This document shows, in pieces, positions 1 through 64,000 of a DNA stretch of 64,000 bases (position 1 is its first letter; each line of letters opens with the position of its first letter). The notes under the pieces are model-generated. The model was given only the letters and a program-made list of their open reading frames with translations, searched no databases and was not told the DNA's origin. The stretch comes from a virus. The position numbers and the translations under genes are program-made. The stretch covers positions 2,534 through 66,533 of IMG/VR virus record IMGVR_UViG_3300046777_001709; one strand, 5' to 3'.

Positions 1-397
1 GGGAATTGATGATAACGGAATTTTGATGAATATTTGTGAGGATAATAGACCCCCTGTTAGAAGATTCCAATCAAAATCAACAAGAGAAAAAATTTCCAAA
101 AATATGAAAGGTAAGAATAAAGGAAAATTACCTTGGAATAAAGGAAAATCTTTCAAAAGAGGTTCTCAAACAAAAGAACAAACTATCAAAGTTATGAGAA
201 CAAGATTAGTAAATCTTTTACTAAAAATATTTGAGCATTATGATGTTGCAAATGATTTTACCATAGGCGAATGTAAGTCAAAGAATATTATAAGTAAAAC
301 ATCTCCTATATCAGAATTATCTATTATCCAATATTTTGGAAAGATGATTACTTATAGGGAAGATATTCCCCAGTTGTATTCTTACGAACAGCAGTAA
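1..397 (+). CDS. homing endonuclease, C-terminal part (NUMOD3 motif; probably GIY-YIG-like), 5' end outside window
   Basis: Frame is open from base 2 (GIDDNGILMN...). NUMOD3-like QSKSTREKISKNMKGKNKGKLPWNKGK. Last 50 nt overlap the RNA ligase gene antisense. Confidence 0.7.
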   Translation, partial: GIDDNGILMNICEDNRPPVRRFQSKSTREKISKNMKGKNKGKLPWNKGKSFKRGSQTKEQTIKVMRTRLVNLLLKIFEHYDVANDFTIGECKSKNIISKTSPISELSIIQYFGKMITYREDIPQLYSYEQQ

Positions 398-944
398 GAA
401 TTAGATTATCTTCTGGATAATCTACCACAATACGATTCTTCCTTGAAACCCACTCAAAAATGGGGGTTAGACCATTTTCAATACAATAATTTATAAACTT
501 CGCATAATGAGGTTTGTCGGCAATAAACACTTCTGCGTTCATCGCAACATCCGTAACTCCTGCTTTGGTTGCAAGACGGAACCCTTCTTTGGTAGGAATC
601 GGACGAATCATAGACCCATCCAGTTTCTCTAGAACAACGTGAGGTTCAGAGAGATTGATTTTATCCAGTTGAGTTTCATCACGTTCTCCAGCGTTGAAGA
701 ACTTATGATAAGGACGGGAGATAAGTTGACCAGTTTCGGTATCGAAGATGAGACCACGACACTCACGACGCATCTTCATATTATAGTGAGACCGTTCACG
801 AATGAGAGAGAAGGTATCCTCAAACGCAACCATATAATTGATAACAGTGTACCAATCTTTTACCATCACTTTGAACTCTTGGCGGTCCTCAATATGAGGA
901 ACCACATCGTCAATATGATTGATGTCTGGGAAGTTGTAGTTCAT
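348..944 (-). CDS. rnlA: T4 RnlA-type RNA ligase 1, N-terminal fragment only (198 aa from ATG 944)
   Basis: RECRGLIF, RPYHKFFN, motif I EKLDGS, motif III IFEW. Motifs IV (EG-hydrophobic) and V (KxK) are absent before the stop. The track start at 974 falls inside the promoter. Confidence 0.85.
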   Translation of the reverse strand: MNYNFPDINHIDDVVPHIEDRQEFKVMVKDWYTVINYMVAFEDTFSLIRERSHYNMKMRRECRGLIFDTETGQLISRPYHKFFNAGERDETQLDKINLSEPHVVLEKLDGSMIRPIPTKEGFRLATKAGVTDVAMNAEVFIADKPHYAKFINYCIENGLTPIFEWVSRKNRIVVDYPEDNLILTAVRKNTTGEYLPYK

Positions 945-965
945 CGTTCTGTTTCTTATATAGAC

Positions 966-1021
966 ATTATACAATAGAAAAGGTGCCTTGTGGGCACCTG
1001 GTGGACAGTTTGGAAAGTGTC
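966..1021 (-). promoter_or_regulatory. phage promoter motif copy 1: GACA-N10-TGTC, GC hairpin, TATAAT
   Basis: Minus strand GACACTTTCCAAACTGTCCAC-CAGGTGCCCACAAGGCACCT-TTTCTATTG-TATAAT. Confidence 0.75.
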
Positions 1022-1030
1022 TTTTGGTTA

Positions 1031-1405
1031 TTATTCTTCATCAAGTTCAACGTCTTCTACAAGATTTTTGAGACGATCAAAGAAATCTTCATCCAGTGGA
1101 ATAAGTTCTTCTTCTCCACGATCAATACGATCACACATTTCCATCAAATCTTCAAGAAAAAATTTTGGGTAACACTCATCTTCTCCAAGAGAAACCCAAA
1201 ACCATTCATAGCATTCTGTAAAAGGATCATCATCTTTCAACAGAGCATAATCCTTATAGTTGTCGGTCATTAGATCACGCCAGATTCGGAATGCTCCGTG
1301 GATACTTTGCCAGCCAGTCATCCAACAATGACCGATCCAATACTCCCACCAATTCAAAGTGGTTTTCTTGGACGCTGTTCCTTTTATAGGAGTAGAGAAT
1401 GTCAT
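1031..1405 (-). CDS. hypothetical cyanophage protein (Trp-rich)
   Basis: 124 aa ORF, abuts the upstream ORF. Confidence 0.75.
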   Translation of the reverse strand: MTFSTPIKGTASKKTTLNWWEYWIGHCWMTGWQSIHGAFRIWRDLMTDNYKDYALLKDDDPFTECYEWFWVSLGEDECYPKFFLEDLMEMCDRIDRGEEELIPLDEDFFDRLKNLVEDVELDEE

Positions 1406-1632
1406 TACGCTAGTTTATAATCCTCTTGATAATATGCACCGATTACCTTATCATCCCATGCAGTAGGAACTTTTGATAGTCGATGGTGTAGATGATTAAT
1501 TCCTGAAATTTGATAATCTTCGTGTTGAATGTCTTGCAGAATACCAACTAGATTTTTGATTTCGTTTGTTGTTTTAGGATGGCGTAATGCACAATGATTC
1601 ATTCCTTCAAGTTTTCTGTAAGTACGGGACAT
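1405..1632 (-). CDS. hypothetical protein
   Basis: 75 aa, GAGG RBS, upstream promoter. Confidence 0.7.
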   Translation of the reverse strand: MSRTYRKLEGMNHCALRHPKTTNEIKNLVGILQDIQHEDYQISGINHLHHRLSKVPTAWDDKVIGAYYQEDYKLA

Positions 1633-1657
1633 AACATGATCCTCAATTACATTATTA

Positions 1658-1686
1658 ATTATACTACTTTTTCAAATCTTTTTCAA
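1658..1686 (-). promoter_or_regulatory. sigma70-type promoter TTGAAA-N17-TATAAT
   Basis: Near-consensus hexamers, 17 nt spacing, upstream of ORF 1405-1632. Confidence 0.55.
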
Positions 1687-1894
1687 ATTCCTTAGCAAGT
1701 CTTAATGCTTTTCTCCACACAATCCACTTTACAATAGGATTTGATGGGTTATAGATCAACCACCATTTGGTCTTCTCATACCACAACCTAACAATCTTGT
1801 AAAGCAAAACAATAGCAGTTGCAATACTATTATCAGTTACTACAAGATATGCAAATATTATGAATATAATAGACCAAAGATAGTAGGATGTCAT
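1664..1894 (-). CDS. hypothetical membrane protein
   Basis: Hydrophobic N-terminus; ATGA overlap with upstream ORF. Confidence 0.7.
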   Translation of the reverse strand: MTSYYLWSIIFIIFAYLVVTDNSIATAIVLLYKIVRLWYEKTKWWLIYNPSNPIVKWIVWRKALRLAKEFEKDLKK

Positions 1895-2052
1895 TGTCTT
1901 AGTGAAGTTAAAAAGTCAATAATCTGTTCACGAATAATATCCATTTCAGTTTCACATCCCAAATTTTTTGCCCTTACACGAGTGTCTGAGTGTTTAGTGT
2001 AGACATCTTCGATAAGAAGATCAATTGCATGATTTTTTGCCATTTCTTGCAT
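1891..2052 (-). CDS. small hypothetical protein (53 aa, MQEMAKNHAIDLLIEDV...), not in ORF track
   Basis: GGAGA RBS, fills the gap, ATGA coupling to next ORF. Confidence 0.65.
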   Translation of the reverse strand: MQEMAKNHAIDLLIEDVYTKHSDTRVRAKNLGCETEMDIIREQIIDFLTSLRQ

Positions 2053-2221
2053 TAAAATCTCCATTAATTTTTATTGGGCAGGTTGTGATTGTTTTACGTA
2101 ATTCTGTGACAAGATCGATCTTTTGTTGCTGCGTTAATCCAACAACCTTAGATACATTGTTAATTAAGAATAGTAGTTGACTACAAGATAAAATGGTTGT
2201 CGAAAAAATTAGAGCAACCAT
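2021..2221 (-). CDS. hypothetical protein
   Basis: 66 aa ORF in operon context. Confidence 0.55.
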   Translation of the reverse strand: MVALIFSTTILSCSQLLFLINNVSKVVGLTQQQKIDLVTELRKTITTCPIKINGDFNARNGKKSCN

Positions 2222-2242
2222 GAAATTTACTTAATTCTACTA

Positions 2243-2440
2243 CTATTTAACCCCATCAAAACTTTTAATATAAGAAACACACTGTTTCCACTTTTCAAAT
2301 TCCTCATCAGTAAAGTTATCTGAGGCGTAAGGAATATCTACAATATCAGCACACAACCTGTTTACGTTGATGGTTGCATACTCCTGAGCAAAAACTGGAG
2401 TGGAACAAAAAATTAATGAAAGAGCAATGAGTTGTTTCAC
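2243..2440 (-). CDS. small hypothetical protein with signal-peptide-like N-terminus
   Basis: MKQLIALSLIFCSTPVFA, GTGA overlap. Confidence 0.65.
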   Translation of the reverse strand: MKQLIALSLIFCSTPVFAQEYATINVNRLCADIVDIPYASDNFTDEEFEKWKQCVSYIKSFDGVK

Positions 2441-2664
2441 AGAAATTTTTCTAAAGATGATTTGGTGGTTTTGTTTTGTTTTACTTGTTTTGTAATATAA
2501 GACTTTGCAGTCTTGTAGTTGTTTGCAATGTGAACTTGTTCTCCATTGTTGAGGATAACAAATTTTTTACCAAAAGGTACTGCTGCCCATGTTCCATCCT
2601 TAGTTACGTATCCCGCAGGGTCGGAAGGAACTGGATCTAACAAACCATAATTTTGGATATTCAT
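2437..2664 (-). CDS. hypothetical cyanophage protein (start ATG 2664, MNIQNYGLLDP...)
   Basis: ATGA coupling with ORF 2661-2804 supports this start over the track's 2754. Confidence 0.65.
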   Translation of the reverse strand: MNIQNYGLLDPVPSDPAGYVTKDGTWAAVPFGKKFVILNNGEQVHIANNYKTAKSYITKQVKQNKTTKSSLEKFL

Positions 2665-2804
2665 AGGAAGGTTGCAGTTGCACTCATGATTCGTGCATTG
2701 GGATGTTGTGCCAGTGCAACTTGCTTTGCCTCTTGAATGTTTCGTGCATAACACTCAACATAAAAAACTTTGCCACCAACCATGCAAGTAACGCGATGCT
2801 TCAT
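2661..2804 (-). CDS. small cyanophage protein (47 aa, MKHRVTCMVGGKVFYVECYARNIQEAKQVALAQHPNARIMSATATFL), not in ORF track
   Basis: GAGG RBS, directly downstream of promoter motif copy 2. Confidence 0.7.
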   Translation of the reverse strand: MKHRVTCMVGGKVFYVECYARNIQEAKQVALAQHPNARIMSATATFL

Positions 2805-2830
2805 TGGATTCCTCTTGTGTTGATGTATAT

Positions 2831-2885
2831 ATCATAGCACCTCTCAGAGGGTCCTGTGAGGCGCTCAGACGGTTTATGGACTGTC
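2831..2885 (-). promoter_or_regulatory. phage promoter motif copy 2
   Basis: GACAGTCCATAAACCGTC, hairpin GCGCCTC...GAGGTGC, TGCTATGAT. Confidence 0.65.
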
Positions 2886-2896
2886 CTCCTACCCTA

Positions 2897-4132
2897 TCAC
2901 TTCCGAATCACATCAGCGACGAAATTGCCCTTCACAAACACCTCATCCACGACGTTCTCTACGCGACGGGCAGTGGCAACACCAACCTTGTTGTTGTATA
3001 CGGGAATGACAACCTTGCCAAAGGGTTTCAGATAGTTGTCAAAATCACCAGGCAGAAGATCACCAGATTTCATACGAGCAGTGTCCTCAGGATTTACTCG
3101 AATGCAACGTCCGATTGTCTGAACAGTAGAGATAAAGTTCTGTTGACGCAAGAAAATACAAGACTGAATACCAGGAACACTAATACCCTCAGTCAGAATA
3201 CCAATGTGAAGAACAACAAACTTACGATCTGGATCAGCACCATAATCAGCAAGAGTGTCAAGAAACTCAGAGCGAGAAACCTTACGATTGCCAATAAAAG
3301 CACCGTGCTTAGAAGTAATGTGAAGGACTTCATACCCGTTATCGTGCATTTCTTCCATAAAAGAAGTGGAAGAAAGCATGTTCATCATGACTTTGGTGTT
3401 GGGAGCAACCACCAGTACCTTGTTCATGTCATCCTCATTGAAGATACAATCACAAAGAGTATAGAAATCACGCTCTGCAGCACCATCTTTAGAATCGCGG
3501 ATGGCAGGAATTTGCATCACAGCAGTCTTAGGAGGAAGAATACTACCATTCTTCAAAAGTTCAGGTGCTTTGACGTTATGGATTTTGCTACCAAACACTT
3601 CAGAGTCATTGTTACCTGGTTTAGAAATAACTTGACTGAATTTAGGAGTAGCAGTCAGAGAATAAAAGTTCTTTGCAGTTTTACTAATTGCTTCGACAGA
3701 ATCAAAGAACTTTGAGTTGACAGCATTGTGACACTCATCTAGATAGACTGTATCCAGTTCCAGTTCTGCCTTGACAATCTTATCCAGAGAATGATAGGTA
3801 CTGAAAATCAGTTTGTTTCCAGCGGTCTTCTCATGCCAATAAGCAAGTTCCAGATAATCAGTAATACGAGTATGATTCGTATCACCACTGTGAACATGTG
3901 CAATGTGTGCGCTATCGATAAACTTTTCGAATTCATCACTCAGTTGTTGAGTAAGAAGAATCTTAGGAGCAACAACAAGAATGGTTTTGTCACCACCCTC
4001 AGAGAAACGATGATGAGCATCGGCAATCATCATGATACTCTTACCAGCACTGGTGGGAGCAATGGTCAGCATCTTAGAGTGCTGACGCATCAGAGAGAAG
4101 ACTTCTTGCTGGTGGGAACGAAGTTGAATCAT
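2897..4132 (-). CDS. superfamily 2 DExH helicase (ResIII-like)
   Basis: Q motif LRSHQ, Walker A APTSAGKS, DECH, TAT, LTEGISVP, QTIGRCIR. Confidence 0.9.
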   Translation of the reverse strand: MIQLRSHQQEVFSLMRQHSKMLTIAPTSAGKSIMMIADAHHRFSEGGDKTILVVAPKILLTQQLSDEFEKFIDSAHIAHVHSGDTNHTRITDYLELAYWHEKTAGNKLIFSTYHSLDKIVKAELELDTVYLDECHNAVNSKFFDSVEAISKTAKNFYSLTATPKFSQVISKPGNNDSEVFGSKIHNVKAPELLKNGSILPPKTAVMQIPAIRDSKDGAAERDFYTLCDCIFNEDDMNKVLVVAPNTKVMMNMLSSTSFMEEMHDNGYEVLHITSKHGAFIGNRKVSRSEFLDTLADYGADPDRKFVVLHIGILTEGISVPGIQSCIFLRQQNFISTVQTIGRCIRVNPEDTARMKSGDLLPGDFDNYLKPFGKVVIPVYNNKVGVATARRVENVVDEVFVKGNFVADVIRK

Positions 4133-4154
4133 GGTCCTTTGTTTCTATGAGATT

Positions 4155-4211
4155 ATTATAGCACTAAAAAACCTCCCGTTAAGGAGGTTAGTGGACAGTT
4201 CTTAAAGTGTC
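4155..4211 (-). promoter_or_regulatory. phage promoter motif copy 3
   Basis: GACACTTTAAGAACTGTCCAC, hairpin AACCTCCTTAACGGGAGGTT-TTTT, TGCTATAAT. Confidence 0.75.
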
Positions 4212-4252
4212 TAAAAGCTTTTTATAATTTGATCTTCAACCGGGACAAAGGT

Positions 4253-4281
4253 AGTCTACTGTGATTATTGGGATTTGTCAA
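4253..4281 (-). promoter_or_regulatory. sigma70 promoter TTGACA-N17-TAGACT
   Basis: Perfect -35, 17 nt spacer. Confidence 0.7.
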
Positions 4282-4291
4282 GGGGGGAAGA

Positions 4292-4786
4292 TTATTCCCA
4301 AGAAAAACTTAGACTTACTCTTGGATTTGATACTATAGGTTCGTGATATGTACCTTTAGGTATGAATATACTATCTCCTGGTTCAAGAGTATAAGTAACA
4401 TCAGTACATCGATAAGATACTTTTCCTTTTGCTTGAACTATTAAAACATCAAGATCATCATAATGATCCGCAAAAGTCATACTCTGATCACCAAAAGAAA
4501 TATAAGTATGCATTACTTTAACGCCACTATTATTACGTACACAATTAAAAGTTTCTCCAATAGTACCTGGATGGTAATCTCCCCTTAGAAAGAATGATGG
4601 AGGATGAACTGCATCATGAGTCAATAGATTTTTATTTGTGTATTTTTTAGTAGTAGGTGGATGAATCTCGAATTCATTCCAGATTACCACCATTTCAGTA
4701 TATTCTTTTGATATTTTTTCAATAACATCGTCCCAAGAAATTTTCTTAGCAACTGGATAATGATTTTTTGTAAAAATAATACTCAT
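4292..4786 (-). CDS. cupin/JmjC-like 2OG-Fe(II) oxygenase
   Basis: HxD (DHYDDLDV) and LEPGDSIFIPKGTYH, RVSLS. Confidence 0.8.
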   Translation of the reverse strand: MSIIFTKNHYPVAKKISWDDVIEKISKEYTEMVVIWNEFEIHPPTTKKYTNKNLLTHDAVHPPSFFLRGDYHPGTIGETFNCVRNNSGVKVMHTYISFGDQSMTFADHYDDLDVLIVQAKGKVSYRCTDVTYTLEPGDSIFIPKGTYHEPIVSNPRVSLSFSWE

Positions 4787-5355
4787 CTTACATCTAGATT
4801 AATAGAGATAATTCTTCTAACTTTATCTGAAGAATTTGGTAAAGTTTGGTGTAGAATATTAGATGGGAAAAACAACATAGACCCAGAATTAACTTGAGGG
4901 GAATAATTTGTATGTGCGAGTCTAAAAGAATCAATGAATGGAGATATAAAATTAACTGCAGTATGCTCTAAAGGATCAAAATCTATGTAACAAATAGAAC
5001 TCAATCCTATATTTCGATCACTATGGTCATGTATGGGGTGATACATGTTTTTATATTGTTCTTGAAACCAAAATTGTTGGATCGAATAAAATTTAAAACC
5101 AAATGATTTTTTCATATGATTTAATTCATCTTCAAAAATTGATTCTATTATTTTATTTTGATGTTCCGTTTTTCCATTAGTTGAATCATAAAATGATGTT
5201 AAAACTGAAGAATCCAAACACATGTCATGAGAATTCATGACTTCTAAAAGTTTTTTCTTTTTGATATCCCATTGATCAACTTCTAGTTGAAGATATGGGA
5301 CAGTAAACATAGGAAATATCCTATAATTATCAAGATTCATTGACATCTTTACCAA
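4783..5355 (-). CDS. 2OG-Fe(II) oxygenase (cyanophage TIGR02466-like)
   Basis: HPIHDH, GSMLFFPSNILHQT, RRIISIN. Confidence 0.8.
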   Translation of the reverse strand: MVKMSMNLDNYRIFPMFTVPYLQLEVDQWDIKKKKLLEVMNSHDMCLDSSVLTSFYDSTNGKTEHQNKIIESIFEDELNHMKKSFGFKFYSIQQFWFQEQYKNMYHPIHDHSDRNIGLSSICYIDFDPLEHTAVNFISPFIDSFRLAHTNYSPQVNSGSMLFFPSNILHQTLPNSSDKVRRIISINLDVR

Positions 5356-5665
5356 GATCCTCTATAATAGAGTTGAACTTTTCTTCCCAATCCGAATTAT
5401 CTACACCCCATTTGTTTAAAGGGCAACTATCTAAAATAATTTTTGCTTTTGCAGGAACGTAGCATCCACATTCTATACAACGATTATTCAATTCATCATA
5501 CTTGTCACATTCCCTACAAGTAAGAACTCTTTTCTTATATACCTCATCGGATACAAATAAAACCTTATCTTGGTTGCTTTCAATATAATTAATTAACTCC
5601 CAAGCAAATCCTGCAAGATTTTTCCCTTGCTGAAATAATGATGGATATTTTTTCTTATCATCCAT
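5330..5665 (-). CDS. DUF6171-like six-cysteine protein
   Basis: CxxC...CxxCGC...K...CPLNKW. Confidence 0.75.
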   Translation of the reverse strand: MDDKKKYPSLFQQGKNLAGFAWELINYIESNQDKVLFVSDEVYKKRVLTCRECDKYDELNNRCIECGCYVPAKAKIILDSCPLNKWGVDNSDWEEKFNSIIEDLGKDVNES

Positions 5666-5689
5666 AATTTACCATTATTAAAAAAATAT

Positions 5690-6808
5690 TTAGACTAATT
5701 GATACAATCCTTTAATTGTTGACGAGTTAATTGTTCCTTCTACTGAATAATTTGATCCAGATATTGCCCTTCCAGGTTGTCCAGCAGATCCACTATTATT
5801 GGTATTTTGCCCTGCTGTCGCCCAGTCTCCACCACTTCCACCAGTCTCCCCGTTTGTTCCGTATGTTGCACCACAACAACTACCACCAGGACAGTTTGGT
5901 GCGCCTCCAGCAGAACCATTTGCACCTATTAAAGAACCACTTAAGTTATTATAACCTCTTCCAAGTCCACCATTTCCACCAGTTCCAGCGGTACCTCCAG
6001 ATACACCGTATGCGTTAAAGCATCGAATTCCCCATCTTGCCTCTGCACATCCACGCCTATATCTACAGCAACCATCCCAAGTTGTATAGGCATGATATGC
6101 ATATCCACGAATATTACATTCAAATTGTGAGTTAGGACTTTCTGCGCATCGTTGAAAATATATTCTGCTTGCCACAGATTCATCATATGTATCACAATAT
6201 CCACTACTTCCAGGCGAACCATTTGATCCACGTTCGCCGCCACCTCCACCACCATAAATGTTTGCGGTCGATCTTACAAAAATAACTATGTTATTCCCAG
6301 CTGGGGAACTTACTGATAATGCATTACCACCATTACCTCCACTTATTGTTGTTGGAGTTCCACCTACTCCACCGGCACCATAGATTACACCAGAAACATC
6401 AATAGTTAAATTGGTTGCAGTAGAATTAAATACTGCTGCTGGATTGGATGTTGAATTTGATCCACAAGTTCCATTGATATACATCCATTTTTTAATATTT
6501 TTATTTAAATTAGAATTCCATGATTGATTGGCAATATCAAAATTAATATCAGTTCCTGTTTGTGTTATGTAATAATATTTTATAGAATTTCTAAATTGTG
6601 ATAATTTTAGGTTATTAGATGATGATATAGAATCGTTTTCTGTGGCATCAGGAACGATTGGATTTTTATTTGATAAATTTGTATTCTTTAACAATTCTGA
6701 TGCCTTAATTGGTCCAGAAGATTCTTCTTTAAAATTATTTCTCAATGAACTGAATGAAATTTGTCCAGTAGAATAAAATGGACCATTCTTAGATACTACT
6801 GCAGTCAT
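5690..6808 (-). CDS. glycine-rich gp38-like tail adhesin with Cys-rich central insert
   Basis: IYGAGGVGG...GGNGGNAL, IYGGGGGGERG, GGNGGLGRG, GGSGGDW, GQPGRAI motifs. Confidence 0.65.
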   Translation of the reverse strand: MTAVVSKNGPFYSTGQISFSSLRNNFKEESSGPIKASELLKNTNLSNKNPIVPDATENDSISSSNNLKLSQFRNSIKYYYITQTGTDINFDIANQSWNSNLNKNIKKWMYINGTCGSNSTSNPAAVFNSTATNLTIDVSGVIYGAGGVGGTPTTISGGNGGNALSVSSPAGNNIVIFVRSTANIYGGGGGGERGSNGSPGSSGYCDTYDESVASRIYFQRCAESPNSQFECNIRGYAYHAYTTWDGCCRYRRGCAEARWGIRCFNAYGVSGGTAGTGGNGGLGRGYNNLSGSLIGANGSAGGAPNCPGGSCCGATYGTNGETGGSGGDWATAGQNTNNSGSAGQPGRAISGSNYSVEGTINSSTIKGLYQLV

Positions 6809-6817
6809 TATTATTTT

Positions 6818-8677
6818 TTAGTAAAGGTTGTGCCATTTAAAAGTTAAACCACCATCAGTACTACCATAACCTTGATGGCGTTTAAGTGTACTGTTGTAAA
6901 TGATTGATCCTTCCACAGTATTTGCCAATCCAACTAAAGTTGAATTAGGAACATTTGGTAAAATCATATATGGATTTGTATTTGCAGAACCAACATTTCC
7001 ATAGTCAAATACAGATCTTGGTTCATAAGTATCAAATGCAATATTACTTTCGCTTCTGATATTTAAAGAACTATTATTTAAATCAATCGTTTTACCATAG
7101 AATTGAATTTCTCCGAATACCGTAGATATTGATAATGCATTAGTGCCAAAACCAACACTGTCAAAAAGTGCAATACCATTTACATTTAATACTTCATTTG
7201 AAGTTAAAGATGTTGTTCCAATTCCAATAGATCCAAATAATCCTAACTGACCTTGTGCATCAACAGGTGCAATTGGAGAAGTTGTTCGTACTCCAATAGA
7301 TCCTAAATTATCAATTACAAAATTATTGGTAATATTTACATCATAAAATGTAGAAATACCTGAAGAATTGTTTATATTGGTATTATTGATAATTCCTGGT
7401 AAAGTTATTGAGTTGGAAGTTAAATTTCCAGAAATAACTACATTATTACCAAAGAATGCATTTCCAGTAACCGTAGAAGTACCGACAACATGAAGATTAT
7501 TTGATGGATTGGTAATACCTATACCAAATTTTCCATCATAAGTTAATGATGCTAATTCATTATTTGACTGTCCATATAACCAGGCAAATCTTCCCGTATT
7601 AATTCCAGCAGGTCCAGCATGTAAATAAAAATTAATATTTCCAGTGTCATTATTGATAATATCAAATGTTTTGGATTGACTTCCAAATCTTAATACTGCA
7701 GTACTTCTACCTACACCTACAGAATTACCAATACTAATTCTGGATTGTCCAGAATCAGAAATAATTTCTACTAAAGATCCTGATGATTTTCTAACTTGAA
7801 TTTCTGATGATGGAAGAGCAGTTCCAACCCCAATTCTTCCAGAGTTTAGTGCAGAGAATCCAGTTCCACCAGCACCAACATGTAATGTATTGGCAATTGT
7901 TGTAATACCAATTGGTAAAGAAATAACGTCAATTGTATCGGTTATAATTTTAGATGCAGTTATTACTCCAACTGTAATATTCGGAGTTCCTGTAAGAGAT
8001 TGTGCTGTACTAGCAGTTCCAGTTACATTACCAACTAAATTACCATTAAAAATTGGGGATGTTACACTACCTACTACAGATACATTAGTTTGTAATCTTG
8101 CGTTTGGTAATGTACCACTACTAATATTAGATGCATTAATTTCTGTTATCCCAATTCCAGATCCAACAAAAGATCCTGATGTGAGAATACCAGATACTTT
8201 TACATCTCCGGTTGAGTTTATTCCGACTCCATTTCCACCATCCGGATTGTCTCCAATCTGAAGAAAATACTCAGGCATTGTTGTTGCTATGCCAACAGTA
8301 CCCGCAGCATATATGCTAGAATATGCAGTACCAACAGGATTAACATCAATCCATTGTGATGTTGGGATGTTGGTTAGACCTTTTCCATCACCATAATAAG
8401 TAACAACACCCGTAATAGCAGTAACAATACCCGAATTAATTATTAACTTACCGTCAGTTATAGTATTGGAAGTACTGATACCCGAAGAATACGAGTCTAC
8501 AGACTTTAAATTGTACGCAGTTAAAAATCCAGAAACAGCAACATTACCCCTAACATCCAAAAATTCTGTAGGGACAGAAGTACCTATCCCCACAAGACCA
8601 TTGGAGTTTACGATGAAATTGTCATCATCAACTTGAACACCATGCCTAAGGTTAAAAGACTTCTTATAATTTGCCAT
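6818..8677 (-). CDS. tail fibre/virion structural protein
   Basis: Repeated VGIGT-x-x-P-x-x-x-L-x-V motifs. Confidence 0.7.
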   Translation of the reverse strand: MANYKKSFNLRHGVQVDDDNFIVNSNGLVGIGTSVPTEFLDVRGNVAVSGFLTAYNLKSVDSYSSGISTSNTITDGKLIINSGIVTAITGVVTYYGDGKGLTNIPTSQWIDVNPVGTAYSSIYAAGTVGIATTMPEYFLQIGDNPDGGNGVGINSTGDVKVSGILTSGSFVGSGIGITEINASNISSGTLPNARLQTNVSVVGSVTSPIFNGNLVGNVTGTASTAQSLTGTPNITVGVITASKIITDTIDVISLPIGITTIANTLHVGAGGTGFSALNSGRIGVGTALPSSEIQVRKSSGSLVEIISDSGQSRISIGNSVGVGRSTAVLRFGSQSKTFDIINNDTGNINFYLHAGPAGINTGRFAWLYGQSNNELASLTYDGKFGIGITNPSNNLHVVGTSTVTGNAFFGNNVVISGNLTSNSITLPGIINNTNINNSSGISTFYDVNITNNFVIDNLGSIGVRTTSPIAPVDAQGQLGLFGSIGIGTTSLTSNEVLNVNGIALFDSVGFGTNALSISTVFGEIQFYGKTIDLNNSSLNIRSESNIAFDTYEPRSVFDYGNVGSANTNPYMILPNVPNSTLVGLANTVEGSIIYNSTLKRHQGYGSTDGGLTFKWHNLY

Positions 8678-8693
8678 CTTATATGGTTTTTAG

Positions 8694-11600
8694 TTATTTA
8701 TCTAATAGTTTTTGCTCAAGATTTTCGACCTTAGAAGAAAGTTCTTTAATTGCCTCAACAAGAAGTGGTACGATTTTTTGATAATCTACAGCAAGATATC
8801 CATTATCTCTTGTCACAACTGCTTCTGGAAGAACTTCAAGTATTTCTTGAGCGATTACACCAACATCATTACCTTCTTTACCAGAATTTTCGTTCCAGTT
8901 ATAAGTATTACCACTAATTGATAATACTTTTGATAGAGGATCTTCAATAGGTACAATATTATCTTTTAGTCTTTGGTCAGATGTATGGAATGCTGTTATG
9001 TCACCAGTTACTCTAAGTTCACCATTTACATTAACAATTTGAGTTTGAGAACTCAATGACAAATCTCCAGTTGAAGTATCGATAGTATTGTCATTGGTAA
9101 CGGCAATTCTAATCTTACCAAAATATGCTTCACTAAATGCTTTAGATGATGTACCAACATATGCACCAAGGTCACTATCTGGTACAATGCCTGTATTTAA
9201 TGTAGTCTCTCCAGATACGGTAAATGTACCAGAAATATTTGTGTTTCCACCAATATAAAGATTTTTTCCAATTCCAACTCCACCCAATACAATCAAATCA
9301 CCAGTTGTTGTGGATGATGAATCAGTTCCTTTAGTAAGTCTTACAGTATTACTAAATGTTGATTGGGATTTAATTCTTAGATCACCATTAAAATTAACAG
9401 GACCATCAAATTGTGAAAGAACTTGTCCAGATGTACCTCCTTCTACAAGTAATCTTTCTTTGATAGTTACCTCATCAAATACTGCACTTAGTTTTGATGG
9501 ATCTTGTCCTGTTACTGTTGGAGTTGGAATATCATAAGAAATGGTCTCTCCACTTGACGCAGATGTCTTTGTATTGCCATTGAATACATCACCATCACTG
9601 TTCATAGCAGTATAAACTACAACGCCACAGGAACGCTCCTGGGACTGTGCTAGGAAGTCTTCTCTTTCTGTTAGCGTCTTAACCTGAATTTGTGGGAGAC
9701 CTGTAGAGTAGTTTCCTGGACCATAACCAAGATATTCAAATGTATGACCAGAAGCACGTAAGATGGAAGGTCTACGGAATTCTACAGCAATAGGAGAAAT
9801 TTTACGAATTAATGAATTTGCATCATGATTTTCTTGTCGTGTTCCGAGAGCACCACGAATTACTGATACTTGAGTAGCGTTATCACTACTCGTAATTCTC
9901 ATAATTTCATTATCAACCTGAATATAAGAACCTAAAGTAAGTCTACTTGAAGTTGAACCAGAACTACTGATTTGTATTACAGATTCACTAGTAACCGCAC
10001 TTGTTAATGTAAATGTATCATTATCATAGAATGGTACTGTTCTTGCAGCAATACTCTCACTGCCAGAATTAGATGCACCATCATTAGATGATAATCCATG
10101 TTTTAGAATATAACCATTAGATGCTGAAATAGGTGAATTTGTTCTTGCTGTAAATTGAGTTACATGTGTTTTATCAATTACAATAAACTCACCAAGATTA
10201 TTATTACTTGAATTAATAACAGTAAATTTATTACCAGAAACTAAACCGTGAGAAGATGATGTTGTGAATGTGGTAATACCAGTAGTTGAATTATAGGTAG
10301 TTCCTGTAATTAAAGAAGAATTTCCAACAACAAATGCATACTGAGAAGAAATAATAGTTGGATCACCAGAAGTTTTTGCAACTGATACTTGATTTTTTGC
10401 TGGGATAGAAGTAATTCTATAATATCCATCAGATGTAGTTCCTGCTCCAGTGAACTGAATAACATCTCCAATATTTGTCGAAATTCCAGAAATTGCAACA
10501 TTAAATCTTGCATTTCCATTTCCACTACCAATTTTTGTTTGATCAAAATAGAGTGGACCAGCACTGTATCCAGAACCATTTGCAATAATATCTGCAGAAA
10601 CAACGGCACCACCAATGACAACTACTTTTGCAGTTGCACCATTCCAAGTTCCTGTTTGTGACCCATTAAGTAGTTTTACATTATAATAAGTTCCGTCAGT
10701 ATAAGATGCACCAGAAACTAAAGAACTGTAAGTAACAATTCCAGATAGACCATGATTTCTTCCGAAAGTAATAGTCGCACTATTAGCAGAAGACGATACT
10801 GAAGAAATGGTAAGTCCAATACCAATTTGCTTCAACATTAAGTCTGCTGTTTCTCTAGTGATGCTCTTTTTGAGATCATTAGTTACAACATCACCAATTG
10901 GAGAACGCTTAGCGAATGTCTTTGCTGCGCGAGGATTTGCATCTGCATTATCTCTATCCAATTGTGGATAAAGATCTACTGGAAGTTGACCATACTTTAG
11001 ATCAGTAAATTCTGAATCAATAGCATTATTGGCATTAAGTACATAAAGATGATAGATTCCATCTTGTGTATTGTAAATGTATGGAGAAATTACTTCATTT
11101 CTGTAAATATAAAGATTACTTTGAAGATCATTTCTTTCAAATCTAGGAAGCAATGTATTTCTTACATTTACATTATTAGTAAATGATCCTGGAACATGTG
11201 CAATATCAAAAATATCAGTGGTAGAATAAGTAAATGTTACGTCATCAATGACATTGATTTTAAATATACCATTATAACCTAAGTTATCTTCACCTGCTGT
11301 ATTGTTTGTGCAAGTTACATTTTTAATAATTACAGTATCACCAGTTTGTAAATTGTGTGGTAATTCTGAAATAACTGTGACAACGTTAGAACTTACAGAA
11401 CAAGTATTAATGAATCTTGGATTTTTATTATATCCATAATCTGTACTGGCAATGCTTGTTCTTGTAAAGTCTGCATTATTTCTAGCACCAGTAAAACTTG
11501 AAGTTTGAATTACAAATCCATTTTCTGGATCTTTGGCATTAGTAAGTTCTTTTGGAATTACAACTCTAATTTTATAAAGTTTTTCATCTAGACTTCTTTC

Positions 11601-13958
11601 GTCAGCAATTCTGTTAACATATACAAGATCTGTTGAAACACCAAATGTTGCGATACCACCAGAAGTAAATGCATTATAAATCTCATTATTTGTATTGGTA
11701 TGAATGAACCAATTAGATCTAACAGGATCATATTGAACTGGTGAACCAATATCACCAGAATCTTTATCAGATACTCTACTTAAAATACTAAGATCAGTTC
11801 CACCATAAACAGTAATACTTTCTCCAAGAATTGCATTAGTATATGATGATGCAAGTTTTACTTGAGTAGAATTAATTTTTATTGCATAATATACCCTATG
11901 CTCTACAATATTTTCTGGATAATCTCCATTATCACTTAAAATAATAACTTTTTCACCAGTCTGTAAATTATGAGTTCCAATTGTAAATGTACTAGAAGAT
12001 ACTGAAGATACATTATATGTTTTTACTGAACTTGTTGTTCCTAGTGCCGTTGTAATTCCACTGGTCGAGATTACATTATCGCACATGTAAATGTCCGATG
12101 AATATGTATTTCCAGCAGCATCGAAATAAAGTTTATCTCCTTTTCTTGCACCGATACGATAACCTTGGGTTAAAGATGATGGTGGATTGTCTGCTGACGT
12201 AAAACCATAAAGATAGAGATGACTAGAAATACCTACAGATGTGGTTAATCCAACATCCAAAGATAACCATTCAATTTTATCCTCATCAAGCATGTCAATT
12301 GCTCTTGGAGGAATAATAGATGTAATAAACGCATTATTATCTTTATCGAATGCAGTTCTCTTGAATCCAGATGAATTCAGTGATATTTGTCCAAAGTTTG
12401 AGTTTGAGTTAGTGATTGAAGCATCTCCACCAGTTTCTGCATCAAAATGTTTATTAAAACCAATTGCAAAAACAGAAACAATTTGAATGAATGCATCATT
12501 ACTAATTTTAATGTGTGATGATTCCCAACCACTTCTATAAATTGCATCTGGATCTAAGTGATAGACCTGACTAGAATTAGTCTGAGATGCTCCTTGTGAA
12601 AGTGATGAACCATAAACTGGTGTTACATTTATGGTTTGATAGGATCTTGATTGCTTATCATATTTTGCAAAAGCACGGTCATCTTTCTGCAATGAAACTG
12701 CAGTAAATTGTGCAACAACTGTACTTCTAAAACCAGATGCTTTGTTACCATCAGCATGAAGACCATTCATGCCCCATACTGATCTTAAAGAACAGTTAAA
12801 GATGTATGGAGATGCACCAGAAACTGTATCTGTTTCTACGGTTACTGTTGCAGAAGATGAACTTGGACTTGGGTTGATATTTGGATATGATTCGATACTT
12901 GGGAGAAGATATGTAAATTGAGTATCACTTAGAACATTTTGAACTTTTGTTGAAATGTTATATGGGAAAACTACACCAGATCCAGATACACCTTTAATTT
13001 TAATAGGTGTTCCAGAATTAAGTCCATGATTTTCATTAGTGGTTACTGTAACAACAGAATTTGCTACAGATCCATTACCAGAAATAATATTAGAAATATT
13101 AATAGGATCGGAAGCAAATGCTCCAACAATTTCCCACTCTGGACGCTGTTTTGCAAATCCAAGTTCACTTACTGGGAACTTCTGATCAATATCACGAATT
13201 GCATTATATGCATTAGATACTTTACTGTAGTACATATCTAAGTCTGTTAGACCATATGTACCAATTTTATTCACACCATCACAGAATTCAAAACATGTTA
13301 ACTTATGGTGAGAAAATGTAGGAACAGATTGATATGTAGGATCAAAATTATCTGGATTTGTATAAACCAATCCAGTTTCATCTCCATCAAACATGGAGAA
13401 CTGCCAGAAATAACATGCTCCAGTAATTCTAAACAGAGCAGATTTTTCTACTGCTGGGTCTGTTGGATTTGGAACATACTTAGGTCTTAATTTAGTTTTA
13501 CGAAGGTCTAAACCTACAATTGAAGTTCCTCTTGGAACAACGACACCACCGTAATAACTATTAAACTTATATAAAATATTATCTTCTTGTGTTAAATCAA
13601 ATACAGAATCTAATCCTAGTGAGAGTACTGAACTTGCTAATACACCAACACCACCTGCTCTAGAAACAGCATATGCCGCTCCACCATTATCATATATTGC
13701 ATATCCAGGTCTATTATCAATTAGGTATTCTCCAGGGAATAATAATATTGTAGTTTTTTCGGTAATATCGTTATTATTTCCTTTTAAATATGAAAATCTG
13801 GCAGATTCTAAAAGTGCTCTTTGAATAGTTTTAAATGGTTGCGTTAGACTAGCACCATCATTGGTAATTGCATCCGTAGAATTTATATCGCTCGGATTAA
13901 CATATAAAATTCTACCCTCGGTGTTACGGATAAAATTGTCTAACTTATTCAAAGTCAT
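8694..13958 (-). CDS. large virion structural/tail protein with C-terminal peptidase S74 intramolecular chaperone
   Basis: 1754 aa; PFKTIQRAL head, repeated HGL/HNL-x-x-G modules, C-terminal SDQRLKDNI...GVIAQEI...VDYQKIVPLLVEAIKEL. Confidence 0.85.
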   Translation of the reverse strand: MTLNKLDNFIRNTEGRILYVNPSDINSTDAITNDGASLTQPFKTIQRALLESARFSYLKGNNNDITEKTTILLFPGEYLIDNRPGYAIYDNGGAAYAVSRAGGVGVLASSVLSLGLDSVFDLTQEDNILYKFNSYYGGVVVPRGTSIVGLDLRKTKLRPKYVPNPTDPAVEKSALFRITGACYFWQFSMFDGDETGLVYTNPDNFDPTYQSVPTFSHHKLTCFEFCDGVNKIGTYGLTDLDMYYSKVSNAYNAIRDIDQKFPVSELGFAKQRPEWEIVGAFASDPINISNIISGNGSVANSVVTVTTNENHGLNSGTPIKIKGVSGSGVVFPYNISTKVQNVLSDTQFTYLLPSIESYPNINPSPSSSSATVTVETDTVSGASPYIFNCSLRSVWGMNGLHADGNKASGFRSTVVAQFTAVSLQKDDRAFAKYDKQSRSYQTINVTPVYGSSLSQGASQTNSSQVYHLDPDAIYRSGWESSHIKISNDAFIQIVSVFAIGFNKHFDAETGGDASITNSNSNFGQISLNSSGFKRTAFDKDNNAFITSIIPPRAIDMLDEDKIEWLSLDVGLTTSVGISSHLYLYGFTSADNPPSSLTQGYRIGARKGDKLYFDAAGNTYSSDIYMCDNVISTSGITTALGTTSSVKTYNVSSVSSSTFTIGTHNLQTGEKVIILSDNGDYPENIVEHRVYYAIKINSTQVKLASSYTNAILGESITVYGGTDLSILSRVSDKDSGDIGSPVQYDPVRSNWFIHTNTNNEIYNAFTSGGIATFGVSTDLVYVNRIADERSLDEKLYKIRVVIPKELTNAKDPENGFVIQTSSFTGARNNADFTRTSIASTDYGYNKNPRFINTCSVSSNVVTVISELPHNLQTGDTVIIKNVTCTNNTAGEDNLGYNGIFKINVIDDVTFTYSTTDIFDIAHVPGSFTNNVNVRNTLLPRFERNDLQSNLYIYRNEVISPYIYNTQDGIYHLYVLNANNAIDSEFTDLKYGQLPVDLYPQLDRDNADANPRAAKTFAKRSPIGDVVTNDLKKSITRETADLMLKQIGIGLTISSVSSSANSATITFGRNHGLSGIVTYSSLVSGASYTDGTYYNVKLLNGSQTGTWNGATAKVVVIGGAVVSADIIANGSGYSAGPLYFDQTKIGSGNGNARFNVAISGISTNIGDVIQFTGAGTTSDGYYRITSIPAKNQVSVAKTSGDPTIISSQYAFVVGNSSLITGTTYNSTTGITTFTTSSSHGLVSGNKFTVINSSNNNLGEFIVIDKTHVTQFTARTNSPISASNGYILKHGLSSNDGASNSGSESIAARTVPFYDNDTFTLTSAVTSESVIQISSSGSTSSRLTLGSYIQVDNEIMRITSSDNATQVSVIRGALGTRQENHDANSLIRKISPIAVEFRRPSILRASGHTFEYLGYGPGNYSTGLPQIQVKTLTEREDFLAQSQERSCGVVVYTAMNSDGDVFNGNTKTSASSGETISYDIPTPTVTGQDPSKLSAVFDEVTIKERLLVEGGTSGQVLSQFDGPVNFNGDLRIKSQSTFSNTVRLTKGTDSSSTTTGDLIVLGGVGIGKNLYIGGNTNISGTFTVSGETTLNTGIVPDSDLGAYVGTSSKAFSEAYFGKIRIAVTNDNTIDTSTGDLSLSSQTQIVNVNGELRVTGDITAFHTSDQRLKDNIVPIEDPLSKVLSISGNTYNWNENSGKEGNDVGVIAQEILEVLPEAVVTRDNGYLAVDYQKIVPLLVEAIKELSSKVENLEQKLLDK

Positions 13959-13992
13959 TTTTTTATTAGTTACAAACCTTATTACATGTTAT

Positions 13993-14298
13993 TTATGAAG
14001 TCAGATCTTCTTCTTCAAATTCATAATATTCGTCTTGTGGCATATCTTCAGGATTCTCCAGATCTACAGGAAATAGACAAGGATGTGCCTCCTCATCTAT
14101 TAGATAGAAAGAATTTTTATAAAGATCTTCTGGTTCGTATCTCCTGTACTTGTCTGCCAATTGCATCATCTCTGGATCCGTAGATGCAATTTCTGGAAGT
14201 TCGTCAAAAGTAAAAGGTATTTCGTTTATCAAATACATTTTTACAATCATACTGCCCTTATTGTACCAACAGTATGCGTGAGTAATTTTATAAGACAT
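13993..14298 (-). CDS. conserved cyanophage hypothetical protein
   Basis: 101 aa acidic ORF, TAAATA upstream. Confidence 0.75.
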   Translation of the reverse strand: MSYKITHAYCWYNKGSMIVKMYLINEIPFTFDELPEIASTDPEMMQLADKYRRYEPEDLYKNSFYLIDEEAHPCLFPVDLENPEDMPQDEYYEFEEEDLTS

Positions 14299-14330
14299 AT
14301 TGATATTCCAATATATCTTATTTATTTTTA

Positions 14331-14403
14331 TACCCGTGGTCGGATTCGAACCGACACTGTAGAGATTTTAAGTCTCCTGTCTCTGCCATTGGACTACACG
14401 GGC
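14331..14403 (-). tRNA. trnL: tRNA-Leu (UAA), short variable arm
   Basis: Acceptor GCCCGTG/CACGGGT, anticodon arm GGAGA-CTTAAAA-TCTCT, T arm GTCGG-TTCGAAT-CCGAC; no encoded CCA. Confidence 0.9.
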
Positions 14404-14478
14404 TGGTAGGACTGCCGAGAATTGAACTCGGTTCTGCCGCTTATAAGGCGACGGCTTTAACCAATAAGCAACAGTCCC
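14404..14478 (-). tRNA. trnI: tRNA-Ile (UAU)
   Basis: Acceptor GGGACTG/CAGTCCT-A-CCA, anticodon arm GTCGC-CTTATAA-GCGGC, T arm CCGAG-TTCAATT-CTCGG. Confidence 0.88.
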
Positions 14479-14492
14479 ATAAAACCAAATCA

Positions 14493-14521
14493 ATTATAGA
14501 GGATTTGGAACTCTTTGTCAA
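14493..14521 (-). promoter_or_regulatory. sigma70 promoter for tRNA pair, TTGACA-N17-TATAAT
   Basis: Perfect consensus. Confidence 0.9.
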
Positions 14522-14703
14522 CAACCTTCTTCGTGATCTGTATGAATACGAATTAGGTCATCTTCTACTTGATGATATTCGTTGTATGGAGTCATTACAA
14601 GATTTCCTTTTGAACTTGTAATAAGAAAAGATTCTCCAGATTCTACTCGACTTAGAATAGAATCAAAGTTTTTTTGAAGTTCTTCTATTGTAATGATTTC
14701 CAT
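14518..14703 (-). CDS. Phd/YefM antitoxin-like protein
   Basis: MEIITIEELQKNFDSILSRVESGESFLIT pattern. Confidence 0.65.
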   Translation of the reverse strand: MEIITIEELQKNFDSILSRVESGESFLITSSKGNLVMTPYNEYHQVEDDLIRIHTDHEEGC

Positions 14704-14705
14704 TG

Positions 14706-14894
14706 TTAGAAAGGATTTGAATAACTCACAGTATCTTCATTGAGTTGAGATCGGACCACTTCTAACACATTCATGAATTGATCTACACTCTCACATTCAA
14801 CTACCCGTTCACTACCTTCACTAGAATATAGATAAAATTTCCTAGCAATAGTATCGACCACACAGCGGGTCAGCATTTCTTCTTGAGGAGGCAT
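14706..14894 (-). CDS. conserved cyanophage hypothetical protein
   Basis: 62 aa ORF downstream of a consensus promoter. Confidence 0.7.
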   Translation of the reverse strand: MPPQEEMLTRCVVDTIARKFYLYSSEGSERVVECESVDQFMNVLEVVRSQLNEDTVSYSNPF

Positions 14895-14920
14895 CGAGTG
14901 CTCTGCTTGATTACCCCCAT

Positions 14921-14949
14921 ATTATAGGGGGTCTTGGTCCTGGTGTCAA
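14921..14949 (-). promoter_or_regulatory. sigma70 promoter TTGACA-N17-TATAAT
   Basis: Perfect consensus. Confidence 0.9.
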
Positions 14950-14970
14950 GGGGGAAAATTTAAAAGTAAT

Positions 14971-15126
14971 TCACCATTTTTGAATTGGACATTTTTGTCT
15001 AGGAATTCTCACCTTTAATGGCATAAAACAACCACATTTTTTACATTGTCTGGTTGATTTCAAAAAATGTTCACATTGTAAACATATTTTCATTTTATCA
15101 ACTGCTTGACGTGTTCTATCATCCAT
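14971..15126 (-). CDS. second DUF6171-like six-cysteine protein (51 aa), not in ORF track
   Basis: MDDRTRQAVDKMKICLQCEHFLKSTRQCKKCGCFMPLKVRIPRQKCPIQKW; same Cys spacing as 5330-5665. Confidence 0.8.
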   Translation of the reverse strand: MDDRTRQAVDKMKICLQCEHFLKSTRQCKKCGCFMPLKVRIPRQKCPIQKW

Positions 15127-15628
15127 TTGCGGTTGCCCCACTTTCTAGTTCTTTAACTGCCTGCATAAAAATATCATTAGGGTCATAAGTTAACTCATAA
15201 ATTACATTATCTACAGAGAATGATGAATCAGAAACAAATTCTTGTATTTTTTGATCTATAATATCTTTTATTCTATTATCTCCTCTTTCAGCATAATAAT
15301 TTCCTATCAAAACAGCATTAATTGGATTATATGCTCCAAAAGATATTATCTTGTCATTAATTACTTCTGTTGATCCAATTCCAGAATTATTTGTGTCATT
15401 TATTACAATTTTTTTAGTTGATGTTCTTTCATCACCAACAGAAATATTTTTATTAATTAAAGTTTCTGGATTTGGTAAAAAATCCTTATCATATCTCGAT
15501 ACTGCATCATCAATATCTTCTAATGTAGCATCTGGTCTAATAGGAACAATCGCCCAAGTTTTATCCTCATACTCTACCCGAATTTGAGCAGGCATAATTT
15601 CCAAAATTTTATACTTCATATCAATCAA
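15119..15628 (-). CDS. hypothetical tail-associated protein
   Basis: 169 aa ORF between adhesin-like and DUF6171-like genes. Confidence 0.65.
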   Translation of the reverse strand: MIDMKYKILEIMPAQIRVEYEDKTWAIVPIRPDATLEDIDDAVSRYDKDFLPNPETLINKNISVGDERTSTKKIVINDTNNSGIGSTEVINDKIISFGAYNPINAVLIGNYYAERGDNRIKDIIDQKIQEFVSDSSFSVDNVIYELTYDPNDIFMQAVKELESGATANG

Positions 15629-15644
15629 ATTGGTTTGAAATTAT

Positions 15645-16544
15645 TTATCCTACTCTACCTGCTCTGGTTCCAGTTGAAATCCAGGTAACATTACTATTAT
15701 TTACAATATAAAACCCTGATAGTCCACCACTAGAACCTGCAGTTCCAGCAGTATAATTTCCATTAGAACCTGCAGTTCCTGCTGAACCATTATTACCCCA
15801 GTCACCACCAGCACCACCAGTTCCACCACTACCAGCATTAGTTCCACCAGCACTTCCAGAGGAACCACCAGTTAAAGATTGATTATATCCTCGTCCCACT
15901 CCACCAGCACCTCCAGTTCCTCCTGCAGTTATAACGGTTGATGTTGAGTTTACTGCACAGTAACAAAGACCATTATATACGCCATAAGTTCCGGGATAAT
16001 AAAACGAACAAAGAGAATTGCATTGTCCTGAACCAACACTACCAAAAGCAGATAGATCTCCAACTATTGTTTGTGTAGTAGTAGTATAAGAACCTTGACC
16101 ACCAGTACCGCCTTGTCCTCCACCTCCACCACCGGCATAAATCGTTCCTTGATTGTTTATAGAAATTCCGCTAGAACCTGCAAAAATAGCATTTCCTCCA
16201 GTTCCACCATTTGCTGCACCACCAGCACCTTGAATACTTCCATTATTCTCAATTTTTAAACTACCACCTAGTCCAGAAGGAATATTTAAAGCATAGTTTG
16301 CCGTGCTTGTAGCACCTACAATAACTCCAGAATTAACAATAACTCTTTTTCTTTTAGTTGAAGTCCATGCTGTTGCGCCAAAAATATTATTAAAAGTAGT
16401 TTGTAGATTAAGATTAGTTGTTGTTTGTGAAATAATTAATAAAAACTCATTTGCATCTGAAATATTATTAACAAAAACCCATTGGTTATTTTGTCGAATA
16501 TAAGCATTTACATCAATCCAAGTATTATTTTGTCTTAATTTCAT
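15645..16544 (-). CDS. glycine-rich gp38-like tail adhesin with 4-Cys insert
   Basis: IQGAGGAANGGTGGNAI, IYAGGGGGGQGG, GGVGRG, GGAGGDWG; paralogous to 5690-6808. Confidence 0.7.
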   Translation of the reverse strand: MKLRQNNTWIDVNAYIRQNNQWVFVNNISDANEFLLIISQTTTNLNLQTTFNNIFGATAWTSTKRKRVIVNSGVIVGATSTANYALNIPSGLGGSLKIENNGSIQGAGGAANGGTGGNAIFAGSSGISINNQGTIYAGGGGGGQGGTGGQGSYTTTTQTIVGDLSAFGSVGSGQCNSLCSFYYPGTYGVYNGLCYCAVNSTSTVITAGGTGGAGGVGRGYNQSLTGGSSGSAGGTNAGSGGTGGAGGDWGNNGSAGTAGSNGNYTAGTAGSSGGLSGFYIVNNSNVTWISTGTRAGRVG

Positions 16545-16566
16545 ATTATATTCCTACTATCCAAAT

Positions 16567-17004
16567 CTAAGATAATCCTAATAAAACTTTTAAATCATCA
16601 ATTGTTAAACCCAATGACTCAATTTTCTCTTGTGGTGTTAAATTATTAAAAATTTCTGTTTCTACAATATCTTTTAAAATCCATTCATCTTCCCAAATTA
16701 AATATTTTCCTGCAGAAATTTCTGGAGGTACATCTTCTGTACAATTTTCGGGAATTATAAGAGGATTATCATTTATAATTTGAGAACCGTTATTTTTATT
16801 ATAATAAATTCCTCTTTTATCCTTTATTATGTCCCAAGATTCACCATTAAAAATAGGAATATAACCCTCAGAAAATTGTGGAGGTTCAATTCCAGTAGCA
16901 TGTGCAGGAATTAACCATACTCCAGGAGGATCTAGTGGTGATGGTTCTGCAATTCCTTCACAAATAAAATGATTATATTCTGGATGATAGTGATAAATTC
17001 TCAT
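16567..17004 (-). CDS. tail fibre assembly chaperone (Tfa-like)
   Basis: PSPLDPPGVWLIPAHATGIEPP...FNGESW..IKDKRG; follows tail-collar fibre. Confidence 0.75.
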   Translation of the reverse strand: MRIYHYHPEYNHFICEGIAEPSPLDPPGVWLIPAHATGIEPPQFSEGYIPIFNGESWDIIKDKRGIYYNKNNGSQIINDNPLIIPENCTEDVPPEISAGKYLIWEDEWILKDIVETEIFNNLTPQEKIESLGLTIDDLKVLLGLS

Positions 17005-17012
17005 GGTTTTAA

Positions 17013-20000
17013 TTAAAATTTAATACAGGGAAGAAGTGCTATGTTTCTAGGTCTAGTTTCAGTACTACCATTATTTTGGATAGTAATTCCGGTTGTATTT
17101 GCATTAATACTTAGAGTATGACTGTGAGAACCTGCAGCACCTGTTGATGTAGATGATAATGGATATCCTACTCCACCATCTCCAGGTCCCAAGGACTCTG
17201 AGTTAGAACCATAAGTATGTGTGTGACTTCCAGTTGTGTTTGTAGAACCACTATGAGCATGTCCTGGATCAGTTATTCCATGGTTGTGAGACTGATACGA
17301 TTGTGTTTGTGCAGATCCAAATACACGAGCAGAATCTATTCCACGACCATTATCCCAACCGCGAATGAATTCACCCCTCAAATCTGGGAGATTGAAAGAA
17401 CTTCCGCTTCCACCATATGTATAACCAATTATGGCAAATAAAGATGAATAAGTTGTTGTACTTAGTGAAGCACCATTACACGTTAAATATCCACTGGGTG
17501 CAGTTGAAGTAGCAAAATAAATTACTGATCCGGTTGGAACTAATGAAGTAGATGAAGAAGTATCAAACCAAAGATCACCATTACAAGCGGTTAGTGGTTG
17601 CGATGATTGTATATATCTTCTACCATAAGCATTACTATCTTCTGCTATGACTATGGTAGAACCAATTGATGTAATAGGAGGAGAACAAGTATAACCAACC
17701 TGAGATACTCCAATTGAAACATTTCCTATTGCAGTAACCGTAATATTTGCAACTCCAGATGAAGGAGATGATGCAGTAACTGCATCACCAATAAAATTAA
17801 GTGTTGTAATTGTAGATCCTACAAGATTTCCTTCATCACGAATAGTAATACCAGTAGACCCAGTAGCACCTTGAGTACCTTGAAGACCTGTACCTCCAGA
17901 AGAACCTGTAAGACCTTGAGTACCTTGAGTACCTTGGAGACCTGTACCTCCAGTAGAACCTGTAAAACCTTGAGTACCTTGTCTTCCTTGAGTACCTTGA
18001 AGACCTTGAGTACCTTGGAGACCTGTACCTCCAGTAGAACCTGTAAGACCTTGAGTACCTTGGGTTCCTTGAGTACCTTGAAGACCTTGAGTACCTTGGA
18101 GACCTGTACCTCCAGTAGAACCTGTAAGACCTTGAGTACCTTGAAGACCTTGAGTACCTTGGAGACCTGTACCTCCAGTAGAACCTGTAAGACCTTGAGT
18201 ACCTTGGGTTCCTTGAGTACCTTGAAGACCTGTACCTCCAGTAGAACCTGTAAGACCTTGAGTACCTTGGGTTCCTTGAGTACCTTGTCTTCCTTGAGTT
18301 CCTTGTAATCCCTGAAGTCCTTGATTTCCTGTAAGACCTTGAGTACCTTGAGTACCCTGAAGTCCTTGGAGACCCTGAGTTCCTTGAGTACCTTGTAATC
18401 CCTGAAGTCCTTGATTTCCTGTAAGACCTTGAGTTCCTTGAGTACCCTGAAGTCCTTGGAGACCCTGAGTTCCTTGAGTACCTTGTAATCCCTGAAGTCC
18501 TTGATTTCCTGTAAGACCTTGAGTTCCTTGAGTACCCTGAAGTCCCTGAAGACCTTGAGTACCTTGTCTACCTTGCAATCCTTGGAGACCTTGAGTACCT
18601 TGTCTACCTTGCAATCCTTGGAGACCTTGAGTACCTTGAATACCTTGTAATGCTACATCTGCAGTTTTAGCCCAACTAACTCCAGTACCTACAGATATTA
18701 GAACTGATGATGCAGATCCAACATTATTTGTACTATCATATAAAGGTCCTTCAATATAAATTCCAGAAGATACTGTACAAACACCAGAAATATTTGCATT
18801 ATTCCCAATGTTTATGCTTTTTTCTACACCAATTCCACCTTCTACAATAAGTGAACCACTATCTTTGGATATAGATTCTGTGGTATCGTTTATATAAAGA
18901 GCATCATTAATTTGGGTTGTACCAGAAGATGAATCTAAAATTAAATTTCCAATTGGTGTAGTAATACTATTACCACCAATTGTTATATTATTAATTTTGG
19001 CACCATTTAGGGTTGAAATGCCAGTGACATTTAAATTTGTGGTACTTGTTTGATTGAAAGTTGATGTACCAAAAACTTGAAGATTTTTACTTGTAGTAAC
19101 ACCAGACACTCCAAGATTTGTAATTGTCGCTATGCCAGTTACATATAGATTTGTAACATCAATTGATCCAATAAATTTAGTTGCAGTTACTATTCCACTA
19201 AAGTTTGCACCAGTGCCATTCAGATAATTAAGTGTACTAATACCATATATTTGTAAATTATTTGCAGTAGATAATCCAGTTACACCCAATGACTGTAATG
19301 TAGAAACACCAGATACATTGATATTTTTAATATCAACTTGTTGGGTAAATCTGGAATACCCATTAACATCTAAAAGATATAGCGGTTGAGTACTTCCAAT
19401 TCCAACTCTATTATTTACTTCATCATATACAAAATTCGATGCTCCATCAACAATTCCCGCAGAATTATTAAACTGAATATTTTGATAAGTTCCTCCAGCA
19501 CCCGATCTAATAGTGCTTTGATTTACCCATATAAGACCACCAAAATTATTTTTAGTTAATATTTGATTATTACTTCCTGGATTATTGTTATAATCATATA
19601 TTGTACCCCTTAATCTTATATCACCATTAACATCTAATTCTTGAGTTGGGTTTGATGTTTTAATACCAACCAATCCAAGTGAAGTTGCAGTAAATATAGT
19701 TCCACCATATCCGACATTTAATCCGAAACCAACTGTTAAAATTCCTACATTACTATCGAATATTAAGTTAGAAGAATTTGCAAAATCACCATTTTCTTTA
19801 AATAATACTCCACCATTATTACCTGGAGGAGAGACTGTAATAGTTCCGGCAATTCCAAGTGGAATTGCATTTACATTTATACTATTTCCAACAAAATTTA
19901 ATTGTGTTATACTGCTTAGTGATCCAACAAGACTTCCTTCTTCAAATAAACTAATAGAACCGGGAATTAATCCTCCAGTTATAGGAACCCAATATCTTTC

Positions 20001-20180
20001 TCCAGGATAACCTTCTACAGAAACAATTTGATATTGTTGTCCTAGTGGAAGAGGTGGATAAATTGCAACAGGATCACCTAAATTTGGTTCTGCTTGACTA
20101 AGACCCAAGTAAGAATATCTATCTGTAGAAAGATTACTCTGTGGTGTTCTTTTTACCCTTCCACTCAAATACTTTGTCAT
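17013..20180 (-). CDS. tail fibre with collagen-like Gly-X-Gln segment and C-terminal tail-collar domain
   Basis: (GTQ/GLQ)n; PTGSVIYFA...APSGYLTCNG...FNLPDLRGEFIRGWD...ETRPRNIALLPCIKF. Confidence 0.9.
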   Translation of the reverse strand: MTKYLSGRVKRTPQSNLSTDRYSYLGLSQAEPNLGDPVAIYPPLPLGQQYQIVSVEGYPGERYWVPITGGLIPGSISLFEEGSLVGSLSSITQLNFVGNSINVNAIPLGIAGTITVSPPGNNGGVLFKENGDFANSSNLIFDSNVGILTVGFGLNVGYGGTIFTATSLGLVGIKTSNPTQELDVNGDIRLRGTIYDYNNNPGSNNQILTKNNFGGLIWVNQSTIRSGAGGTYQNIQFNNSAGIVDGASNFVYDEVNNRVGIGSTQPLYLLDVNGYSRFTQQVDIKNINVSGVSTLQSLGVTGLSTANNLQIYGISTLNYLNGTGANFSGIVTATKFIGSIDVTNLYVTGIATITNLGVSGVTTSKNLQVFGTSTFNQTSTTNLNVTGISTLNGAKINNITIGGNSITTPIGNLILDSSSGTTQINDALYINDTTESISKDSGSLIVEGGIGVEKSINIGNNANISGVCTVSSGIYIEGPLYDSTNNVGSASSVLISVGTGVSWAKTADVALQGIQGTQGLQGLQGRQGTQGLQGLQGRQGTQGLQGLQGTQGTQGLTGNQGLQGLQGTQGTQGLQGLQGTQGTQGLTGNQGLQGLQGTQGTQGLQGLQGTQGTQGLTGNQGLQGLQGTQGRQGTQGTQGTQGLTGSTGGTGLQGTQGTQGTQGLTGSTGGTGLQGTQGLQGTQGLTGSTGGTGLQGTQGLQGTQGTQGTQGLTGSTGGTGLQGTQGLQGTQGRQGTQGFTGSTGGTGLQGTQGTQGLTGSSGGTGLQGTQGATGSTGITIRDEGNLVGSTITTLNFIGDAVTASSPSSGVANITVTAIGNVSIGVSQVGYTCSPPITSIGSTIVIAEDSNAYGRRYIQSSQPLTACNGDLWFDTSSSTSLVPTGSVIYFATSTAPSGYLTCNGASLSTTTYSSLFAIIGYTYGGSGSSFNLPDLRGEFIRGWDNGRGIDSARVFGSAQTQSYQSHNHGITDPGHAHSGSTNTTGSHTHTYGSNSESLGPGDGGVGYPLSSTSTGAAGSHSHTLSINANTTGITIQNNGSTETRPRNIALLPCIKF
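17855..18650 (-). repeat. collagen-like tandem 9-nt-based coding repeat
   Basis: Repeated agtaccttg/aagaccttg units with higher-order blocks. Confidence 0.95.
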
Positions 20181-20182
20181 AG

Positions 20183-20851
20183 TTATACTGTACTATTTTC
20201 TAGTATGCTACAAATAAATTCCATTTGTAATGGGGCAACTAACCCACCACTCACATATGTATGAGCAATTCCAGCAACTACACCAGAATTAGTTACGAAT
20301 GTTTTTGATGTACCTACACTACCAATAATATTATCTATAACAAATGATTGTTGTGGTGATGGAAAAATGGATGTTGTAAGACCAAATGTTCCACTACATG
20401 TAAATGCCAATCCACTCATTGTAACTTCATCATTTACATTAAAATTGTGGGGAGTTAAAGTTGTAATTGTAGTTACACCAGTGTTATTATCATATAAACA
20501 ATTAGTAATTGTCACTATTCCTGTTTGAGATCCTTCAATTACAATGGAATCAGAAACAATTGCACTTCTTTCTAAAACTAATCTACCATCAATAATTATT
20601 AAAGAATCATTTGGTGGTATTTCTGCATCTTTTATTACTCTTATATTTCTAGTATTTCCTGCGGTTCTTGCAGATGTACTTTTTCTTCTGTGCGTAAAAG
20701 TAATTGTTGGATATGTATTAACCCCAACATTTGCTACTTGAGCATAAAGAACAATTGCAGATACACCGACAGGAGTTGTATAAACAGTCTGTTCTCCTGG
20801 TGCAACTGGAACTGCTATAGTTAAAAATTTATTAAGAGGTGCTACTGCCAT
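20183..20851 (-). CDS. virion structural protein
   Basis: 222 aa, beta-rich, within tail operon. Confidence 0.65.
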   Translation of the reverse strand: MAVAPLNKFLTIAVPVAPGEQTVYTTPVGVSAIVLYAQVANVGVNTYPTITFTHRRKSTSARTAGNTRNIRVIKDAEIPPNDSLIIIDGRLVLERSAIVSDSIVIEGSQTGIVTITNCLYDNNTGVTTITTLTPHNFNVNDEVTMSGLAFTCSGTFGLTTSIFPSPQQSFVIDNIIGSVGTSKTFVTNSGVVAGIAHTYVSGGLVAPLQMEFICSILENSTV

Positions 20852-20854
20852 ATT

Positions 20855-23611
20855 TTATCTCAACGCAAGAATTAAAGGTGTGACTTCTGCTTGTATTGCT
20901 TTACTAAAATCTCTTCCCCGAATTGTTGCTGTAGGTTGATTTATTTGAAATCCTTCACCAATGTCAAAATTTCCTTTCTGATCTGTACTTGTGAATGGAA
21001 TTTGTGCTCCATTCAAAGCAACAATTTCATTTTCTTTAATGGGAATAGCACCTTTAAAGGGTGTTGCTATATTTATATCTGTTCCAGTACCAATGTATTC
21101 AAAAGAATGAGAACTTGTTAAAATTCTACTAATTCTTTTTAAAGACACATCTTCATTTCCAAATAATTCGTAAGGAATAAATTCATTAAAGGTGACTGTT
21201 GTGACACCAGATAATGTAGGTTCAGTTGCAACATCAACGGTATAATAAATTGGTTGTGTTATTACTTCTGCAACTGCACCACCAGATCCATCAATGAATA
21301 CTTCTAAATTTTGTGTAGGTAAATAATTTCTACCGCTATTAATGACATCAATCGCAGTAATTTCACCAGACACAGGATCAATTGTTGGACTTACCTCAGC
21401 AATTATACCTTGAGGACCCTTTGGTTGTTGTGTCAAATCATCAGAATCTCTAATAATGACAGATGGTGGATTTGCTGCACTATATCCAGAACCACCATTA
21501 ATAATTTTAATAGAATCAATACTAACCATTGGTTCTTGTAGAATAGTACTGACTAATCCTGTAGTTATAGTATCTGAATAATTGGACAAATCTATTTTGA
21601 AGAATAATGCTTGTCCATCATAAGGTCTTCTTGGATTACCAATAGAGTCCCTCATATTTGTAAAAGTGACTGTATCGGAACCAGCATCAACACCGTCTGC
21701 TGTTCTTGTTGATGGATATCTACTTACCTGACCAGTAAATTCTGTAGATCCTAAACCTACAGCATATAATCCATAATTTCCAAATGATGAATTGGAATTT
21801 GTAAGATCGCAAGATCCTCCACTTGATGCAAATATTCCAATATCACAATTGATGGTAAATATAGAGACTAACTGAGCATAACCATTATTTGTTATTGATA
21901 CTCCAATACCCGCCTCATTATATTGTGTAAAAGAATCACATACCATAGATTTTAAATCAGCACCAATCGTAGATGCCGTTGCATGATTTCCATCTATCTT
22001 CATACCAATACTTTTGGTCATGAAATTTGTACAATTTCTTACGTATGGACTCTTCCATCTTCCAGTAGATCCCTCTGTTGCTGGTCCTGGTGCAATATAT
22101 CCAGAAACTGCATAATTTGATGGATTTGTTGGAGGAAATGCTACTGCACCACCACCAGTATTTGCAACTGAAACATTAGTACATGCAAAGGATATATTTT
22201 CAATTAAACATCCTCTTCTTACATGGAAAATATCTTTTTGTAAATTATTTGGAACAATAGTTACAAGTCTTAAATCTTGTCCAGATACCGAAACATCAGT
22301 TCTAAGTCCAATTGGATTGTTTTCTTGATAAACTCCTGATCTAATAAAAATAGTATCTCCTTCTTGGGCAATTGCAGCCGCGGCACCGATTGTTCTTTTA
22401 GCATCACCTTCCAATAGTCCACTATTAGAATCATTTCCATCCATAGTGACCCATATTGCGTTCTGAGTCTGAACTCCAGGTGGTCTCCAAGATACCCCAG
22501 TTCCAACAGAGGATAAACGATAATCAAATTTTCCGATTGCAGTACTATTGTTTATATCAATTAAAGAAGAATTAAGTTCTAATGTACCATTAAGGGTAGT
22601 AGCGCCATCTACATTTAAAGTAGAATCTAAGTCGGTAGATCCTTTTACGTTTAGTGTTGTTTGTAAAGTTGTAGCACCATCTACATCTAATGTATTATTA
22701 AGGGTAGTAGCACCATCTACATCTAATGTATTATTAAGGGTAGTAGCACCATCTACATCTAATGTATTATTAAGGGTAGTAGCGCCATCTACATTTAAAG
22801 TAGAATCTAAGTCGGTAGATCCTTTTACGTTTAGTGTTGTTTGTAAAGTTGTAGCACCATCTACATTTAGTGTTGAATCAAAATCAACTTCTCCGGTAGC
22901 ATGAACAGATCCAACAATGTCTAAAGTTGCTGATGGATTACTATTTTGAATACCAACATTAGTCATTCTGTAGATATTTCCTTCAGATGTAAATCCCCAC
23001 AAATCTTTGGATTGTATATCCGCAATGAAATTGGGATTATTTGGATTTGGAATTGGAATAATATTATCTGTACCTAATCCAAGACTATTAATTTGTTTAA
23101 AATTTAATACACTAAAAGATTTTGCTATTCCTGTCGTTGGAATATAAACACCCTCATCTTGAACAAAAATTCCTTCAGTAAAACTAGGTTCAAGGGCAGT
23201 CCAACGAATACCCTCTTCATCCATACTTAAATAATACCCATTTGATCCTGGAGAATTTACAGAATCGTAAATAAACTCATCAATTTTTATATTTCCCGCA
23301 ATATCTAATAACTGTTGGGGAATTGTACTTCCTATTCCAACTTTACCAGAGATAGCATCACCAACTAATGTAGTTCCTCCAACACCAACATCTAGTCTTT
23401 TTCTTGCAGTTATAATACCTACAGACAAATACTTATCAATATAAACATCACCAAAAAATTTTGCGCTACCTAATACTTCAATATCACCAAATTTTTCTAA
23501 TGATCTAGATTCAAATTCATAATATAAAGTTCCATAAACATAAACATCTTTAAAGAATTTAGCATCCTCATTAAAGTATGCCTGATTACCAAATACTGTA
23601 ATGTCTGACAT
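20855..23611 (-). CDS. tail/baseplate structural protein with beta-helix-like domain and 12-aa repeats
   Basis: VGIGST motifs, (TLDVDGATTLNN)n, GNDSNSG...AKRTIGAA...GDTIFIRSGVYQE. Confidence 0.75.
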   Translation of the reverse strand: MSDITVFGNQAYFNEDAKFFKDVYVYGTLYYEFESRSLEKFGDIEVLGSAKFFGDVYIDKYLSVGIITARKRLDVGVGGTTLVGDAISGKVGIGSTIPQQLLDIAGNIKIDEFIYDSVNSPGSNGYYLSMDEEGIRWTALEPSFTEGIFVQDEGVYIPTTGIAKSFSVLNFKQINSLGLGTDNIIPIPNPNNPNFIADIQSKDLWGFTSEGNIYRMTNVGIQNSNPSATLDIVGSVHATGEVDFDSTLNVDGATTLQTTLNVKGSTDLDSTLNVDGATTLNNTLDVDGATTLNNTLDVDGATTLNNTLDVDGATTLQTTLNVKGSTDLDSTLNVDGATTLNGTLELNSSLIDINNSTAIGKFDYRLSSVGTGVSWRPPGVQTQNAIWVTMDGNDSNSGLLEGDAKRTIGAAAAIAQEGDTIFIRSGVYQENNPIGLRTDVSVSGQDLRLVTIVPNNLQKDIFHVRRGCLIENISFACTNVSVANTGGGAVAFPPTNPSNYAVSGYIAPGPATEGSTGRWKSPYVRNCTNFMTKSIGMKIDGNHATASTIGADLKSMVCDSFTQYNEAGIGVSITNNGYAQLVSIFTINCDIGIFASSGGSCDLTNSNSSFGNYGLYAVGLGSTEFTGQVSRYPSTRTADGVDAGSDTVTFTNMRDSIGNPRRPYDGQALFFKIDLSNYSDTITTGLVSTILQEPMVSIDSIKIINGGSGYSAANPPSVIIRDSDDLTQQPKGPQGIIAEVSPTIDPVSGEITAIDVINSGRNYLPTQNLEVFIDGSGGAVAEVITQPIYYTVDVATEPTLSGVTTVTFNEFIPYELFGNEDVSLKRISRILTSSHSFEYIGTGTDINIATPFKGAIPIKENEIVALNGAQIPFTSTDQKGNFDIGEGFQINQPTATIRGRDFSKAIQAEVTPLILALR
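22575..22885 (-). repeat. 36-nt coding tandem repeat (VDGATTLNNTLD)
   Basis: Near-identical gtagcaccatctacatctaatgtattattaaggg copies plus a larger duplicated block. Confidence 0.9.
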
Positions 23612-23612
23612 T

Positions 23613-24185
23613 TTAGAGTACCGTGTTAATAACTGTGTTTAAGATACCACCAGTAATTCCAGTAATAACGTCCGATCCTACAAAACTACCTTCGAAAACT
23701 CTTGCAACAAAACTTTGACCCATACTCTGCATCAATGTTCCAGTAGTTGCGGAAGCATCTATTTTATTTCCTTTCATTAAGATTCTTCCAGAACCAGATA
23801 TCATATTAATACTTCTACCAGCTTTCAGATGAATATCTTCATCTGCATCTATCATTATGTTATTACCTTTAATACGAACTTTTCCTGTTCTATCGGCAGT
23901 AATACATACGTCACCATTTTTTCCAACAATTACAACATCAACACTTTTTCCTTCATTCTTTTCTCCGGCAATTATTTCAATTGTTCTATCATTCTTAATT
24001 GAAAATAAACCACCAGTCGTTAATGAAATAGATGATTGTAAATCTGTCGTTGCTCCATAAATCTTATAAACATCGGTACCACTTAATCCCATTTGTGGAT
24101 TGGCACTATCAATCCTAAAATTAGGATTGAAACTCATCAATTGTCTTGCGTATATATTTTGATCTGGTCTTTCTGCTACTGACAT
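23613..24185 (-). CDS. gp5 C-terminal-like beta-helix spike protein
   Basis: Short beta repeats (IMIDADEDIHLKAGRSINM), directly after gp5. Confidence 0.55.
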   Translation of the reverse strand: MSVAERPDQNIYARQLMSFNPNFRIDSANPQMGLSGTDVYKIYGATTDLQSSISLTTGGLFSIKNDRTIEIIAGEKNEGKSVDVVIVGKNGDVCITADRTGKVRIKGNNIMIDADEDIHLKAGRSINMISGSGRILMKGNKIDASATTGTLMQSMGQSFVARVFEGSFVGSDVITGITGGILNTVINTVL

Positions 24186-24186
24186 C

Positions 24187-26109
24187 TTAGACTACACAAT
24201 TAACAACTGATTGAACTTCACCTTTAAAATCTGGATTTCCAAGTAGTGGACGAAGAACTGCACCAGATCCAGTTTCTGTTCTAACTGAAAGAACTGGAAG
24301 TGACTGAACTACATTATTTAGAGGTTCTACTTGATAAATTGATCCATTAACAATTTGCGTCTTATATTCATTTCCTAAATTATCAACCACAATATCTCCA
24401 TCAATATAACCTGTTCCACCAACTTCAACAAGAACTTTATTGACTGAATATTCTATAATATCTGAAGGTGTATAATTTTCTCCTTCAGATACCATGTAAA
24501 TTGAAGTTACCTCCCCATCATCATTAATTAGTGCTCTGGCAATAGCACCATATCCTTGATCAGCATCATCAGTAATTTCTACAAATGGTGGATATGTATA
24601 ACCAGAACCACCATTTGTAACCTGAATACCTATAATACTTGCCCTAGTGATACCATTTTCATCTTCAACATAAGAACCAAAGATTGGAACAGCAGTAGCA
24701 CCAGATCCAGAACTTCCACCACCAAAAATGTTCACTATAGGTGCAGAAGCATTATTAATTGCACCAGTAAAACAATTTAAGATATCATTAATATTTTGTC
24801 CGGTGTTCTGTAAATTAATAACTTCTAATATATTTTGATAAGGTTCAGATCCCTGGAATTTTGCACCCGCACCAATTACCCACGAATTAATCATACCTTG
24901 GAAACTATCACCACTTTGATTACAATCAAGTACAATTCCAACAGACTTAAGAGCATCGATAGATGATCTTAATAAATTACCAACACTAAAATCTGAGAAG
25001 AATTGTAATAGTTTTTCTACACCACCAAGAACTGTTGAAAGACCACCTTCAATTGTATCAATAATAGTATTTAAAAGAGATCCTACAAATTGATCTGCAG
25101 CACAACTCACAAATCTATCAATATTTTCTACTACAGAATATAATAAATCAGAAACAACATCTTTAAGACGATCTATTACTAATCCAGCAACACAGGCAAT
25201 GGCATCCTCAAGAAGTTTGACTGGTTCTACCATTGCAGTTTGTGCCGCCACTCCAGCCAAATGTGCCGCCGCAGGATTTGCAGTTGCCGCCAATACTGCA
25301 GCATATACTTTTTTATACAGTAAATCTAATCCCTTTTTCAAAAGAGTTTCCAATTGTTTAAATAGGAAGTTAAAAGATTGTCCAACAAAGTCATTAGCAA
25401 GTGAAACAATCTTATCGACTGCTTTTCTAATTTCTTGACGGATTCTTCCTAAAAAGTTCTGTGCTTTTTTTAAAAATCTTCTTATCTTCTTTAGTAGATT
25501 TTTAACTTCTGCTTTTATCCCATCTACTTTTGTGTTATTAACAGTATTTGCAAGAATAATCTCGGATCCTACTGCATCACTTTCAGATACTTTCTTTGCT
25601 TGCTCTGATAATTCTGGTGGTATTGCTGCCGGAGTTGGTTGAAAATCTTTTGTTACCTCATTATTTTCACTTTTTGCAACAACATCTCCTTTAGGTTCAA
25701 TTTTACTATTGAATCCGGTAAAAGGTACAAATGGAGATGTATAATTTTTAGATGGTACTGATGATGTTCTACCAAAAGTTGCTAAGATAACTGGAATCTG
25801 GGCATTGTCACCATCTAAGAAAAATCCAAGTACAATATCACCAGGTTGTAATTGAACGCCTGTTGCTGCATTTGCAGCACCACTTCCAGCAGTTGTTGGA
25901 ATTAATGCCTGTGCCCAAGGTAGATCTTCATTTGGAAGTTCTGCTTCACTATAAGGATGATACCCAATAATTCTAACTTTAAATCTATTTCCCCATCCAC
26001 CACCTTCTACTTGCTTTCCCATAGATTCAAGTGGTGGGATTTGACCAATCCACCATCTAAATCCATCTCTTCCAATAAAATTACTCTGAAGTAAAGATTG
26101 ATCTAACAT
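24187..26109 (-). CDS. gp5: baseplate hub/spike protein gp5 (OB-fold, no lysozyme domain)
   Basis: FIGRDGFRWWIG...RFKVRIIGYH...EDLPWA...GFFLDG. Confidence 0.85.
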   Translation of the reverse strand: MLDQSLLQSNFIGRDGFRWWIGQIPPLESMGKQVEGGGWGNRFKVRIIGYHPYSEAELPNEDLPWAQALIPTTAGSGAANAATGVQLQPGDIVLGFFLDGDNAQIPVILATFGRTSSVPSKNYTSPFVPFTGFNSKIEPKGDVVAKSENNEVTKDFQPTPAAIPPELSEQAKKVSESDAVGSEIILANTVNNTKVDGIKAEVKNLLKKIRRFLKKAQNFLGRIRQEIRKAVDKIVSLANDFVGQSFNFLFKQLETLLKKGLDLLYKKVYAAVLAATANPAAAHLAGVAAQTAMVEPVKLLEDAIACVAGLVIDRLKDVVSDLLYSVVENIDRFVSCAADQFVGSLLNTIIDTIEGGLSTVLGGVEKLLQFFSDFSVGNLLRSSIDALKSVGIVLDCNQSGDSFQGMINSWVIGAGAKFQGSEPYQNILEVINLQNTGQNINDILNCFTGAINNASAPIVNIFGGGSSGSGATAVPIFGSYVEDENGITRASIIGIQVTNGGSGYTYPPFVEITDDADQGYGAIARALINDDGEVTSIYMVSEGENYTPSDIIEYSVNKVLVEVGGTGYIDGDIVVDNLGNEYKTQIVNGSIYQVEPLNNVVQSLPVLSVRTETGSGAVLRPLLGNPDFKGEVQSVVNCVV

Positions 26110-27452
26110 TAATCTTTTCTTTCCTCTACATTAACGCCAAAAGTATCTCTGATCAATTTCATGGAAGTATAAGAATTTTCAACATCAAAATGATGACACA
26201 GTTCTTTTATCATATATAGACCACTTTGTTCGGTGTCAAATTCTTTTGCATCAGATTGTGTAATTTTGGGAAATTTACACTCAATAATATCACCTGCTCT
26301 TAAATTTGTGTTGGATGGTACAACTACATTTAATGTTTGTGTGAATAATGTATTGTATCTCATGAGAGATTGTGACTGATATTTTACTTGGTCTGAATTT
26401 ATTTCTTTTGAAACATCTTTTTCCATTGTACCAACATCATAAATTGCAGTAATTATTCTTGTTGGTACATCTCCTAAAGTTTTATCAGATCCTTCTGAAA
26501 GTAAAGGAAGTTTAAAATTAGATCCAAGATTTTTTGCTTTACCGGAATAATCATTTAATTTAAAAACCCCTTCTTCATAATTTGAAAAACTAAAATCTAA
26601 TGGATTAAAGAACATTCTATGACTTGCATAAGTACCAAGTTTTAATTTTTCAATAAGGTTTTGATTTTTATTTGTATAGTAGTTTAAGATTTTAAAATCA
26701 TTATTTATTTTGTTTTCATTTTCATCATATGAATCTGATGCCTCACTATAGACATAAGTTGCTTTTGGTTTTTGTAAGATTAATTCATCAATAGATCTAA
26801 ACTGAAATCCATCTTTAGTCTGATAGAATAAAAATCCAGCAGTTGCATTTCCAGAACTTATTGGTACACCTTTAGATGCTAACCATATCAGGACTGTAAA
26901 AGGTTTTCTCATATTACCAATAAATCCATACTTATTGGACGTTTTATCAATAGTACCTATCTTATCAGTTTTTAAATAATCAGTTAATATCTTCTCAACA
27001 GAATCACTGATTGTCATACTTGTTGGATATTTCTTTCCAATTCTAACTGTTTCGTTTGTTATTGCTTCTCTAGAAACTAAATGTAGAGTAAATGTTTCTC
27101 TGTTTGTTTCTGAAATTACATCAGTTATACTGGAAACATAAAAATAATCTTTTGAATTTTGCGAAAAATTTAATCCAGGATTTGTTGAAGAATTGCCTGC
27201 AATTTTTAATGATATTCTTTCTCCACCTCTTAATGGAAGTCCATTATAAATTGATTGCTTGTCACCATCTGGATTATTTGCAGGGGCAATTACATTTCCA
27301 TTATCTACTACTCTTAGTTTTGCAGTAATAGTGGGTGAAAATATGTCTTCATAATATTCAAAAGCAATTGCACCACCTATAATGTCGATAGTTCTTGACT
27401 GATCATTTGATTCTAATATTAGTTCTTCATATATGGACTTAATAATTGACAT
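26109..27452 (-). CDS. baseplate hub protein (gp27-like)
   Basis: YYEDIFSPTITA, FLFYQTKDGFQFRSID, SGLYMIKELCHHF. Confidence 0.7.
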   Translation of the reverse strand: MSIIKSIYEELILESNDQSRTIDIIGGAIAFEYYEDIFSPTITAKLRVVDNGNVIAPANNPDGDKQSIYNGLPLRGGERISLKIAGNSSTNPGLNFSQNSKDYFYVSSITDVISETNRETFTLHLVSREAITNETVRIGKKYPTSMTISDSVEKILTDYLKTDKIGTIDKTSNKYGFIGNMRKPFTVLIWLASKGVPISSGNATAGFLFYQTKDGFQFRSIDELILQKPKATYVYSEASDSYDENENKINNDFKILNYYTNKNQNLIEKLKLGTYASHRMFFNPLDFSFSNYEEGVFKLNDYSGKAKNLGSNFKLPLLSEGSDKTLGDVPTRIITAIYDVGTMEKDVSKEINSDQVKYQSQSLMRYNTLFTQTLNVVVPSNTNLRAGDIIECKFPKITQSDAKEFDTEQSGLYMIKELCHHFDVENSYTSMKLIRDTFGVNVEERKD

Positions 27453-29317
27453 TATAGATACGCCAAATCTAGGAGAAGTTTGTTCTTGATAAAGTTATTT
27501 AACATATTAAAATCACTTGTAGCAGAAACATTATAAATTTGTGCAGCAGTTGTTGAGTAAGATGGTACAGTTTCTTGTATAGGACTTGTATCATCAACTA
27601 TGGCAACTTTTGGACTAGTTCTTTTTTTCTCCGGAACTCTTTGTTTTGTTTCTTGAGATTTAGGAGATATTCTTGCCATTGTTGTAGAAGATGGACTTCC
27701 GATAAAAGGTAATGATGCACTAAAACCATATTCCAATGGATCAATAACATTTTTTCTAGGGCGTCCAACTTCTCCAATTCTTGGTGATATTTCCCAATGC
27801 AAATGTGGTCCTGTAGATCTTCCGGTACTTCCAACATATCCTATAATAGTTGTTGAAGATACTTTATCACCTTTTTTATATTTTGATGGAGAATTCATGT
27901 GAGCATACATATGTTCAATACCAGAAGAATCAACATAAAATACACTATAACCATACCCGTTATACCACCCAGAATCGGTGATAACAGCATCTGTAATTGG
28001 ATATAATGGAGTTCCTGAGGTAGTTGCAATATCTCTACCTCTATGATCTCTTCCCCTACTTTTAATGTAACCTGCTCTATCTCCTATACTTAAACCAAGT
28101 TTTTTGGGATCCAATGGACTTTTTGGTTGTGTAGATTTTGGTGGTTGTGTAGATTTTGGTGGTTGTGATGATGCTCCTGGTTTGAAAGATCTAATAAAAC
28201 TATTATGTTTTTGATTTCTTTGGGTATAAACTTCCGCAGCAGGTCTTTCCCATTTATCCATCCACCAATATGCTGCTTCTTCTGGAGTTGAAAATTGCCT
28301 TTTTAAATAATCTGGACCCCTATCTTCACCAATTGCATATTTTATTTGTGATTTCCAGTTGGTTTTATAATCCGGAACTGCTCTTAAGAATGCTTCTTTT
28401 CTACCAGCACTAGAATATTGGAATAAACCGATACCAGGACCTCCTGATTCTTTTACACCTATTCTAAAATCGCTTTCACCCTTTATATTTGCAAGAATAC
28501 CTAAAGCATGTATATGAGATACTCCTAATTGTCTAAGATAGGAATATCCTGCTTTTGGATCAAGAACTCCTGAGGAAGTTGTTTCTGGACCAGTGTATGT
28601 GGGTGCTTGTGTAGATGTAGATTCTGGATATAATGTTCCTTGTCTTTGTTCCCCTAAACCAGGTGCTTGTTCTCCAGTCTCTAAAGATTCTGTAAGTGGT
28701 GTAGTGAATAATGAAAATCCTTCATATATTTGTGATCCTAAATTTGCAACTGATGAATTAAGTTCCCTAAAAGATCTTGATACATTACCTTCACTAAATT
28801 CATTAAAATCTAATCTTACAATAGCATCCAAACTATAAAACAAAGTATTGTTGAATGAGGTGAATATATCTGATAAAGAATTTATAAAACCTCTCATCAT
28901 TGAACCAACCTTTCCTACACGAGAAACAAATTCTTTTCCCATGAAAATCCAAGTAGGAATATTTTCAACAATCCATCCGGCAGTTATAAAACCAAGAAAT
29001 GATAATAGTCTTCTTAATGGACTTCCTTCACTGTTCAATGCAAAGTTAAGACCTCTTGATGGTAAAGTTGATACTCTTGATGCTTCTATCTGATCTTCTT
29101 TTTCTCTTCTTTTCGATGCTTCTACTCTTCTATAATAAAGAATTGAAGATTGTTGCGACAGTTCATTTTTTACTCTAGTATTTCTTGAAATTGTTTTTGA
29201 AATATTATTAACGGAAGTTCCAACAGTTGATACAGATTTTTTTGTTGAAAAAACTGAATTAGATATATTGTTAATATTGACTGATGATTTTCTGAGAGTA
29301 TCTGCTAATATTGCCAT
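27452..29317 (-). CDS. baseplate lytic protein: phage tail lysozyme + M23 peptidase
   Basis: GILANIKGES...GIGLFQY...WERPA; HRGRD, YAHM, TGRSTGPHLHWE. Confidence 0.85.
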   Translation of the reverse strand: MAILADTLRKSSVNINNISNSVFSTKKSVSTVGTSVNNISKTISRNTRVKNELSQQSSILYYRRVEASKRREKEDQIEASRVSTLPSRGLNFALNSEGSPLRRLLSFLGFITAGWIVENIPTWIFMGKEFVSRVGKVGSMMRGFINSLSDIFTSFNNTLFYSLDAIVRLDFNEFSEGNVSRSFRELNSSVANLGSQIYEGFSLFTTPLTESLETGEQAPGLGEQRQGTLYPESTSTQAPTYTGPETTSSGVLDPKAGYSYLRQLGVSHIHALGILANIKGESDFRIGVKESGGPGIGLFQYSSAGRKEAFLRAVPDYKTNWKSQIKYAIGEDRGPDYLKRQFSTPEEAAYWWMDKWERPAAEVYTQRNQKHNSFIRSFKPGASSQPPKSTQPPKSTQPKSPLDPKKLGLSIGDRAGYIKSRGRDHRGRDIATTSGTPLYPITDAVITDSGWYNGYGYSVFYVDSSGIEHMYAHMNSPSKYKKGDKVSSTTIIGYVGSTGRSTGPHLHWEISPRIGEVGRPRKNVIDPLEYGFSASLPFIGSPSSTTMARISPKSQETKQRVPEKKRTSPKVAIVDDTSPIQETVPSYSTTAAQIYNVSATSDFNMLNNFIKNKLLLDLAYL

Positions 29318-29318
29318 A

Positions 29319-30806
29319 TCACATCACCACATTATAGTTTAGTTGTGAGTATAATACATAAAAGTTATCAGGGTTTGCAGGATTTATTAGTGGTACATCA
29401 CTCAGTGCTCCACTAGTGACTGGTAGACTTTCTTGATTTCTATTTTGATTAATTGTAGACATTAAAATGACACTAGGTTTTGGATCTGGTAAACTTCCAA
29501 CATTTTGTTGTTGTTTAGGTGGTGCCATTACCTGTGCTGGCATAATTGGTGATGATGATTCAGGTTTTGGTGGTGAAACTACTGCAGTTGGTATCATCGT
29601 TGCCGATGAAGTTACTTCTGGACTTTGAGTATTTTGAGCAGAATCTGATGCTTGTGTTGTTAAATTATTTGTATCTGTGTTCATCATGGGTGTGACTGGT
29701 ACCACTGATGGTGATGAAGTCATGTTCGCAGAAGATGACTCTTTATTGGGCACTTTGTCTGCATTATTCATACCCAATAAAGAAGCAGCTTTATTTGTAG
29801 TTTCTTTTGTTAAATTTTTTGCTGCATTTACAATGTCGTCGGCAACTTTGTTATTTTCAAAAATGTTGCTGCCAAATGCTTCTGCAATTTCATCAGCAAT
29901 AAATCCAGCACCAGCAGCCATTCTTACAAATTTAAAAGGACCCAATAAAGATGCAACTGCTAATAAACCATCAACATTTTCATTATTAAAAAAGTTCATT
30001 AAACCACTGATAACGGTAATACCTTTAGTAATTCCACCACCCACGGCACCACCACCTTTTGGTTTTCTTCCAGGCATCAAATTCAATGCGGCAGAAAGTG
30101 GTTTAGTAATAAAAAGTTTTGTTAGAAAACTTCCAATTGTACCAATGGTTTTCATTATCAAACCAAATCCTGCTTTAATTGCTACTAGTCCTCCAACAAG
30201 AATGCCAACATTTTTTAAGACATTCCCCTTAATATCATTAACTTTATCTACACCTTCTTTTTGATTTATATCTAGTAGATCTATTGTTTCTTTTGCAATC
30301 CACCCCAAGAATAATGCACTAAGAGCGGTACCAATACTAGAAAAAATATTGCTTACTTTAGGAGTTAATTTTTCTACAGGTTCTAGAATTGAATTCTGTA
30401 TTTTTTGCTCAGATTCATTTTCTTTTCCTATTCTAATTTCTTGCTCAGCAAGTCTTCTATCTCTTTCTTGCTGCGCTCTTATTCTATTTTCTTCAGATAA
30501 ACTATCTTGCTGAAGAAGAACTGATATTCCAGCAAGACCTGTTCCTAATTTTGTTATTTCATTTCTAAGACTTTCAATATTAGAATTTAATTCAACCAAT
30601 GCTAGTTGATTTCCTTGAGCAGCAGCAATATTTTGACTATCTACTTCTGCCCTTTGTCTCTCAATTCTAATATTTTCCTCACGCATTATTGAGGAATTAA
30701 TAGATGCTCTTTTCATAAGAGCATTTCTGACATCCTGTGACAATATGGATCCCGTCACTGGATCAATACCAGTTCTACCAACTACTTCGGGATCCAATTC
30801 TGCCAT
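29319..30806 (-). CDS. baseplate hub/tape-measure-like protein
   Basis: Coiled-coil N-terminus, Ser/Pro-rich tail, syntenic position. Confidence 0.5.
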   Translation of the reverse strand: MAELDPEVVGRTGIDPVTGSILSQDVRNALMKRASINSSIMREENIRIERQRAEVDSQNIAAAQGNQLALVELNSNIESLRNEITKLGTGLAGISVLLQQDSLSEENRIRAQQERDRRLAEQEIRIGKENESEQKIQNSILEPVEKLTPKVSNIFSSIGTALSALFLGWIAKETIDLLDINQKEGVDKVNDIKGNVLKNVGILVGGLVAIKAGFGLIMKTIGTIGSFLTKLFITKPLSAALNLMPGRKPKGGGAVGGGITKGITVISGLMNFFNNENVDGLLAVASLLGPFKFVRMAAGAGFIADEIAEAFGSNIFENNKVADDIVNAAKNLTKETTNKAASLLGMNNADKVPNKESSSANMTSSPSVVPVTPMMNTDTNNLTTQASDSAQNTQSPEVTSSATMIPTAVVSPPKPESSSPIMPAQVMAPPKQQQNVGSLPDPKPSVILMSTINQNRNQESLPVTSGALSDVPLINPANPDNFYVLYSQLNYNVVM

Positions 30807-30833
30807 TGCTAGTTATTGTATCTTTGTTTGTAT

Positions 30834-31001
30834 TTATTGTGAATTTTTAATGTTTTCTTCTTCAATATATTGCTTTAGAAGAGCAATATAGATTTCCCTT
30901 TCCCAAGGGATCATATTTTCTATTTCAGTCAAAGAATATTTGTGATGTTGTACTAGAGAAAAGTTTGTTTTATAATATGACTCAAGATTTTCATGAGCCA
31001 T
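30834..31001 (-). CDS. gp51: baseplate hub assembly catalyst gp51 (55 aa), not in ORF track
   Basis: YYKTNFSLVQHHKYSLTEIENMIPWEREIY; follows gp26. Confidence 0.9.
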   Translation of the reverse strand: MAHENLESYYKTNFSLVQHHKYSLTEIENMIPWEREIYIALLKQYIEEENIKNSQ

Positions 31002-31003
31002 TC

Positions 31004-31720
31004 CTAGGCGAAAAAACTAGAAAGTCCCTCCATTACAACCTCACTTTCAACACCAGTATTTGGATTTTTAATTTTAATAGTGTGAGATAGTTTAGGCATA
31101 GTCTCAAAAAACTTTTCAACTTGTTTGAATTGTTTTGGACTTAGTTGATCAACAAATTCACCAAGTTCTTTCTTTGTACAGTCTGATGCTGCCCAAGATT
31201 CTTCTTCGGAATATACCTGTTCAATACAGGATATAATCATATCAAAAGTATCATCAACACTAACATTAAAATCAGTTGTAAAATTAGTTTTAATAAATTC
31301 TTTCATTGAAGGATATCTCATCCTTAAAGTAAGAGTATCATCCAGTTTTATGTCTCTAGAATGATCATCAGATACGATAATACCTATATCATCAAGATTA
31401 ATACTAATCGGAACTTGTGTTTTTCCGTCATCTGGACAAGTAATTAGTACATCAACACTTTCCCCGACAGATTTACCACGAATATTAAGGAAAAGATATT
31501 CAATATCAAATGTAGAAAGTTGATCCACTTTAATACCTTTTGTTAAAATGCAATTGGAAATTACAGTTTTAACTGCTTCGGCAATCTGCTTTGGATCTTC
31601 ACTTTCCATAGCAATAATGAGAATTTTTTCTTCTTTTACCAAAAAGGGTCTATATTTAATTTCCTTTTTTAGTGATGGAATTTCTAATGTATACGAAGGA
31701 GTTGCAATCTTAGGAAGCAT
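31004..31720 (-). CDS. gp26: baseplate hub subunit gp26
   Basis: LPKIATPSY...YRPFLVKEEKIL...FDIEYLFLNIRGKSVGE. Confidence 0.92.
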   Translation of the reverse strand: MLPKIATPSYTLEIPSLKKEIKYRPFLVKEEKILIIAMESEDPKQIAEAVKTVISNCILTKGIKVDQLSTFDIEYLFLNIRGKSVGESVDVLITCPDDGKTQVPISINLDDIGIIVSDDHSRDIKLDDTLTLRMRYPSMKEFIKTNFTTDFNVSVDDTFDMIISCIEQVYSEEESWAASDCTKKELGEFVDQLSPKQFKQVEKFFETMPKLSHTIKIKNPNTGVESEVVMEGLSSFFA

Positions 31721-31750
31721 TCTTTGTTTCAGTTCAGTTGCTTCTATTTA

Positions 31751-32548
31751 TTAGATCACCGTTGGATTGACATTTCCTGGAGTATAATTGACACCTCTTA
31801 CACCACTCTCATTACCAAGTGATTGACCAGTTCTATAAATTGTTGGTGGTTTAATTTCTTGGTTAACTGGTTTTTGTGGTTGACTTGGTTCTTTATTATT
31901 ATTTTCATTTCTGAATATATCAAAACTCAATGCTCTTCCAGCAACATAACGATCAATCTTAAATGTTGCCTGAACTTTTAATAATTCTGATGAAGTATAA
32001 CTGACAGGAATTGAAGCAATATTATATGGATATAATCCTATGAATGTATATTCAATTTCTGCATTATAATCTCTATCAAATTTAATTATTCTCGTTTTGT
32101 TTGATTTATAATTTTCTGGATATTGCATTCTGATAAAATAACCAGTGTCTACATTCTGGTTTATTGGATCATTAAACCCATCTATTGGATTATGAGATCC
32201 ACTGGCAATAAATTCCATCCAGTGTTCTAAAAACTTCAATGCCTTATAGTTATTATCCACATAAAATTCTAATGATATATCTGGATACTGTCTAGTATGA
32301 GCAAAAGTTTCAGTAATACCAGTATAATTTCCTCTTATATCTGCCGTGGCAAGTTGAGTTGTTGGTAGTATGGCATTAAAGCACAACAATCCAGCATCTT
32401 CTGCAATAAATCTTGAGGTTACACCTCTTGATCTAAGATATGTTTTTAATTCTGACGGAAGACCACCAAATATTACTTGATAATGTGAAGTTTGTGCAAG
32501 GTTTGTAAATAGTGGTTTAATATCCGATATCTTGCGTGGTGTTGCCAC
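31751..32548 (-). CDS. baseplate-tail tube junction/tube-fold protein (gp54-like)
   Basis: Tube-fold pattern (LEFYVD...FLEHWMEFI...YPENY...YTFIGLYP). Confidence 0.6.
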   Translation of the reverse strand: MATPRKISDIKPLFTNLAQTSHYQVIFGGLPSELKTYLRSRGVTSRFIAEDAGLLCFNAILPTTQLATADIRGNYTGITETFAHTRQYPDISLEFYVDNNYKALKFLEHWMEFIASGSHNPIDGFNDPINQNVDTGYFIRMQYPENYKSNKTRIIKFDRDYNAEIEYTFIGLYPYNIASIPVSYTSSELLKVQATFKIDRYVAGRALSFDIFRNENNNKEPSQPQKPVNQEIKPPTIYRTGQSLGNESGVRGVNYTPGNVNPTVI

Positions 32549-32550
32549 TC

Positions 32551-32587
32551 TAAATACCTACTATAAGTCTTGTGTTATAGTTATTTA
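32551..32587. promoter_or_regulatory. divergent T4-type late promoters (TAAATA on both strands)
   Basis: taaata 32551-32556 (+) and tattta 32582-32587 (-) in the 40-nt gap. Confidence 0.7.
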
Positions 32588-32588
32588 G

Positions 32589-33029
32589 ATGTCCTATAAA
32601 GGAAAATATAAGATAAAAAATCCACAAAAATACAAAGGTGATCCAACCTCTGTTATATGGAGATCTTTATGGGAAAGAAAGTATATGAAATATTTGGATA
32701 ATAACGAAAATATCATTGAATGGTCAAGTGAAGAAATATTCCTTTGGTATAAATCTCCTTTAGATAATAGACCTCATAGATACTTCCCAGATTTTTTTGT
32801 CAGAGAAAAGTGTTCAGATGGAAAAATAAGATCATATCTTGTAGAGATTAAACCAAAAAGACAGACGGCACCTCCACAAAAACCAAAAAGACAAACAAAA
32901 GGATACTTGTATGAGGTAATGGAGTACGCAAAAAATCAAAGTAAATGGGAAGTTGCTAAAGAGTATTGTGCTGATAGAGGTTGGGAATTTAGAGTACTTA
33001 CAGAAGACGATCTTAATATAAGATACTAA
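32589..33029 (+). CDS. gp4: head completion nuclease gp4
   Basis: YKGKY...NPQKYKGDP...RSLWERKYM...HRYFPDF...VEIKP...NQSKW. Confidence 0.93.
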   Translation: MSYKGKYKIKNPQKYKGDPTSVIWRSLWERKYMKYLDNNENIIEWSSEEIFLWYKSPLDNRPHRYFPDFFVREKCSDGKIRSYLVEIKPKRQTAPPQKPKRQTKGYLYEVMEYAKNQSKWEVAKEYCADRGWEFRVLTEDDLNIRY

Positions 33030-33030
33030 A

Positions 33031-33618
33031 ATGGCACTTACAGGATACGAAAAAGCACTAACAGATTATACTAAACAAGAACTTATTGAAATTGCAGAAA
33101 AATATTCTGTCTACTATAGCACGGCAACTGGGGAAGGAAGAATATCTGGGTACGCTAGATTATCAAAGACACAGTTAATTTCTATCATCAAGAACGATAG
33201 TGATTATAAGGATGCAAATCCAAAATCACCAAGAAGAGATAAAAAAAGTAGAAGACTAACCAATAGATTAAAAAACTTTAAAGAATCTTTAATTGGAATT
33301 GAAAAACCAGATGATTTAATGGATGAAATTTTAGGACTAATAAGTGACACAAAAAGAGATTTTATAGTACCTGGAAGATATTATACTTATGTTTATTATG
33401 CAGTAACACCAAGACTTGTATACGATAGATATCCTTTAATTAAAGCGGGAGATATTTTAGAGAGAGGATTTAGAGGATTTAATTATCACCTAGGTAAGAT
33501 AAGACAATATAATACTGTAGACGGAGATAGACTTGTTAGTGGATTGTATGAATTAAGTGCTCAAGAATTCAATACTCTCTTGTCAGTTCCTTATAGGAAA
33601 TTGATTAGAAATCCATAA
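33031..33618 (+). CDS. DNA end protector gp2-like protein with Rho-N/HeH-like N-terminal extension
   Basis: PGRYYTYVY...YDRYPLI...GFRGFNYH; position after gp4. Confidence 0.65.
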   Translation: MALTGYEKALTDYTKQELIEIAEKYSVYYSTATGEGRISGYARLSKTQLISIIKNDSDYKDANPKSPRRDKKSRRLTNRLKNFKESLIGIEKPDDLMDEILGLISDTKRDFIVPGRYYTYVYYAVTPRLVYDRYPLIKAGDILERGFRGFNYHLGKIRQYNTVDGDRLVSGLYELSAQEFNTLLSVPYRKLIRNP

Positions 33619-33634
33619 ATAGTTAAAAAAATAA

Positions 33635-34549
33635 ATGGCAAAATACCTCAGATATCCTCTAAAGAACATTGGTTCTCAGGATGATTTCTTTAAAATCCAA
33701 ATTATTAAATATGAGGCACCTGGTCTCAATTTAACAGGAGGTTTTGCTTTAAGAACAACTGAACAGGCATTAGAAGAAGCATCATTAAAAGATCCTAATA
33801 AAGTCAAGACCCCAGAGGCAACAATTATTCTTCCAATGCCTCAAAATATACAAGATAGTAATGCTGCAGATTGGTCTAGTGGAACAATGAATCCCTTAAA
33901 TGCCGCTACTGCAGTTGCAGCAAATTCTGCAGTTCTTAGTGACAATGTTGCAAAATCATTGATGAAATCATTAGATAATCTTGGACTAAATTCTCAAGGA
34001 ATTTTAGATAGTGGTGAAGGTCAGCAAGGTGTTGCTGCAACGGCAGCTGCTCTTGCGGCAAGAGCATTAACTGGACAAGGTGGAATTGATCAAATAGTTT
34101 CTAGAGCAACTGGTCAGGTATTCAACCAAAACGTTGAAGTTTTATTTAATGGTGTACAAATAAGATCTGCATTTCAATTTTCTTTTGATTTAGTACCAAG
34201 ATCAAAAAAAGAATCTGATATTATTAAAGATATTATTAGAACTTTTAAGACAAATATGACACCTAGTAAAGGTACTCAAACTGGTACTGGTAATGGTCTA
34301 TTCATTAAAGCACCAAATGTATTTAAATTGCAGTATATGAGTGGTGGTAAACAACACCAATTTTTACATAGATTTAAACCATGTGCATTAACTCAAATGT
34401 CAGTTGACTATACTGGATCTGGTCAATATTCGACTTATTCTGATGCAACACCAGTTCATATGAGATTGTCTTTACAATTCCAAGAACTAAGTCCAATTTA
34501 CGCAGAAGACTACAATACAACAGAAGGAAGAACTGGAGTTGGTTACTAA
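33635..34549 (+). CDS. gp48: baseplate tail tube cap gp48
   Basis: LRYP, IILPMP, FNQNVEVLFNG...FQFSFDLVPRS, L.FQELSPIY; ATAAATA at 33615. Confidence 0.9.
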   Translation: MAKYLRYPLKNIGSQDDFFKIQIIKYEAPGLNLTGGFALRTTEQALEEASLKDPNKVKTPEATIILPMPQNIQDSNAADWSSGTMNPLNAATAVAANSAVLSDNVAKSLMKSLDNLGLNSQGILDSGEGQQGVAATAAALAARALTGQGGIDQIVSRATGQVFNQNVEVLFNGVQIRSAFQFSFDLVPRSKKESDIIKDIIRTFKTNMTPSKGTQTGTGNGLFIKAPNVFKLQYMSGGKQHQFLHRFKPCALTQMSVDYTGSGQYSTYSDATPVHMRLSLQFQELSPIYAEDYNTTEGRTGVGY

Positions 34550-35199
34550 TGTCTTACTTTAGAGAACTACCAAATTTACAATACCAATCATTTTTATCAG
34601 ACAGAAAATCTTCTGATGATTATATTTTAGTAAAAAATATTTTCAGAAGAGCAAAACTTAGAGACGATCTTCAGAATGTTTTTACTATTTTCAATAAGTA
34701 TCAAATACCTGATGGATCAAGACCAGAATTAGTTGCAGAAGAACTCTATGGAAGTTCTCAATATGACTGGGTTGTTTTAATTGGTGCGGGTATTACTAAT
34801 GTAAGAAACCAGTGGCCTTTATCTGATAAAGAAGTATATGATTATGCAGAAACTGTTTATGGTAATGAACTAAATGCAATTCATCATTATGAAACAGTTG
34901 AAGTTAGAGATTTAAATGACAAATTAATTCTTCCTGCAGGAAAAGTAGTAGATCAAGATTTTACTATTCCTAACCCTAATAATCCTTTGGCAACCTTAAA
35001 TCCAGTAACTGGAGTTACAAATTATGAGTATGAAGTTTTAAAAAATAATGAAAAGAGAGGAATATATGTATTAAAACCAAGTTATCTACAACAAGTGCTG
35101 ACAGATATGAGAAAAATGATGACTTATGATAAATCATCACAGTATATTAATGAGAAATTGATTAAGACTGAAAATACCAGAGCATCAAATCCATTTTAA
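34549..35199 (+). CDS. gp53: baseplate wedge protein gp53
   Basis: YFRELP, RPELVAEELYGSSQYDWVVL, QWPLS, NEKRGIYVLKP. Confidence 0.92.
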   Translation: MSYFRELPNLQYQSFLSDRKSSDDYILVKNIFRRAKLRDDLQNVFTIFNKYQIPDGSRPELVAEELYGSSQYDWVVLIGAGITNVRNQWPLSDKEVYDYAETVYGNELNAIHHYETVEVRDLNDKLILPAGKVVDQDFTIPNPNNPLATLNPVTGVTNYEYEVLKNNEKRGIYVLKPSYLQQVLTDMRKMMTYDKSSQYINEKLIKTENTRASNPF

Positions 35200-35775
35200 A
35201 CTCAAAGATTTATCAAAGACCATAACATAACGGTGCTTACGGGAACGGTCTCTCCATTCTCCCTCAGCACCTTTTATTTTGCCACGAGAATGTTTAGTTC
35301 CGTCTGTATAATAGAAATCTTTCTTTGGATCTGTGAGACCTGCATATTTAAAGTTACAAGCGCGATAAATTGTACCAGTATGATGATCGCTGTCAGCGTA
35401 TGAAATGATTGCCTTGACATCTGTCTCTTTTCTAAGTTTTTTTATACAACGAGATACAAACCAAGAAGTAATGTTATATTCTTCTTCTTGTGTTTTAGGA
35501 TGAATGCAAAGGCGTGATAATTCAAATAGTCCTTGTTGTTGATTTCTTTCAAGACCAAATGCACCCTTTGCAATTTCTGGTACTGGAAGTCCAGTAAAAA
35601 TTACAACTCCAACAGGTCCTCCAATATTTAATGGGGAAAAGTCGTTTGATTTGAATAACCCATAATTATAACCAGATTTATAACCTTTTGAAAAATCTTT
35701 TAGATAATGATAGGTAAGTAAAAGATCTTCTGCCTGTTTCTTTGAAATCCTATCAATATAAAAATCAGATTTCAT
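35185..35775 (-). CDS. Mom-like DNA modification protein (GNAT fold)
   Basis: YHYL, FELSRLC, IISYADSDHHTGTIYRACNF. Confidence 0.75.
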   Translation of the reverse strand: MKSDFYIDRISKKQAEDLLLTYHYLKDFSKGYKSGYNYGLFKSNDFSPLNIGGPVGVVIFTGLPVPEIAKGAFGLERNQQQGLFELSRLCIHPKTQEEEYNITSWFVSRCIKKLRKETDVKAIISYADSDHHTGTIYRACNFKYAGLTDPKKDFYYTDGTKHSRGKIKGAEGEWRDRSRKHRYVMVFDKSLSLKWI

Positions 35776-35802
35776 AAAAAAGGGAGTTTATAAACTCCCC
35801 TT
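35776..35802 (-). terminator. intrinsic terminator after gp32
   Basis: GGGAGTTTATAAACTCCC followed by T6. Confidence 0.8.
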
Positions 35803-35819
35803 ATTATATCATATATTAC

Positions 35820-36737
35820 TTATTCCGCCAAGCGGGCGAAGTATGAGAGAGTGTCATCATCTTCATCTTCATCAACAGAGGCAGAACGAGAAGAATTTAG
35901 ACTGTTCAGTTCTGAGCGAAGGTCATCATCAAGGTCACGAGCAGGACCACGATAATCTTCTTCTTCCTGAACTTCTTCGTCAATACGAGGAGCAGAAGAC
36001 TTCTTACCTAGAACAGAATCAAGACGCTTCTTCAGTTCATCATAAGACTTGAATTGATCAGGAGCAACGATTTCGGCAAGAGAGTATTGCTTTTTCCAGA
36101 TTGCTTCCATCTCGTCATCATCATCTAGAAGGGCACCAGGAGAGGAGAACTCACTGGAATCATAGTTACGATAACCAGCAACGTTCTTTGCCTTCAGTTT
36201 GAAGTTAGCACCCTGCCAGAAGTCAAAAGGATCGATAGGAGTCTCATCTTCAAACTCTGGTTGCATTGCTGCAGTAATCTTATCAAAGATTTTTTTGCCG
36301 TACTTGAAGAGGAATACCTTGCCTTCATTTTGGGGATTGGCAGGATCTTTCACAACATAGATATTGCTGATGTAAGTCAGTTTACGCTTTTGCTTACGGG
36401 CAACTTCTTTACCAGCATCAGTACCATTATTCCACAGTTCGGAGTTTAGTTCTGATACAGGATCTTTCTGACCAAGAGTAGTCAGGGAGTTTTCAATATA
36501 CCAACCACCAGGACCTTGGAATGCGTGACTGTAGAGTTTCACGAAAGGAAGGTCTTCACCATCAGGTGCAGGGAGGAAACGGATTACGGCATAACCATTA
36601 CCGCTTTTATCTACATCCAGTTTCCAAATGCGGTCATCAGAAGAACCGCTAGTGTTATTCATTTTTTCTACTTCCTTGACCAGTTTAGCAGTCAGGGAAC
36701 CAAGTTTGGATTGTTTCTTTAGATCGGCAAAGCCCAT
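35820..36737 (-). CDS. gp32: single-stranded DNA-binding protein gp32
   Basis: DDRIWKL..DKSGNGYAVIRFLP, WYIENSLTT, NYDSSEF, acidic tail. Confidence 0.97.
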   Translation of the reverse strand: MGFADLKKQSKLGSLTAKLVKEVEKMNNTSGSSDDRIWKLDVDKSGNGYAVIRFLPAPDGEDLPFVKLYSHAFQGPGGWYIENSLTTLGQKDPVSELNSELWNNGTDAGKEVARKQKRKLTYISNIYVVKDPANPQNEGKVFLFKYGKKIFDKITAAMQPEFEDETPIDPFDFWQGANFKLKAKNVAGYRNYDSSEFSSPGALLDDDDEMEAIWKKQYSLAEIVAPDQFKSYDELKKRLDSVLGKKSSAPRIDEEVQEEEDYRGPARDLDDDLRSELNSLNSSRSASVDEDEDDDTLSYFARLAE

Positions 36738-36780
36738 TTAGATACCTCGGATAAATTTGGATTCGGGGGATTACTTGGAT

Positions 36781-36809
36781 AGTATATCAAGAATCGAGTC
36801 ACTTGTCAA
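36781..36809 (-). promoter_or_regulatory. sigma70 promoter of gp32, TTGACA-N17-TATACT
   Basis: Near-consensus, 17 nt spacer. Confidence 0.85.
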
Positions 36810-37131
36810 GATATTTTTTAAGTGACTCAATAGTTTGAGTCATACTATTAAACAAGAAATTCATATCAGTCTCTGGTGGGAATCCCATCAGAGCAACTGA
36901 TTTGCGAAGGTTCTCTTTCATTTCAACCGCTTTTGGGTCATCGGAAAGAGATAACCTAGTATACATCACTCTCTGCTTTTCTAGCAAGAGGGTCAGTTTT
37001 TCGATATGTTCCATTTTTTCTTCTCTGGACATACTTCCAAAAGTAAGAATACTTCCGTAAAGAAATTCTTGAAGATCATTAATTTCATCAAGTTCTTGTT
37101 GAATTATTTCGGATTCAAAAAAACTACTCAT
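36799..37131 (-). CDS. DUF1825-like cyanobacterial/cyanophage protein
   Basis: FFESEIIQQE...LLEKQRVMYTRLSLSDDPKA. Confidence 0.75.
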   Translation of the reverse strand: MSSFFESEIIQQELDEINDLQEFLYGSILTFGSMSREEKMEHIEKLTLLLEKQRVMYTRLSLSDDPKAVEMKENLRKSVALMGFPPETDMNFLFNSMTQTIESLKKYLDK

Positions 37132-37714
37132 TGAGAATTGTCCTTAAAATTTTTTTATACTGGAACATATCAATATTTATGAACGGAGAATACTTTTTTA
37201 TTTTTAAACTTACGGTTTCCCACACTGGATCCATAAGTTTTTTGTCAAAGATATTACTGAACATGAATATTTTATCATAGATTACTAAGGTTTCAAGAGA
37301 AATCTTACCACCTAGAAATCTTTTTAAAGTTGGGGGATGTCCCTTTGAACAGTCAAAAGCGTCATCTAATTTCATTTGAGTAAACAATTCTTCAGATTGT
37401 TCTCTGAACAAATAACTTAAACTCTGTTGTCTTCTCATCCATTCAGAATATACCCTTTCACCAGAATTGATAATTTCACCAATCCATAGATTTTGAGGAT
37501 TATCTGCAGCAACAAAGTTTGATAATAAAAAATCTACAATTTCTTTGTCTGATAATTTTCTAGAAGTTCGTTCAAAAAAATAACGATCTTTTCTTTTATT
37601 AAAAGAAGTTATTGATGCTTTAGTTTTTTTATGATATTTAAAATAATCATACTTGGGATTTGTAAAATGATTTTTCAACCCAAGATAATTTACATAAACT
37701 TCAAAAGGACTCAT
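37124..37714 (-). CDS. gp59: helicase loader gp59
   Basis: YLGLKNHF...YDYFKY...FNKRKDRYFF. Confidence 0.9.
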   Translation of the reverse strand: MSPFEVYVNYLGLKNHFTNPKYDYFKYHKKTKASITSFNKRKDRYFFERTSRKLSDKEIVDFLLSNFVAADNPQNLWIGEIINSGERVYSEWMRRQQSLSYLFREQSEELFTQMKLDDAFDCSKGHPPTLKRFLGGKISLETLVIYDKIFMFSNIFDKKLMDPVWETVSLKIKKYSPFINIDMFQYKKILRTILNE

Positions 37715-38016
37715 AGAGGAAGTTTTGCACGAGAACTTCGTTTCATAAAGTTAAGACGAATAGCATCCCATTTTAATTTTTCTTTGAGAGGTTTTGAGAT
37801 AAGTTTGGTAACAGACTCCACTTCAATACCATTAGATTCACAGTACATAACTATCCCATCGATATAGTTACATTTTTCCTCTGCAACAATCTTTTCTATT
37901 TCTATGGCAAATCTTGAAGGTGTGAGAAACTTATCTTCTATTGCTTGTTCTAATTCTTTATTTGGTTCCATATTCTCTACATTAAATTCTAGAAGACTTT
38001 CTAGTATGTTTTCCAT
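37711..38016 (-). CDS. gp33: late transcription coactivator gp33
   Basis: FAIEIEKIV...YIDGIV.YC...ISKPLKEKL; true start may be the second Met. Confidence 0.9.
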   Translation of the reverse strand: MENILESLLEFNVENMEPNKELEQAIEDKFLTPSRFAIEIEKIVAEEKCNYIDGIVMYCESNGIEVESVTKLISKPLKEKLKWDAIRLNFMKRSSRAKLPL

Positions 38017-38059
38017 AAAATTTCACAATATATTATTTATTATAAGATAAAATAATGAA

Positions 38060-38740
38060 TTAGTCAATAGACATAAGTTCTAGTCTATCATTAACAAACT
38101 TTTTGATGTACTCAACTACAAGTTTCATGTATTTTTTTAAATCTCTTTCCTCATAAAGTACACATTCACCATTCTCACATGCCATTATAATCACCAATTT
38201 TTTAATTGGCGTTCCTGTCATTTCATAATATGCCATACCATAGAACATTGCTTGCACAAAATAGTGCGTAATCCATTCTCTTGGTTTTGGTTTTTTAGAT
38301 GTCTTGAAGTCTATTACTGCAAGTTCACCATCATGTTCGGCAATACAATCTGTTGTTCCAGCAACTCCAAGTTGTTTGCTGTATAGAGGACCTTCTAAAC
38401 AATGAATATTGTTTATTTTGTTTAATTCTGACTTTGAAATTTTAAATAGAAAATCGGAGATGGGTTGAACTTCTGGAAGATTTTTATTATACAGATAGTT
38501 TTCAACTAGCGTATGCATATCAGTTCCCCGACTTGTTGCCGCTTTTGTGATACGCTCCGCTTCTTCCTCTCCGACTTTTTTACGCCATTTAACAAATATT
38601 TCTTTATTGAAATGACTTGTTACAGAAGTAATAGAAACTAATTTAAGTAATTCGTCATCATTAGGAACTTTATAATATCTTACACCATCTATAGTTTCTC
38701 GCTCTAGATTTGGAAGAGTCACATCAATATGTTTGAACAT
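38060..38740 (-). CDS. PD-(D/E)XK exonuclease (Cas4-like)
   Basis: SITSV, RGTDMH, AGTTDCI, IDFKTS, YFVQ. Confidence 0.85.
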   Translation of the reverse strand: MFKHIDVTLPNLERETIDGVRYYKVPNDDELLKLVSITSVTSHFNKEIFVKWRKKVGEEEAERITKAATSRGTDMHTLVENYLYNKNLPEVQPISDFLFKISKSELNKINNIHCLEGPLYSKQLGVAGTTDCIAEHDGELAVIDFKTSKKPKPREWITHYFVQAMFYGMAYYEMTGTPIKKLVIIMACENGECVLYEERDLKKYMKLVVEYIKKFVNDRLELMSID

Positions 38741-38751
38741 TAAATCCTCAA

Positions 38752-39516
38752 TTATAGATCAATATTTGATTGCATTTTAGCAATAATGTATTCCTTAACT
38801 AGTCCTGATCTACAAATATCTTCCACACCAAACTCAATAATATCAAAGGAGGGCATGGTTCTTAAAATTTTCATGAAATCAATGATGCCATTTCTTTCAC
38901 TGGTTTTTTGAAGGTCAGATTGTGTGGCATCACCACAGAACATAATCTTAGAATTTTCTCCTACACGGGTAATGATAGAATCTAATTCATGTCCAGACAT
39001 GTTTTGGAATTCATCAACAACAATGATTGCATTGTCTAGAGTAGTTCCACGAAGAAATGAAGTTGACCAAAACTTAATGGTTTCTTGAGATTTTAAATTA
39101 CCATAAAGCATTTCAAAATCTACATCAGAAGGCATTTGGAACATGTACTTTACCATATTCTTGTATGGAATTTGGTAAATATCTGCCTTGTCATCATGAG
39201 AACCTGGAAGAAAACCAATTTCTCTTGTGGCAACTAGTGAGCGAACAATGTATACTTTTTCGTATGGACTTTTTTCATCAAGTACATCACATAGAGCATT
39301 ATAGAGTGTGATGAATGTTTTACCAGTTCCAGCACAACCATATGCAACAATATGTTTACCATTAGCATATGAATCAAAAAGTCGTTTTTGATTTTCCGTG
39401 AGTGGATCAATGTCAATTAAAAATTCAGCACTAAGAGGTTTTCTTCTCTTCATTTGCTTAGCAGTTAACCCAACCCCAATAGGTTGGGATTCATTACTTC
39501 TCTTTCTTCTTGCCAT
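38752..39516 (-). CDS. phoH: PhoH-like ATPase
   Basis: GCAGTGKT, REIGFLPG, FLRGTT, DEFQN, GDATQSD. Confidence 0.95.
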   Translation of the reverse strand: MARRKRSNESQPIGVGLTAKQMKRRKPLSAEFLIDIDPLTENQKRLFDSYANGKHIVAYGCAGTGKTFITLYNALCDVLDEKSPYEKVYIVRSLVATREIGFLPGSHDDKADIYQIPYKNMVKYMFQMPSDVDFEMLYGNLKSQETIKFWSTSFLRGTTLDNAIIVVDEFQNMSGHELDSIITRVGENSKIMFCGDATQSDLQKTSERNGIIDFMKILRTMPSFDIIEFGVEDICRSGLVKEYIIAKMQSNIDL

Positions 39517-39517
39517 A

Positions 39518-39760
39518 CTAGATTTTCTTTACAGTTGAACCAGGCATTTTTGAGGCACGGTCTAAAACATCATTCCAACCTGGATTTCTGGAAATGAGTT
39601 TATTCTTCCACTCTCCAACTTCACCTGGAGAAGCGCAACCTTGGGACCAATCCCGAGTCCATTCGGGATTGTCTTTATACCACTGCATAATGTCATTGAC
39701 ACTCATCTCAATGACCTTCGTTTCACCTGTTTCTTTATTAATAATTGGATAAATTGCCAT
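39518..39760 (-). CDS. conserved cyanophage hypothetical protein
   Basis: 80 aa ORF between thyX and phoH. Confidence 0.75.
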   Translation of the reverse strand: MAIYPIINKETGETKVIEMSVNDIMQWYKDNPEWTRDWSQGCASPGEVGEWKNKLISRNPGWNDVLDRASKMPGSTVKKI

Positions 39761-39786
39761 AAGTTATGATATCAAGACAAAATTAT

Positions 39787-40455
39787 TTAGATCCACTCCA
39801 GTGCTTCAGCAACTGAGGGAAATTGTTCTGCAAAGATTTTCTTACACTCAAGAGCAATATCCATATGCTCTTTCTGAGTTCCGTGTGCGGAGCGAAGATT
39901 GATATAATGTATCCATGACCTGCAAGAACCGGTCATATAGATGCGTGTGGGCGTCGCTAAGGGCAATACAAAACGAGCACACTCTTTTGCCACGCCCTGC
40001 TCTAGAAGACCATTGTAGAGTCTCTGCCCCGCCGCAAAATACTCAGAAATCTCACCCTGCATACGGAGTTTAACATAATCACTAATATCATCAATAGAGT
40101 TTTGACGATTCTTAGTATCCTGACGGCGAAGATCTGGAATTACTGGAGTATCTGAAAGAAGATTTGTGTCGGCATAGCGTTGTGAAAACTCTTGAAATGT
40201 GAAAGACCTATGACGCAGCACTTGTGCCGCGATACCACGGGTAGTATTAATTTCAAGCGTCATGTATGCCTGCTCAAAAATACTCCAGTGTTCGTGCTTA
40301 ATGCAATAACGCAGTAGACCTGCAGCAGTATCAAAGTTAAGTTGGTTATTTGGATTGCTTACGCGAGCGATGTAAGAGATCACTTCTTGAGCGTTCTTAT
40401 TAACTAACTCACCAGCACCCTGAGTAATTGCGATAAGTTTAATTTCTGGTTTCAT
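39787..40455 (-). CDS. thyX: flavin-dependent thymidylate synthase
   Basis: HWSIFE, RHRSFTFQEFSQRY, ECARFVLP, TQKEH. Confidence 0.96.
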   Translation of the reverse strand: MKPEIKLIAITQGAGELVNKNAQEVISYIARVSNPNNQLNFDTAAGLLRYCIKHEHWSIFEQAYMTLEINTTRGIAAQVLRHRSFTFQEFSQRYADTNLLSDTPVIPDLRRQDTKNRQNSIDDISDYVKLRMQGEISEYFAAGQRLYNGLLEQGVAKECARFVLPLATPTRIYMTGSCRSWIHYINLRSAHGTQKEHMDIALECKKIFAEQFPSVAEALEWI

Positions 40456-40637
40456 TTCTTTCCAAATCCTTTTGATGTTTTTGCTTCTAGTTCTGCAAGT
40501 TCTTGTTTTACAACTCGCAGTTGTGCTTTCATTTCTTTAATTTTTTCATCTGTATAAAGATGATCTTGCTTAACCAACCTTTCAAGAAGTTTTACAAGTT
40601 TCTTTACTCTACTTGTAGGATTGTCAATCATCTTCAT
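40452..40637 (-). CDS. hypothetical coiled-coil protein
   Basis: 61 aa, ATGA coupling to thyX. Confidence 0.7.
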   Translation of the reverse strand: MKMIDNPTSRVKKLVKLLERLVKQDHLYTDEKIKEMKAQLRVVKQELAELEAKTSKGFGKK

Positions 40638-40773
40638 AAATCTCGTCGTAATCTGAAATAATTGGTGAATTTTTTTCTTTGTATGTAGAAGAATCAGAAT
40701 AGACCTCTACCTTAAGAGCATCAATTAATAGTTCAAGATTACGAACAATTAGTTTTACTTTCTCTTTGTCCAT
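40624..40773 (-). CDS. small cyanophage protein (49 aa, MDKEKVKLIVRNLELLIDALKVEVYSD...), not in ORF track
   Basis: GGAGA RBS, downstream of promoter at 40795-40823. Confidence 0.75.
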   Translation of the reverse strand: MDKEKVKLIVRNLELLIDALKVEVYSDSSTYKEKNSPIISDYDEIYEDD

Positions 40774-40794
40774 AAACTGATGTTCTCTCCAACC

Positions 40795-40833
40795 ATTTTA
40801 CATAAAAAAAGGGAGGATGTCAATCCTCCCTTT
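40795..40833 (-). terminator. intrinsic terminator overlapping a sigma70 promoter (TTGACA-N17-TAAAAT)
   Basis: AAAGGGAGGAT-TGAC-ATCCTCCCTTTTTTT; -35 lies in the loop. Confidence 0.8.
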
Positions 40834-40836
40834 GAA

Positions 40837-40986
40837 TCATTCACGTGTTGCCATATGGTATTGAGACTCTTTGAGTTTATTTTCTTTCTCAATTTTCTCA
40901 CGAATAATCAGTAACCAATTAGATACCATTTCTTCTTTACGAGTATCGGTGTCATACTTGGCACCACGATAAGTTGCTTGTGACAT
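40837..40986 (-). CDS. DUF4278-family small protein (GS-inactivating-factor-associated family), 49 aa, not in ORF track
   Basis: MSQATYRGAKYD matches the YRGxxY motif; AAGGAG RBS; riboswitch upstream. Confidence 0.75.
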   Translation of the reverse strand: MSQATYRGAKYDTDTRKEEMVSNWLLIIREKIEKENKLKESQYHMATRE

Positions 40987-41016
40987 TAGGTCTGCTCCTT
41001 TACTGAAAGTAAATTT

Positions 41017-41065
41017 GCGTTGCTTCTCCTAATGGATACTTCCGCTGGGTTTACCAGTCAACGAT
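41017..41065 (-). ncRNA. glutamine riboswitch (glnA RNA motif)
   Basis: ATCGTTG-A-CTGG TAAAC CCAG-CGGAAGTA-TCC ATTA GGA-GAAG-CAACGC: P1 CGTTG/CAACG, P2, E-loop AGTA/GAA, P3. Confidence 0.85.
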
Positions 41066-41089
41066 TACTATAGATATACATTTTTTTTT

Positions 41090-41103
41090 GTAACTTTTGA
41101 TAC
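41090..41103. promoter_or_regulatory. NtcA binding site GTA-N8-TAC
   Basis: GTATCAAAAGTTAC (minus strand), ~25 nt upstream of the riboswitch. Confidence 0.75.
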
Positions 41104-41130
41104 GTTTTTAAAAAATCTTAACAGACAAAA

Positions 41131-41160
41131 AAATTGCCGGGAAAATTTTCCCAGCAATTT
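41131..41160 (-). terminator. stem-loop/terminator
   Basis: AAATTGCTGGGAAAATTTTCCCGGCAATTT followed by a T run. Confidence 0.6.
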
Positions 41161-41165
41161 AAAAT

Positions 41166-41522
41166 TCACTTTCTCTTTTTCTTTTCGGGTGGTTTGTAAC
41201 CCCATAGTTTAGGATTAACTCTACCATACCCAAAATCAATTTTCTTGATTACACCAGGACCAAACTTATCATAGTACATATCAAATATTTTTACTCTTGT
41301 ACCACGACAAAGATCCATGTAAGTATTATCATTGATTTCATAAGTTATTACATAAGCATCATTTGGGAAAGAAGGATCTTTTATTTGTTGTATTGATGCT
41401 TTTTCTAGTAATATTTCACACCCATATCTAGGGGGAATATCTTTCTTTTCTTCTGTTGTCCATTCCACAACTTTCTTCCCCTTAACTTTAGTACTGGTTA
41501 TACTCAAGAACGACCTCCCCAC
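41166..41522 (-). CDS. conserved cyanophage hypothetical protein
   Basis: IFDMYYDKFG...GYGRVNPKLWG; start uncertain. Confidence 0.7.
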   Translation of the reverse strand: MGRSFLSITSTKVKGKKVVEWTTEEKKDIPPRYGCEILLEKASIQQIKDPSFPNDAYVITYEINDNTYMDLCRGTRVKIFDMYYDKFGPGVIKKIDFGYGRVNPKLWGYKPPEKKKRK

Positions 41523-42100
41523 TGGATGTCAGGATATGCTTCAGAAACAATTTCTTTAGTAATTTTATACTTAGTTTCTAGTTTTTTATCTTTTATAAGA
41601 CAAAGAATTTCCGCTTCTAGTGGATGCAACCCTTGAAGTGTATTAATAAACATCGTCTCTCTACGAATGGAACTAAGTCCATCGTTTCCACCCTTAATAA
41701 AATTATAGAATTTCGAATACTCTTTACGAATTGATGATTTTCCTTGATCTTGTGAACCTAATGAATTAGATCCCATTTCACTCATTTTGTAAACAGCATC
41801 TTCAATTTTTTCGGACATTGTTCCACTAAATGAATTCTGCTCACCAACACTTGCATAAGGTACTTCACCTTCAGGGAGAAGAGAAATAACACTTTCATCA
41901 AAATTCCAAATAAAAATTGCCTTTATAGAAGGATGTTCATACTTCTTTAAAAGTTCAATTTTTTTGGCATTAGATCTTTGCTTCGATACAAGATTTAATA
42001 CTTCAAATGCAAATGGATTTGCTGGTAAATCTTCACTTACTTTCACTGCAGGTTTTGCTTTCGGTGCAGATGCCTTTGCTTTTACTTTTGTTGTAGTCAT
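41504..42100 (-). CDS. conserved T4-like protein (DUF6433-like)
   Basis: WNFDESVISLLPEGEVPY, RRETMFINTLQGLHPLEAE. Confidence 0.75.
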   Translation of the reverse strand: MTTTKVKAKASAPKAKPAVKVSEDLPANPFAFEVLNLVSKQRSNAKKIELLKKYEHPSIKAIFIWNFDESVISLLPEGEVPYASVGEQNSFSGTMSEKIEDAVYKMSEMGSNSLGSQDQGKSSIRKEYSKFYNFIKGGNDGLSSIRRETMFINTLQGLHPLEAEILCLIKDKKLETKYKITKEIVSEAYPDIQWGGRS

Positions 42101-42122
42101 ACTCTGTTATTAAAAAAATAAA

Positions 42123-42359
42123 TTAATCTTCTTCATCTTCATCATATTCATCATAATCATCAAAAAACCCTTCTTGAAAGGTTACAGCAACAACTTCATC
42201 AGGAATTACGTTACCGTTTTCATCATAACATTCAGGATGAAGTTTAGGAATTTCCCTGTAGTTCATCATGTACTCTCGTGCAACCCATCCTAACATTATT
42301 CCAACAATAAAAAATAAAATGGTTACAAAAGAACCAATTACTAGACCTGCTGCTAACAT
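42123..42359 (-). CDS. conserved single-TM cyanophage protein
   Basis: TM helix then LHPECYDENGNVIPDE; start probably MLAAGL. Confidence 0.7.
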   Translation of the reverse strand: MLAAGLVIGSFVTILFFIVGIMLGWVAREYMMNYREIPKLHPECYDENGNVIPDEVVAVTFQEGFFDDYDEYDEDEED

Positions 42360-42551
42360 AGGTTTTCTCCGGGAAACTACTATTTCTTCCTTGATGTAAA
42401 GGAAAATTCGAAATAGATGGTTACTTCTCTCTTTAGAAAGCAAACCATCTTTTCAAAGATGATATGGAAAGGTTTGGTTTGCTTTCTTCTCCCTCCACTT
42501 AAAAAAAATTCAACGCCGCGATTTATGCGGTTATTATTATTTATGTTTACG

Positions 42552-42788
42552 TCAGACAATTTGTTTTTCTTTTAAAAATTTAACTGCATCAGTACATCCA
42601 CCTAGTTTTTGATCGTCACAAAGAACTTGGGGGAACGTAGATCCTTCACCAAATTCTGCATAAAACTCATCTTTGGTAAAGTGCTCATCAAGATTATACA
42701 CCACAAATTTACTTCCTGTCAATTCTAGAACTGTTTTAATTTTATGACAATAAGGGCAGTTTTCCTTACTATAGACAACAAAATTCAC
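42552..42788 (-). CDS. nrdC: glutaredoxin
   Basis: CPYC, TFPQV, LGGCTD. Confidence 0.92.
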   Translation of the reverse strand: MNFVVYSKENCPYCHKIKTVLELTGSKFVVYNLDEHFTKDEFYAEFGEGSTFPQVLCDDQKLGGCTDAVKFLKEKQIV

Positions 42789-42799
42789 TTTATTTTCTC

Positions 42800-45691
42800 C
42801 TAATTAAAAAAGTATTTAACAACATTAGTTACATCAGTTTCCACTGATTTCATTTGATTAATAAGATTGGAATTAACTAAATCTGGATGAACCCACCAGT
42901 CCTCAAATGTATATTCGTCGTTGAAAGCAACGTCTTTGACTACGAGTTCGTAACCGTAAGATTTCAAAAATCTTCTAGATTTATCTCTATAAGAAGATGT
43001 AATATCTACAGAATGATCATGTTCATATGTGATTACACCAAATCTATACTTTTCAAAAGGAATAGATGTCAGGATCTCAAAAGTTGTTTTAGATGGTTCA
43101 CAATCAACTTGAAGATAATCTATATCTGTTCCAACATTCATTTCATCCAAAAGTTTCTCATAATTAATTCTGGTTGCATCTTTACAAAGAATTTGGTTTT
43201 TTCTTTGTTCAGCAAACATTTTACATAAGTCCTCCTTAATTTCAATAGAAATTCCTTTCCAATGAAATTGTGTTTCTAAAAGAGCGGTATTGTTTTGATA
43301 AAAAGGTTCTTGTGCTCCGATTTCTAGATAAGTCCCTTTACGTTTTCCATTTAAAATTGCAAGAACAAACATATCTTGATATGCTTGAGAATAATTCTTT
43401 TCAATTGTTTCAGAACCAGGGAATTTAAATCTTAATTGATGATGCTTATTTTTATTATACTTAATAATCTCATCAGGTATGTTACCAACACCATAACTCA
43501 TTAATAAGTCTTGAACAGATTTTTCATACTGTTCTGGAAGTTCATAATTATTTTTAATTTCTTGAAGTATTTTTCTAGATTCATTTCCTTTTCCCCACCA
43601 CCAAGCAGCAATTGCTTTCTCATAGAGTAAAGAAAATGTATCAATATACCCTACATTATTTTGTAGTGGAACTAGTTCTTTTTCAGAGAAAGTAATACCT
43701 TGATGGGAAACACTATATGCATCAGTCCATTGTTCACGTTTTCCGTGAAATTTTGCCATTAGAAAATAAGCTTCAGGTCTTGTTGGAAGAAGATTAATTG
43801 CATGTTGGAGAAGTGTTCTAGCGGTACTATCTCTTGTCCCCTGTTTTTCATAACACTGATGTGCCCACAGAAGTGCTTCATACGCGAGTATATCATCTTC
43901 AGATCTTTCAGCAGATCTTAAAAAATAAGAAAGTGCTGGAGCAGTATGACCTTCATTCCAATACCATACACCAAGATTAAAGTTATATTGGGCGTTCTCT
44001 GGATCACTACTATAGTTTGTAAGTAATGTTTCAATTTGATTCATATTTGAATCTTCATTTTTAACAACTTTGAAAGATTTCATTTTATTTTTCCAGTAAT
44101 TAATAACTGTATTATAAGATTCTATGTGTCCATTTTTTTGAGATCCATTTACTTCTTTGTCTTCTTCAGGGGAAAAAGTTGTATTGAATGATATGTCTTC
44201 AACAAATAATGGAATACTATAGCACACATCTTCCAAAGTTTCAAATAAAACATTTTCTAGAAGAGGAGTTAGTACATTTCCAGATCCAGGAAGTTCTAAA
44301 TGAAATTTTTTAGTTCCAAGACAGTAGTTCTCAACTAAAACTCTAGCATAATTTCTAGTGATAATATATGCCGTACCAGCCCAATCATCCCAATACCTTT
44401 TACGAAGATTAAATGTATTGTAATCTTTTCTAATTACTAGAAGTTGTACACAACAAGCATCTTTTGGTATAGAACTAATAAACTCTTCCCAAGTAAAATC
44501 CCAGTACTTAACTGTCTCTAAACTTAAATCATCTTCACAAAAGAAAGCATACTCTTCATCAGTTTCTTCATACCACTTTCGTATTGCTTTTAGATGGGAA
44601 ACAACACATCCAATTGTTCCACCATTCATCTGATCTAAAAACTTTCCAGTAATTTCATCATCAGATTCCGTAAATCTCTTGGATAAAATTGCTGTTGGAG
44701 AAATTCCATATTCGGAAAATTGTCTTTCAATGTTTTCTTGACGATCTTTAGATTCTTCAAGAGAAACATAATAGACTGAAGGAAAATTTTCAAGTTTATT
44801 ATTCATCATTATTTTGTTTGCATAATAGATTTGTTCGTCAATTTGTTGAATATTCCATTGTGTTTGAGGTTCGACATAATAATTATCACTTAATGGTGCT
44901 ATTTTTTTATTATTTTCAATATGTTCTACTGTAAGTATGTATTCTGCATCCCATTGCCTTGTTTTTTCATCATCATCATACAATGAATTTTTAATTTCAT
45001 TAAGTTGTTGTTGACTATAACCTTCAAAGTTTTCTATTCTTTTTTTATCGGAGTGTGGGATATGTAGTATATTATAATCAAAATTTAATTTTTTTTCTTC
45101 TAATCCAAGAACCCTAAGTCGATGAAAAATTTCATCATCTTCATAAGAATAGTATTTACCAAGATTCTCATTGTAACCACCGATTTTTATAAAGTTCTTT
45201 TTAGAAACAAAAAGAAGACCAATCAAGTGTTTAAATATTGGACTATATGAGTTTACATACTCAACAAGTTCCAATAAACTCATATTATTTTTATCTACAA
45301 CATATCCCTCACCATCAAAAACTTCATAATTTTTAATATTATGTTTTCCAGATACAAAACTATTTTCTGTGATCTTATAAGTCTCAAAGAAGTTATAGTA
45401 TGGACTGAAAATATAATCACAGTCAACCTTTAAAATATAATCTCCTGTTGCAATACTTGCAGCAAGGTTAAGAGGTTGTGGTTGATTAAAATATTTTTGA
45501 TCAAGTACAGTAATTACTTTAATCCTTTTGTCTATTTTTGTAAGTGGTGTTAATGATTTCTCAGAACTCCAATCAACAATAATAATTTCAGTAATCTCTG
45601 TTCTTAACAACCAAGAACTAAGTGCAATCTGTAATGGTTCATTTCTATTCTTACAAGCACAAATTAATGAAATTGTCATATAAGTATCCAA
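42800..45691 (-). CDS. multidomain glycan enzyme: GT2/GT7-like + GT25-like + TPR + FkbM-like methyltransferase
   Basis: VDWSS/KVDCD/GGYNE..YSYEDD; VSL..SKDR/GCVVSH/CEDD; TPR helices (PTRPEAY); YSQAYQD/YLEIGA/IDYLQVDCE/FEDWWV. Confidence 0.8.
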   Translation of the reverse strand: MDTYMTISLICACKNRNEPLQIALSSWLLRTEITEIIIVDWSSEKSLTPLTKIDKRIKVITVLDQKYFNQPQPLNLAASIATGDYILKVDCDYIFSPYYNFFETYKITENSFVSGKHNIKNYEVFDGEGYVVDKNNMSLLELVEYVNSYSPIFKHLIGLLFVSKKNFIKIGGYNENLGKYYSYEDDEIFHRLRVLGLEEKKLNFDYNILHIPHSDKKRIENFEGYSQQQLNEIKNSLYDDDEKTRQWDAEYILTVEHIENNKKIAPLSDNYYVEPQTQWNIQQIDEQIYYANKIMMNNKLENFPSVYYVSLEESKDRQENIERQFSEYGISPTAILSKRFTESDDEITGKFLDQMNGGTIGCVVSHLKAIRKWYEETDEEYAFFCEDDLSLETVKYWDFTWEEFISSIPKDACCVQLLVIRKDYNTFNLRKRYWDDWAGTAYIITRNYARVLVENYCLGTKKFHLELPGSGNVLTPLLENVLFETLEDVCYSIPLFVEDISFNTTFSPEEDKEVNGSQKNGHIESYNTVINYWKNKMKSFKVVKNEDSNMNQIETLLTNYSSDPENAQYNFNLGVWYWNEGHTAPALSYFLRSAERSEDDILAYEALLWAHQCYEKQGTRDSTARTLLQHAINLLPTRPEAYFLMAKFHGKREQWTDAYSVSHQGITFSEKELVPLQNNVGYIDTFSLLYEKAIAAWWWGKGNESRKILQEIKNNYELPEQYEKSVQDLLMSYGVGNIPDEIIKYNKNKHHQLRFKFPGSETIEKNYSQAYQDMFVLAILNGKRKGTYLEIGAQEPFYQNNTALLETQFHWKGISIEIKEDLCKMFAEQRKNQILCKDATRINYEKLLDEMNVGTDIDYLQVDCEPSKTTFEILTSIPFEKYRFGVITYEHDHSVDITSSYRDKSRRFLKSYGYELVVKDVAFNDEYTFEDWWVHPDLVNSNLINQMKSVETDVTNVVKYFFN

Positions 45692-46413
45692 TCTTTTCTA
45701 TACAAATCTTTAGTATTCCAAGTTGAGTATTCTCCCGTAAACCAGTTTTTGGGGGCGATTGTTTTTTTACTTTTTGCTAACCAAGAACCCCACCACGAAA
45801 ATGACGAATTAGAGATAATATGATAATCACAAAGACTCATCAAACATAAATCAATAAATGGATTATTAGAACAGGAAAATCTGAATCTACTCCCAATAAA
45901 ATTTAATTTACACCACTCTATATCATCACTAAAAATCATTACTTCTAAGTCAGGAAAATATTTGAGAGCATCATTATAGTAATCATAATCTAATAAAACA
46001 AAATTTGGATCAGTTATATAGTCTCCACGCCTAACATGAATTGCTACAACATTTTCTGAAAGAACATTTTTTCGATAATGAAAACAACTTTTATAGATTA
46101 TATCACGAAAAGTGAAATCTTTCCTCAAATCATTTTCAATATGATAAAAATATTTTTCAGTCTGAAAAAATCCATATAAGTCTCCCTCAGATGAATTAAA
46201 AATTTTTTCATCAAATTCATAAGTAGATTCTTCTAAAAATGGAGAATAAATTTTCAGTTCTTTCCTTGGAATATTAAAACATTCGTGTAGTGAAGTATTT
46301 TGAGGAAACCAATAGTCTGTGGAATTGTGCATTGATATTCCTTTCAAAGCAGCATACTGGAACATTTGGTTCCCCAATCTTCCCAAAGAACCAAGATTGC
46401 TAAAAGAAAGCAT
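45676..46413 (-). CDS. alpha-1,2-fucosyltransferase family (GT11)
   Basis: GRLGNQMFQYA, GFFQTEKYF, HVRRGDY, NSSFSWWG. Confidence 0.92.
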   Translation of the reverse strand: MLSFSNLGSLGRLGNQMFQYAALKGISMHNSTDYWFPQNTSLHECFNIPRKELKIYSPFLEESTYEFDEKIFNSSEGDLYGFFQTEKYFYHIENDLRKDFTFRDIIYKSCFHYRKNVLSENVVAIHVRRGDYITDPNFVLLDYDYYNDALKYFPDLEVMIFSDDIEWCKLNFIGSRFRFSCSNNPFIDLCLMSLCDYHIISNSSFSWWGSWLAKSKKTIAPKNWFTGEYSTWNTKDLYRKDWILI

Positions 46414-46967
46414 TACTTTTCTATCATCAATACTAAAATATCATCACTAATAAAATGCTGAACTTTATGTTTAACGAAACATTTAACAATACTTTCGAGA
46501 GTTATTTCACTCCAATCTTCAGCATAATGAGTACCAAATAAGCGATAATCATCAATTAAAATTACTCCAGTGCTTGCAAAATAAAGATTATCAATTGAAA
46601 TACATTCTTCAATCAAAGGACAATCTTTATTACCCTTTGCAGTGTTACCAGAAGACCAATGTCCATCTAACCAAAAAATAACTTTATTTCTTGTTGTTAG
46701 TGTTTTTAAAATTTCTGGTAATACTTTTGCAGTATCTCCAAAATGATTTACAACATTTTGATAATTTTTTTCTTGTTTAACTTTGTCGAAATAATTATAA
46801 TAATGTTCAGATAATTCTATTGTATGAAGTGTTCTGAAATGTGGTTGAAGATTAATAATTGTCTGACCACCAAGAGTTCCAGATTCAATTAGAACATCAT
46901 ATTGACTTATATTTTGTTGAAATTTTTCTAATATACCGTTAACAATATCAATATTGAGAGAAGACAT
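46413..46967 (-). CDS. SAM-dependent methyltransferase-like protein
   Basis: LIESGT..G, TIELS, GDT, FWLDGH, ILIDD. Confidence 0.7.
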   Translation of the reverse strand: MSSLNIDIVNGILEKFQQNISQYDVLIESGTLGGQTIINLQPHFRTLHTIELSEHYYNYFDKVKQEKNYQNVVNHFGDTAKVLPEILKTLTTRNKVIFWLDGHWSSGNTAKGNKDCPLIEECISIDNLYFASTGVILIDDYRLFGTHYAEDWSEITLESIVKCFVKHKVQHFISDDILVLMIEK

Positions 46968-46968
46968 T

Positions 46969-47943
46969 TTAATTAAAAATAAAGTTATTTACAGTCTTTT
47001 GTGGAATTCTTAGTAGATATGCGGCATTATCTTGAAATCCATATGTGATAATAAAATCATTGTTATATTCAGTAAGACCACAACAAAATTCAATTTTTGC
47101 ATCCATAAAAGAAAACTGGGGAGAAATTTTTACAATATTCCAATTCTTATCCCATAATACAAAACGATGGCGATAAGTTCCATCCTTTTTTCCAGCTTCG
47201 CTATTATAGAGAGATGTTTCATGAACTACACACATTCTATATTCACCGAAAGGAATTACCTGCGATCCCCCTCTAAGATCACCACATCCTAAATCTCTCC
47301 AATTACCCAAAAAAACTTGCTTAGATGATTGAGTTTCTGGATCAACCTTGACAACTTCTGTACCATTAGTCCATTTTACATAATAGTAAGGGAGATCTGT
47401 AACTGGCATCCAGTTTTTCTCACAATAGGAATCTTTATCTACAGGAGTTGGAATACGAAACTGTGATACTTCTTTTACAGTAGTATTATCCAACTCCAGT
47501 TCAGAAAGTTCCATACGACCAGTGCCGATATTATCAAGGTCTCTACGTACACCAGAAACGTATAATTTATCATCCCACCTGACAATACGACAATCCTCTA
47601 ATCCAACAAATTCCCACAATTCTTTATCTGGAAAACTTGATGTGTCTATACGAGAATAGTATTTTATTCTCATATTTTCATCCAATTCGCACAGATAATT
47701 CCAAGTGCGAAGATGCATATCATTTTCGGGATGAATATAAACTAAAGGTCCCCAATGATTTTCATATTTATTTTTTTCTGCATGATAAAGTGTATAGTTA
47801 ATATTTCTTAAATTAACAAGAATTTTACCATTATCATTATATACCGAAGGATTGGTAATAGATGGTCCCATCAACTCATTATTAGGAATAATCAATGGAT
47901 GTATAGAACCACCATTATCAATTGCAAATTTTACAAAATTCAT
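46969..47943 (-). CDS. five-bladed beta-propeller glycosidase-like protein (GH130/GH43-like)
   Basis: NPSV, GLEDCRIV, EKNWMP, LRGGS, IEFCCG, YGFQD. Confidence 0.7.
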   Translation of the reverse strand: MNFVKFAIDNGGSIHPLIIPNNELMGPSITNPSVYNDNGKILVNLRNINYTLYHAEKNKYENHWGPLVYIHPENDMHLRTWNYLCELDENMRIKYYSRIDTSSFPDKELWEFVGLEDCRIVRWDDKLYVSGVRRDLDNIGTGRMELSELELDNTTVKEVSQFRIPTPVDKDSYCEKNWMPVTDLPYYYVKWTNGTEVVKVDPETQSSKQVFLGNWRDLGCGDLRGGSQVIPFGEYRMCVVHETSLYNSEAGKKDGTYRHRFVLWDKNWNIVKISPQFSFMDAKIEFCCGLTEYNNDFIITYGFQDNAAYLLRIPQKTVNNFIFN

Positions 47944-47964
47944 AAGATTTTAAATTATTAAATA

Positions 47965-48321
47965 TTAAGAAAGACTTGCAATATGTTCTTGACACATTAC
48001 AATATCAGATTCAATAGACTCAATCTGTTGTTGTACTGTAAGATAATTTCCTGTTCCTTCTTCAAGAGTTGCTAGATGTGTTTGAAGTTGAGCGAGAATT
48101 TCTTGATTATTATCAATTCTTGCTTGATGCTGTTCAATATCCCATTCTACACTATAAGGTGGTGGTGTTGGATGAGTAATAGTTGCCTCGATTTCAAAAG
48201 CACCACCTTTCTCATCAATCATTGCTTGAACTTGTTCGATAGTATAACCAGTATCATTATTAGGATCAGAAGTCAAATAGTAAAGATGATCCAAAGGTAG
48301 TGTTAGTGTTGTAGTTTTCAT
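47965..48321 (-). CDS. hypothetical coiled-coil protein
   Basis: GGAGG RBS before ATG 48321. Confidence 0.65.
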   Translation of the reverse strand: MKTTTLTLPLDHLYYLTSDPNNDTGYTIEQVQAMIDEKGGAFEIEATITHPTPPPYSVEWDIEQHQARIDNNQEILAQLQTHLATLEEGTGNYLTVQQQIESIESDIVMCQEHIASLS

Positions 48322-49349
48322 TAAAATTTCCTCCAAAGTTCTTTTGAAAATTGTACCCAGTCTTGTACTCTGGTTTCCCAACTATAATATTTATTGGATA
48401 TTTCTACTTGTTGAGTACTATCGAATTCACCATTTCTGTATTCGGTAATGGTTCTTTTAAGTTCTCTCGTAAATCTTTCAATATGTTTTTGGCGATCTGG
48501 AATAAAACCATAATGTCTCGCAAACCCAAGACCAGTTTCGGGTAGGGCAGCAAGATTGGAAGAAAGAACAGAGCAACCAGCACACAATGCTTCAATCATA
48601 CAAATACAGGAAGTCTCCATAAAGTAAGTAGGGTAAGCAAAAATATGAGTATTCAACAGTTGCTCACGAATCTTAGAGTTGTTAGTACGTGTGTGACGAA
48701 CAACTCTCTTATCTTCATTTGCAAGTTTCAAACAATAACGAAGAAACTGCTCTTCTTGTGGATTAATATGTGCATATTCGTAGGTTTGAAGACCTTGCTG
48801 ATATTGGTTCTTTCTTTCATCAGGGTCAATTTCGTGAAAAATATGAAGTTCAAAGTCTTCTTCTGGAATGAGTTTAATACTTTCAAGAAGAATATCCAAA
48901 CCACGAATAGGATTTGAATGGAACATCAATTGCAGTTTTCCTTCTGGTTTCTTATGAACTGGGAATGGTTGTGTTGCATTTTTAAGAACAAAACACTTTT
49001 CCATTGGTAGTTGAAGTCGTTCACCAAATCTTTCATACTGCCAATTAGAAACAAAAACATATGCCTTAAAATGCTTTTGAAACTCTTTATCCAGCAGTCT
49101 TTCGATACCCTCTTCCATATGATGAGGGTGTAACCAGACAATATTAGAACTATCGGGAGATAGAGTATTGTCGCCTGGAATAACTGCCCAGTGCCAATCA
49201 GCAAGGTCAGGAGCAGCAGGAAGAACATAATCCTGCCAGGCACGACCCATAATTTCAGTACCTCCTACTCCATCGGGATTAAGAACTGCTTCCAGAAGAG
49301 GAGGCATATTATTGTGTAAGTATTCTGGTTTTGTGACAACTTTTTTCAT
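48321..49349 (-). CDS. GT-B glycosyltransferase (GT4-like)
   Basis: GGTE, FVSNWQ, RGLDILL, ETSCICMIEALCAG. Confidence 0.85.
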   Translation of the reverse strand: MKKVVTKPEYLHNNMPPLLEAVLNPDGVGGTEIMGRAWQDYVLPAAPDLADWHWAVIPGDNTLSPDSSNIVWLHPHHMEEGIERLLDKEFQKHFKAYVFVSNWQYERFGERLQLPMEKCFVLKNATQPFPVHKKPEGKLQLMFHSNPIRGLDILLESIKLIPEEDFELHIFHEIDPDERKNQYQQGLQTYEYAHINPQEEQFLRYCLKLANEDKRVVRHTRTNNSKIREQLLNTHIFAYPTYFMETSCICMIEALCAGCSVLSSNLAALPETGLGFARHYGFIPDRQKHIERFTRELKRTITEYRNGEFDSTQQVEISNKYYSWETRVQDWVQFSKELWRKF

Positions 49350-50188
49350 AGTACCTCTTTCAAAAAGTTTTCCATTGGTGATTTTTTAAAAATTTCTAGT
49401 CCTTTTTCTGTTTGGGCATCTAGTTCTTCTGGTTTTTTAAGAAGTTTATAAACAGTGTCTACAAAACTATTATAAGTTGAAGTGAATACTGTTCCTTCCA
49501 TATAGTCGGGGAAATCTGTATCTGGATTTCTTTCACAAATTACAGGAACTTTATTCTGGATAAGATGAGTGACTCTTACCATCTCAAAGATTTGATTATC
49601 GTGATTATGTAGGTTAATCACAAGTTTTGCTCTTTTAATTAGTTCATCCCTCGCATCACCATAAGTTGATTGAACTGCAACAAAATTGATATTTTTATTA
49701 TTAGCAAACTGTTTCATAATGTACTCTCTGCGAGGAGAGGGGGAAAGATAAGCAAGAATATCAATGTCCCTTTGTTCTGGTTTATTGCGTTCAAAGTATG
49801 AAATCTCTGGAACATAACCAATCTTAAAATGTTTAATATTTTCTACTCCTGCTTTACGAAGAACATCAACATTTCTCATAGAGTAATCCCATACCTCAAG
49901 ACCACGGTACTTACGACACCATCTTATACATTCTGGTTGGTCTCTCATTTGTTCCAAAGAATATATGATTGTATCTTTTGGAATATCGTGTCTTACTACA
50001 TCAACAGGACAATGGTGCATTCCAAAAACAATGTTTCTTCTATCAGTCTTAAAATCATTGACACTATTAGTTACATCATAACCTAATTTTTGTAGTGAAA
50101 AAAATACTGCTGCCTCAATCTCATGAAAGACTTGTGCATGAACATCAAACCCATTATCTGGCACAATGCGAACTAAATTAAACTTCAT
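49346..50188 (-). CDS. GT-B-like glycosyltransferase
   Basis: LEQ, VWDYS, DIDIL, AKLVINLH, FEMVRV..L. Confidence 0.7.
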   Translation of the reverse strand: MKFNLVRIVPDNGFDVHAQVFHEIEAAVFFSLQKLGYDVTNSVNDFKTDRRNIVFGMHHCPVDVVRHDIPKDTIIYSLEQMRDQPECIRWCRKYRGLEVWDYSMRNVDVLRKAGVENIKHFKIGYVPEISYFERNKPEQRDIDILAYLSPSPRREYIMKQFANNKNINFVAVQSTYGDARDELIKRAKLVINLHNHDNQIFEMVRVTHLIQNKVPVICERNPDTDFPDYMEGTVFTSTYNSFVDTVYKLLKKPEELDAQTEKGLEIFKKSPMENFLKEVL

Positions 50189-51612
50189 TTAATAAACTCC
50201 TCAAAGTTTTTATTAATTTCATTAATAATATTAATATCTTTGGATACAACACCTAAACCGTTACAATGCTTAAAATTTGTTTTTGGTAGATTGATTTCAT
50301 TAAAGAATCTATTCACACCAAACTCTGGATTATCTACCATCGTATCATGCATAAGAATTATACCACCTTCTTTTAAAAATGGAGTCCATTTGTCAAAATC
50401 ATTTTTAACTGATACATAATCGTGCATTCCATCAATATGGAGAATATCAATAGGTTTGTTCCAGATTTTTACTACATCATCAAAATATCCTTTAATAAAG
50501 GTAATATTATTTAATTCTAGTTCTTTTTGCTTTTCTAGTACATAATCATAAGTATTTCTTACCCCAGCAAATGGATCTCCTTCAAAACTATCAATCCCAT
50601 AGATATGTCCTTTTTGGGCAAGTGCAAAACAAAATGTAGAATATCCATAATCCACACCTAAATCAACGACTGTTTCTGGTTCTATTCTACGAACTAACCA
50701 ATCAGCAAATCGTCTATGATCTTTCCAATTAAAGTTATTTTGACTTCCAACTTCAATTAGAATATCAAGTTTATTTTTCACATAAGTGGTTTCATTTTTT
50801 TCAACATCTTCACGATACATTTCTGGCGGATAGTATGTAAAATACCTTTCTAATCCTTGATTATCATATTGATGATGACGACGATAATGGAAGCAGTGTT
50901 GTTTTGGAAGACCTGTTGCCATCCAGAGTTCAAAGCAATATCGATAGTTTTGTAATTCTCTCATCATCGCTTCTAAATCCATATACTCTTCAATTTTTAA
51001 TGGATGTTTAAGTTTACGGATATAATCATTTCGTGCCCACCAAAAGTTTCCTGCATAGTGCTGAACCACGAAATCAAGTTTAATGTCGTGCCTTTCTACC
51101 CAATCAACTCCACAACAATCATATCCTTCATCAAGTTTAGCAATACAATCTTCCCACTTTTCGATATTATAGTATTGCATATAGTGACGCCAATCTTTTA
51201 TTGCGCCAGGAATATGAGTTGAATAAGAACTCATTCCTTTATTGTGGAAATAGAAAACATATCCATCATTGTTTAAACAATGCTCATAAATTTTTTCAAG
51301 AGTTTGTCCTTCATAAAAATTTGGTTGTTCTCCCGTATTTCTCATATCAATAATATTTACAAATGGAAATCTATCATTGATATAACCAGTCACCATTTCA
51401 TTATAAGAATGACCAGTTTTAGAATTATACAGACCAAGTGGAAGAGTGATACACATGTTTATGGTTGCCTTATCAGCAAGACCAGTAGATTTTAACAGAC
51501 TCATCTGTTCATCAACCCACCAAATCCACATATTATTTGTATCTGGAATGAATAGATGATAAAAAACAACAATCATTTTGTTCAATTTTTTTTCGTTTTT
51601 GTAATTCAACAT
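50185..51612 (-). CDS. uncharacterised GT-like domain fused to Methyltransf_24-type SAM methyltransferase
   Basis: YFHNKG/HYAGNFWWA domain; VDLGV..G.S, IDILHIDGMHDY, GGIILMHD. Confidence 0.7.
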   Translation of the reverse strand: MLNYKNEKKLNKMIVVFYHLFIPDTNNMWIWWVDEQMSLLKSTGLADKATINMCITLPLGLYNSKTGHSYNEMVTGYINDRFPFVNIIDMRNTGEQPNFYEGQTLEKIYEHCLNNDGYVFYFHNKGMSSYSTHIPGAIKDWRHYMQYYNIEKWEDCIAKLDEGYDCCGVDWVERHDIKLDFVVQHYAGNFWWARNDYIRKLKHPLKIEEYMDLEAMMRELQNYRYCFELWMATGLPKQHCFHYRRHHQYDNQGLERYFTYYPPEMYREDVEKNETTYVKNKLDILIEVGSQNNFNWKDHRRFADWLVRRIEPETVVDLGVDYGYSTFCFALAQKGHIYGIDSFEGDPFAGVRNTYDYVLEKQKELELNNITFIKGYFDDVVKIWNKPIDILHIDGMHDYVSVKNDFDKWTPFLKEGGIILMHDTMVDNPEFGVNRFFNEINLPKTNFKHCNGLGVVSKDINIINEINKNFEEFIK

Positions 51613-52300
51613 ACAATATGACTCTTAACGTGACCAACAATAATATTAGGATCTACAAATACTTTATGACCTTGCTCTGCAACTCTTTCACAAAAGTATA
51701 AATCTTCTCCCAATGGAAGTTCGTAAGTAACACCATCAATTTCTTGAATGACTTTACCAAGGCTAAACCATGGTCTTTTGAGTGATTCAAAAATACCGGA
51801 CTTTACACACATAAACCCAAGACCAACTCCATAAACCTCAAGTGGTTCACCAAGTTGTTGAAGAATTTGTATTTCTTCTCTCTTCATTGGTTTGAAATCA
51901 TCTTTTTGTCGATGAATCATTGCGTCTGCTCCCTGTGCTTCAAAATAAACAGCAGAAATGACACTCTTATCACTGGAATATAACCTTAAAAACTGCTCTG
52001 GATTCCAGAGAATATCACTATCAATCATAAAAAGTTTGTCGTATGTATATTGACCTTTTCCTGGTGAAGAATTAAAAACTTCTAAATTACGACTTCCAGT
52101 AATAGTTGCTTCTCTAGCATTTGTAACCAAGGAAGCATATTCATTTTGGTAAATCCAAGAAATATTATTTGCTTGAAGTGTATGAATAGTTGAGATTAAA
52201 CACTTTACATAATCAGCACACATTGAGTTTCCTGGTGTTGTGATGACTACATTAAAGTGTGGTAATGTTGCTTGTTGAGGTGAATTGTAATAATTTAACA
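51606..52300 (-). CDS. GT-A-like glycosyltransferase
   Basis: FMIDSD, GLGFMCVK, PWF, GEDLYFC, VGH; start probably MLNYY. Confidence 0.7.
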
Positions 52301-52306
52301 TAAAAT

Positions 52307-53029
52307 TTACAGAATAATCATTTTTTGATGACCGACACGAACTTTTGGATGAACCCAAATATCAAAACCATATTTTTTAAAGTCCTGACACATTGAGATA
52401 TCTTCGGAACAAACATCCTCAAGAATTGTTCCGTCAGGTTTTTGAAGTTGAATCACACGAGGAACAAACCAAGGATAAGGTATTTTCTCATAAACACCTT
52501 TTTTAATCAATATCCACCCAAAACCACAATAGTCCACTTTAAATGGTTCTGTTCTTCTTGCCATATCTTCAACAGTCTCATAACGATTTGAACCCTTTTC
52601 ATAAAGTTCTTGGTCGTTCATAGATTCAACAACGGTGGTTTGATTAGAAAGTGCTCCACCATTTGATTGACAATACCAACCAGCAGAAATATCTTTATTC
52701 ATTTTTAGAAGTTCCATCAAGTCTTCTGTCTTGAAGATGATATCACTATCAATCCACATGATATAGTCATAAGGAACTTTTCCCCTAAAAGGAGTCAGCA
52801 TTGTTCCTGCATAATTATCTGCTTGTAAACAATCAGTTCTGGCATGATTCACCATTGAACTGTATTGTTGAGAGATATAAAAATTAATTCCTTGTTGATT
52901 GAGGTCAAATAAAAGTCTTACAAATTGTGTCATAAAGGTTCCAGAATACATTAATCCTGGAAGACAAAATGCGATTGTTTTTCCTTTAAGACTTGTGTTT
53001 GAAGATTGATTTGTATAATTTAACGGCAT
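52307..53029 (-). CDS. GT-A-like glycosyltransferase (paralogue of previous)
   Basis: WIDSD, GFGWILIK, PWF, SEDISMC, VGHQK. Confidence 0.75.
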   Translation of the reverse strand: MPLNYTNQSSNTSLKGKTIAFCLPGLMYSGTFMTQFVRLLFDLNQQGINFYISQQYSSMVNHARTDCLQADNYAGTMLTPFRGKVPYDYIMWIDSDIIFKTEDLMELLKMNKDISAGWYCQSNGGALSNQTTVVESMNDQELYEKGSNRYETVEDMARRTEPFKVDYCGFGWILIKKGVYEKIPYPWFVPRVIQLQKPDGTILEDVCSEDISMCQDFKKYGFDIWVHPKVRVGHQKMIIL

Positions 53030-53074
53030 GTGTGAAAATCATTTTAAAGTCATTCTACCATATGTATGCGTTTT

Positions 53075-55777
53075 TTACCACCAGGTAATTTTTACATATC
53101 CATCTCCACCATTTCCACCAATTCCAAATTTATTTTGTTCTATAGAGTATCCACCGCCGCCGCCGCCACCTCCTCGGGTGCCGTTCCCTCCATTTCCTGC
53201 TACTGATGCGATTGTTGAGATTGCAGTAAGTATAGTACCACTAGCACCACCAGCAACATAAGTATTATTTCCAAAAGTAAGTTCTGTTAAACTACTAGAC
53301 GAACCAGTTGTTCTTGCAGTCCAAACAATAGCATTTGTTGATGTGGTTAATCCCCCAGTATTGGCGCAGATAACATAAGTAGCATTTCCAAATGTTAAGG
53401 CATTGTTAGTTGATAATCCAGAAGTTCTTAAAGACCAGTTAATTGCATCTGTTGATGCAGATATATATGCACCACCACCAAGGAAATAAGTATTATTCGC
53501 AAAAAGAGATGCAGCAATACCAGCAGTAGTACCAGCAGTTCTTAAAGTCCAAACAATAGCATCTGTTGAAGTGGAAATAATTCCATTATTAGCGGCAACA
53601 ATATAAATACCGTTTCCAAAACTACTCGTACTAATAGTATTAGTACCTGCAATCCCAGAAGTTCTTATAGTCCAGTTAATTGTATCTGTTGATGATCTTA
53701 TTGTTGCTTGAGTACCAGAAACAACATAAGTACTGTTGCCAAACATGAGCGCATTAGCAGTACTTGCGCCAAGACTAGAAGTTCTTAAAGTCCAGTTAAT
53801 TGCATCTGTTGAGGTACCTAAAGATCCACTATTACCAGCAGCAACATAAGTACTGTTTGCAAAGATGAGTGCATTAAATTGTGAAATATTACCAGAAGTT
53901 CTTATAGTCCAATTTATTGCATCTGTTGAGGTACTTAATACACTAGAAGCACCAGTAGCAACATAAGTATTATTTCCAAAAGTAAGAGCACTAACAGCAT
54001 TAGTAGCAAAACCAGCAGTTCTTGTATACCAACTATTTAAACCGGTACTCAAAGCACCTCCGCCACCTCCACCAGAACCATAAGAACCAGTATAAGATCC
54101 AGGAATACCATCACCACCATTTCCACCAGTTTCACTTCCACCATTTGTATAAGTATTTCCATAATAATAAGTAGTCGCACTACCCCCAGGCCTAGTATTC
54201 ATTGCACCACTTCCGCCACCAGTCACTTGGAATCTGTTTGCTTGTGTTGAGTCATTTGAACCAAAACCAGAAGAAAATCCATTACCACCAGCAAGACCAG
54301 CAGAAGTTAAAAGAGGATTGAGTGTGACTGATGCTGCGGGAGCGGCGGTTCCTGATGTAATTGCATTATCACTTGCACCACCACCAGAAGAAGAAGATAA
54401 TGTATAAGTTGCAGTACCTGTTGGAGTGTTTCCAGTCCAAGTGACCGTTGTAGAACCACCAGAAGAACCACCACCAGAAGAATAACCACCAGCAACAAAG
54501 GTGGTTCCATAGGTTAAAGCAAGAATGCCTTGTCCTTGGAAAAGTGAAGTTCTTGAAGTCCAAACAATTGCATTTGTTGAGGTATTTAAGATTCCAGTAT
54601 TACTAGAAGCAACATAAGTACTGTTTGCGAAGATGAGTGCATTAATATTACTAACACCAAAACCAGAAGTTCTTAAAGTCCAATGAATTGTATCTGTTGA
54701 GGTATTTAAGATTCCACTTTGACCAGCAGCAAAATAATTATTGTTCGCAAAGGTGAGTGTACTAATATTATTAGTACCAAAATTAGCAGTTCTTAAAGTC
54801 CAAACAATTGCATCTGTTGATGAACTTAAGAGTCCATTACCACCACTAACGACATAAGTACTGTTTCCGAAAGTGAGTGCATAAATTAAATTAGTAGAAA
54901 AACCAGAAGTTCTTAAAGTCCAAGTGATTGCATCTGTTGAAGTATTTAAGACTCCAAAATTACCACCAGCAATATAAGTATTATTTGCAAAGGTTAGTGC
55001 ATTAATATTAGAAGTAGTACCAGCAGTTCTTAAAGTCCAAACAATTGCATTAGTTGAAGTATTTAATCTCCCACCATTAGCGCCAGCAACATAAGTACTG
55101 TTTCCAAAGGTGAGCGCAAGAATAATATTAGTACCAAAACCAGGAGTTCTTGAAGTCCAAGTGATTGCATCTATTGAGGTACTTAAGACTCCACCAGAAC
55201 CAGCAGCAACATAAAGACTGTTTGCAAAGATGAGTGAGTAAATGATACTAGTAAAAAACTGACTATTTTGTTGTATCCAATTAATACCATCAGTACTGAT
55301 ACTCATACCACGATTGTTTCCACCAAGACCACCAGCACCAGGTGTCACAGTCATCGTAGAAGCATTTCCAAGTTCTCCACGACGAATCAACCAGGCATTA
55401 TAAGCACCTCCACCTCCTCCACCACCAGAACCGATTGTTCCTACGGGTCGTCCTGATGCTCCACCACCTCCAGCACCGATTGCTTCAATATAAAACTGTG
55501 TTGCTGTTGGGGGAATAAAAAATGTTTGTGATACTGGTGTTGTAAACTCTTGAAAACCTTTATATGTTACTGGATCTGTTGATGAGGTTGTTGAAGAGTT
55601 TATGGGTTCCCAGGTTTTTTGATCTGCTTGGACTGCTAAAAATTTTCCAGCATTTCCAGTTGTACTTGGAAGTGTATTATTATCAATATATTGATCAACA
55701 TACTGTCGGTTTACTGCATCAGTTGCATTAGATACTACACTTACACCAGTAACTTTATTGCTGTCTAATGTCGCCAT
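53075..55777 (-). CDS. glycine-rich virion protein with two Asp-box beta-propeller arrays
   Basis: ~40-aa repeat STSTDAIxWTLRTS...ALTFGNxTYVA; ends GDGYVKITWW. Confidence 0.75.
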   Translation of the reverse strand: MATLDSNKVTGVSVVSNATDAVNRQYVDQYIDNNTLPSTTGNAGKFLAVQADQKTWEPINSSTTSSTDPVTYKGFQEFTTPVSQTFFIPPTATQFYIEAIGAGGGGASGRPVGTIGSGGGGGGGAYNAWLIRRGELGNASTMTVTPGAGGLGGNNRGMSISTDGINWIQQNSQFFTSIIYSLIFANSLYVAAGSGGVLSTSIDAITWTSRTPGFGTNIILALTFGNSTYVAGANGGRLNTSTNAIVWTLRTAGTTSNINALTFANNTYIAGGNFGVLNTSTDAITWTLRTSGFSTNLIYALTFGNSTYVVSGGNGLLSSSTDAIVWTLRTANFGTNNISTLTFANNNYFAAGQSGILNTSTDTIHWTLRTSGFGVSNINALIFANSTYVASSNTGILNTSTNAIVWTSRTSLFQGQGILALTYGTTFVAGGYSSGGGSSGGSTTVTWTGNTPTGTATYTLSSSSGGGASDNAITSGTAAPAASVTLNPLLTSAGLAGGNGFSSGFGSNDSTQANRFQVTGGGSGAMNTRPGGSATTYYYGNTYTNGGSETGGNGGDGIPGSYTGSYGSGGGGGGALSTGLNSWYTRTAGFATNAVSALTFGNNTYVATGASSVLSTSTDAINWTIRTSGNISQFNALIFANSTYVAAGNSGSLGTSTDAINWTLRTSSLGASTANALMFGNSTYVVSGTQATIRSSTDTINWTIRTSGIAGTNTISTSSFGNGIYIVAANNGIISTSTDAIVWTLRTAGTTAGIAASLFANNTYFLGGGAYISASTDAINWSLRTSGLSTNNALTFGNATYVICANTGGLTTSTNAIVWTARTTGSSSSLTELTFGNNTYVAGGASGTILTAISTIASVAGNGGNGTRGGGGGGGGYSIEQNKFGIGGNGGDGYVKITWW

Positions 55778-55806
55778 TTACTTCTATTCTCCGTAATGGT
55801 ATTTAT

Positions 55807-57597
55807 TTACCACCAAGTAATTTTAACATAACCATTTCCACCATTACCCCCATTACCAAAAGAAGATCCATTGGTTGCTCCACCACCTCCACCACCTCCA
55901 CGAACTCCATTACCACCGTTTGCTGCAATAGAAACACTTGCTCCACCTCCACCTCCACCATAACCATAAGGAAGTCCAGAGATTGCTACTGCATTTGTTC
56001 CGTTAGTTCCTGATGAAGTTCCCCCAGATGCTGATGTGGTAATTCCATAAACATTAATTGAACCTCCAGAACCACCAGCACTTGAAGTAGAACCAGCACC
56101 ACTTCCACCACCTGTTGGTTGGAATTGATTGGTTTGTGCTGTTGCAGTGATACCCGCACCAATTGCAGATTCATTTCCACCATAAAGACCTGCAGTGGTA
56201 TAAAAAGAACTTGATTGACTTGTAAGTTGTGCTGCTCCTGGTGCTATTACTGAACCACCAGATGCCGTAATTGTATAAGTTCCTCCAGGACCAGACCAAG
56301 ATACTATAGTTTCTGTTCCTGCAGAACCTGTTGCTGCATCTGTAGTTCCTCCTACTCCACCAACACCAGGATTGACTGTGATGTTTGAGGTTACAATTGA
56401 CTTTGGAATGTACCAAGAAGTATAAGAACCTGATGCTCCTCCTTGTCCTGATACTTGTGAGTATGAGGTAGTTAATCTCCCACTAGCACCACCAGCAACA
56501 TAAGTATTATTACCAAAAGTAAGAGCACTAATAGTATTAGTACCAAAACCAGAAGTTCTTAAGGTCCAAGCAATTGTGTTGGTTGATGTATTTAAGACTC
56601 CCAAATAACCACCAGCAACATAAGTATTACCACCATAGGTAATAGCATCAATATCACTAGTAAACCCAGAAGTTCTTAAAGTCCAAACAATTGCGTCTGT
56701 TGAGATACTTAGATATCCATTTTGACCTCCAGCAATGTAAATATTGTTTGCATAAGTAAGAACAAAAATAGAATTAGACCCAAAACCAGAAGTTCTTAAA
56801 GTCCAAGTGATTGCGTCTGTTGAGGTATTTAATTTTCCAGCACCACCAGCAACATAAGTATTATTTCCAAAAGTAAGAGTATTAATATTATTAGCAACAA
56901 TACCAAAACTAGCAGTTCTTAAGGTCCAAGTGATTGCATCTGTTGATGTGTTCAATACTCCACGAGAACCAGCAGCAATATAAAAAGTTGTATAAGTAAG
57001 GGCATTAATATCATCAATAGAAAAACTTGACGTTCTTAAGGTCCAAGTAATTGTGTCTGTTGAAGTGGTTAATCTTCCATTAGTACCACCAGCAAGATAA
57101 GTAGTATCACTATAAGTAAGAGAAAGAATAGCATTAGAACCATGACTTGAAGTTCTTAAGGTCCAAGTGATTGCATCTGCTGATGTATTTAATCTTCCAG
57201 TATTACTAACAGCAATATAAGTATCATTACCAAAAATAAGAGCATTAATATTATCACCAAAACTAGCAGTTCTTATGGTCCAAGTAATTGCTGACTGTGC
57301 TGTGGTTTGTCCGGCACTCCCCCCACCACCAGCACCTACTGCTTCAATATACAAAAGATTTGCATAACTTGGAACATTAAAAGTCTGTTCTCCAGGTGTC
57401 GTAAATTCTTGGTAGTTAGAAACATAATCCCAAGAAAGATTCGTTCCATCAGTTGTTGTAAGAAACTTACCAGTATTTCCAGTTTGCGATGGTAGTTCTT
57501 GAATATTTGCATCTACATAGTTTTTATTAACCACATCAGTCGGTTCAAATATAGATGTAGTAATACCAGAAATAAAATTAGAACCTGCGGTTGTCAT
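55807..57597 (-). CDS. glycine-rich virion protein with one Asp-box beta-propeller array
   Basis: Same N-terminus type (LPSQTGNTGKFL), same repeat, ends GNGYVKITWW. Confidence 0.75.
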   Translation of the reverse strand: MTTAGSNFISGITTSIFEPTDVVNKNYVDANIQELPSQTGNTGKFLTTTDGTNLSWDYVSNYQEFTTPGEQTFNVPSYANLLYIEAVGAGGGGSAGQTTAQSAITWTIRTASFGDNINALIFGNDTYIAVSNTGRLNTSADAITWTLRTSSHGSNAILSLTYSDTTYLAGGTNGRLTTSTDTITWTLRTSSFSIDDINALTYTTFYIAAGSRGVLNTSTDAITWTLRTASFGIVANNINTLTFGNNTYVAGGAGKLNTSTDAITWTLRTSGFGSNSIFVLTYANNIYIAGGQNGYLSISTDAIVWTLRTSGFTSDIDAITYGGNTYVAGGYLGVLNTSTNTIAWTLRTSGFGTNTISALTFGNNTYVAGGASGRLTTSYSQVSGQGGASGSYTSWYIPKSIVTSNITVNPGVGGVGGTTDAATGSAGTETIVSWSGPGGTYTITASGGSVIAPGAAQLTSQSSSFYTTAGLYGGNESAIGAGITATAQTNQFQPTGGGSGAGSTSSAGGSGGSINVYGITTSASGGTSSGTNGTNAVAISGLPYGYGGGGGGASVSIAANGGNGVRGGGGGGGATNGSSFGNGGNGGNGYVKITWW

Positions 57598-57610
57598 TTA
57601 TTTACCCTCC

Positions 57611-60289
57611 CTAGTACCAACTAATACGTACATAACCATCACCACCAGTACCACCAGTACCTACGGTATTCGTGGTTTCCTCATAACCACCACCCCCGCC
57701 GCCACCACCTTTAGAACCATCACCCCCATTTCCTGCAAAAATTTGAGAATTTGAAGTACTTAATGTTCCAGAAAGACCACCAGCAACATAAGTATTGTTT
57801 CCAAAAGTAAGTTCTTGAATAGAATTAGCACCAAAACTAGAAGTTCTTAAGGTCCAAATGATTGCATCTGTTGATGTGTTCAATACTCCACCAGAACCAG
57901 CAGCAATATAAGTATTATTATTAAAAATAATAGAATTAATTTGATTACCAGATAAACGAGAAGTTCTTAAGGTCCAAGTGATTGCATCCGTTGAGGTGTT
58001 TAATTTTCCAGATTGACCACCAACTAGATAGGTATTATTTGCAAAAGTAAGAGCATAAATAAAATTACTAGCTATACCAAAACTAGCAGTTCTTAAGGTC
58101 CAAGTGATTGTATCTGTTGATGTGTTTAATCTTCCAGTACCACCAGCAGCAACATAAGTATTATTACCAAAAGTAAGAGCAAAAATAGAATTAGTGGCAA
58201 AACCAGAAGTTCTTAAAGTCCAAGCGATTGCATTTGTTGAGATACTTAGATATCCATTTTGACCTCCAGCAATGTAAATATTGTTTGCATAAATGAGAGC
58301 ATAAATTAAATTAGCACCAAAACCAGAAGTTCTTAAAGTCCAAGTGATTGCGTCTGTTGAAGTGCCCAATGCTCCACTATCACCAGCAACAACATAAGTA
58401 TTATTATCGAAAGTAAGAGCATTAATACCAATATTACCAAAACCAGAAGTTCTTAAAGTCCAAGTGATTGCGTCTGTTGAAGTATTTAATCTTCCACCAC
58501 TGGCGCCAGCAACATAAAATGATGAATAAGTAAGAGCATTAATAGTATTAGTACCAAAACTAGAAGTTCTTAAGGTCCAAATAATAGGAGCAATTGATGA
58601 TGAACTTCCACCACCACTTCCACCACCACCATAAGACAGACCAGTAATATTTAATCCTGTACTTCCGTCGATTTGATTCGATAGAGTTCCTGATATATTA
58701 CTATAATAGTTAATTACTCCTCCAGCGCCACCAACAAGAGCAGTATCAGAAGTATATGCCCCACCTCCACCACCAGAGGTTTGAAATATTAATGTGGTAG
58801 CTGGTGCAGAAAATGCAGCAGTTGTTTGATTTACAAATCCTGGAGCACCAGTAGAACCGTTAGATACTTGGAGATAATTTGTAGAATTTTCAGGTATTAT
58901 TCCACCATTACCACCCAATGCTAAACCAGTATTACTTCCAGGACTTCCACCATTTACTGTAACTGAATGAGTTCCTAATGGTCCAGTCCAAGATATTGTA
59001 GTTCCGGCACCAGCAGTTCCAGCAGTTCCACCAGCACCGATACTTACAGATAATGAAGACCCTGTGATTTGATCTTTAGAAAGTATCCAAGATGCTGATG
59101 CTCCTCCACCACCTCCACCACCTGAGAATCCAAATATAGTAGTTGTGGAAGTTCTTAATGTTCCAGCATTACCACCAGCAAGATAAATATTGTTTCCAAA
59201 GGTAAGAGCATTAGCATTTTGATTCTCAAAAACTGCAGTTCTTAAAGTCCAAGTGATTGCATCTGTTGATGTAGATAAGAATCCAGTAGAACCCGCAGCA
59301 AGATAAGTATTATTACCAAAAGTAAGAGCACTAATAGTATTAGTACCAAAACCAGAAGTTCTTAAAGTCCATTCAATTGCATTTGTTGATGTAGATAAGA
59401 TACCAGCATTACCAGCAGCAACATAAGTACTATTTGCATAAATAAGATCATTAATACTATTATTACCAAAACCAGAAGTTCTTAGGGTCCAAGTGATTGC
59501 ATCTGTTGAAGTGGTTAAGAATCCAGCATTACCACTAGCATTATAAGTACTATTTGTAAAAGAAAGAGAAAAAATTTGATTACCACCAAAACCAGAAGTT
59601 CTTAGGGTCCAAACAATTGCGTTTGTTGAAGTGGTTAAGAATCCAGCAGAACCCCCAGCAAGATAAAATGTCGAATAAGAAAAAGCACTAATAGTATTAG
59701 TACCAAAACCAGAAGTTCTTAAAGTCCATTCAATTGCATTTGTTGATGTAGATAAGATACCAGCATTACATCCAACAACATAAAGTCCTCCAATATATTC
59801 AACATCACTAATAGTATTAGTTCCGGCAATTCCACTAGTTCTTAAAGTCCAATTAACAGAATCCGTTGTTGTTGATATTATTGCTTGAGTACCAGCAAGA
59901 ATATAAATACCGTTTGCAAAAGTTAAAGTATTACCATTACTAGCTCCAATAGCAGAAGTTCTTGAAATCCAAATACTTGCACTAACATAAGAACTTCCAT
60001 CAATATTTCCACTTGCTCCACCACCACCTGCACCAGTTGCTTCTATTAGAAATTCTTTTGCTTGTAATGGTAAGTTAAATGTATAAGTTCCCGCCGTTGT
60101 ATATTCTTGAGTTGCTTGAATTTGTTCCCAAGATACAACACTTCCATCTGTAAAGAGAAATTTATTTTCATTTCCAGAAATGCTTGGAATTAATCCTTTA
60201 CTATCCAAATATCCTTTATAAGCAGCATCAGTTCCACTTGTTACAGTAGAAATTCCTGTAATTAAATTAGAACCAATCTCAACAGACAT
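57611..60289 (-). CDS. glycine-rich virion protein with two Asp-box beta-propeller arrays
   Basis: Same architecture; ends GDGYVRISWY. Confidence 0.75.
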   Translation of the reverse strand: MSVEIGSNLITGISTVTSGTDAAYKGYLDSKGLIPSISGNENKFLFTDGSVVSWEQIQATQEYTTAGTYTFNLPLQAKEFLIEATGAGGGGASGNIDGSSYVSASIWISRTSAIGASNGNTLTFANGIYILAGTQAIISTTTDSVNWTLRTSGIAGTNTISDVEYIGGLYVVGCNAGILSTSTNAIEWTLRTSGFGTNTISAFSYSTFYLAGGSAGFLTTSTNAIVWTLRTSGFGGNQIFSLSFTNSTYNASGNAGFLTTSTDAITWTLRTSGFGNNSINDLIYANSTYVAAGNAGILSTSTNAIEWTLRTSGFGTNTISALTFGNNTYLAAGSTGFLSTSTDAITWTLRTAVFENQNANALTFGNNIYLAGGNAGTLRTSTTTIFGFSGGGGGGGASASWILSKDQITGSSLSVSIGAGGTAGTAGAGTTISWTGPLGTHSVTVNGGSPGSNTGLALGGNGGIIPENSTNYLQVSNGSTGAPGFVNQTTAAFSAPATTLIFQTSGGGGGAYTSDTALVGGAGGVINYYSNISGTLSNQIDGSTGLNITGLSYGGGGSGGGSSSSIAPIIWTLRTSSFGTNTINALTYSSFYVAGASGGRLNTSTDAITWTLRTSGFGNIGINALTFDNNTYVVAGDSGALGTSTDAITWTLRTSGFGANLIYALIYANNIYIAGGQNGYLSISTNAIAWTLRTSGFATNSIFALTFGNNTYVAAGGTGRLNTSTDTITWTLRTASFGIASNFIYALTFANNTYLVGGQSGKLNTSTDAITWTLRTSRLSGNQINSIIFNNNTYIAAGSGGVLNTSTDAIIWTLRTSSFGANSIQELTFGNNTYVAGGLSGTLSTSNSQIFAGNGGDGSKGGGGGGGGYEETTNTVGTGGTGGDGYVRISWY

Positions 60290-60290
60290 A

Positions 60291-63200
60291 TCATTTACCC
60301 CCTTCTAATATTTTTTCTAAATCCTTTATTTTTCTATTTTGATCTTTAATTGCTTCAATTAAAAGACCAACAATATTACCATAGGCAACAGATTTAGTTT
60401 CATCACCATAAACAACATCAGGAATAATTTTTTCAACTTCCTGAGCAATTACACCAATTTGATGCTCTCCATTATCTATACGATCATATTCAACTCCACG
60501 AAGAGATAATACCTTATTTAATGCGTTATCAATAGTTTTAATATTTATTTTAAGTTTTTCATCAGAATTTGCAGTTACAGTTCCACCAACAACCATATTT
60601 CCTGTTGATGGGTTAAAAGTTAATTTTGTAGAAGATACATTTATTGTAGATACCGTTCCACTAGTAGTATCATCAAATAGCAGATATCTTGTAGCATTTG
60701 TAGAAGTGTCGTCAACAACACTTATAGATCCTCCACTACCGCCACCACCAGTAATATTAATAGTAGTAATTCCTGAAACTGGTGTGGTAATTGTAGAAAC
60801 TCCCGCACCTCTAAAATCAATTAAGGTAATTCCTACACCTACAATACCCCCAAATGTTGCGATTCCAACTCCACCATTATTGTTTCCTTGAATTCCTTGT
60901 AGTCCTTGTGTACCTTGAGTACCTTGACGACCCTGAAGTCCTTGAATACCTTGAGTACCTTGAGAACCTACAGCACCTTGAGAACCAATAGATCCCTGAG
61001 TGCCTTGAAGACCCTGGAGTCCTTGAAGTCCCTGGAGTCCTTGAGAACCAACAGTACCTTGAGAACCTACAGTACCTTGAGAACCAATGGCACCTTGAGA
61101 ACCTACAGTACCTTGAGTACCCTGAAGTCCTTGAAGTCCTTGAGAACCAACAGTACCTTGAGAACCTACAGTACCTTGAGAACCTACAGCACCTTGAGAA
61201 CCAATAGATCCCTGAGTGCCTTGAAGACCCTGGAGTCCTTGAAGTCCTTGAGAACCAATGGTACCTTGAGAACCTACAGTACCTTGAGAACCAATAGATC
61301 CTTGAGTACCTTGACGACCTTGGAGTCCTTGAAGTCCCTGAAGACCTTGTGATCCAACGGCACCTTGAGAACCTACAGTACCTTGAGCACCAATTGCACC
61401 TTGAGTACCAATGATACCTTGAGATCCGATAGCACCCTGAGATCCTACAGAACCTTGAGCACCAATGGCACCTTGAGAACCAATGGCACCTTGAGAACCT
61501 ACAGTACCTTGAGAACCAATAGATCCCTGAGTACCTTGAATACCTTGAAGAGCCGCGGTAGCAATTGATTCCCACCTAATTCCAGATCCAGTTGATAAAA
61601 GAACTGAAGTAGCGGCACCGACTTGATTATTTACATCATAAAGACCTCCACGAAGTCTTAAATTACCATTTAAATCAACTTTTTGTGTTGGATCTGTAAG
61701 TCCAATACCAATATTTCCACCAAATGGAGCAAGTTCAACAGTACCATTGGCATCTACATCAATGCTTGGAATTCCGGAAACATCATTGACAGAGAAAATA
61801 GAACCAGATGTTAAATTATTGGTAATAGAGAATAACTGTCCAGCAGAACCTTCCCAAGAAAGAGTTCCATTATTTAATGTGTCGTAAGGAACAATATCAA
61901 TTACTGTACCAATTCCAACAGCACCTGTAGAGGGATTAAACTGAAGTTTTGTTGAAGATACATTTGCGGTAGTAACAATACCTGAAGTAACATCATCAAA
62001 TAAAATATATCTTGTTGCATTTGTAGAAGTATCATCAACTAGAGTAAATCCACCATTATTATTTCCTTGGAGTCCCTGGAGTCCTTGAGTACCTTGAAGT
62101 CCCTGTAGACCTTGAAGACCTTGAGTACCCTGAGAACCTACAGTACCTTGAGAACCTACAGTACCTTGAGTACCTTGAAGTCCCTGTAGACCTTGAAGAC
62201 CTTGAGTACCTTGAGTACCTTGTGATCCAATAGTACCTTGAAGTCCCTGTAGACCTTGAAGACCTTGAGTACCTTGAAGTCCCTGTAGACCTTGAAGACC
62301 TTGAGTACCTTGAGTACCTTGTGATCCAATAGTACCTTGAAGTCCCTGTAGACCTTGAAGACCTTGAGTACCCTGAGAACCTACAGTACCTTGAGTACCT
62401 TGAAGTCCCTGTAGACCTTGAAGACCTTGAGTACCCTGAGAACCTACAGTACCTTGAGAACCTACAGTACCTTGAGCACCAATTGCACCTTGAGTACCTT
62501 GAAGTCCCTGGATCCCTTGAGAACCAATAGTACCTTGAACTCCAGGATCTCCTTTGTCACCAGTTCTTGCAAAAGTTATAATTATATCTTCATTATTATC
62601 AAAAGCAACTGCACTTCCAGAAACATAAGAACAAGAAACATCAAAATATCCAGTTTTTTCAGTTACGCTTGAAATTGTAAAGAGTGCAAAATCAGAAGCA
62701 TTTAAACGATTAGAAATGCGGAAGTGACCTTTAATTGTTGAAGTACTATCATCAATTGTTCTTAAGAAAGGTTGTATATCTGTCGAATTATCATCCTGGT
62801 CATCAATATAAAGATTTAAAGCAATTGTAATATTAGAACTATTAAATTTAAGTCTTCCAATTCCAGGATCACTATCAACAGTATTAGTATCAAAAGTATA
62901 GTTAAAAGTAGCACCACCAAAGTTTCCTTCAGCACCTTGAAGACCTTGAGAACCAATAGTTCCTTGAGAACCTACGGTACCTTGAGTACCTTGAAGTCCC
63001 TGTAGACCTTGAAGACCTTGAGTACCCTGAGAACCTACAGTACCTTGAGTACCTTGAAGTCCCTGTAGACCTTGAAGACCTTGAGTACCCTGAGAACCTA
63101 CAGTACCTTGAGTACCTTGAAGTCCCTGTAGACCTTGAAGGCCTTGAGTACCCTGAGAACCTACAGTACCTTGAGTACCTTGAAGTCCCTGTAGACCTTG

Positions 63201-64000
63201 AAGACCTTGAGTACCTTGAGTACCCTGAGAACCTACAGTACCTTGTGATCCAATAGTTCCTTGAGTACCTTGACGACCTTGAAGACCTTGAGTACCCTGA
63301 GAACCTACAGTACCTTGAGTACCTTGAAGACCCTGTAGACCTTGAAGACCTTGAGTACCCTGAGAACCTACAGTACCTTGAGTACCTTGAAGACCCTGTA
63401 GACCTTGAAGACCTTGAGTACCCTGAGAACCTACAGTACCTTGAGTACCTTGAAGACCCTGTAGACCTTGAAGACCTTGAGTACCCTGAGAACCTACAGT
63501 ACCTTGAGTACCTTGAAGACCTTGAGTACCCTGAGAACCTACAGTACCCTGAGAACCTACAGTACCTTGAGTACCTTGAAGTCCCTGTAGACCTTGAAGA
63601 CCTTGAGTACCCTGAGAACCTACAGTACCTTGAGTACCTTGAAGTCCCTGTAGACCTTGAGTACCTTGAAGTCCTTGGGTTCCCTGAAGTCCTTGAGTAC
63701 CCTGAGAACCTACAGTACCCTGAGAACCTACAGTACCTTGAGTACCTTGAAGTCCCTGTAGACCTTGAAGACCTTGAGTACCCTGAGAACCTACAGTACC
63801 TTGAGTACCTTGAAGTCCCTGTAGACCTTGAAGACCTTGAGTACCTTGAAGTCCTTGGGTTCCCTGAAGTCCTTGAGAACCTACAGTACCTTGAGTACCT
63901 TGAAGTCCCTGTAGACCTTGAAGACCTTGAGTACCCTGAGAACCTACAGTACCTTGAGAACCTACAGTACCTTGAGCACCAATTGCACCTTGAGTACCTT
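60291..64000 (-). CDS. collagen-like long tail fibre with C-terminal peptidase S74 chaperone (5' end beyond window, >1230 aa)
   Basis: Frame checked at 60.6, 62.0 and 63.96 kb is the same and open; three (G-X-Y)n blocks; SDEKLKINI...GVIAQEV...VAYGNIVGLLIEAIK. The track reports only the last 101 aa. Confidence 0.88.
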   Translation of the reverse strand, partial: GTQGAIGAQGTVGSQGTVGSQGTQGLQGLQGLQGTQGTVGSQGLQGTQGLQGTQGLQGLQGLQGTQGTVGSQGTQGLQGLQGLQGTQGTVGSQGTVGSQGTQGLQGTQGLQGTQGLQGLQGTQGTVGSQGTQGLQGLQGLQGTQGTVGSQGTVGSQGTQGLQGTQGTVGSQGTQGLQGLQGLQGTQGTVGSQGTQGLQGLQGLQGTQGTVGSQGTQGLQGLQGLQGTQGTVGSQGTQGLQGRQGTQGTIGSQGTVGSQGTQGTQGLQGLQGLQGTQGTVGSQGTQGLQGLQGLQGTQGTVGSQGTQGLQGLQGLQGTQGTVGSQGTQGLQGLQGLQGTQGTVGSQGTIGSQGLQGAEGNFGGATFNYTFDTNTVDSDPGIGRLKFNSSNITIALNLYIDDQDDNSTDIQPFLRTIDDSTSTIKGHFRISNRLNASDFALFTISSVTEKTGYFDVSCSYVSGSAVAFDNNEDIIITFARTGDKGDPGVQGTIGSQGIQGLQGTQGAIGAQGTVGSQGTVGSQGTQGLQGLQGLQGTQGTVGSQGTQGLQGLQGLQGTIGSQGTQGTQGLQGLQGLQGTQGLQGLQGLQGTIGSQGTQGTQGLQGLQGLQGTQGTVGSQGTVGSQGTQGLQGLQGLQGTQGLQGLQGNNNGGFTLVDDTSTNATRYILFDDVTSGIVTTANVSSTKLQFNPSTGAVGIGTVIDIVPYDTLNNGTLSWEGSAGQLFSITNNLTSGSIFSVNDVSGIPSIDVDANGTVELAPFGGNIGIGLTDPTQKVDLNGNLRLRGGLYDVNNQVGAATSVLLSTGSGIRWESIATAALQGIQGTQGSIGSQGTVGSQGAIGSQGAIGAQGSVGSQGAIGSQGIIGTQGAIGAQGTVGSQGAVGSQGLQGLQGLQGRQGTQGSIGSQGTVGSQGTIGSQGLQGLQGLQGTQGSIGSQGAVGSQGTVGSQGTVGSQGLQGLQGTQGTVGSQGAIGSQGTVGSQGTVGSQGLQGLQGLQGLQGTQGSIGSQGAVGSQGTQGIQGLQGRQGTQGTQGLQGIQGNNNGGVGIATFGGIVGVGITLIDFRGAGVSTITTPVSGITTINITGGGGSGGSISVVDDTSTNATRYLLFDDTTSGTVSTINVSSTKLTFNPSTGNMVVGGTVTANSDEKLKINIKTIDNALNKVLSLRGVEYDRIDNGEHQIGVIAQEVEKIIPDVVYGDETKSVAYGNIVGLLIEAIKDQNRKIKDLEKILEGGK
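60885..64000 (-). repeat. three collagen-like repeat blocks (~60885-61550, 62065-62550, 62930-64000)
   Basis: Units GTQ, GLQ, GTV, GSQ; higher-order period of ~63 nt at the right end. Confidence 0.95.

Follow-up and report, generated by a model that had tools for sequence, protein, structure and literature searches.

The window analysed here, a 64,000 nt stretch from a freshwater T4-like cyanomyovirus related to S-SKS1 (relatives carry psbA), contains a long run of genes for glycosyltransferases (GT) and methyltransferases (MT) directly after its fibre genes, which raises the question of what these enzymes modify. A first-pass annotation of the same DNA had proposed the fibres themselves. We compared the locus with related phages and with known viral glycosylation systems, and weigh this proposal against other possible acceptors.

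Layout of the gene array and its fibre genes

Fourteen ORFs fill positions 42800-63998 of the minus strand in the ORF list of the window, confirming the near-gapless run described earlier. They begin with a collagen-repeat fibre, followed by three propeller/glycine-rich fibre proteins and ten enzyme or accessory genes (Table 1). Neighbouring ORFs overlap by 1–61 nt as listed (~1–16 nt when internal ATG starts are taken) or are separated by short gaps, the largest being 45 nt (53030-53074) and 29 nt (55778-55806). For the 250 aa GT-A, an internal ATG near 52301 is likely the true start. Terminator-like sites within the run are no more frequent than in shuffled sequences, and the enzyme genes continue straight on from the four fibre-type genes. 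The only perfect match to the sigma-70 consensus is found just past the end of the cluster. Enzymes and fibres are indeed co-oriented, as first noted, but this is weak evidence because nearly the entire window is carried on the minus strand, making co-orientation the genome default.

Table 1. Genes and boundary signals of the fibre and glycan-enzyme array (positions in the window).
Feature	Position	Strand	Evidence or remarks
Collagen-repeat fibre, at least 1235 aa	60291..63998	-	Collagen E 4.9e-116; Peptidase_S74 E 2.2e-15
Fibre-like protein, 892 aa	57611..60289	-	Fibre-type N-terminus, split glycine-rich domain, two propellers
Fibre-like protein, 596 aa	55807..57597	-	One propeller (6 motifs), Gly_rich_2-like C-terminal part
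Fibre-like protein, 900 aa	53075..55777	-	Two propellers (12 motifs), Gly_rich_2-like domain
GT-A-type glycosyltransferase, 240 aa	52307..53029	-	phrog_1574
Paralogous GT-A, 250 aa	51606..52358	-	phrog_1574 E 1.3e-46
Fusion, 475 aa	50185..51612	-	DUF8361 + O-methyltransferase, Methyltransf_24 E 7.7e-21
Weakly GT-B-like protein, 280 aa	49346..50188	-	Glyco_trans_1_2 E 0.015, under Pfam cut-off
GT-B (GT4-like) glycosyltransferase, 342 aa	48321..49349	-	phrog_2170 E 6.6e-20
Small coiled-coil-like protein, 138 aa as listed	47965..48381	-	Last gene of conserved core
GH130-like protein, 324 aa	46969..47943	-	E 0.018, under Pfam cut-off; first cassette gene
Methyltransferase-like protein, 184 aa	46413..46967	-	Class I SAM-methyltransferase-like, ESM Atlas only
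GT11 (fucosyltransferase family) glycosyltransferase, 245 aa	45676..46413	-	GT11 E 3.2e-30
Fusion, 963 aa	42800..45691	-	GT2 + GT25 + TPR-like + divergent FkbM-type methyltransferase
Perfect TTGACA-N18-TATAAT match	42722-42693	-	Boundary signal after cluster
Stem-loop, then T-run	~42531-42515	-	Boundary signal after cluster

The ORF for the collagen fibre is open at its 5' end, where the contig end cuts it off. The encoded protein has three GXY blocks with 250 triplets (GLQ 77, GTQ 54, GSQ 48, GTV 31), and its C-terminus is a Peptidase_S74 intramolecular-chaperone domain. The propellers of the 892 aa protein consist of ~40-residue Asp-box-like repeats (12 motifs), and residues 42-103 of the 596 aa protein match PHROG tail families. 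The propeller proteins are Ser/Thr-rich as annotated (27–28% Ser+Thr), but the richness arises from the ~40-residue repeat, present in 6, 12 and 12 copies. It is a structural, generic feature, as is the GTQ motif; GTQ/GLQ also occurs in a fibre encoded at 17013-20180, more than 20 kb away from the cluster.

A conserved core and an accessory cassette

The cluster is a composite of a conserved core and an accessory cassette, which is new here. In the core, the 240 aa GT-A shares ~46% identity with the product of a gene upstream of gp25 in Kyanoviridae, and a phrog_1574 GT-A gene lies 0.56–1.75 kb upstream of gp25-gp6 in seven of nine isolates examined. The 475 aa fusion had been described as a GT-like domain joined to a methyltransferase. 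The latter call stands, and the former domain is DUF8361, with a GT-A fold in the structure model (best Z 11.3). Its MT domain is a cation-dependent O-methyltransferase resembling the sugar O-MTs MeT1, SpnH and CalS11. Two GT-B enzymes were also proposed: the 342 aa protein falls below the Pfam GT1 family cut-offs and is recognised by its PHROG glycosyltransferase match, while the 280 aa protein gives a weak signal and is kept at 76–91% identity in relatives.

Within the cassette, the GT11 assignment is borne out, as is that of the collagen fibre upstream. The glycosidase-like call corresponds to a sub-threshold GH130 match, and among nine homologues this signal is sub-threshold in four and absent in five; depositors have named homologues 'MGP protein' or 'beta-mannosyltransferase'. 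The separate 184 aa methyltransferase is recognisable as such by ESM Atlas only, with no match in Pfam, PHROG or NCBIfam. In the 963 aa fusion, GT2 (residues 8-213) and GT25 (residues 295-545) exceed the Pfam cut-offs, as does Glyco_transf_7C, but the TPR-like region (~550-670, E 0.0064) and FkbM-type domain (~740-963, E 0.012) of the original annotation do not; FkbM passes in 3 of 11 homologues of the fusion. GC within the cassette falls to the window's minimum (0.286–0.300 vs ~0.34), and its gene content differs between contigs. It is a mobile, low-GC, variable module.

A hydropathy scan of the ten enzyme and accessory proteins detected no transmembrane (TM) window, in agreement with the earlier remark that obvious membrane anchors are missing. 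The reported lack of flippase, polymerase and ligase genes extends to two complete relatives, in which a priming transferase was likewise not found (Wzy_C, Polysacc_synt and Bac_transf, 0/2 each). Nucleotide-sugar genes are absent from the window, as stated, but genes for gmd, epimerase and NTP-transferase occur elsewhere in the genomes of relatives. The suggested fucose-type cap is plausible because the window has a GT11 and one relative (G003) encodes gmd and an epimerase along with another GT11.

Linkage of the enzymes to fibre genes

To examine linkage, we compared 29 loci retrieved with the propeller protein as query and 46 retrieved with the 475 aa enzyme. The core follows the propeller fibres in every related contig with sufficient upstream sequence, and the order (propeller fibres, GT-A, GT-A, DUF8361-MT, GT-B-like, GT-B, coiled-coil) is preserved wherever the sequence reaches, so the genomic linkage of cluster and fibres on which the first-pass annotation had staked its proposal holds. 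Across these loci, identity to the window proteins is mostly ~70–95% for the enzymes and 30–68% for the fibres.

The predicted co-occurrence with collagen genes was found for the cassette, which is concordant with collagen-repeat fibres in 23/23 scored rows; these collapse to two independent pairs, for which a sign test gives p 0.5. Relative G002, which is 100% complete, has neither cassette nor collagen repeats, the complete G001 has both, and collagen-less contigs retain an S74-type fibre without GXY repeats. Two fragments (G029 and G038) carry the GH130-like gene with no collagen seen. Both traits could merely track host type.

The cassette recurs immediately behind collagen/fibre genes in several other backbones, and in isolate DSL-LC02 it sits between the gene for a collagen-like protein and tail-fibre genes. 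Outside this lineage, 65 of 80 loci supplied a same-strand gene upstream of the GH130-like one, and collapsing left 50 distinct neighbours. Ten were collagen or S74-type fibres and 11 were other tail/virion proteins; the remaining 29 were not recognised structural genes (10 glycan enzymes, 5 metabolic/other, 14 unknown). By a rough estimate assuming 2–3 collagen genes in each genome, chance would place one of them immediately next to the GH130-like gene in ~1% of cases. Homologous GT25/GT11/MT/nucleotide-sugar clusters of S-SM2 and S-SCSM1, and a second sugar cluster of G001, are surrounded by pstS, phoA, hli and porin genes instead of structural ones; the surroundings in S-SM2 and S-SCSM1 are host-like and metabolic, and the G001 cluster adjoins an SLH-OprB porin gene. 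The fibre-glycosylation proposal is partly supported, by the fibre linkage, and these clusters count against it.

Possible acceptors of the glycans

On genomic evidence, no other single reading of the cluster fits as well as glycosylation of the virion fibres, although we hold this one tentatively, as somewhat short of probable. The array would be a fibre-linked, soluble set of glycan-building genes in two parts, acting on newly made fibre proteins in the host cytoplasm and assembling methyl-capped, O-linked oligosaccharides stepwise from nucleotide sugars that the host or the phage makes. The core enzymes would target the propeller adhesins, and those of the cassette the collagen helices, at Thr/Ser in their (GTQ/GSQ)n repeats, with the TPR region perhaps holding the protein substrate. 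Ranking close behind, and a real possibility, is remodelling of the host envelope, in which the enzymes would modify lipid-linked O-antigen, LPS-core or exopolysaccharide intermediates at the inner membrane face and depend on host flippase and ligase, and the surface glycan of the infected cell would change. GTs of LPS synthesis, too, are normally soluble or peripheral, and the present enzymes could borrow these host functions. GT25, GT11, GT2 and GT4-like enzymes are LPS/O-antigen families in their Pfam descriptions, the gmd, epimerase and NTP-transferase genes of relatives are as found in O-antigen clusters, and the S-SM2, S-SCSM1 and G001 clusters described above fit this conventional 'LPS gene' reading. 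Fibres and receptor-modifying genes could also co-vary, both tracking the host surface glycan. Against envelope remodelling stand the export and priming genes missing from the complete relatives, the enzymes' lack of TM segments and the linkage of the core to fibres in every related contig; nor does it predict a cassette directly behind collagen/fibre genes in several backbones. The TPR fusion and the GT+MT fusions also look similar to viral enzymes that act on proteins.

A mixed or different acceptor is unlikely: a soluble methylated oligo- or polysaccharide, host surface proteins (pili, S-layer, porins), or differing targets of the sub-modules, with fibre adjacency merely reflecting a shared hypervariable zone. 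The closest solved relative of the MT domain by sequence, MeT1 of the mycobacterial methylmannose-polysaccharide pathway, the island-like composition of the cassette and the porin gene beside the second G001 cluster favour it, but a shared plasticity zone leaves unexplained both the collagen/cassette concordance across ~20 kb of intervening conserved genes and how strongly the core enzymes are conserved. Very improbable is decoration of hydroxymethylated phage DNA bases against restriction, as in T-even phages, with which the cluster shares phage-encoded glycosyltransferases. The window has a Mom-like gene (35185-35775), but it encodes ThyX only, ThyA-family hydroxymethylase is found in 0/2 complete relatives, and Pfam gave no match in the window to the T4 alpha- or beta-glucosyltransferase families (E <= 0.01). 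Domains of the GT11, GT25, TPR, FkbM and sugar O-MT types are not known to modify DNA. DNA glycosylation by phage GTs is known, and the 2025 S-SCSM2R paper interprets its sugar genes as cell-wall or DNA modification.

Published accounts propose that 24 sugar genes of P-SSM2 alter the host cell surface and read 22 genes of S-SCSM2R likewise. These clusters, with those of S-SM2 and S-SCSM1, likewise combine many GT2/GT11/GT25/GT4-type transferases with methyltransferases in T4-like cyanophages, and their 'LPS / cell-wall modification' function is a reading from genes; nucleotide-sugar genes are shared with the relatives here. Unlike the classical clusters, the present array continues directly from fibre genes and has a DUF8361(GT-A fold)+MT fusion and a GH130-like, TPR-FkbM cassette that co-varies with collagen fibres. 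BclA of the Bacillus exosporium offers a model for collagen: a Thr-rich prokaryotic collagen helix that is O-glycosylated in the cytoplasm and bears a methylated terminal sugar. In BclA, Thr occupies position Y (GPT), whereas here Thr/Ser is in X and Gln in Y, and any kinship of the enzymes is putative. Literature searches returned no cyanophage virion glycan or glycoprotein. In chloroviruses, A064R is reported to be a soluble GT-GT-MT enzyme building capsid glycans, and PBCV-1 (with A061L MT and A111/114R) encodes mostly soluble cytoplasmic GTs, multidomain GT+GT+MT fusions and methylated terminal deoxy-sugars. We count the parallel with the GT+MT and GT+GT+MT fusions here as suggestive of fibre glycosylation. 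No sequence relationship to the chlorovirus enzymes was detected, and in PBCV-1, a eukaryotic virus, the glycans are attached to the capsid protein through N-linkages, whereas the candidate acceptors here are phage fibres known from genes. Since chlorovirus GT genes are described as early genes, expression timing would not discriminate between the readings. Mycobacteriophage-encoded GTs are reported to glycosylate virion proteins (Freeman et al. 2023), with the C-termini of capsid and tail-tube subunits as acceptors in siphoviruses; the present phage is a myovirus whose candidate acceptors are collagen and propeller fibres, and the sole sequence link is a weak methyltransferase similarity to mycobacteriophage genes.

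If the envelope is the target, superinfection would be blocked, or progeny kept from adsorbing to debris. If virion-fibre glycosylation is correct, this cyanophage would sugar-coat its own fibres.

Phage identity and the gene run

The window covers 64 kb of a 66.5-kb viral contig and is a fragment of a freshwater T4-like cyanomyovirus, because it carries T4-type genes, matches Synechococcus phage S-SKS1, has relatives with psbA and, among the runs listed, is matched by freshwater ones only. Among 32 upstream ORFs, PHROG assignments include a gp5-like hub/lysozyme, gp26, gp48, gp53, gp32, gp59, gp33, an exonuclease, PhoH, ThyX and several tail fibres. The replication block shares gene order and 72.7% DNA identity with S-SKS1, psbA-type genes are carried by three larger relatives, of which CheckV rates two as 100% complete, and the listed public runs matching the window are all freshwater metagenomes, with no RNA run listed for positions 47001–57000. 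The closest named relative, S-SKS1, was rejected as a carrier of the cluster. Homologues of the flanking genes (the three small ORFs, thyX and phoH) are there, and the 27.6 kb examined contains no enzyme or propeller homologue. Nor did the enzyme region give a megablast match to isolate phages.

The first-pass annotation had described a nearly gapless run of fibre and glycan-enzyme genes, and this is what is found: the fourteen ORFs are joined by short overlaps or separated by gaps of no more than 45 nt. It had also remarked on their co-orientation; the enzyme and fibre genes do share a strand, but this is not special, because almost all of the window is encoded on the minus strand. The T4 late-promoter motif TATAAATA occurs at 3 sites against 8 expected, none of them useful for inferring timing, and a terminator scan found 5 candidates against 7.6 expected, with no convincing one between the fibre and enzyme genes, an absence that would be weak evidence either way. 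Beyond the run, a promoter-like match and a stem-loop (see table) both precede the next ORF (start 42443) and could belong to a small transcript or leader; Rfam gave nothing convincing there.

Positions of the gene run and of other features in the window
Feature	Position	Strand	Remarks
2OG-Fe(II) oxygenase gene	4783–5355	−	just downstream of fibre genes
tRNA-Leu(taa) and tRNA-Ile(tat)	14331–14478	−	adjacent; in an 820-nt gap among tail-fibre genes
Second collagen-repeat fibre gene	17013–20180	−	1055 aa; 73 GXY triplets (GTQ/GLQ/GLT); tail-collar-type C-terminus; >20 kb from the enzyme cluster
Mom-like DNA-modification / HNH-type gene	35185–35775	−	phrog_1384, E 1.2e-35; between gp32 and plus-strand baseplate genes
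Glutamine riboswitch (glnA RNA, RF01739)	41014–41065	−	48.9 bits against a gathering score of 35, E 4.3e-09; inside the 710-nt gap between ORF 41166–41522 and thyX
Three small flanking ORFs	41166–42443		
Stem-loop with T-run	about 42515–42531		~160 nt beyond the promoter-like match
Perfect TTGACA-N18-TATAAT match	42693–42722	−	
Fibre and enzyme gene run	42800–63998	−	fourteen ORFs
DUF8361 domain	50788–51612	−	within the 475-aa enzyme

Predicted fibres and enzymes

The first ORF of the run, whose 5′ end is missing at the contig end, specifies 250 GXY triplets in three blocks, with T (91), L (77) or S (53) at X and Q (191) at Y. In Pfam it scores 379 bits to Collagen and 57.1 bits to a C-terminal Peptidase_S74 chaperone domain (residues 1145–1197), and it is a predicted collagen-like phage tail fibre. 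The three propeller proteins that follow (892, 596 and 900 aa) have a common fibre-type N-terminus, a glycine-rich domain that scores slightly below the Gly_rich_2 cut-off, and 12, 6 and 12 copies, respectively, of an Asp-box-like repeat of ~40 residues. They had been called Ser/Thr-rich, and their Ser+Thr content is indeed 27–28%, but this richness comes from the repeat itself.

Virus-encoded glycosyltransferases (GT) are present, with GT2, GT25 and GT11 domains above the Pfam cut-offs and PHROG glycosyltransferase matches for four more proteins. The secure assignments are GT11 (PF01531; 105.8 bits against a cut-off of 23.9, profile positions 39–296 of 298), GT2 and GT25 in a 963-aa fusion (GT25, PF01755, 30.3 bits against 24, residues 305–454; phrog_2835, E 2.3e-50), Methyltransf_24 in the 475-aa protein, two phrog_1574 GT-A paralogues and a GT4-like GT-B. 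Weaker are the GH130-like, FkbM, TPR, 280-aa GT-B-like and 184-aa methyltransferase-like calls. The GH130 profile matches the window protein below cut-off (E 0.018), four of nine homologues are likewise sub-threshold (best 23 bits against 26) and five give no match, while a profile of the family found nothing meaningful among PDB sequences. The FkbM domain (PF05050) reaches 16.2 bits against a cut-off of 22.7; of 11 homologues, three lie above the cut-off, two just below, and six have no match. An NCBIfam scan added nothing above its cut-offs, and single-sequence PDB searches with the 963-, 240- and 475-aa proteins returned only TPR, B4GalT-fragment and MeT1 matches.

At its N-terminus, the 475-aa protein has a DUF8361 domain, a type commonly found in fusion with methyltransferases. 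Since the methyltransferase domain filled whole-protein fold searches of the 475-aa model, DUF8361 was folded alone (pLDDT 84.8, pTM 0.86). The best match of this model was 2bo4 (Z 11.3, rmsd 4.3, 185 residues aligned), and all 50 matches listed are GT-A transferases or nucleotidyltransferases; the domain is predicted to adopt a GT-A fold. Its invariant residues are G44, E101, Y121, H123, K125, G126, W141 and GNFW at 188–191, with no invariant DxD among them. The family (proteins P0001–P0096) is rich in viral members and occurs alone (~270 aa), fused to Methyltransf_24, Methyltransf_23/11 or FkbM, and in 540-aa and 815-aa forms. The C-terminal domain of the 475-aa protein matches cation-dependent O-methyltransferases, including the sugar O-methyltransferases MeT1 (Z 19.2), SpnH and CalS11.

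A hydropathy scan bore out the impression that the enzymes lack membrane anchors, as none has a TM-compatible window above 1.6, and neither of the two complete relatives (contigs G001 and G002) has Wzy_C, Polysacc_synt (the flippase family) or Bac_transf. Judged from these sequences, the enzymes are probably soluble and independent of lipid-carrier export machinery, and host machinery could still be used. The companion claim, that nucleotide-sugar synthesis genes are missing, holds for the window alone, because relatives carry them, among them epimerase, gmd and NTP-transferase genes. NAD-dependent epimerase/dehydratase genes are present in both complete relatives. On a further related contig, G003, a ~12-kb block just upstream of psbA and a collagen gene, and co-oriented with both, encodes gmd, an epimerase, GT11, an NTP-transferase, GT6, another epimerase and GT25. 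G001 has a second sugar cluster (locus L082, G001:160000–179900), about 60–80 kb away and beside PstS and an SLH-domain OprB-type porin gene, that holds GT25, GT61-like and RXYLT1-like genes, epimerases, an NTP-transferase and a class II aldolase.

Conservation of the core and distribution of the accessory cassette

Searches of IMG/VR retrieved 29 loci for the 596-aa propeller protein and 46 for the 475-aa enzyme. As far as the sequence of each extends, gene order is constant: fibre, propellers, a core of GT-A, GT-A, DUF8361-methyltransferase, GT-B-like, GT-B and coiled-coil genes, and then a variable stretch, beyond which lie homologues of the three small ORFs, thyX and phoH. Identity to the window's enzymes is mostly about 70–95% (53–57% for the DUF8361-methyltransferase fusion in four loci), and to its propeller proteins only 30–68%. 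Because all of these loci belong to one lineage, linkage of the core to the propellers is inseparable from descent. Among nine isolates examined, the phrog_1574 GT-A gene lies 0.56–1.75 kb upstream of gp25-gp6 in seven; of the exceptions, S-CAM7 is without product names and S-TIM5 differs. In P-SSM2 and S-SCSM2R (loci L030 and L170), 2OG-Fe(II) oxygenase genes flank or follow this GT-A gene upstream of gp25, and the virion proteome of S-SCSM2R includes a prolyl-hydroxylase-like protein and a TolB-like propeller protein, according to the S-SCSM2R paper. Together with the oxygenase gene of the window, the pattern hints that structural proteins are both hydroxylated and glycosylated.

The variable stretch, with the lowest GC of the window (0.286–0.300), comprises the accessory cassette of GH130-like, 184-aa, GT11 and GT2/GT25/TPR/FkbM genes or fusions, and is missing in most of these contigs. 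A Collagen-profile search was run on 40 contigs, the fibre gene upstream of the propellers was read, and the cassette was mapped. All propeller-lineage contigs with the cassette have collagen-repeat genes (G001, G003/G015/G020, G017, G018/G019, the contig of loci L016/L055, and the window), and all scored contigs without it lack collagen repeats (G002, G006–G013, G016, G022 and G023), retaining a fibre that has the same S74-type C-terminus and is free of GXY repeats. A tree built from three core enzymes, concatenated for 45 of the 46 loci plus the window (L078 was left out as incomplete), requires three changes for the cassette and two for collagen. The expected co-occurrence of cluster and collagen is seen for the cassette, in that the two states agree in 23 of 23 rows, but these reduce to two independent pairs (both concordant; sign test p 0.5), and the association, although perfect, is statistically thin.

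In IMG/VR, at least 605 stretches match the GH130-like gene, and the best 80 loci were examined. Fifteen of these 80 have no ORF of 100 aa or more on the same strand that ends within 600 bp upstream (in nine of the 15, less than 500 bp of sequence precedes the gene). Once collapsed, the remaining 65 give 50 distinct upstream neighbours, namely collagen-repeat fibres (8), further S74-type fibres (2), other tail or virion-structural proteins by PHROG (11), glycan enzymes (10), metabolic or other proteins (5) and unknowns (14). Complete genomes have 0–3 collagen genes, so that collagen as the immediate neighbour would be expected in roughly 1% by a rough estimate. Outside the propeller lineage, collagen is present in 16 of 18 contigs carrying the GH130-like gene, the other two (G029 and G038) being fragments. 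Cultured phages carry these genes as well: the accessory cassette is found in DSL-LC02 and S-SCSM2R, and the GT-A gene in P-SSM2, S-SSM7 and others. In DSL-LC02, the GH130-like gene and two FkbM-type genes are flanked by a collagen-like protein gene and tail-fibre genes, and in S-SCSM2R the pair comes after a gene annotated 'baseplate wedge subunit and tail pin'.

Possible acceptors of the glycans

What the sequences show is genes, folds, synteny and co-occurrence. We tentatively take glycosylation of virion fibres as the best single explanation, at somewhat less than even confidence; its acceptor, sugars and linkage are inferred. On this reading, methyl-capped O-glycans would be assembled in the cytoplasm by soluble enzymes, with fibres of the phage itself as acceptors, the accessory cassette serving the collagen helices and the core the propeller adhesins. 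In its working, such machinery would resemble the glycosylation of BclA-type collagen. A wider proposal is possible and rather more doubtful: that many 'LPS genes' of T4-like cyanophages are virion-glycosylation genes. A conserved soluble GT/methyltransferase core would decorate Asp-box propeller adhesins, and a mobile GH130-like/GT2-GT25-TPR-FkbM cassette, moving with collagen-repeat fibres, would coat their (GTQ/GSQ)n triple helices with an O-glycan of the fucose or mannose type that is capped by methylation.

Remodelling of the host envelope is a real possibility, if not a probable one, and several points count against a virion acceptor. The enzymes belong to classical LPS families, and solubility is a feature of LPS transferases too. 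In S-SM2 and S-SCSM1, clusters of GT25, GT11, methyltransferase and nucleotide-sugar genes sit among pstS, phoA, hli and petF; the GTQ/GLQ motif is found in the second collagen-repeat fibre also; and fibres and surface-modifying genes could both track the host. Cyanophage sugar-gene clusters, on record since 2005, are still assigned by guesswork to LPS, cell-wall or DNA modification, and the literature searched takes such genes as modifying the cell surface or DNA; alteration of host LPS by a cluster of the P-SSM2 kind is a hypothesis in its source paper too. No report of a glycosylated cyanophage virion was found in the literature searched, and the S-SCSM2R paper gives no transcriptome, nor do its passages on the virion proteome speak of glycosylation. 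A literature search on the timing of cyanophage GT expression gave nothing relevant, and timing would not be decisive, because the GT genes for chlorovirus capsid glycans are early genes. Other or mixed acceptors are unlikely, and modification of the phage DNA highly improbable: a ThyA-family hydroxymethyl-pyrimidine synthase, the enzyme that would supply the acceptor base, is found in neither complete relative, the window's own genome being represented by a 66.5-kb fragment.

By gene content, the cluster belongs with the P-SSM2 kind of cyanophage sugar-gene cluster (sugar transferases, epimerases and synthases in a T4-like cyanophage), its transferases lying in the window and the epimerase, gmd and NTP-transferase genes in relatives only. 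By architecture (soluble GT-GT-methyltransferase fusions), the closest working likeness may be the chlorovirus A064R-type machinery. With its virus-encoded glycosyltransferases, the cluster is no more than a candidate for the virion glycosylation systems of the chlorovirus and mycobacteriophage kind.

If the wider proposal is true, such a system would be a phage counterpart of BclA and of chlorovirus capsid glycosylation, affecting host recognition, stability, or the grazer or immune-type recognition of particles. Were cyanophage sugar-gene clusters to glycosylate the virion's own fibres, myoviruses of Gram-negative hosts would be added to the few viruses that have protein-glycosylation machinery of their own, and the field would gain new soluble, protein-directed GT and methyltransferase enzymes, DUF8361 included. 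Host range and adsorption would then be understood differently for some of the most abundant viruses of lakes and oceans.
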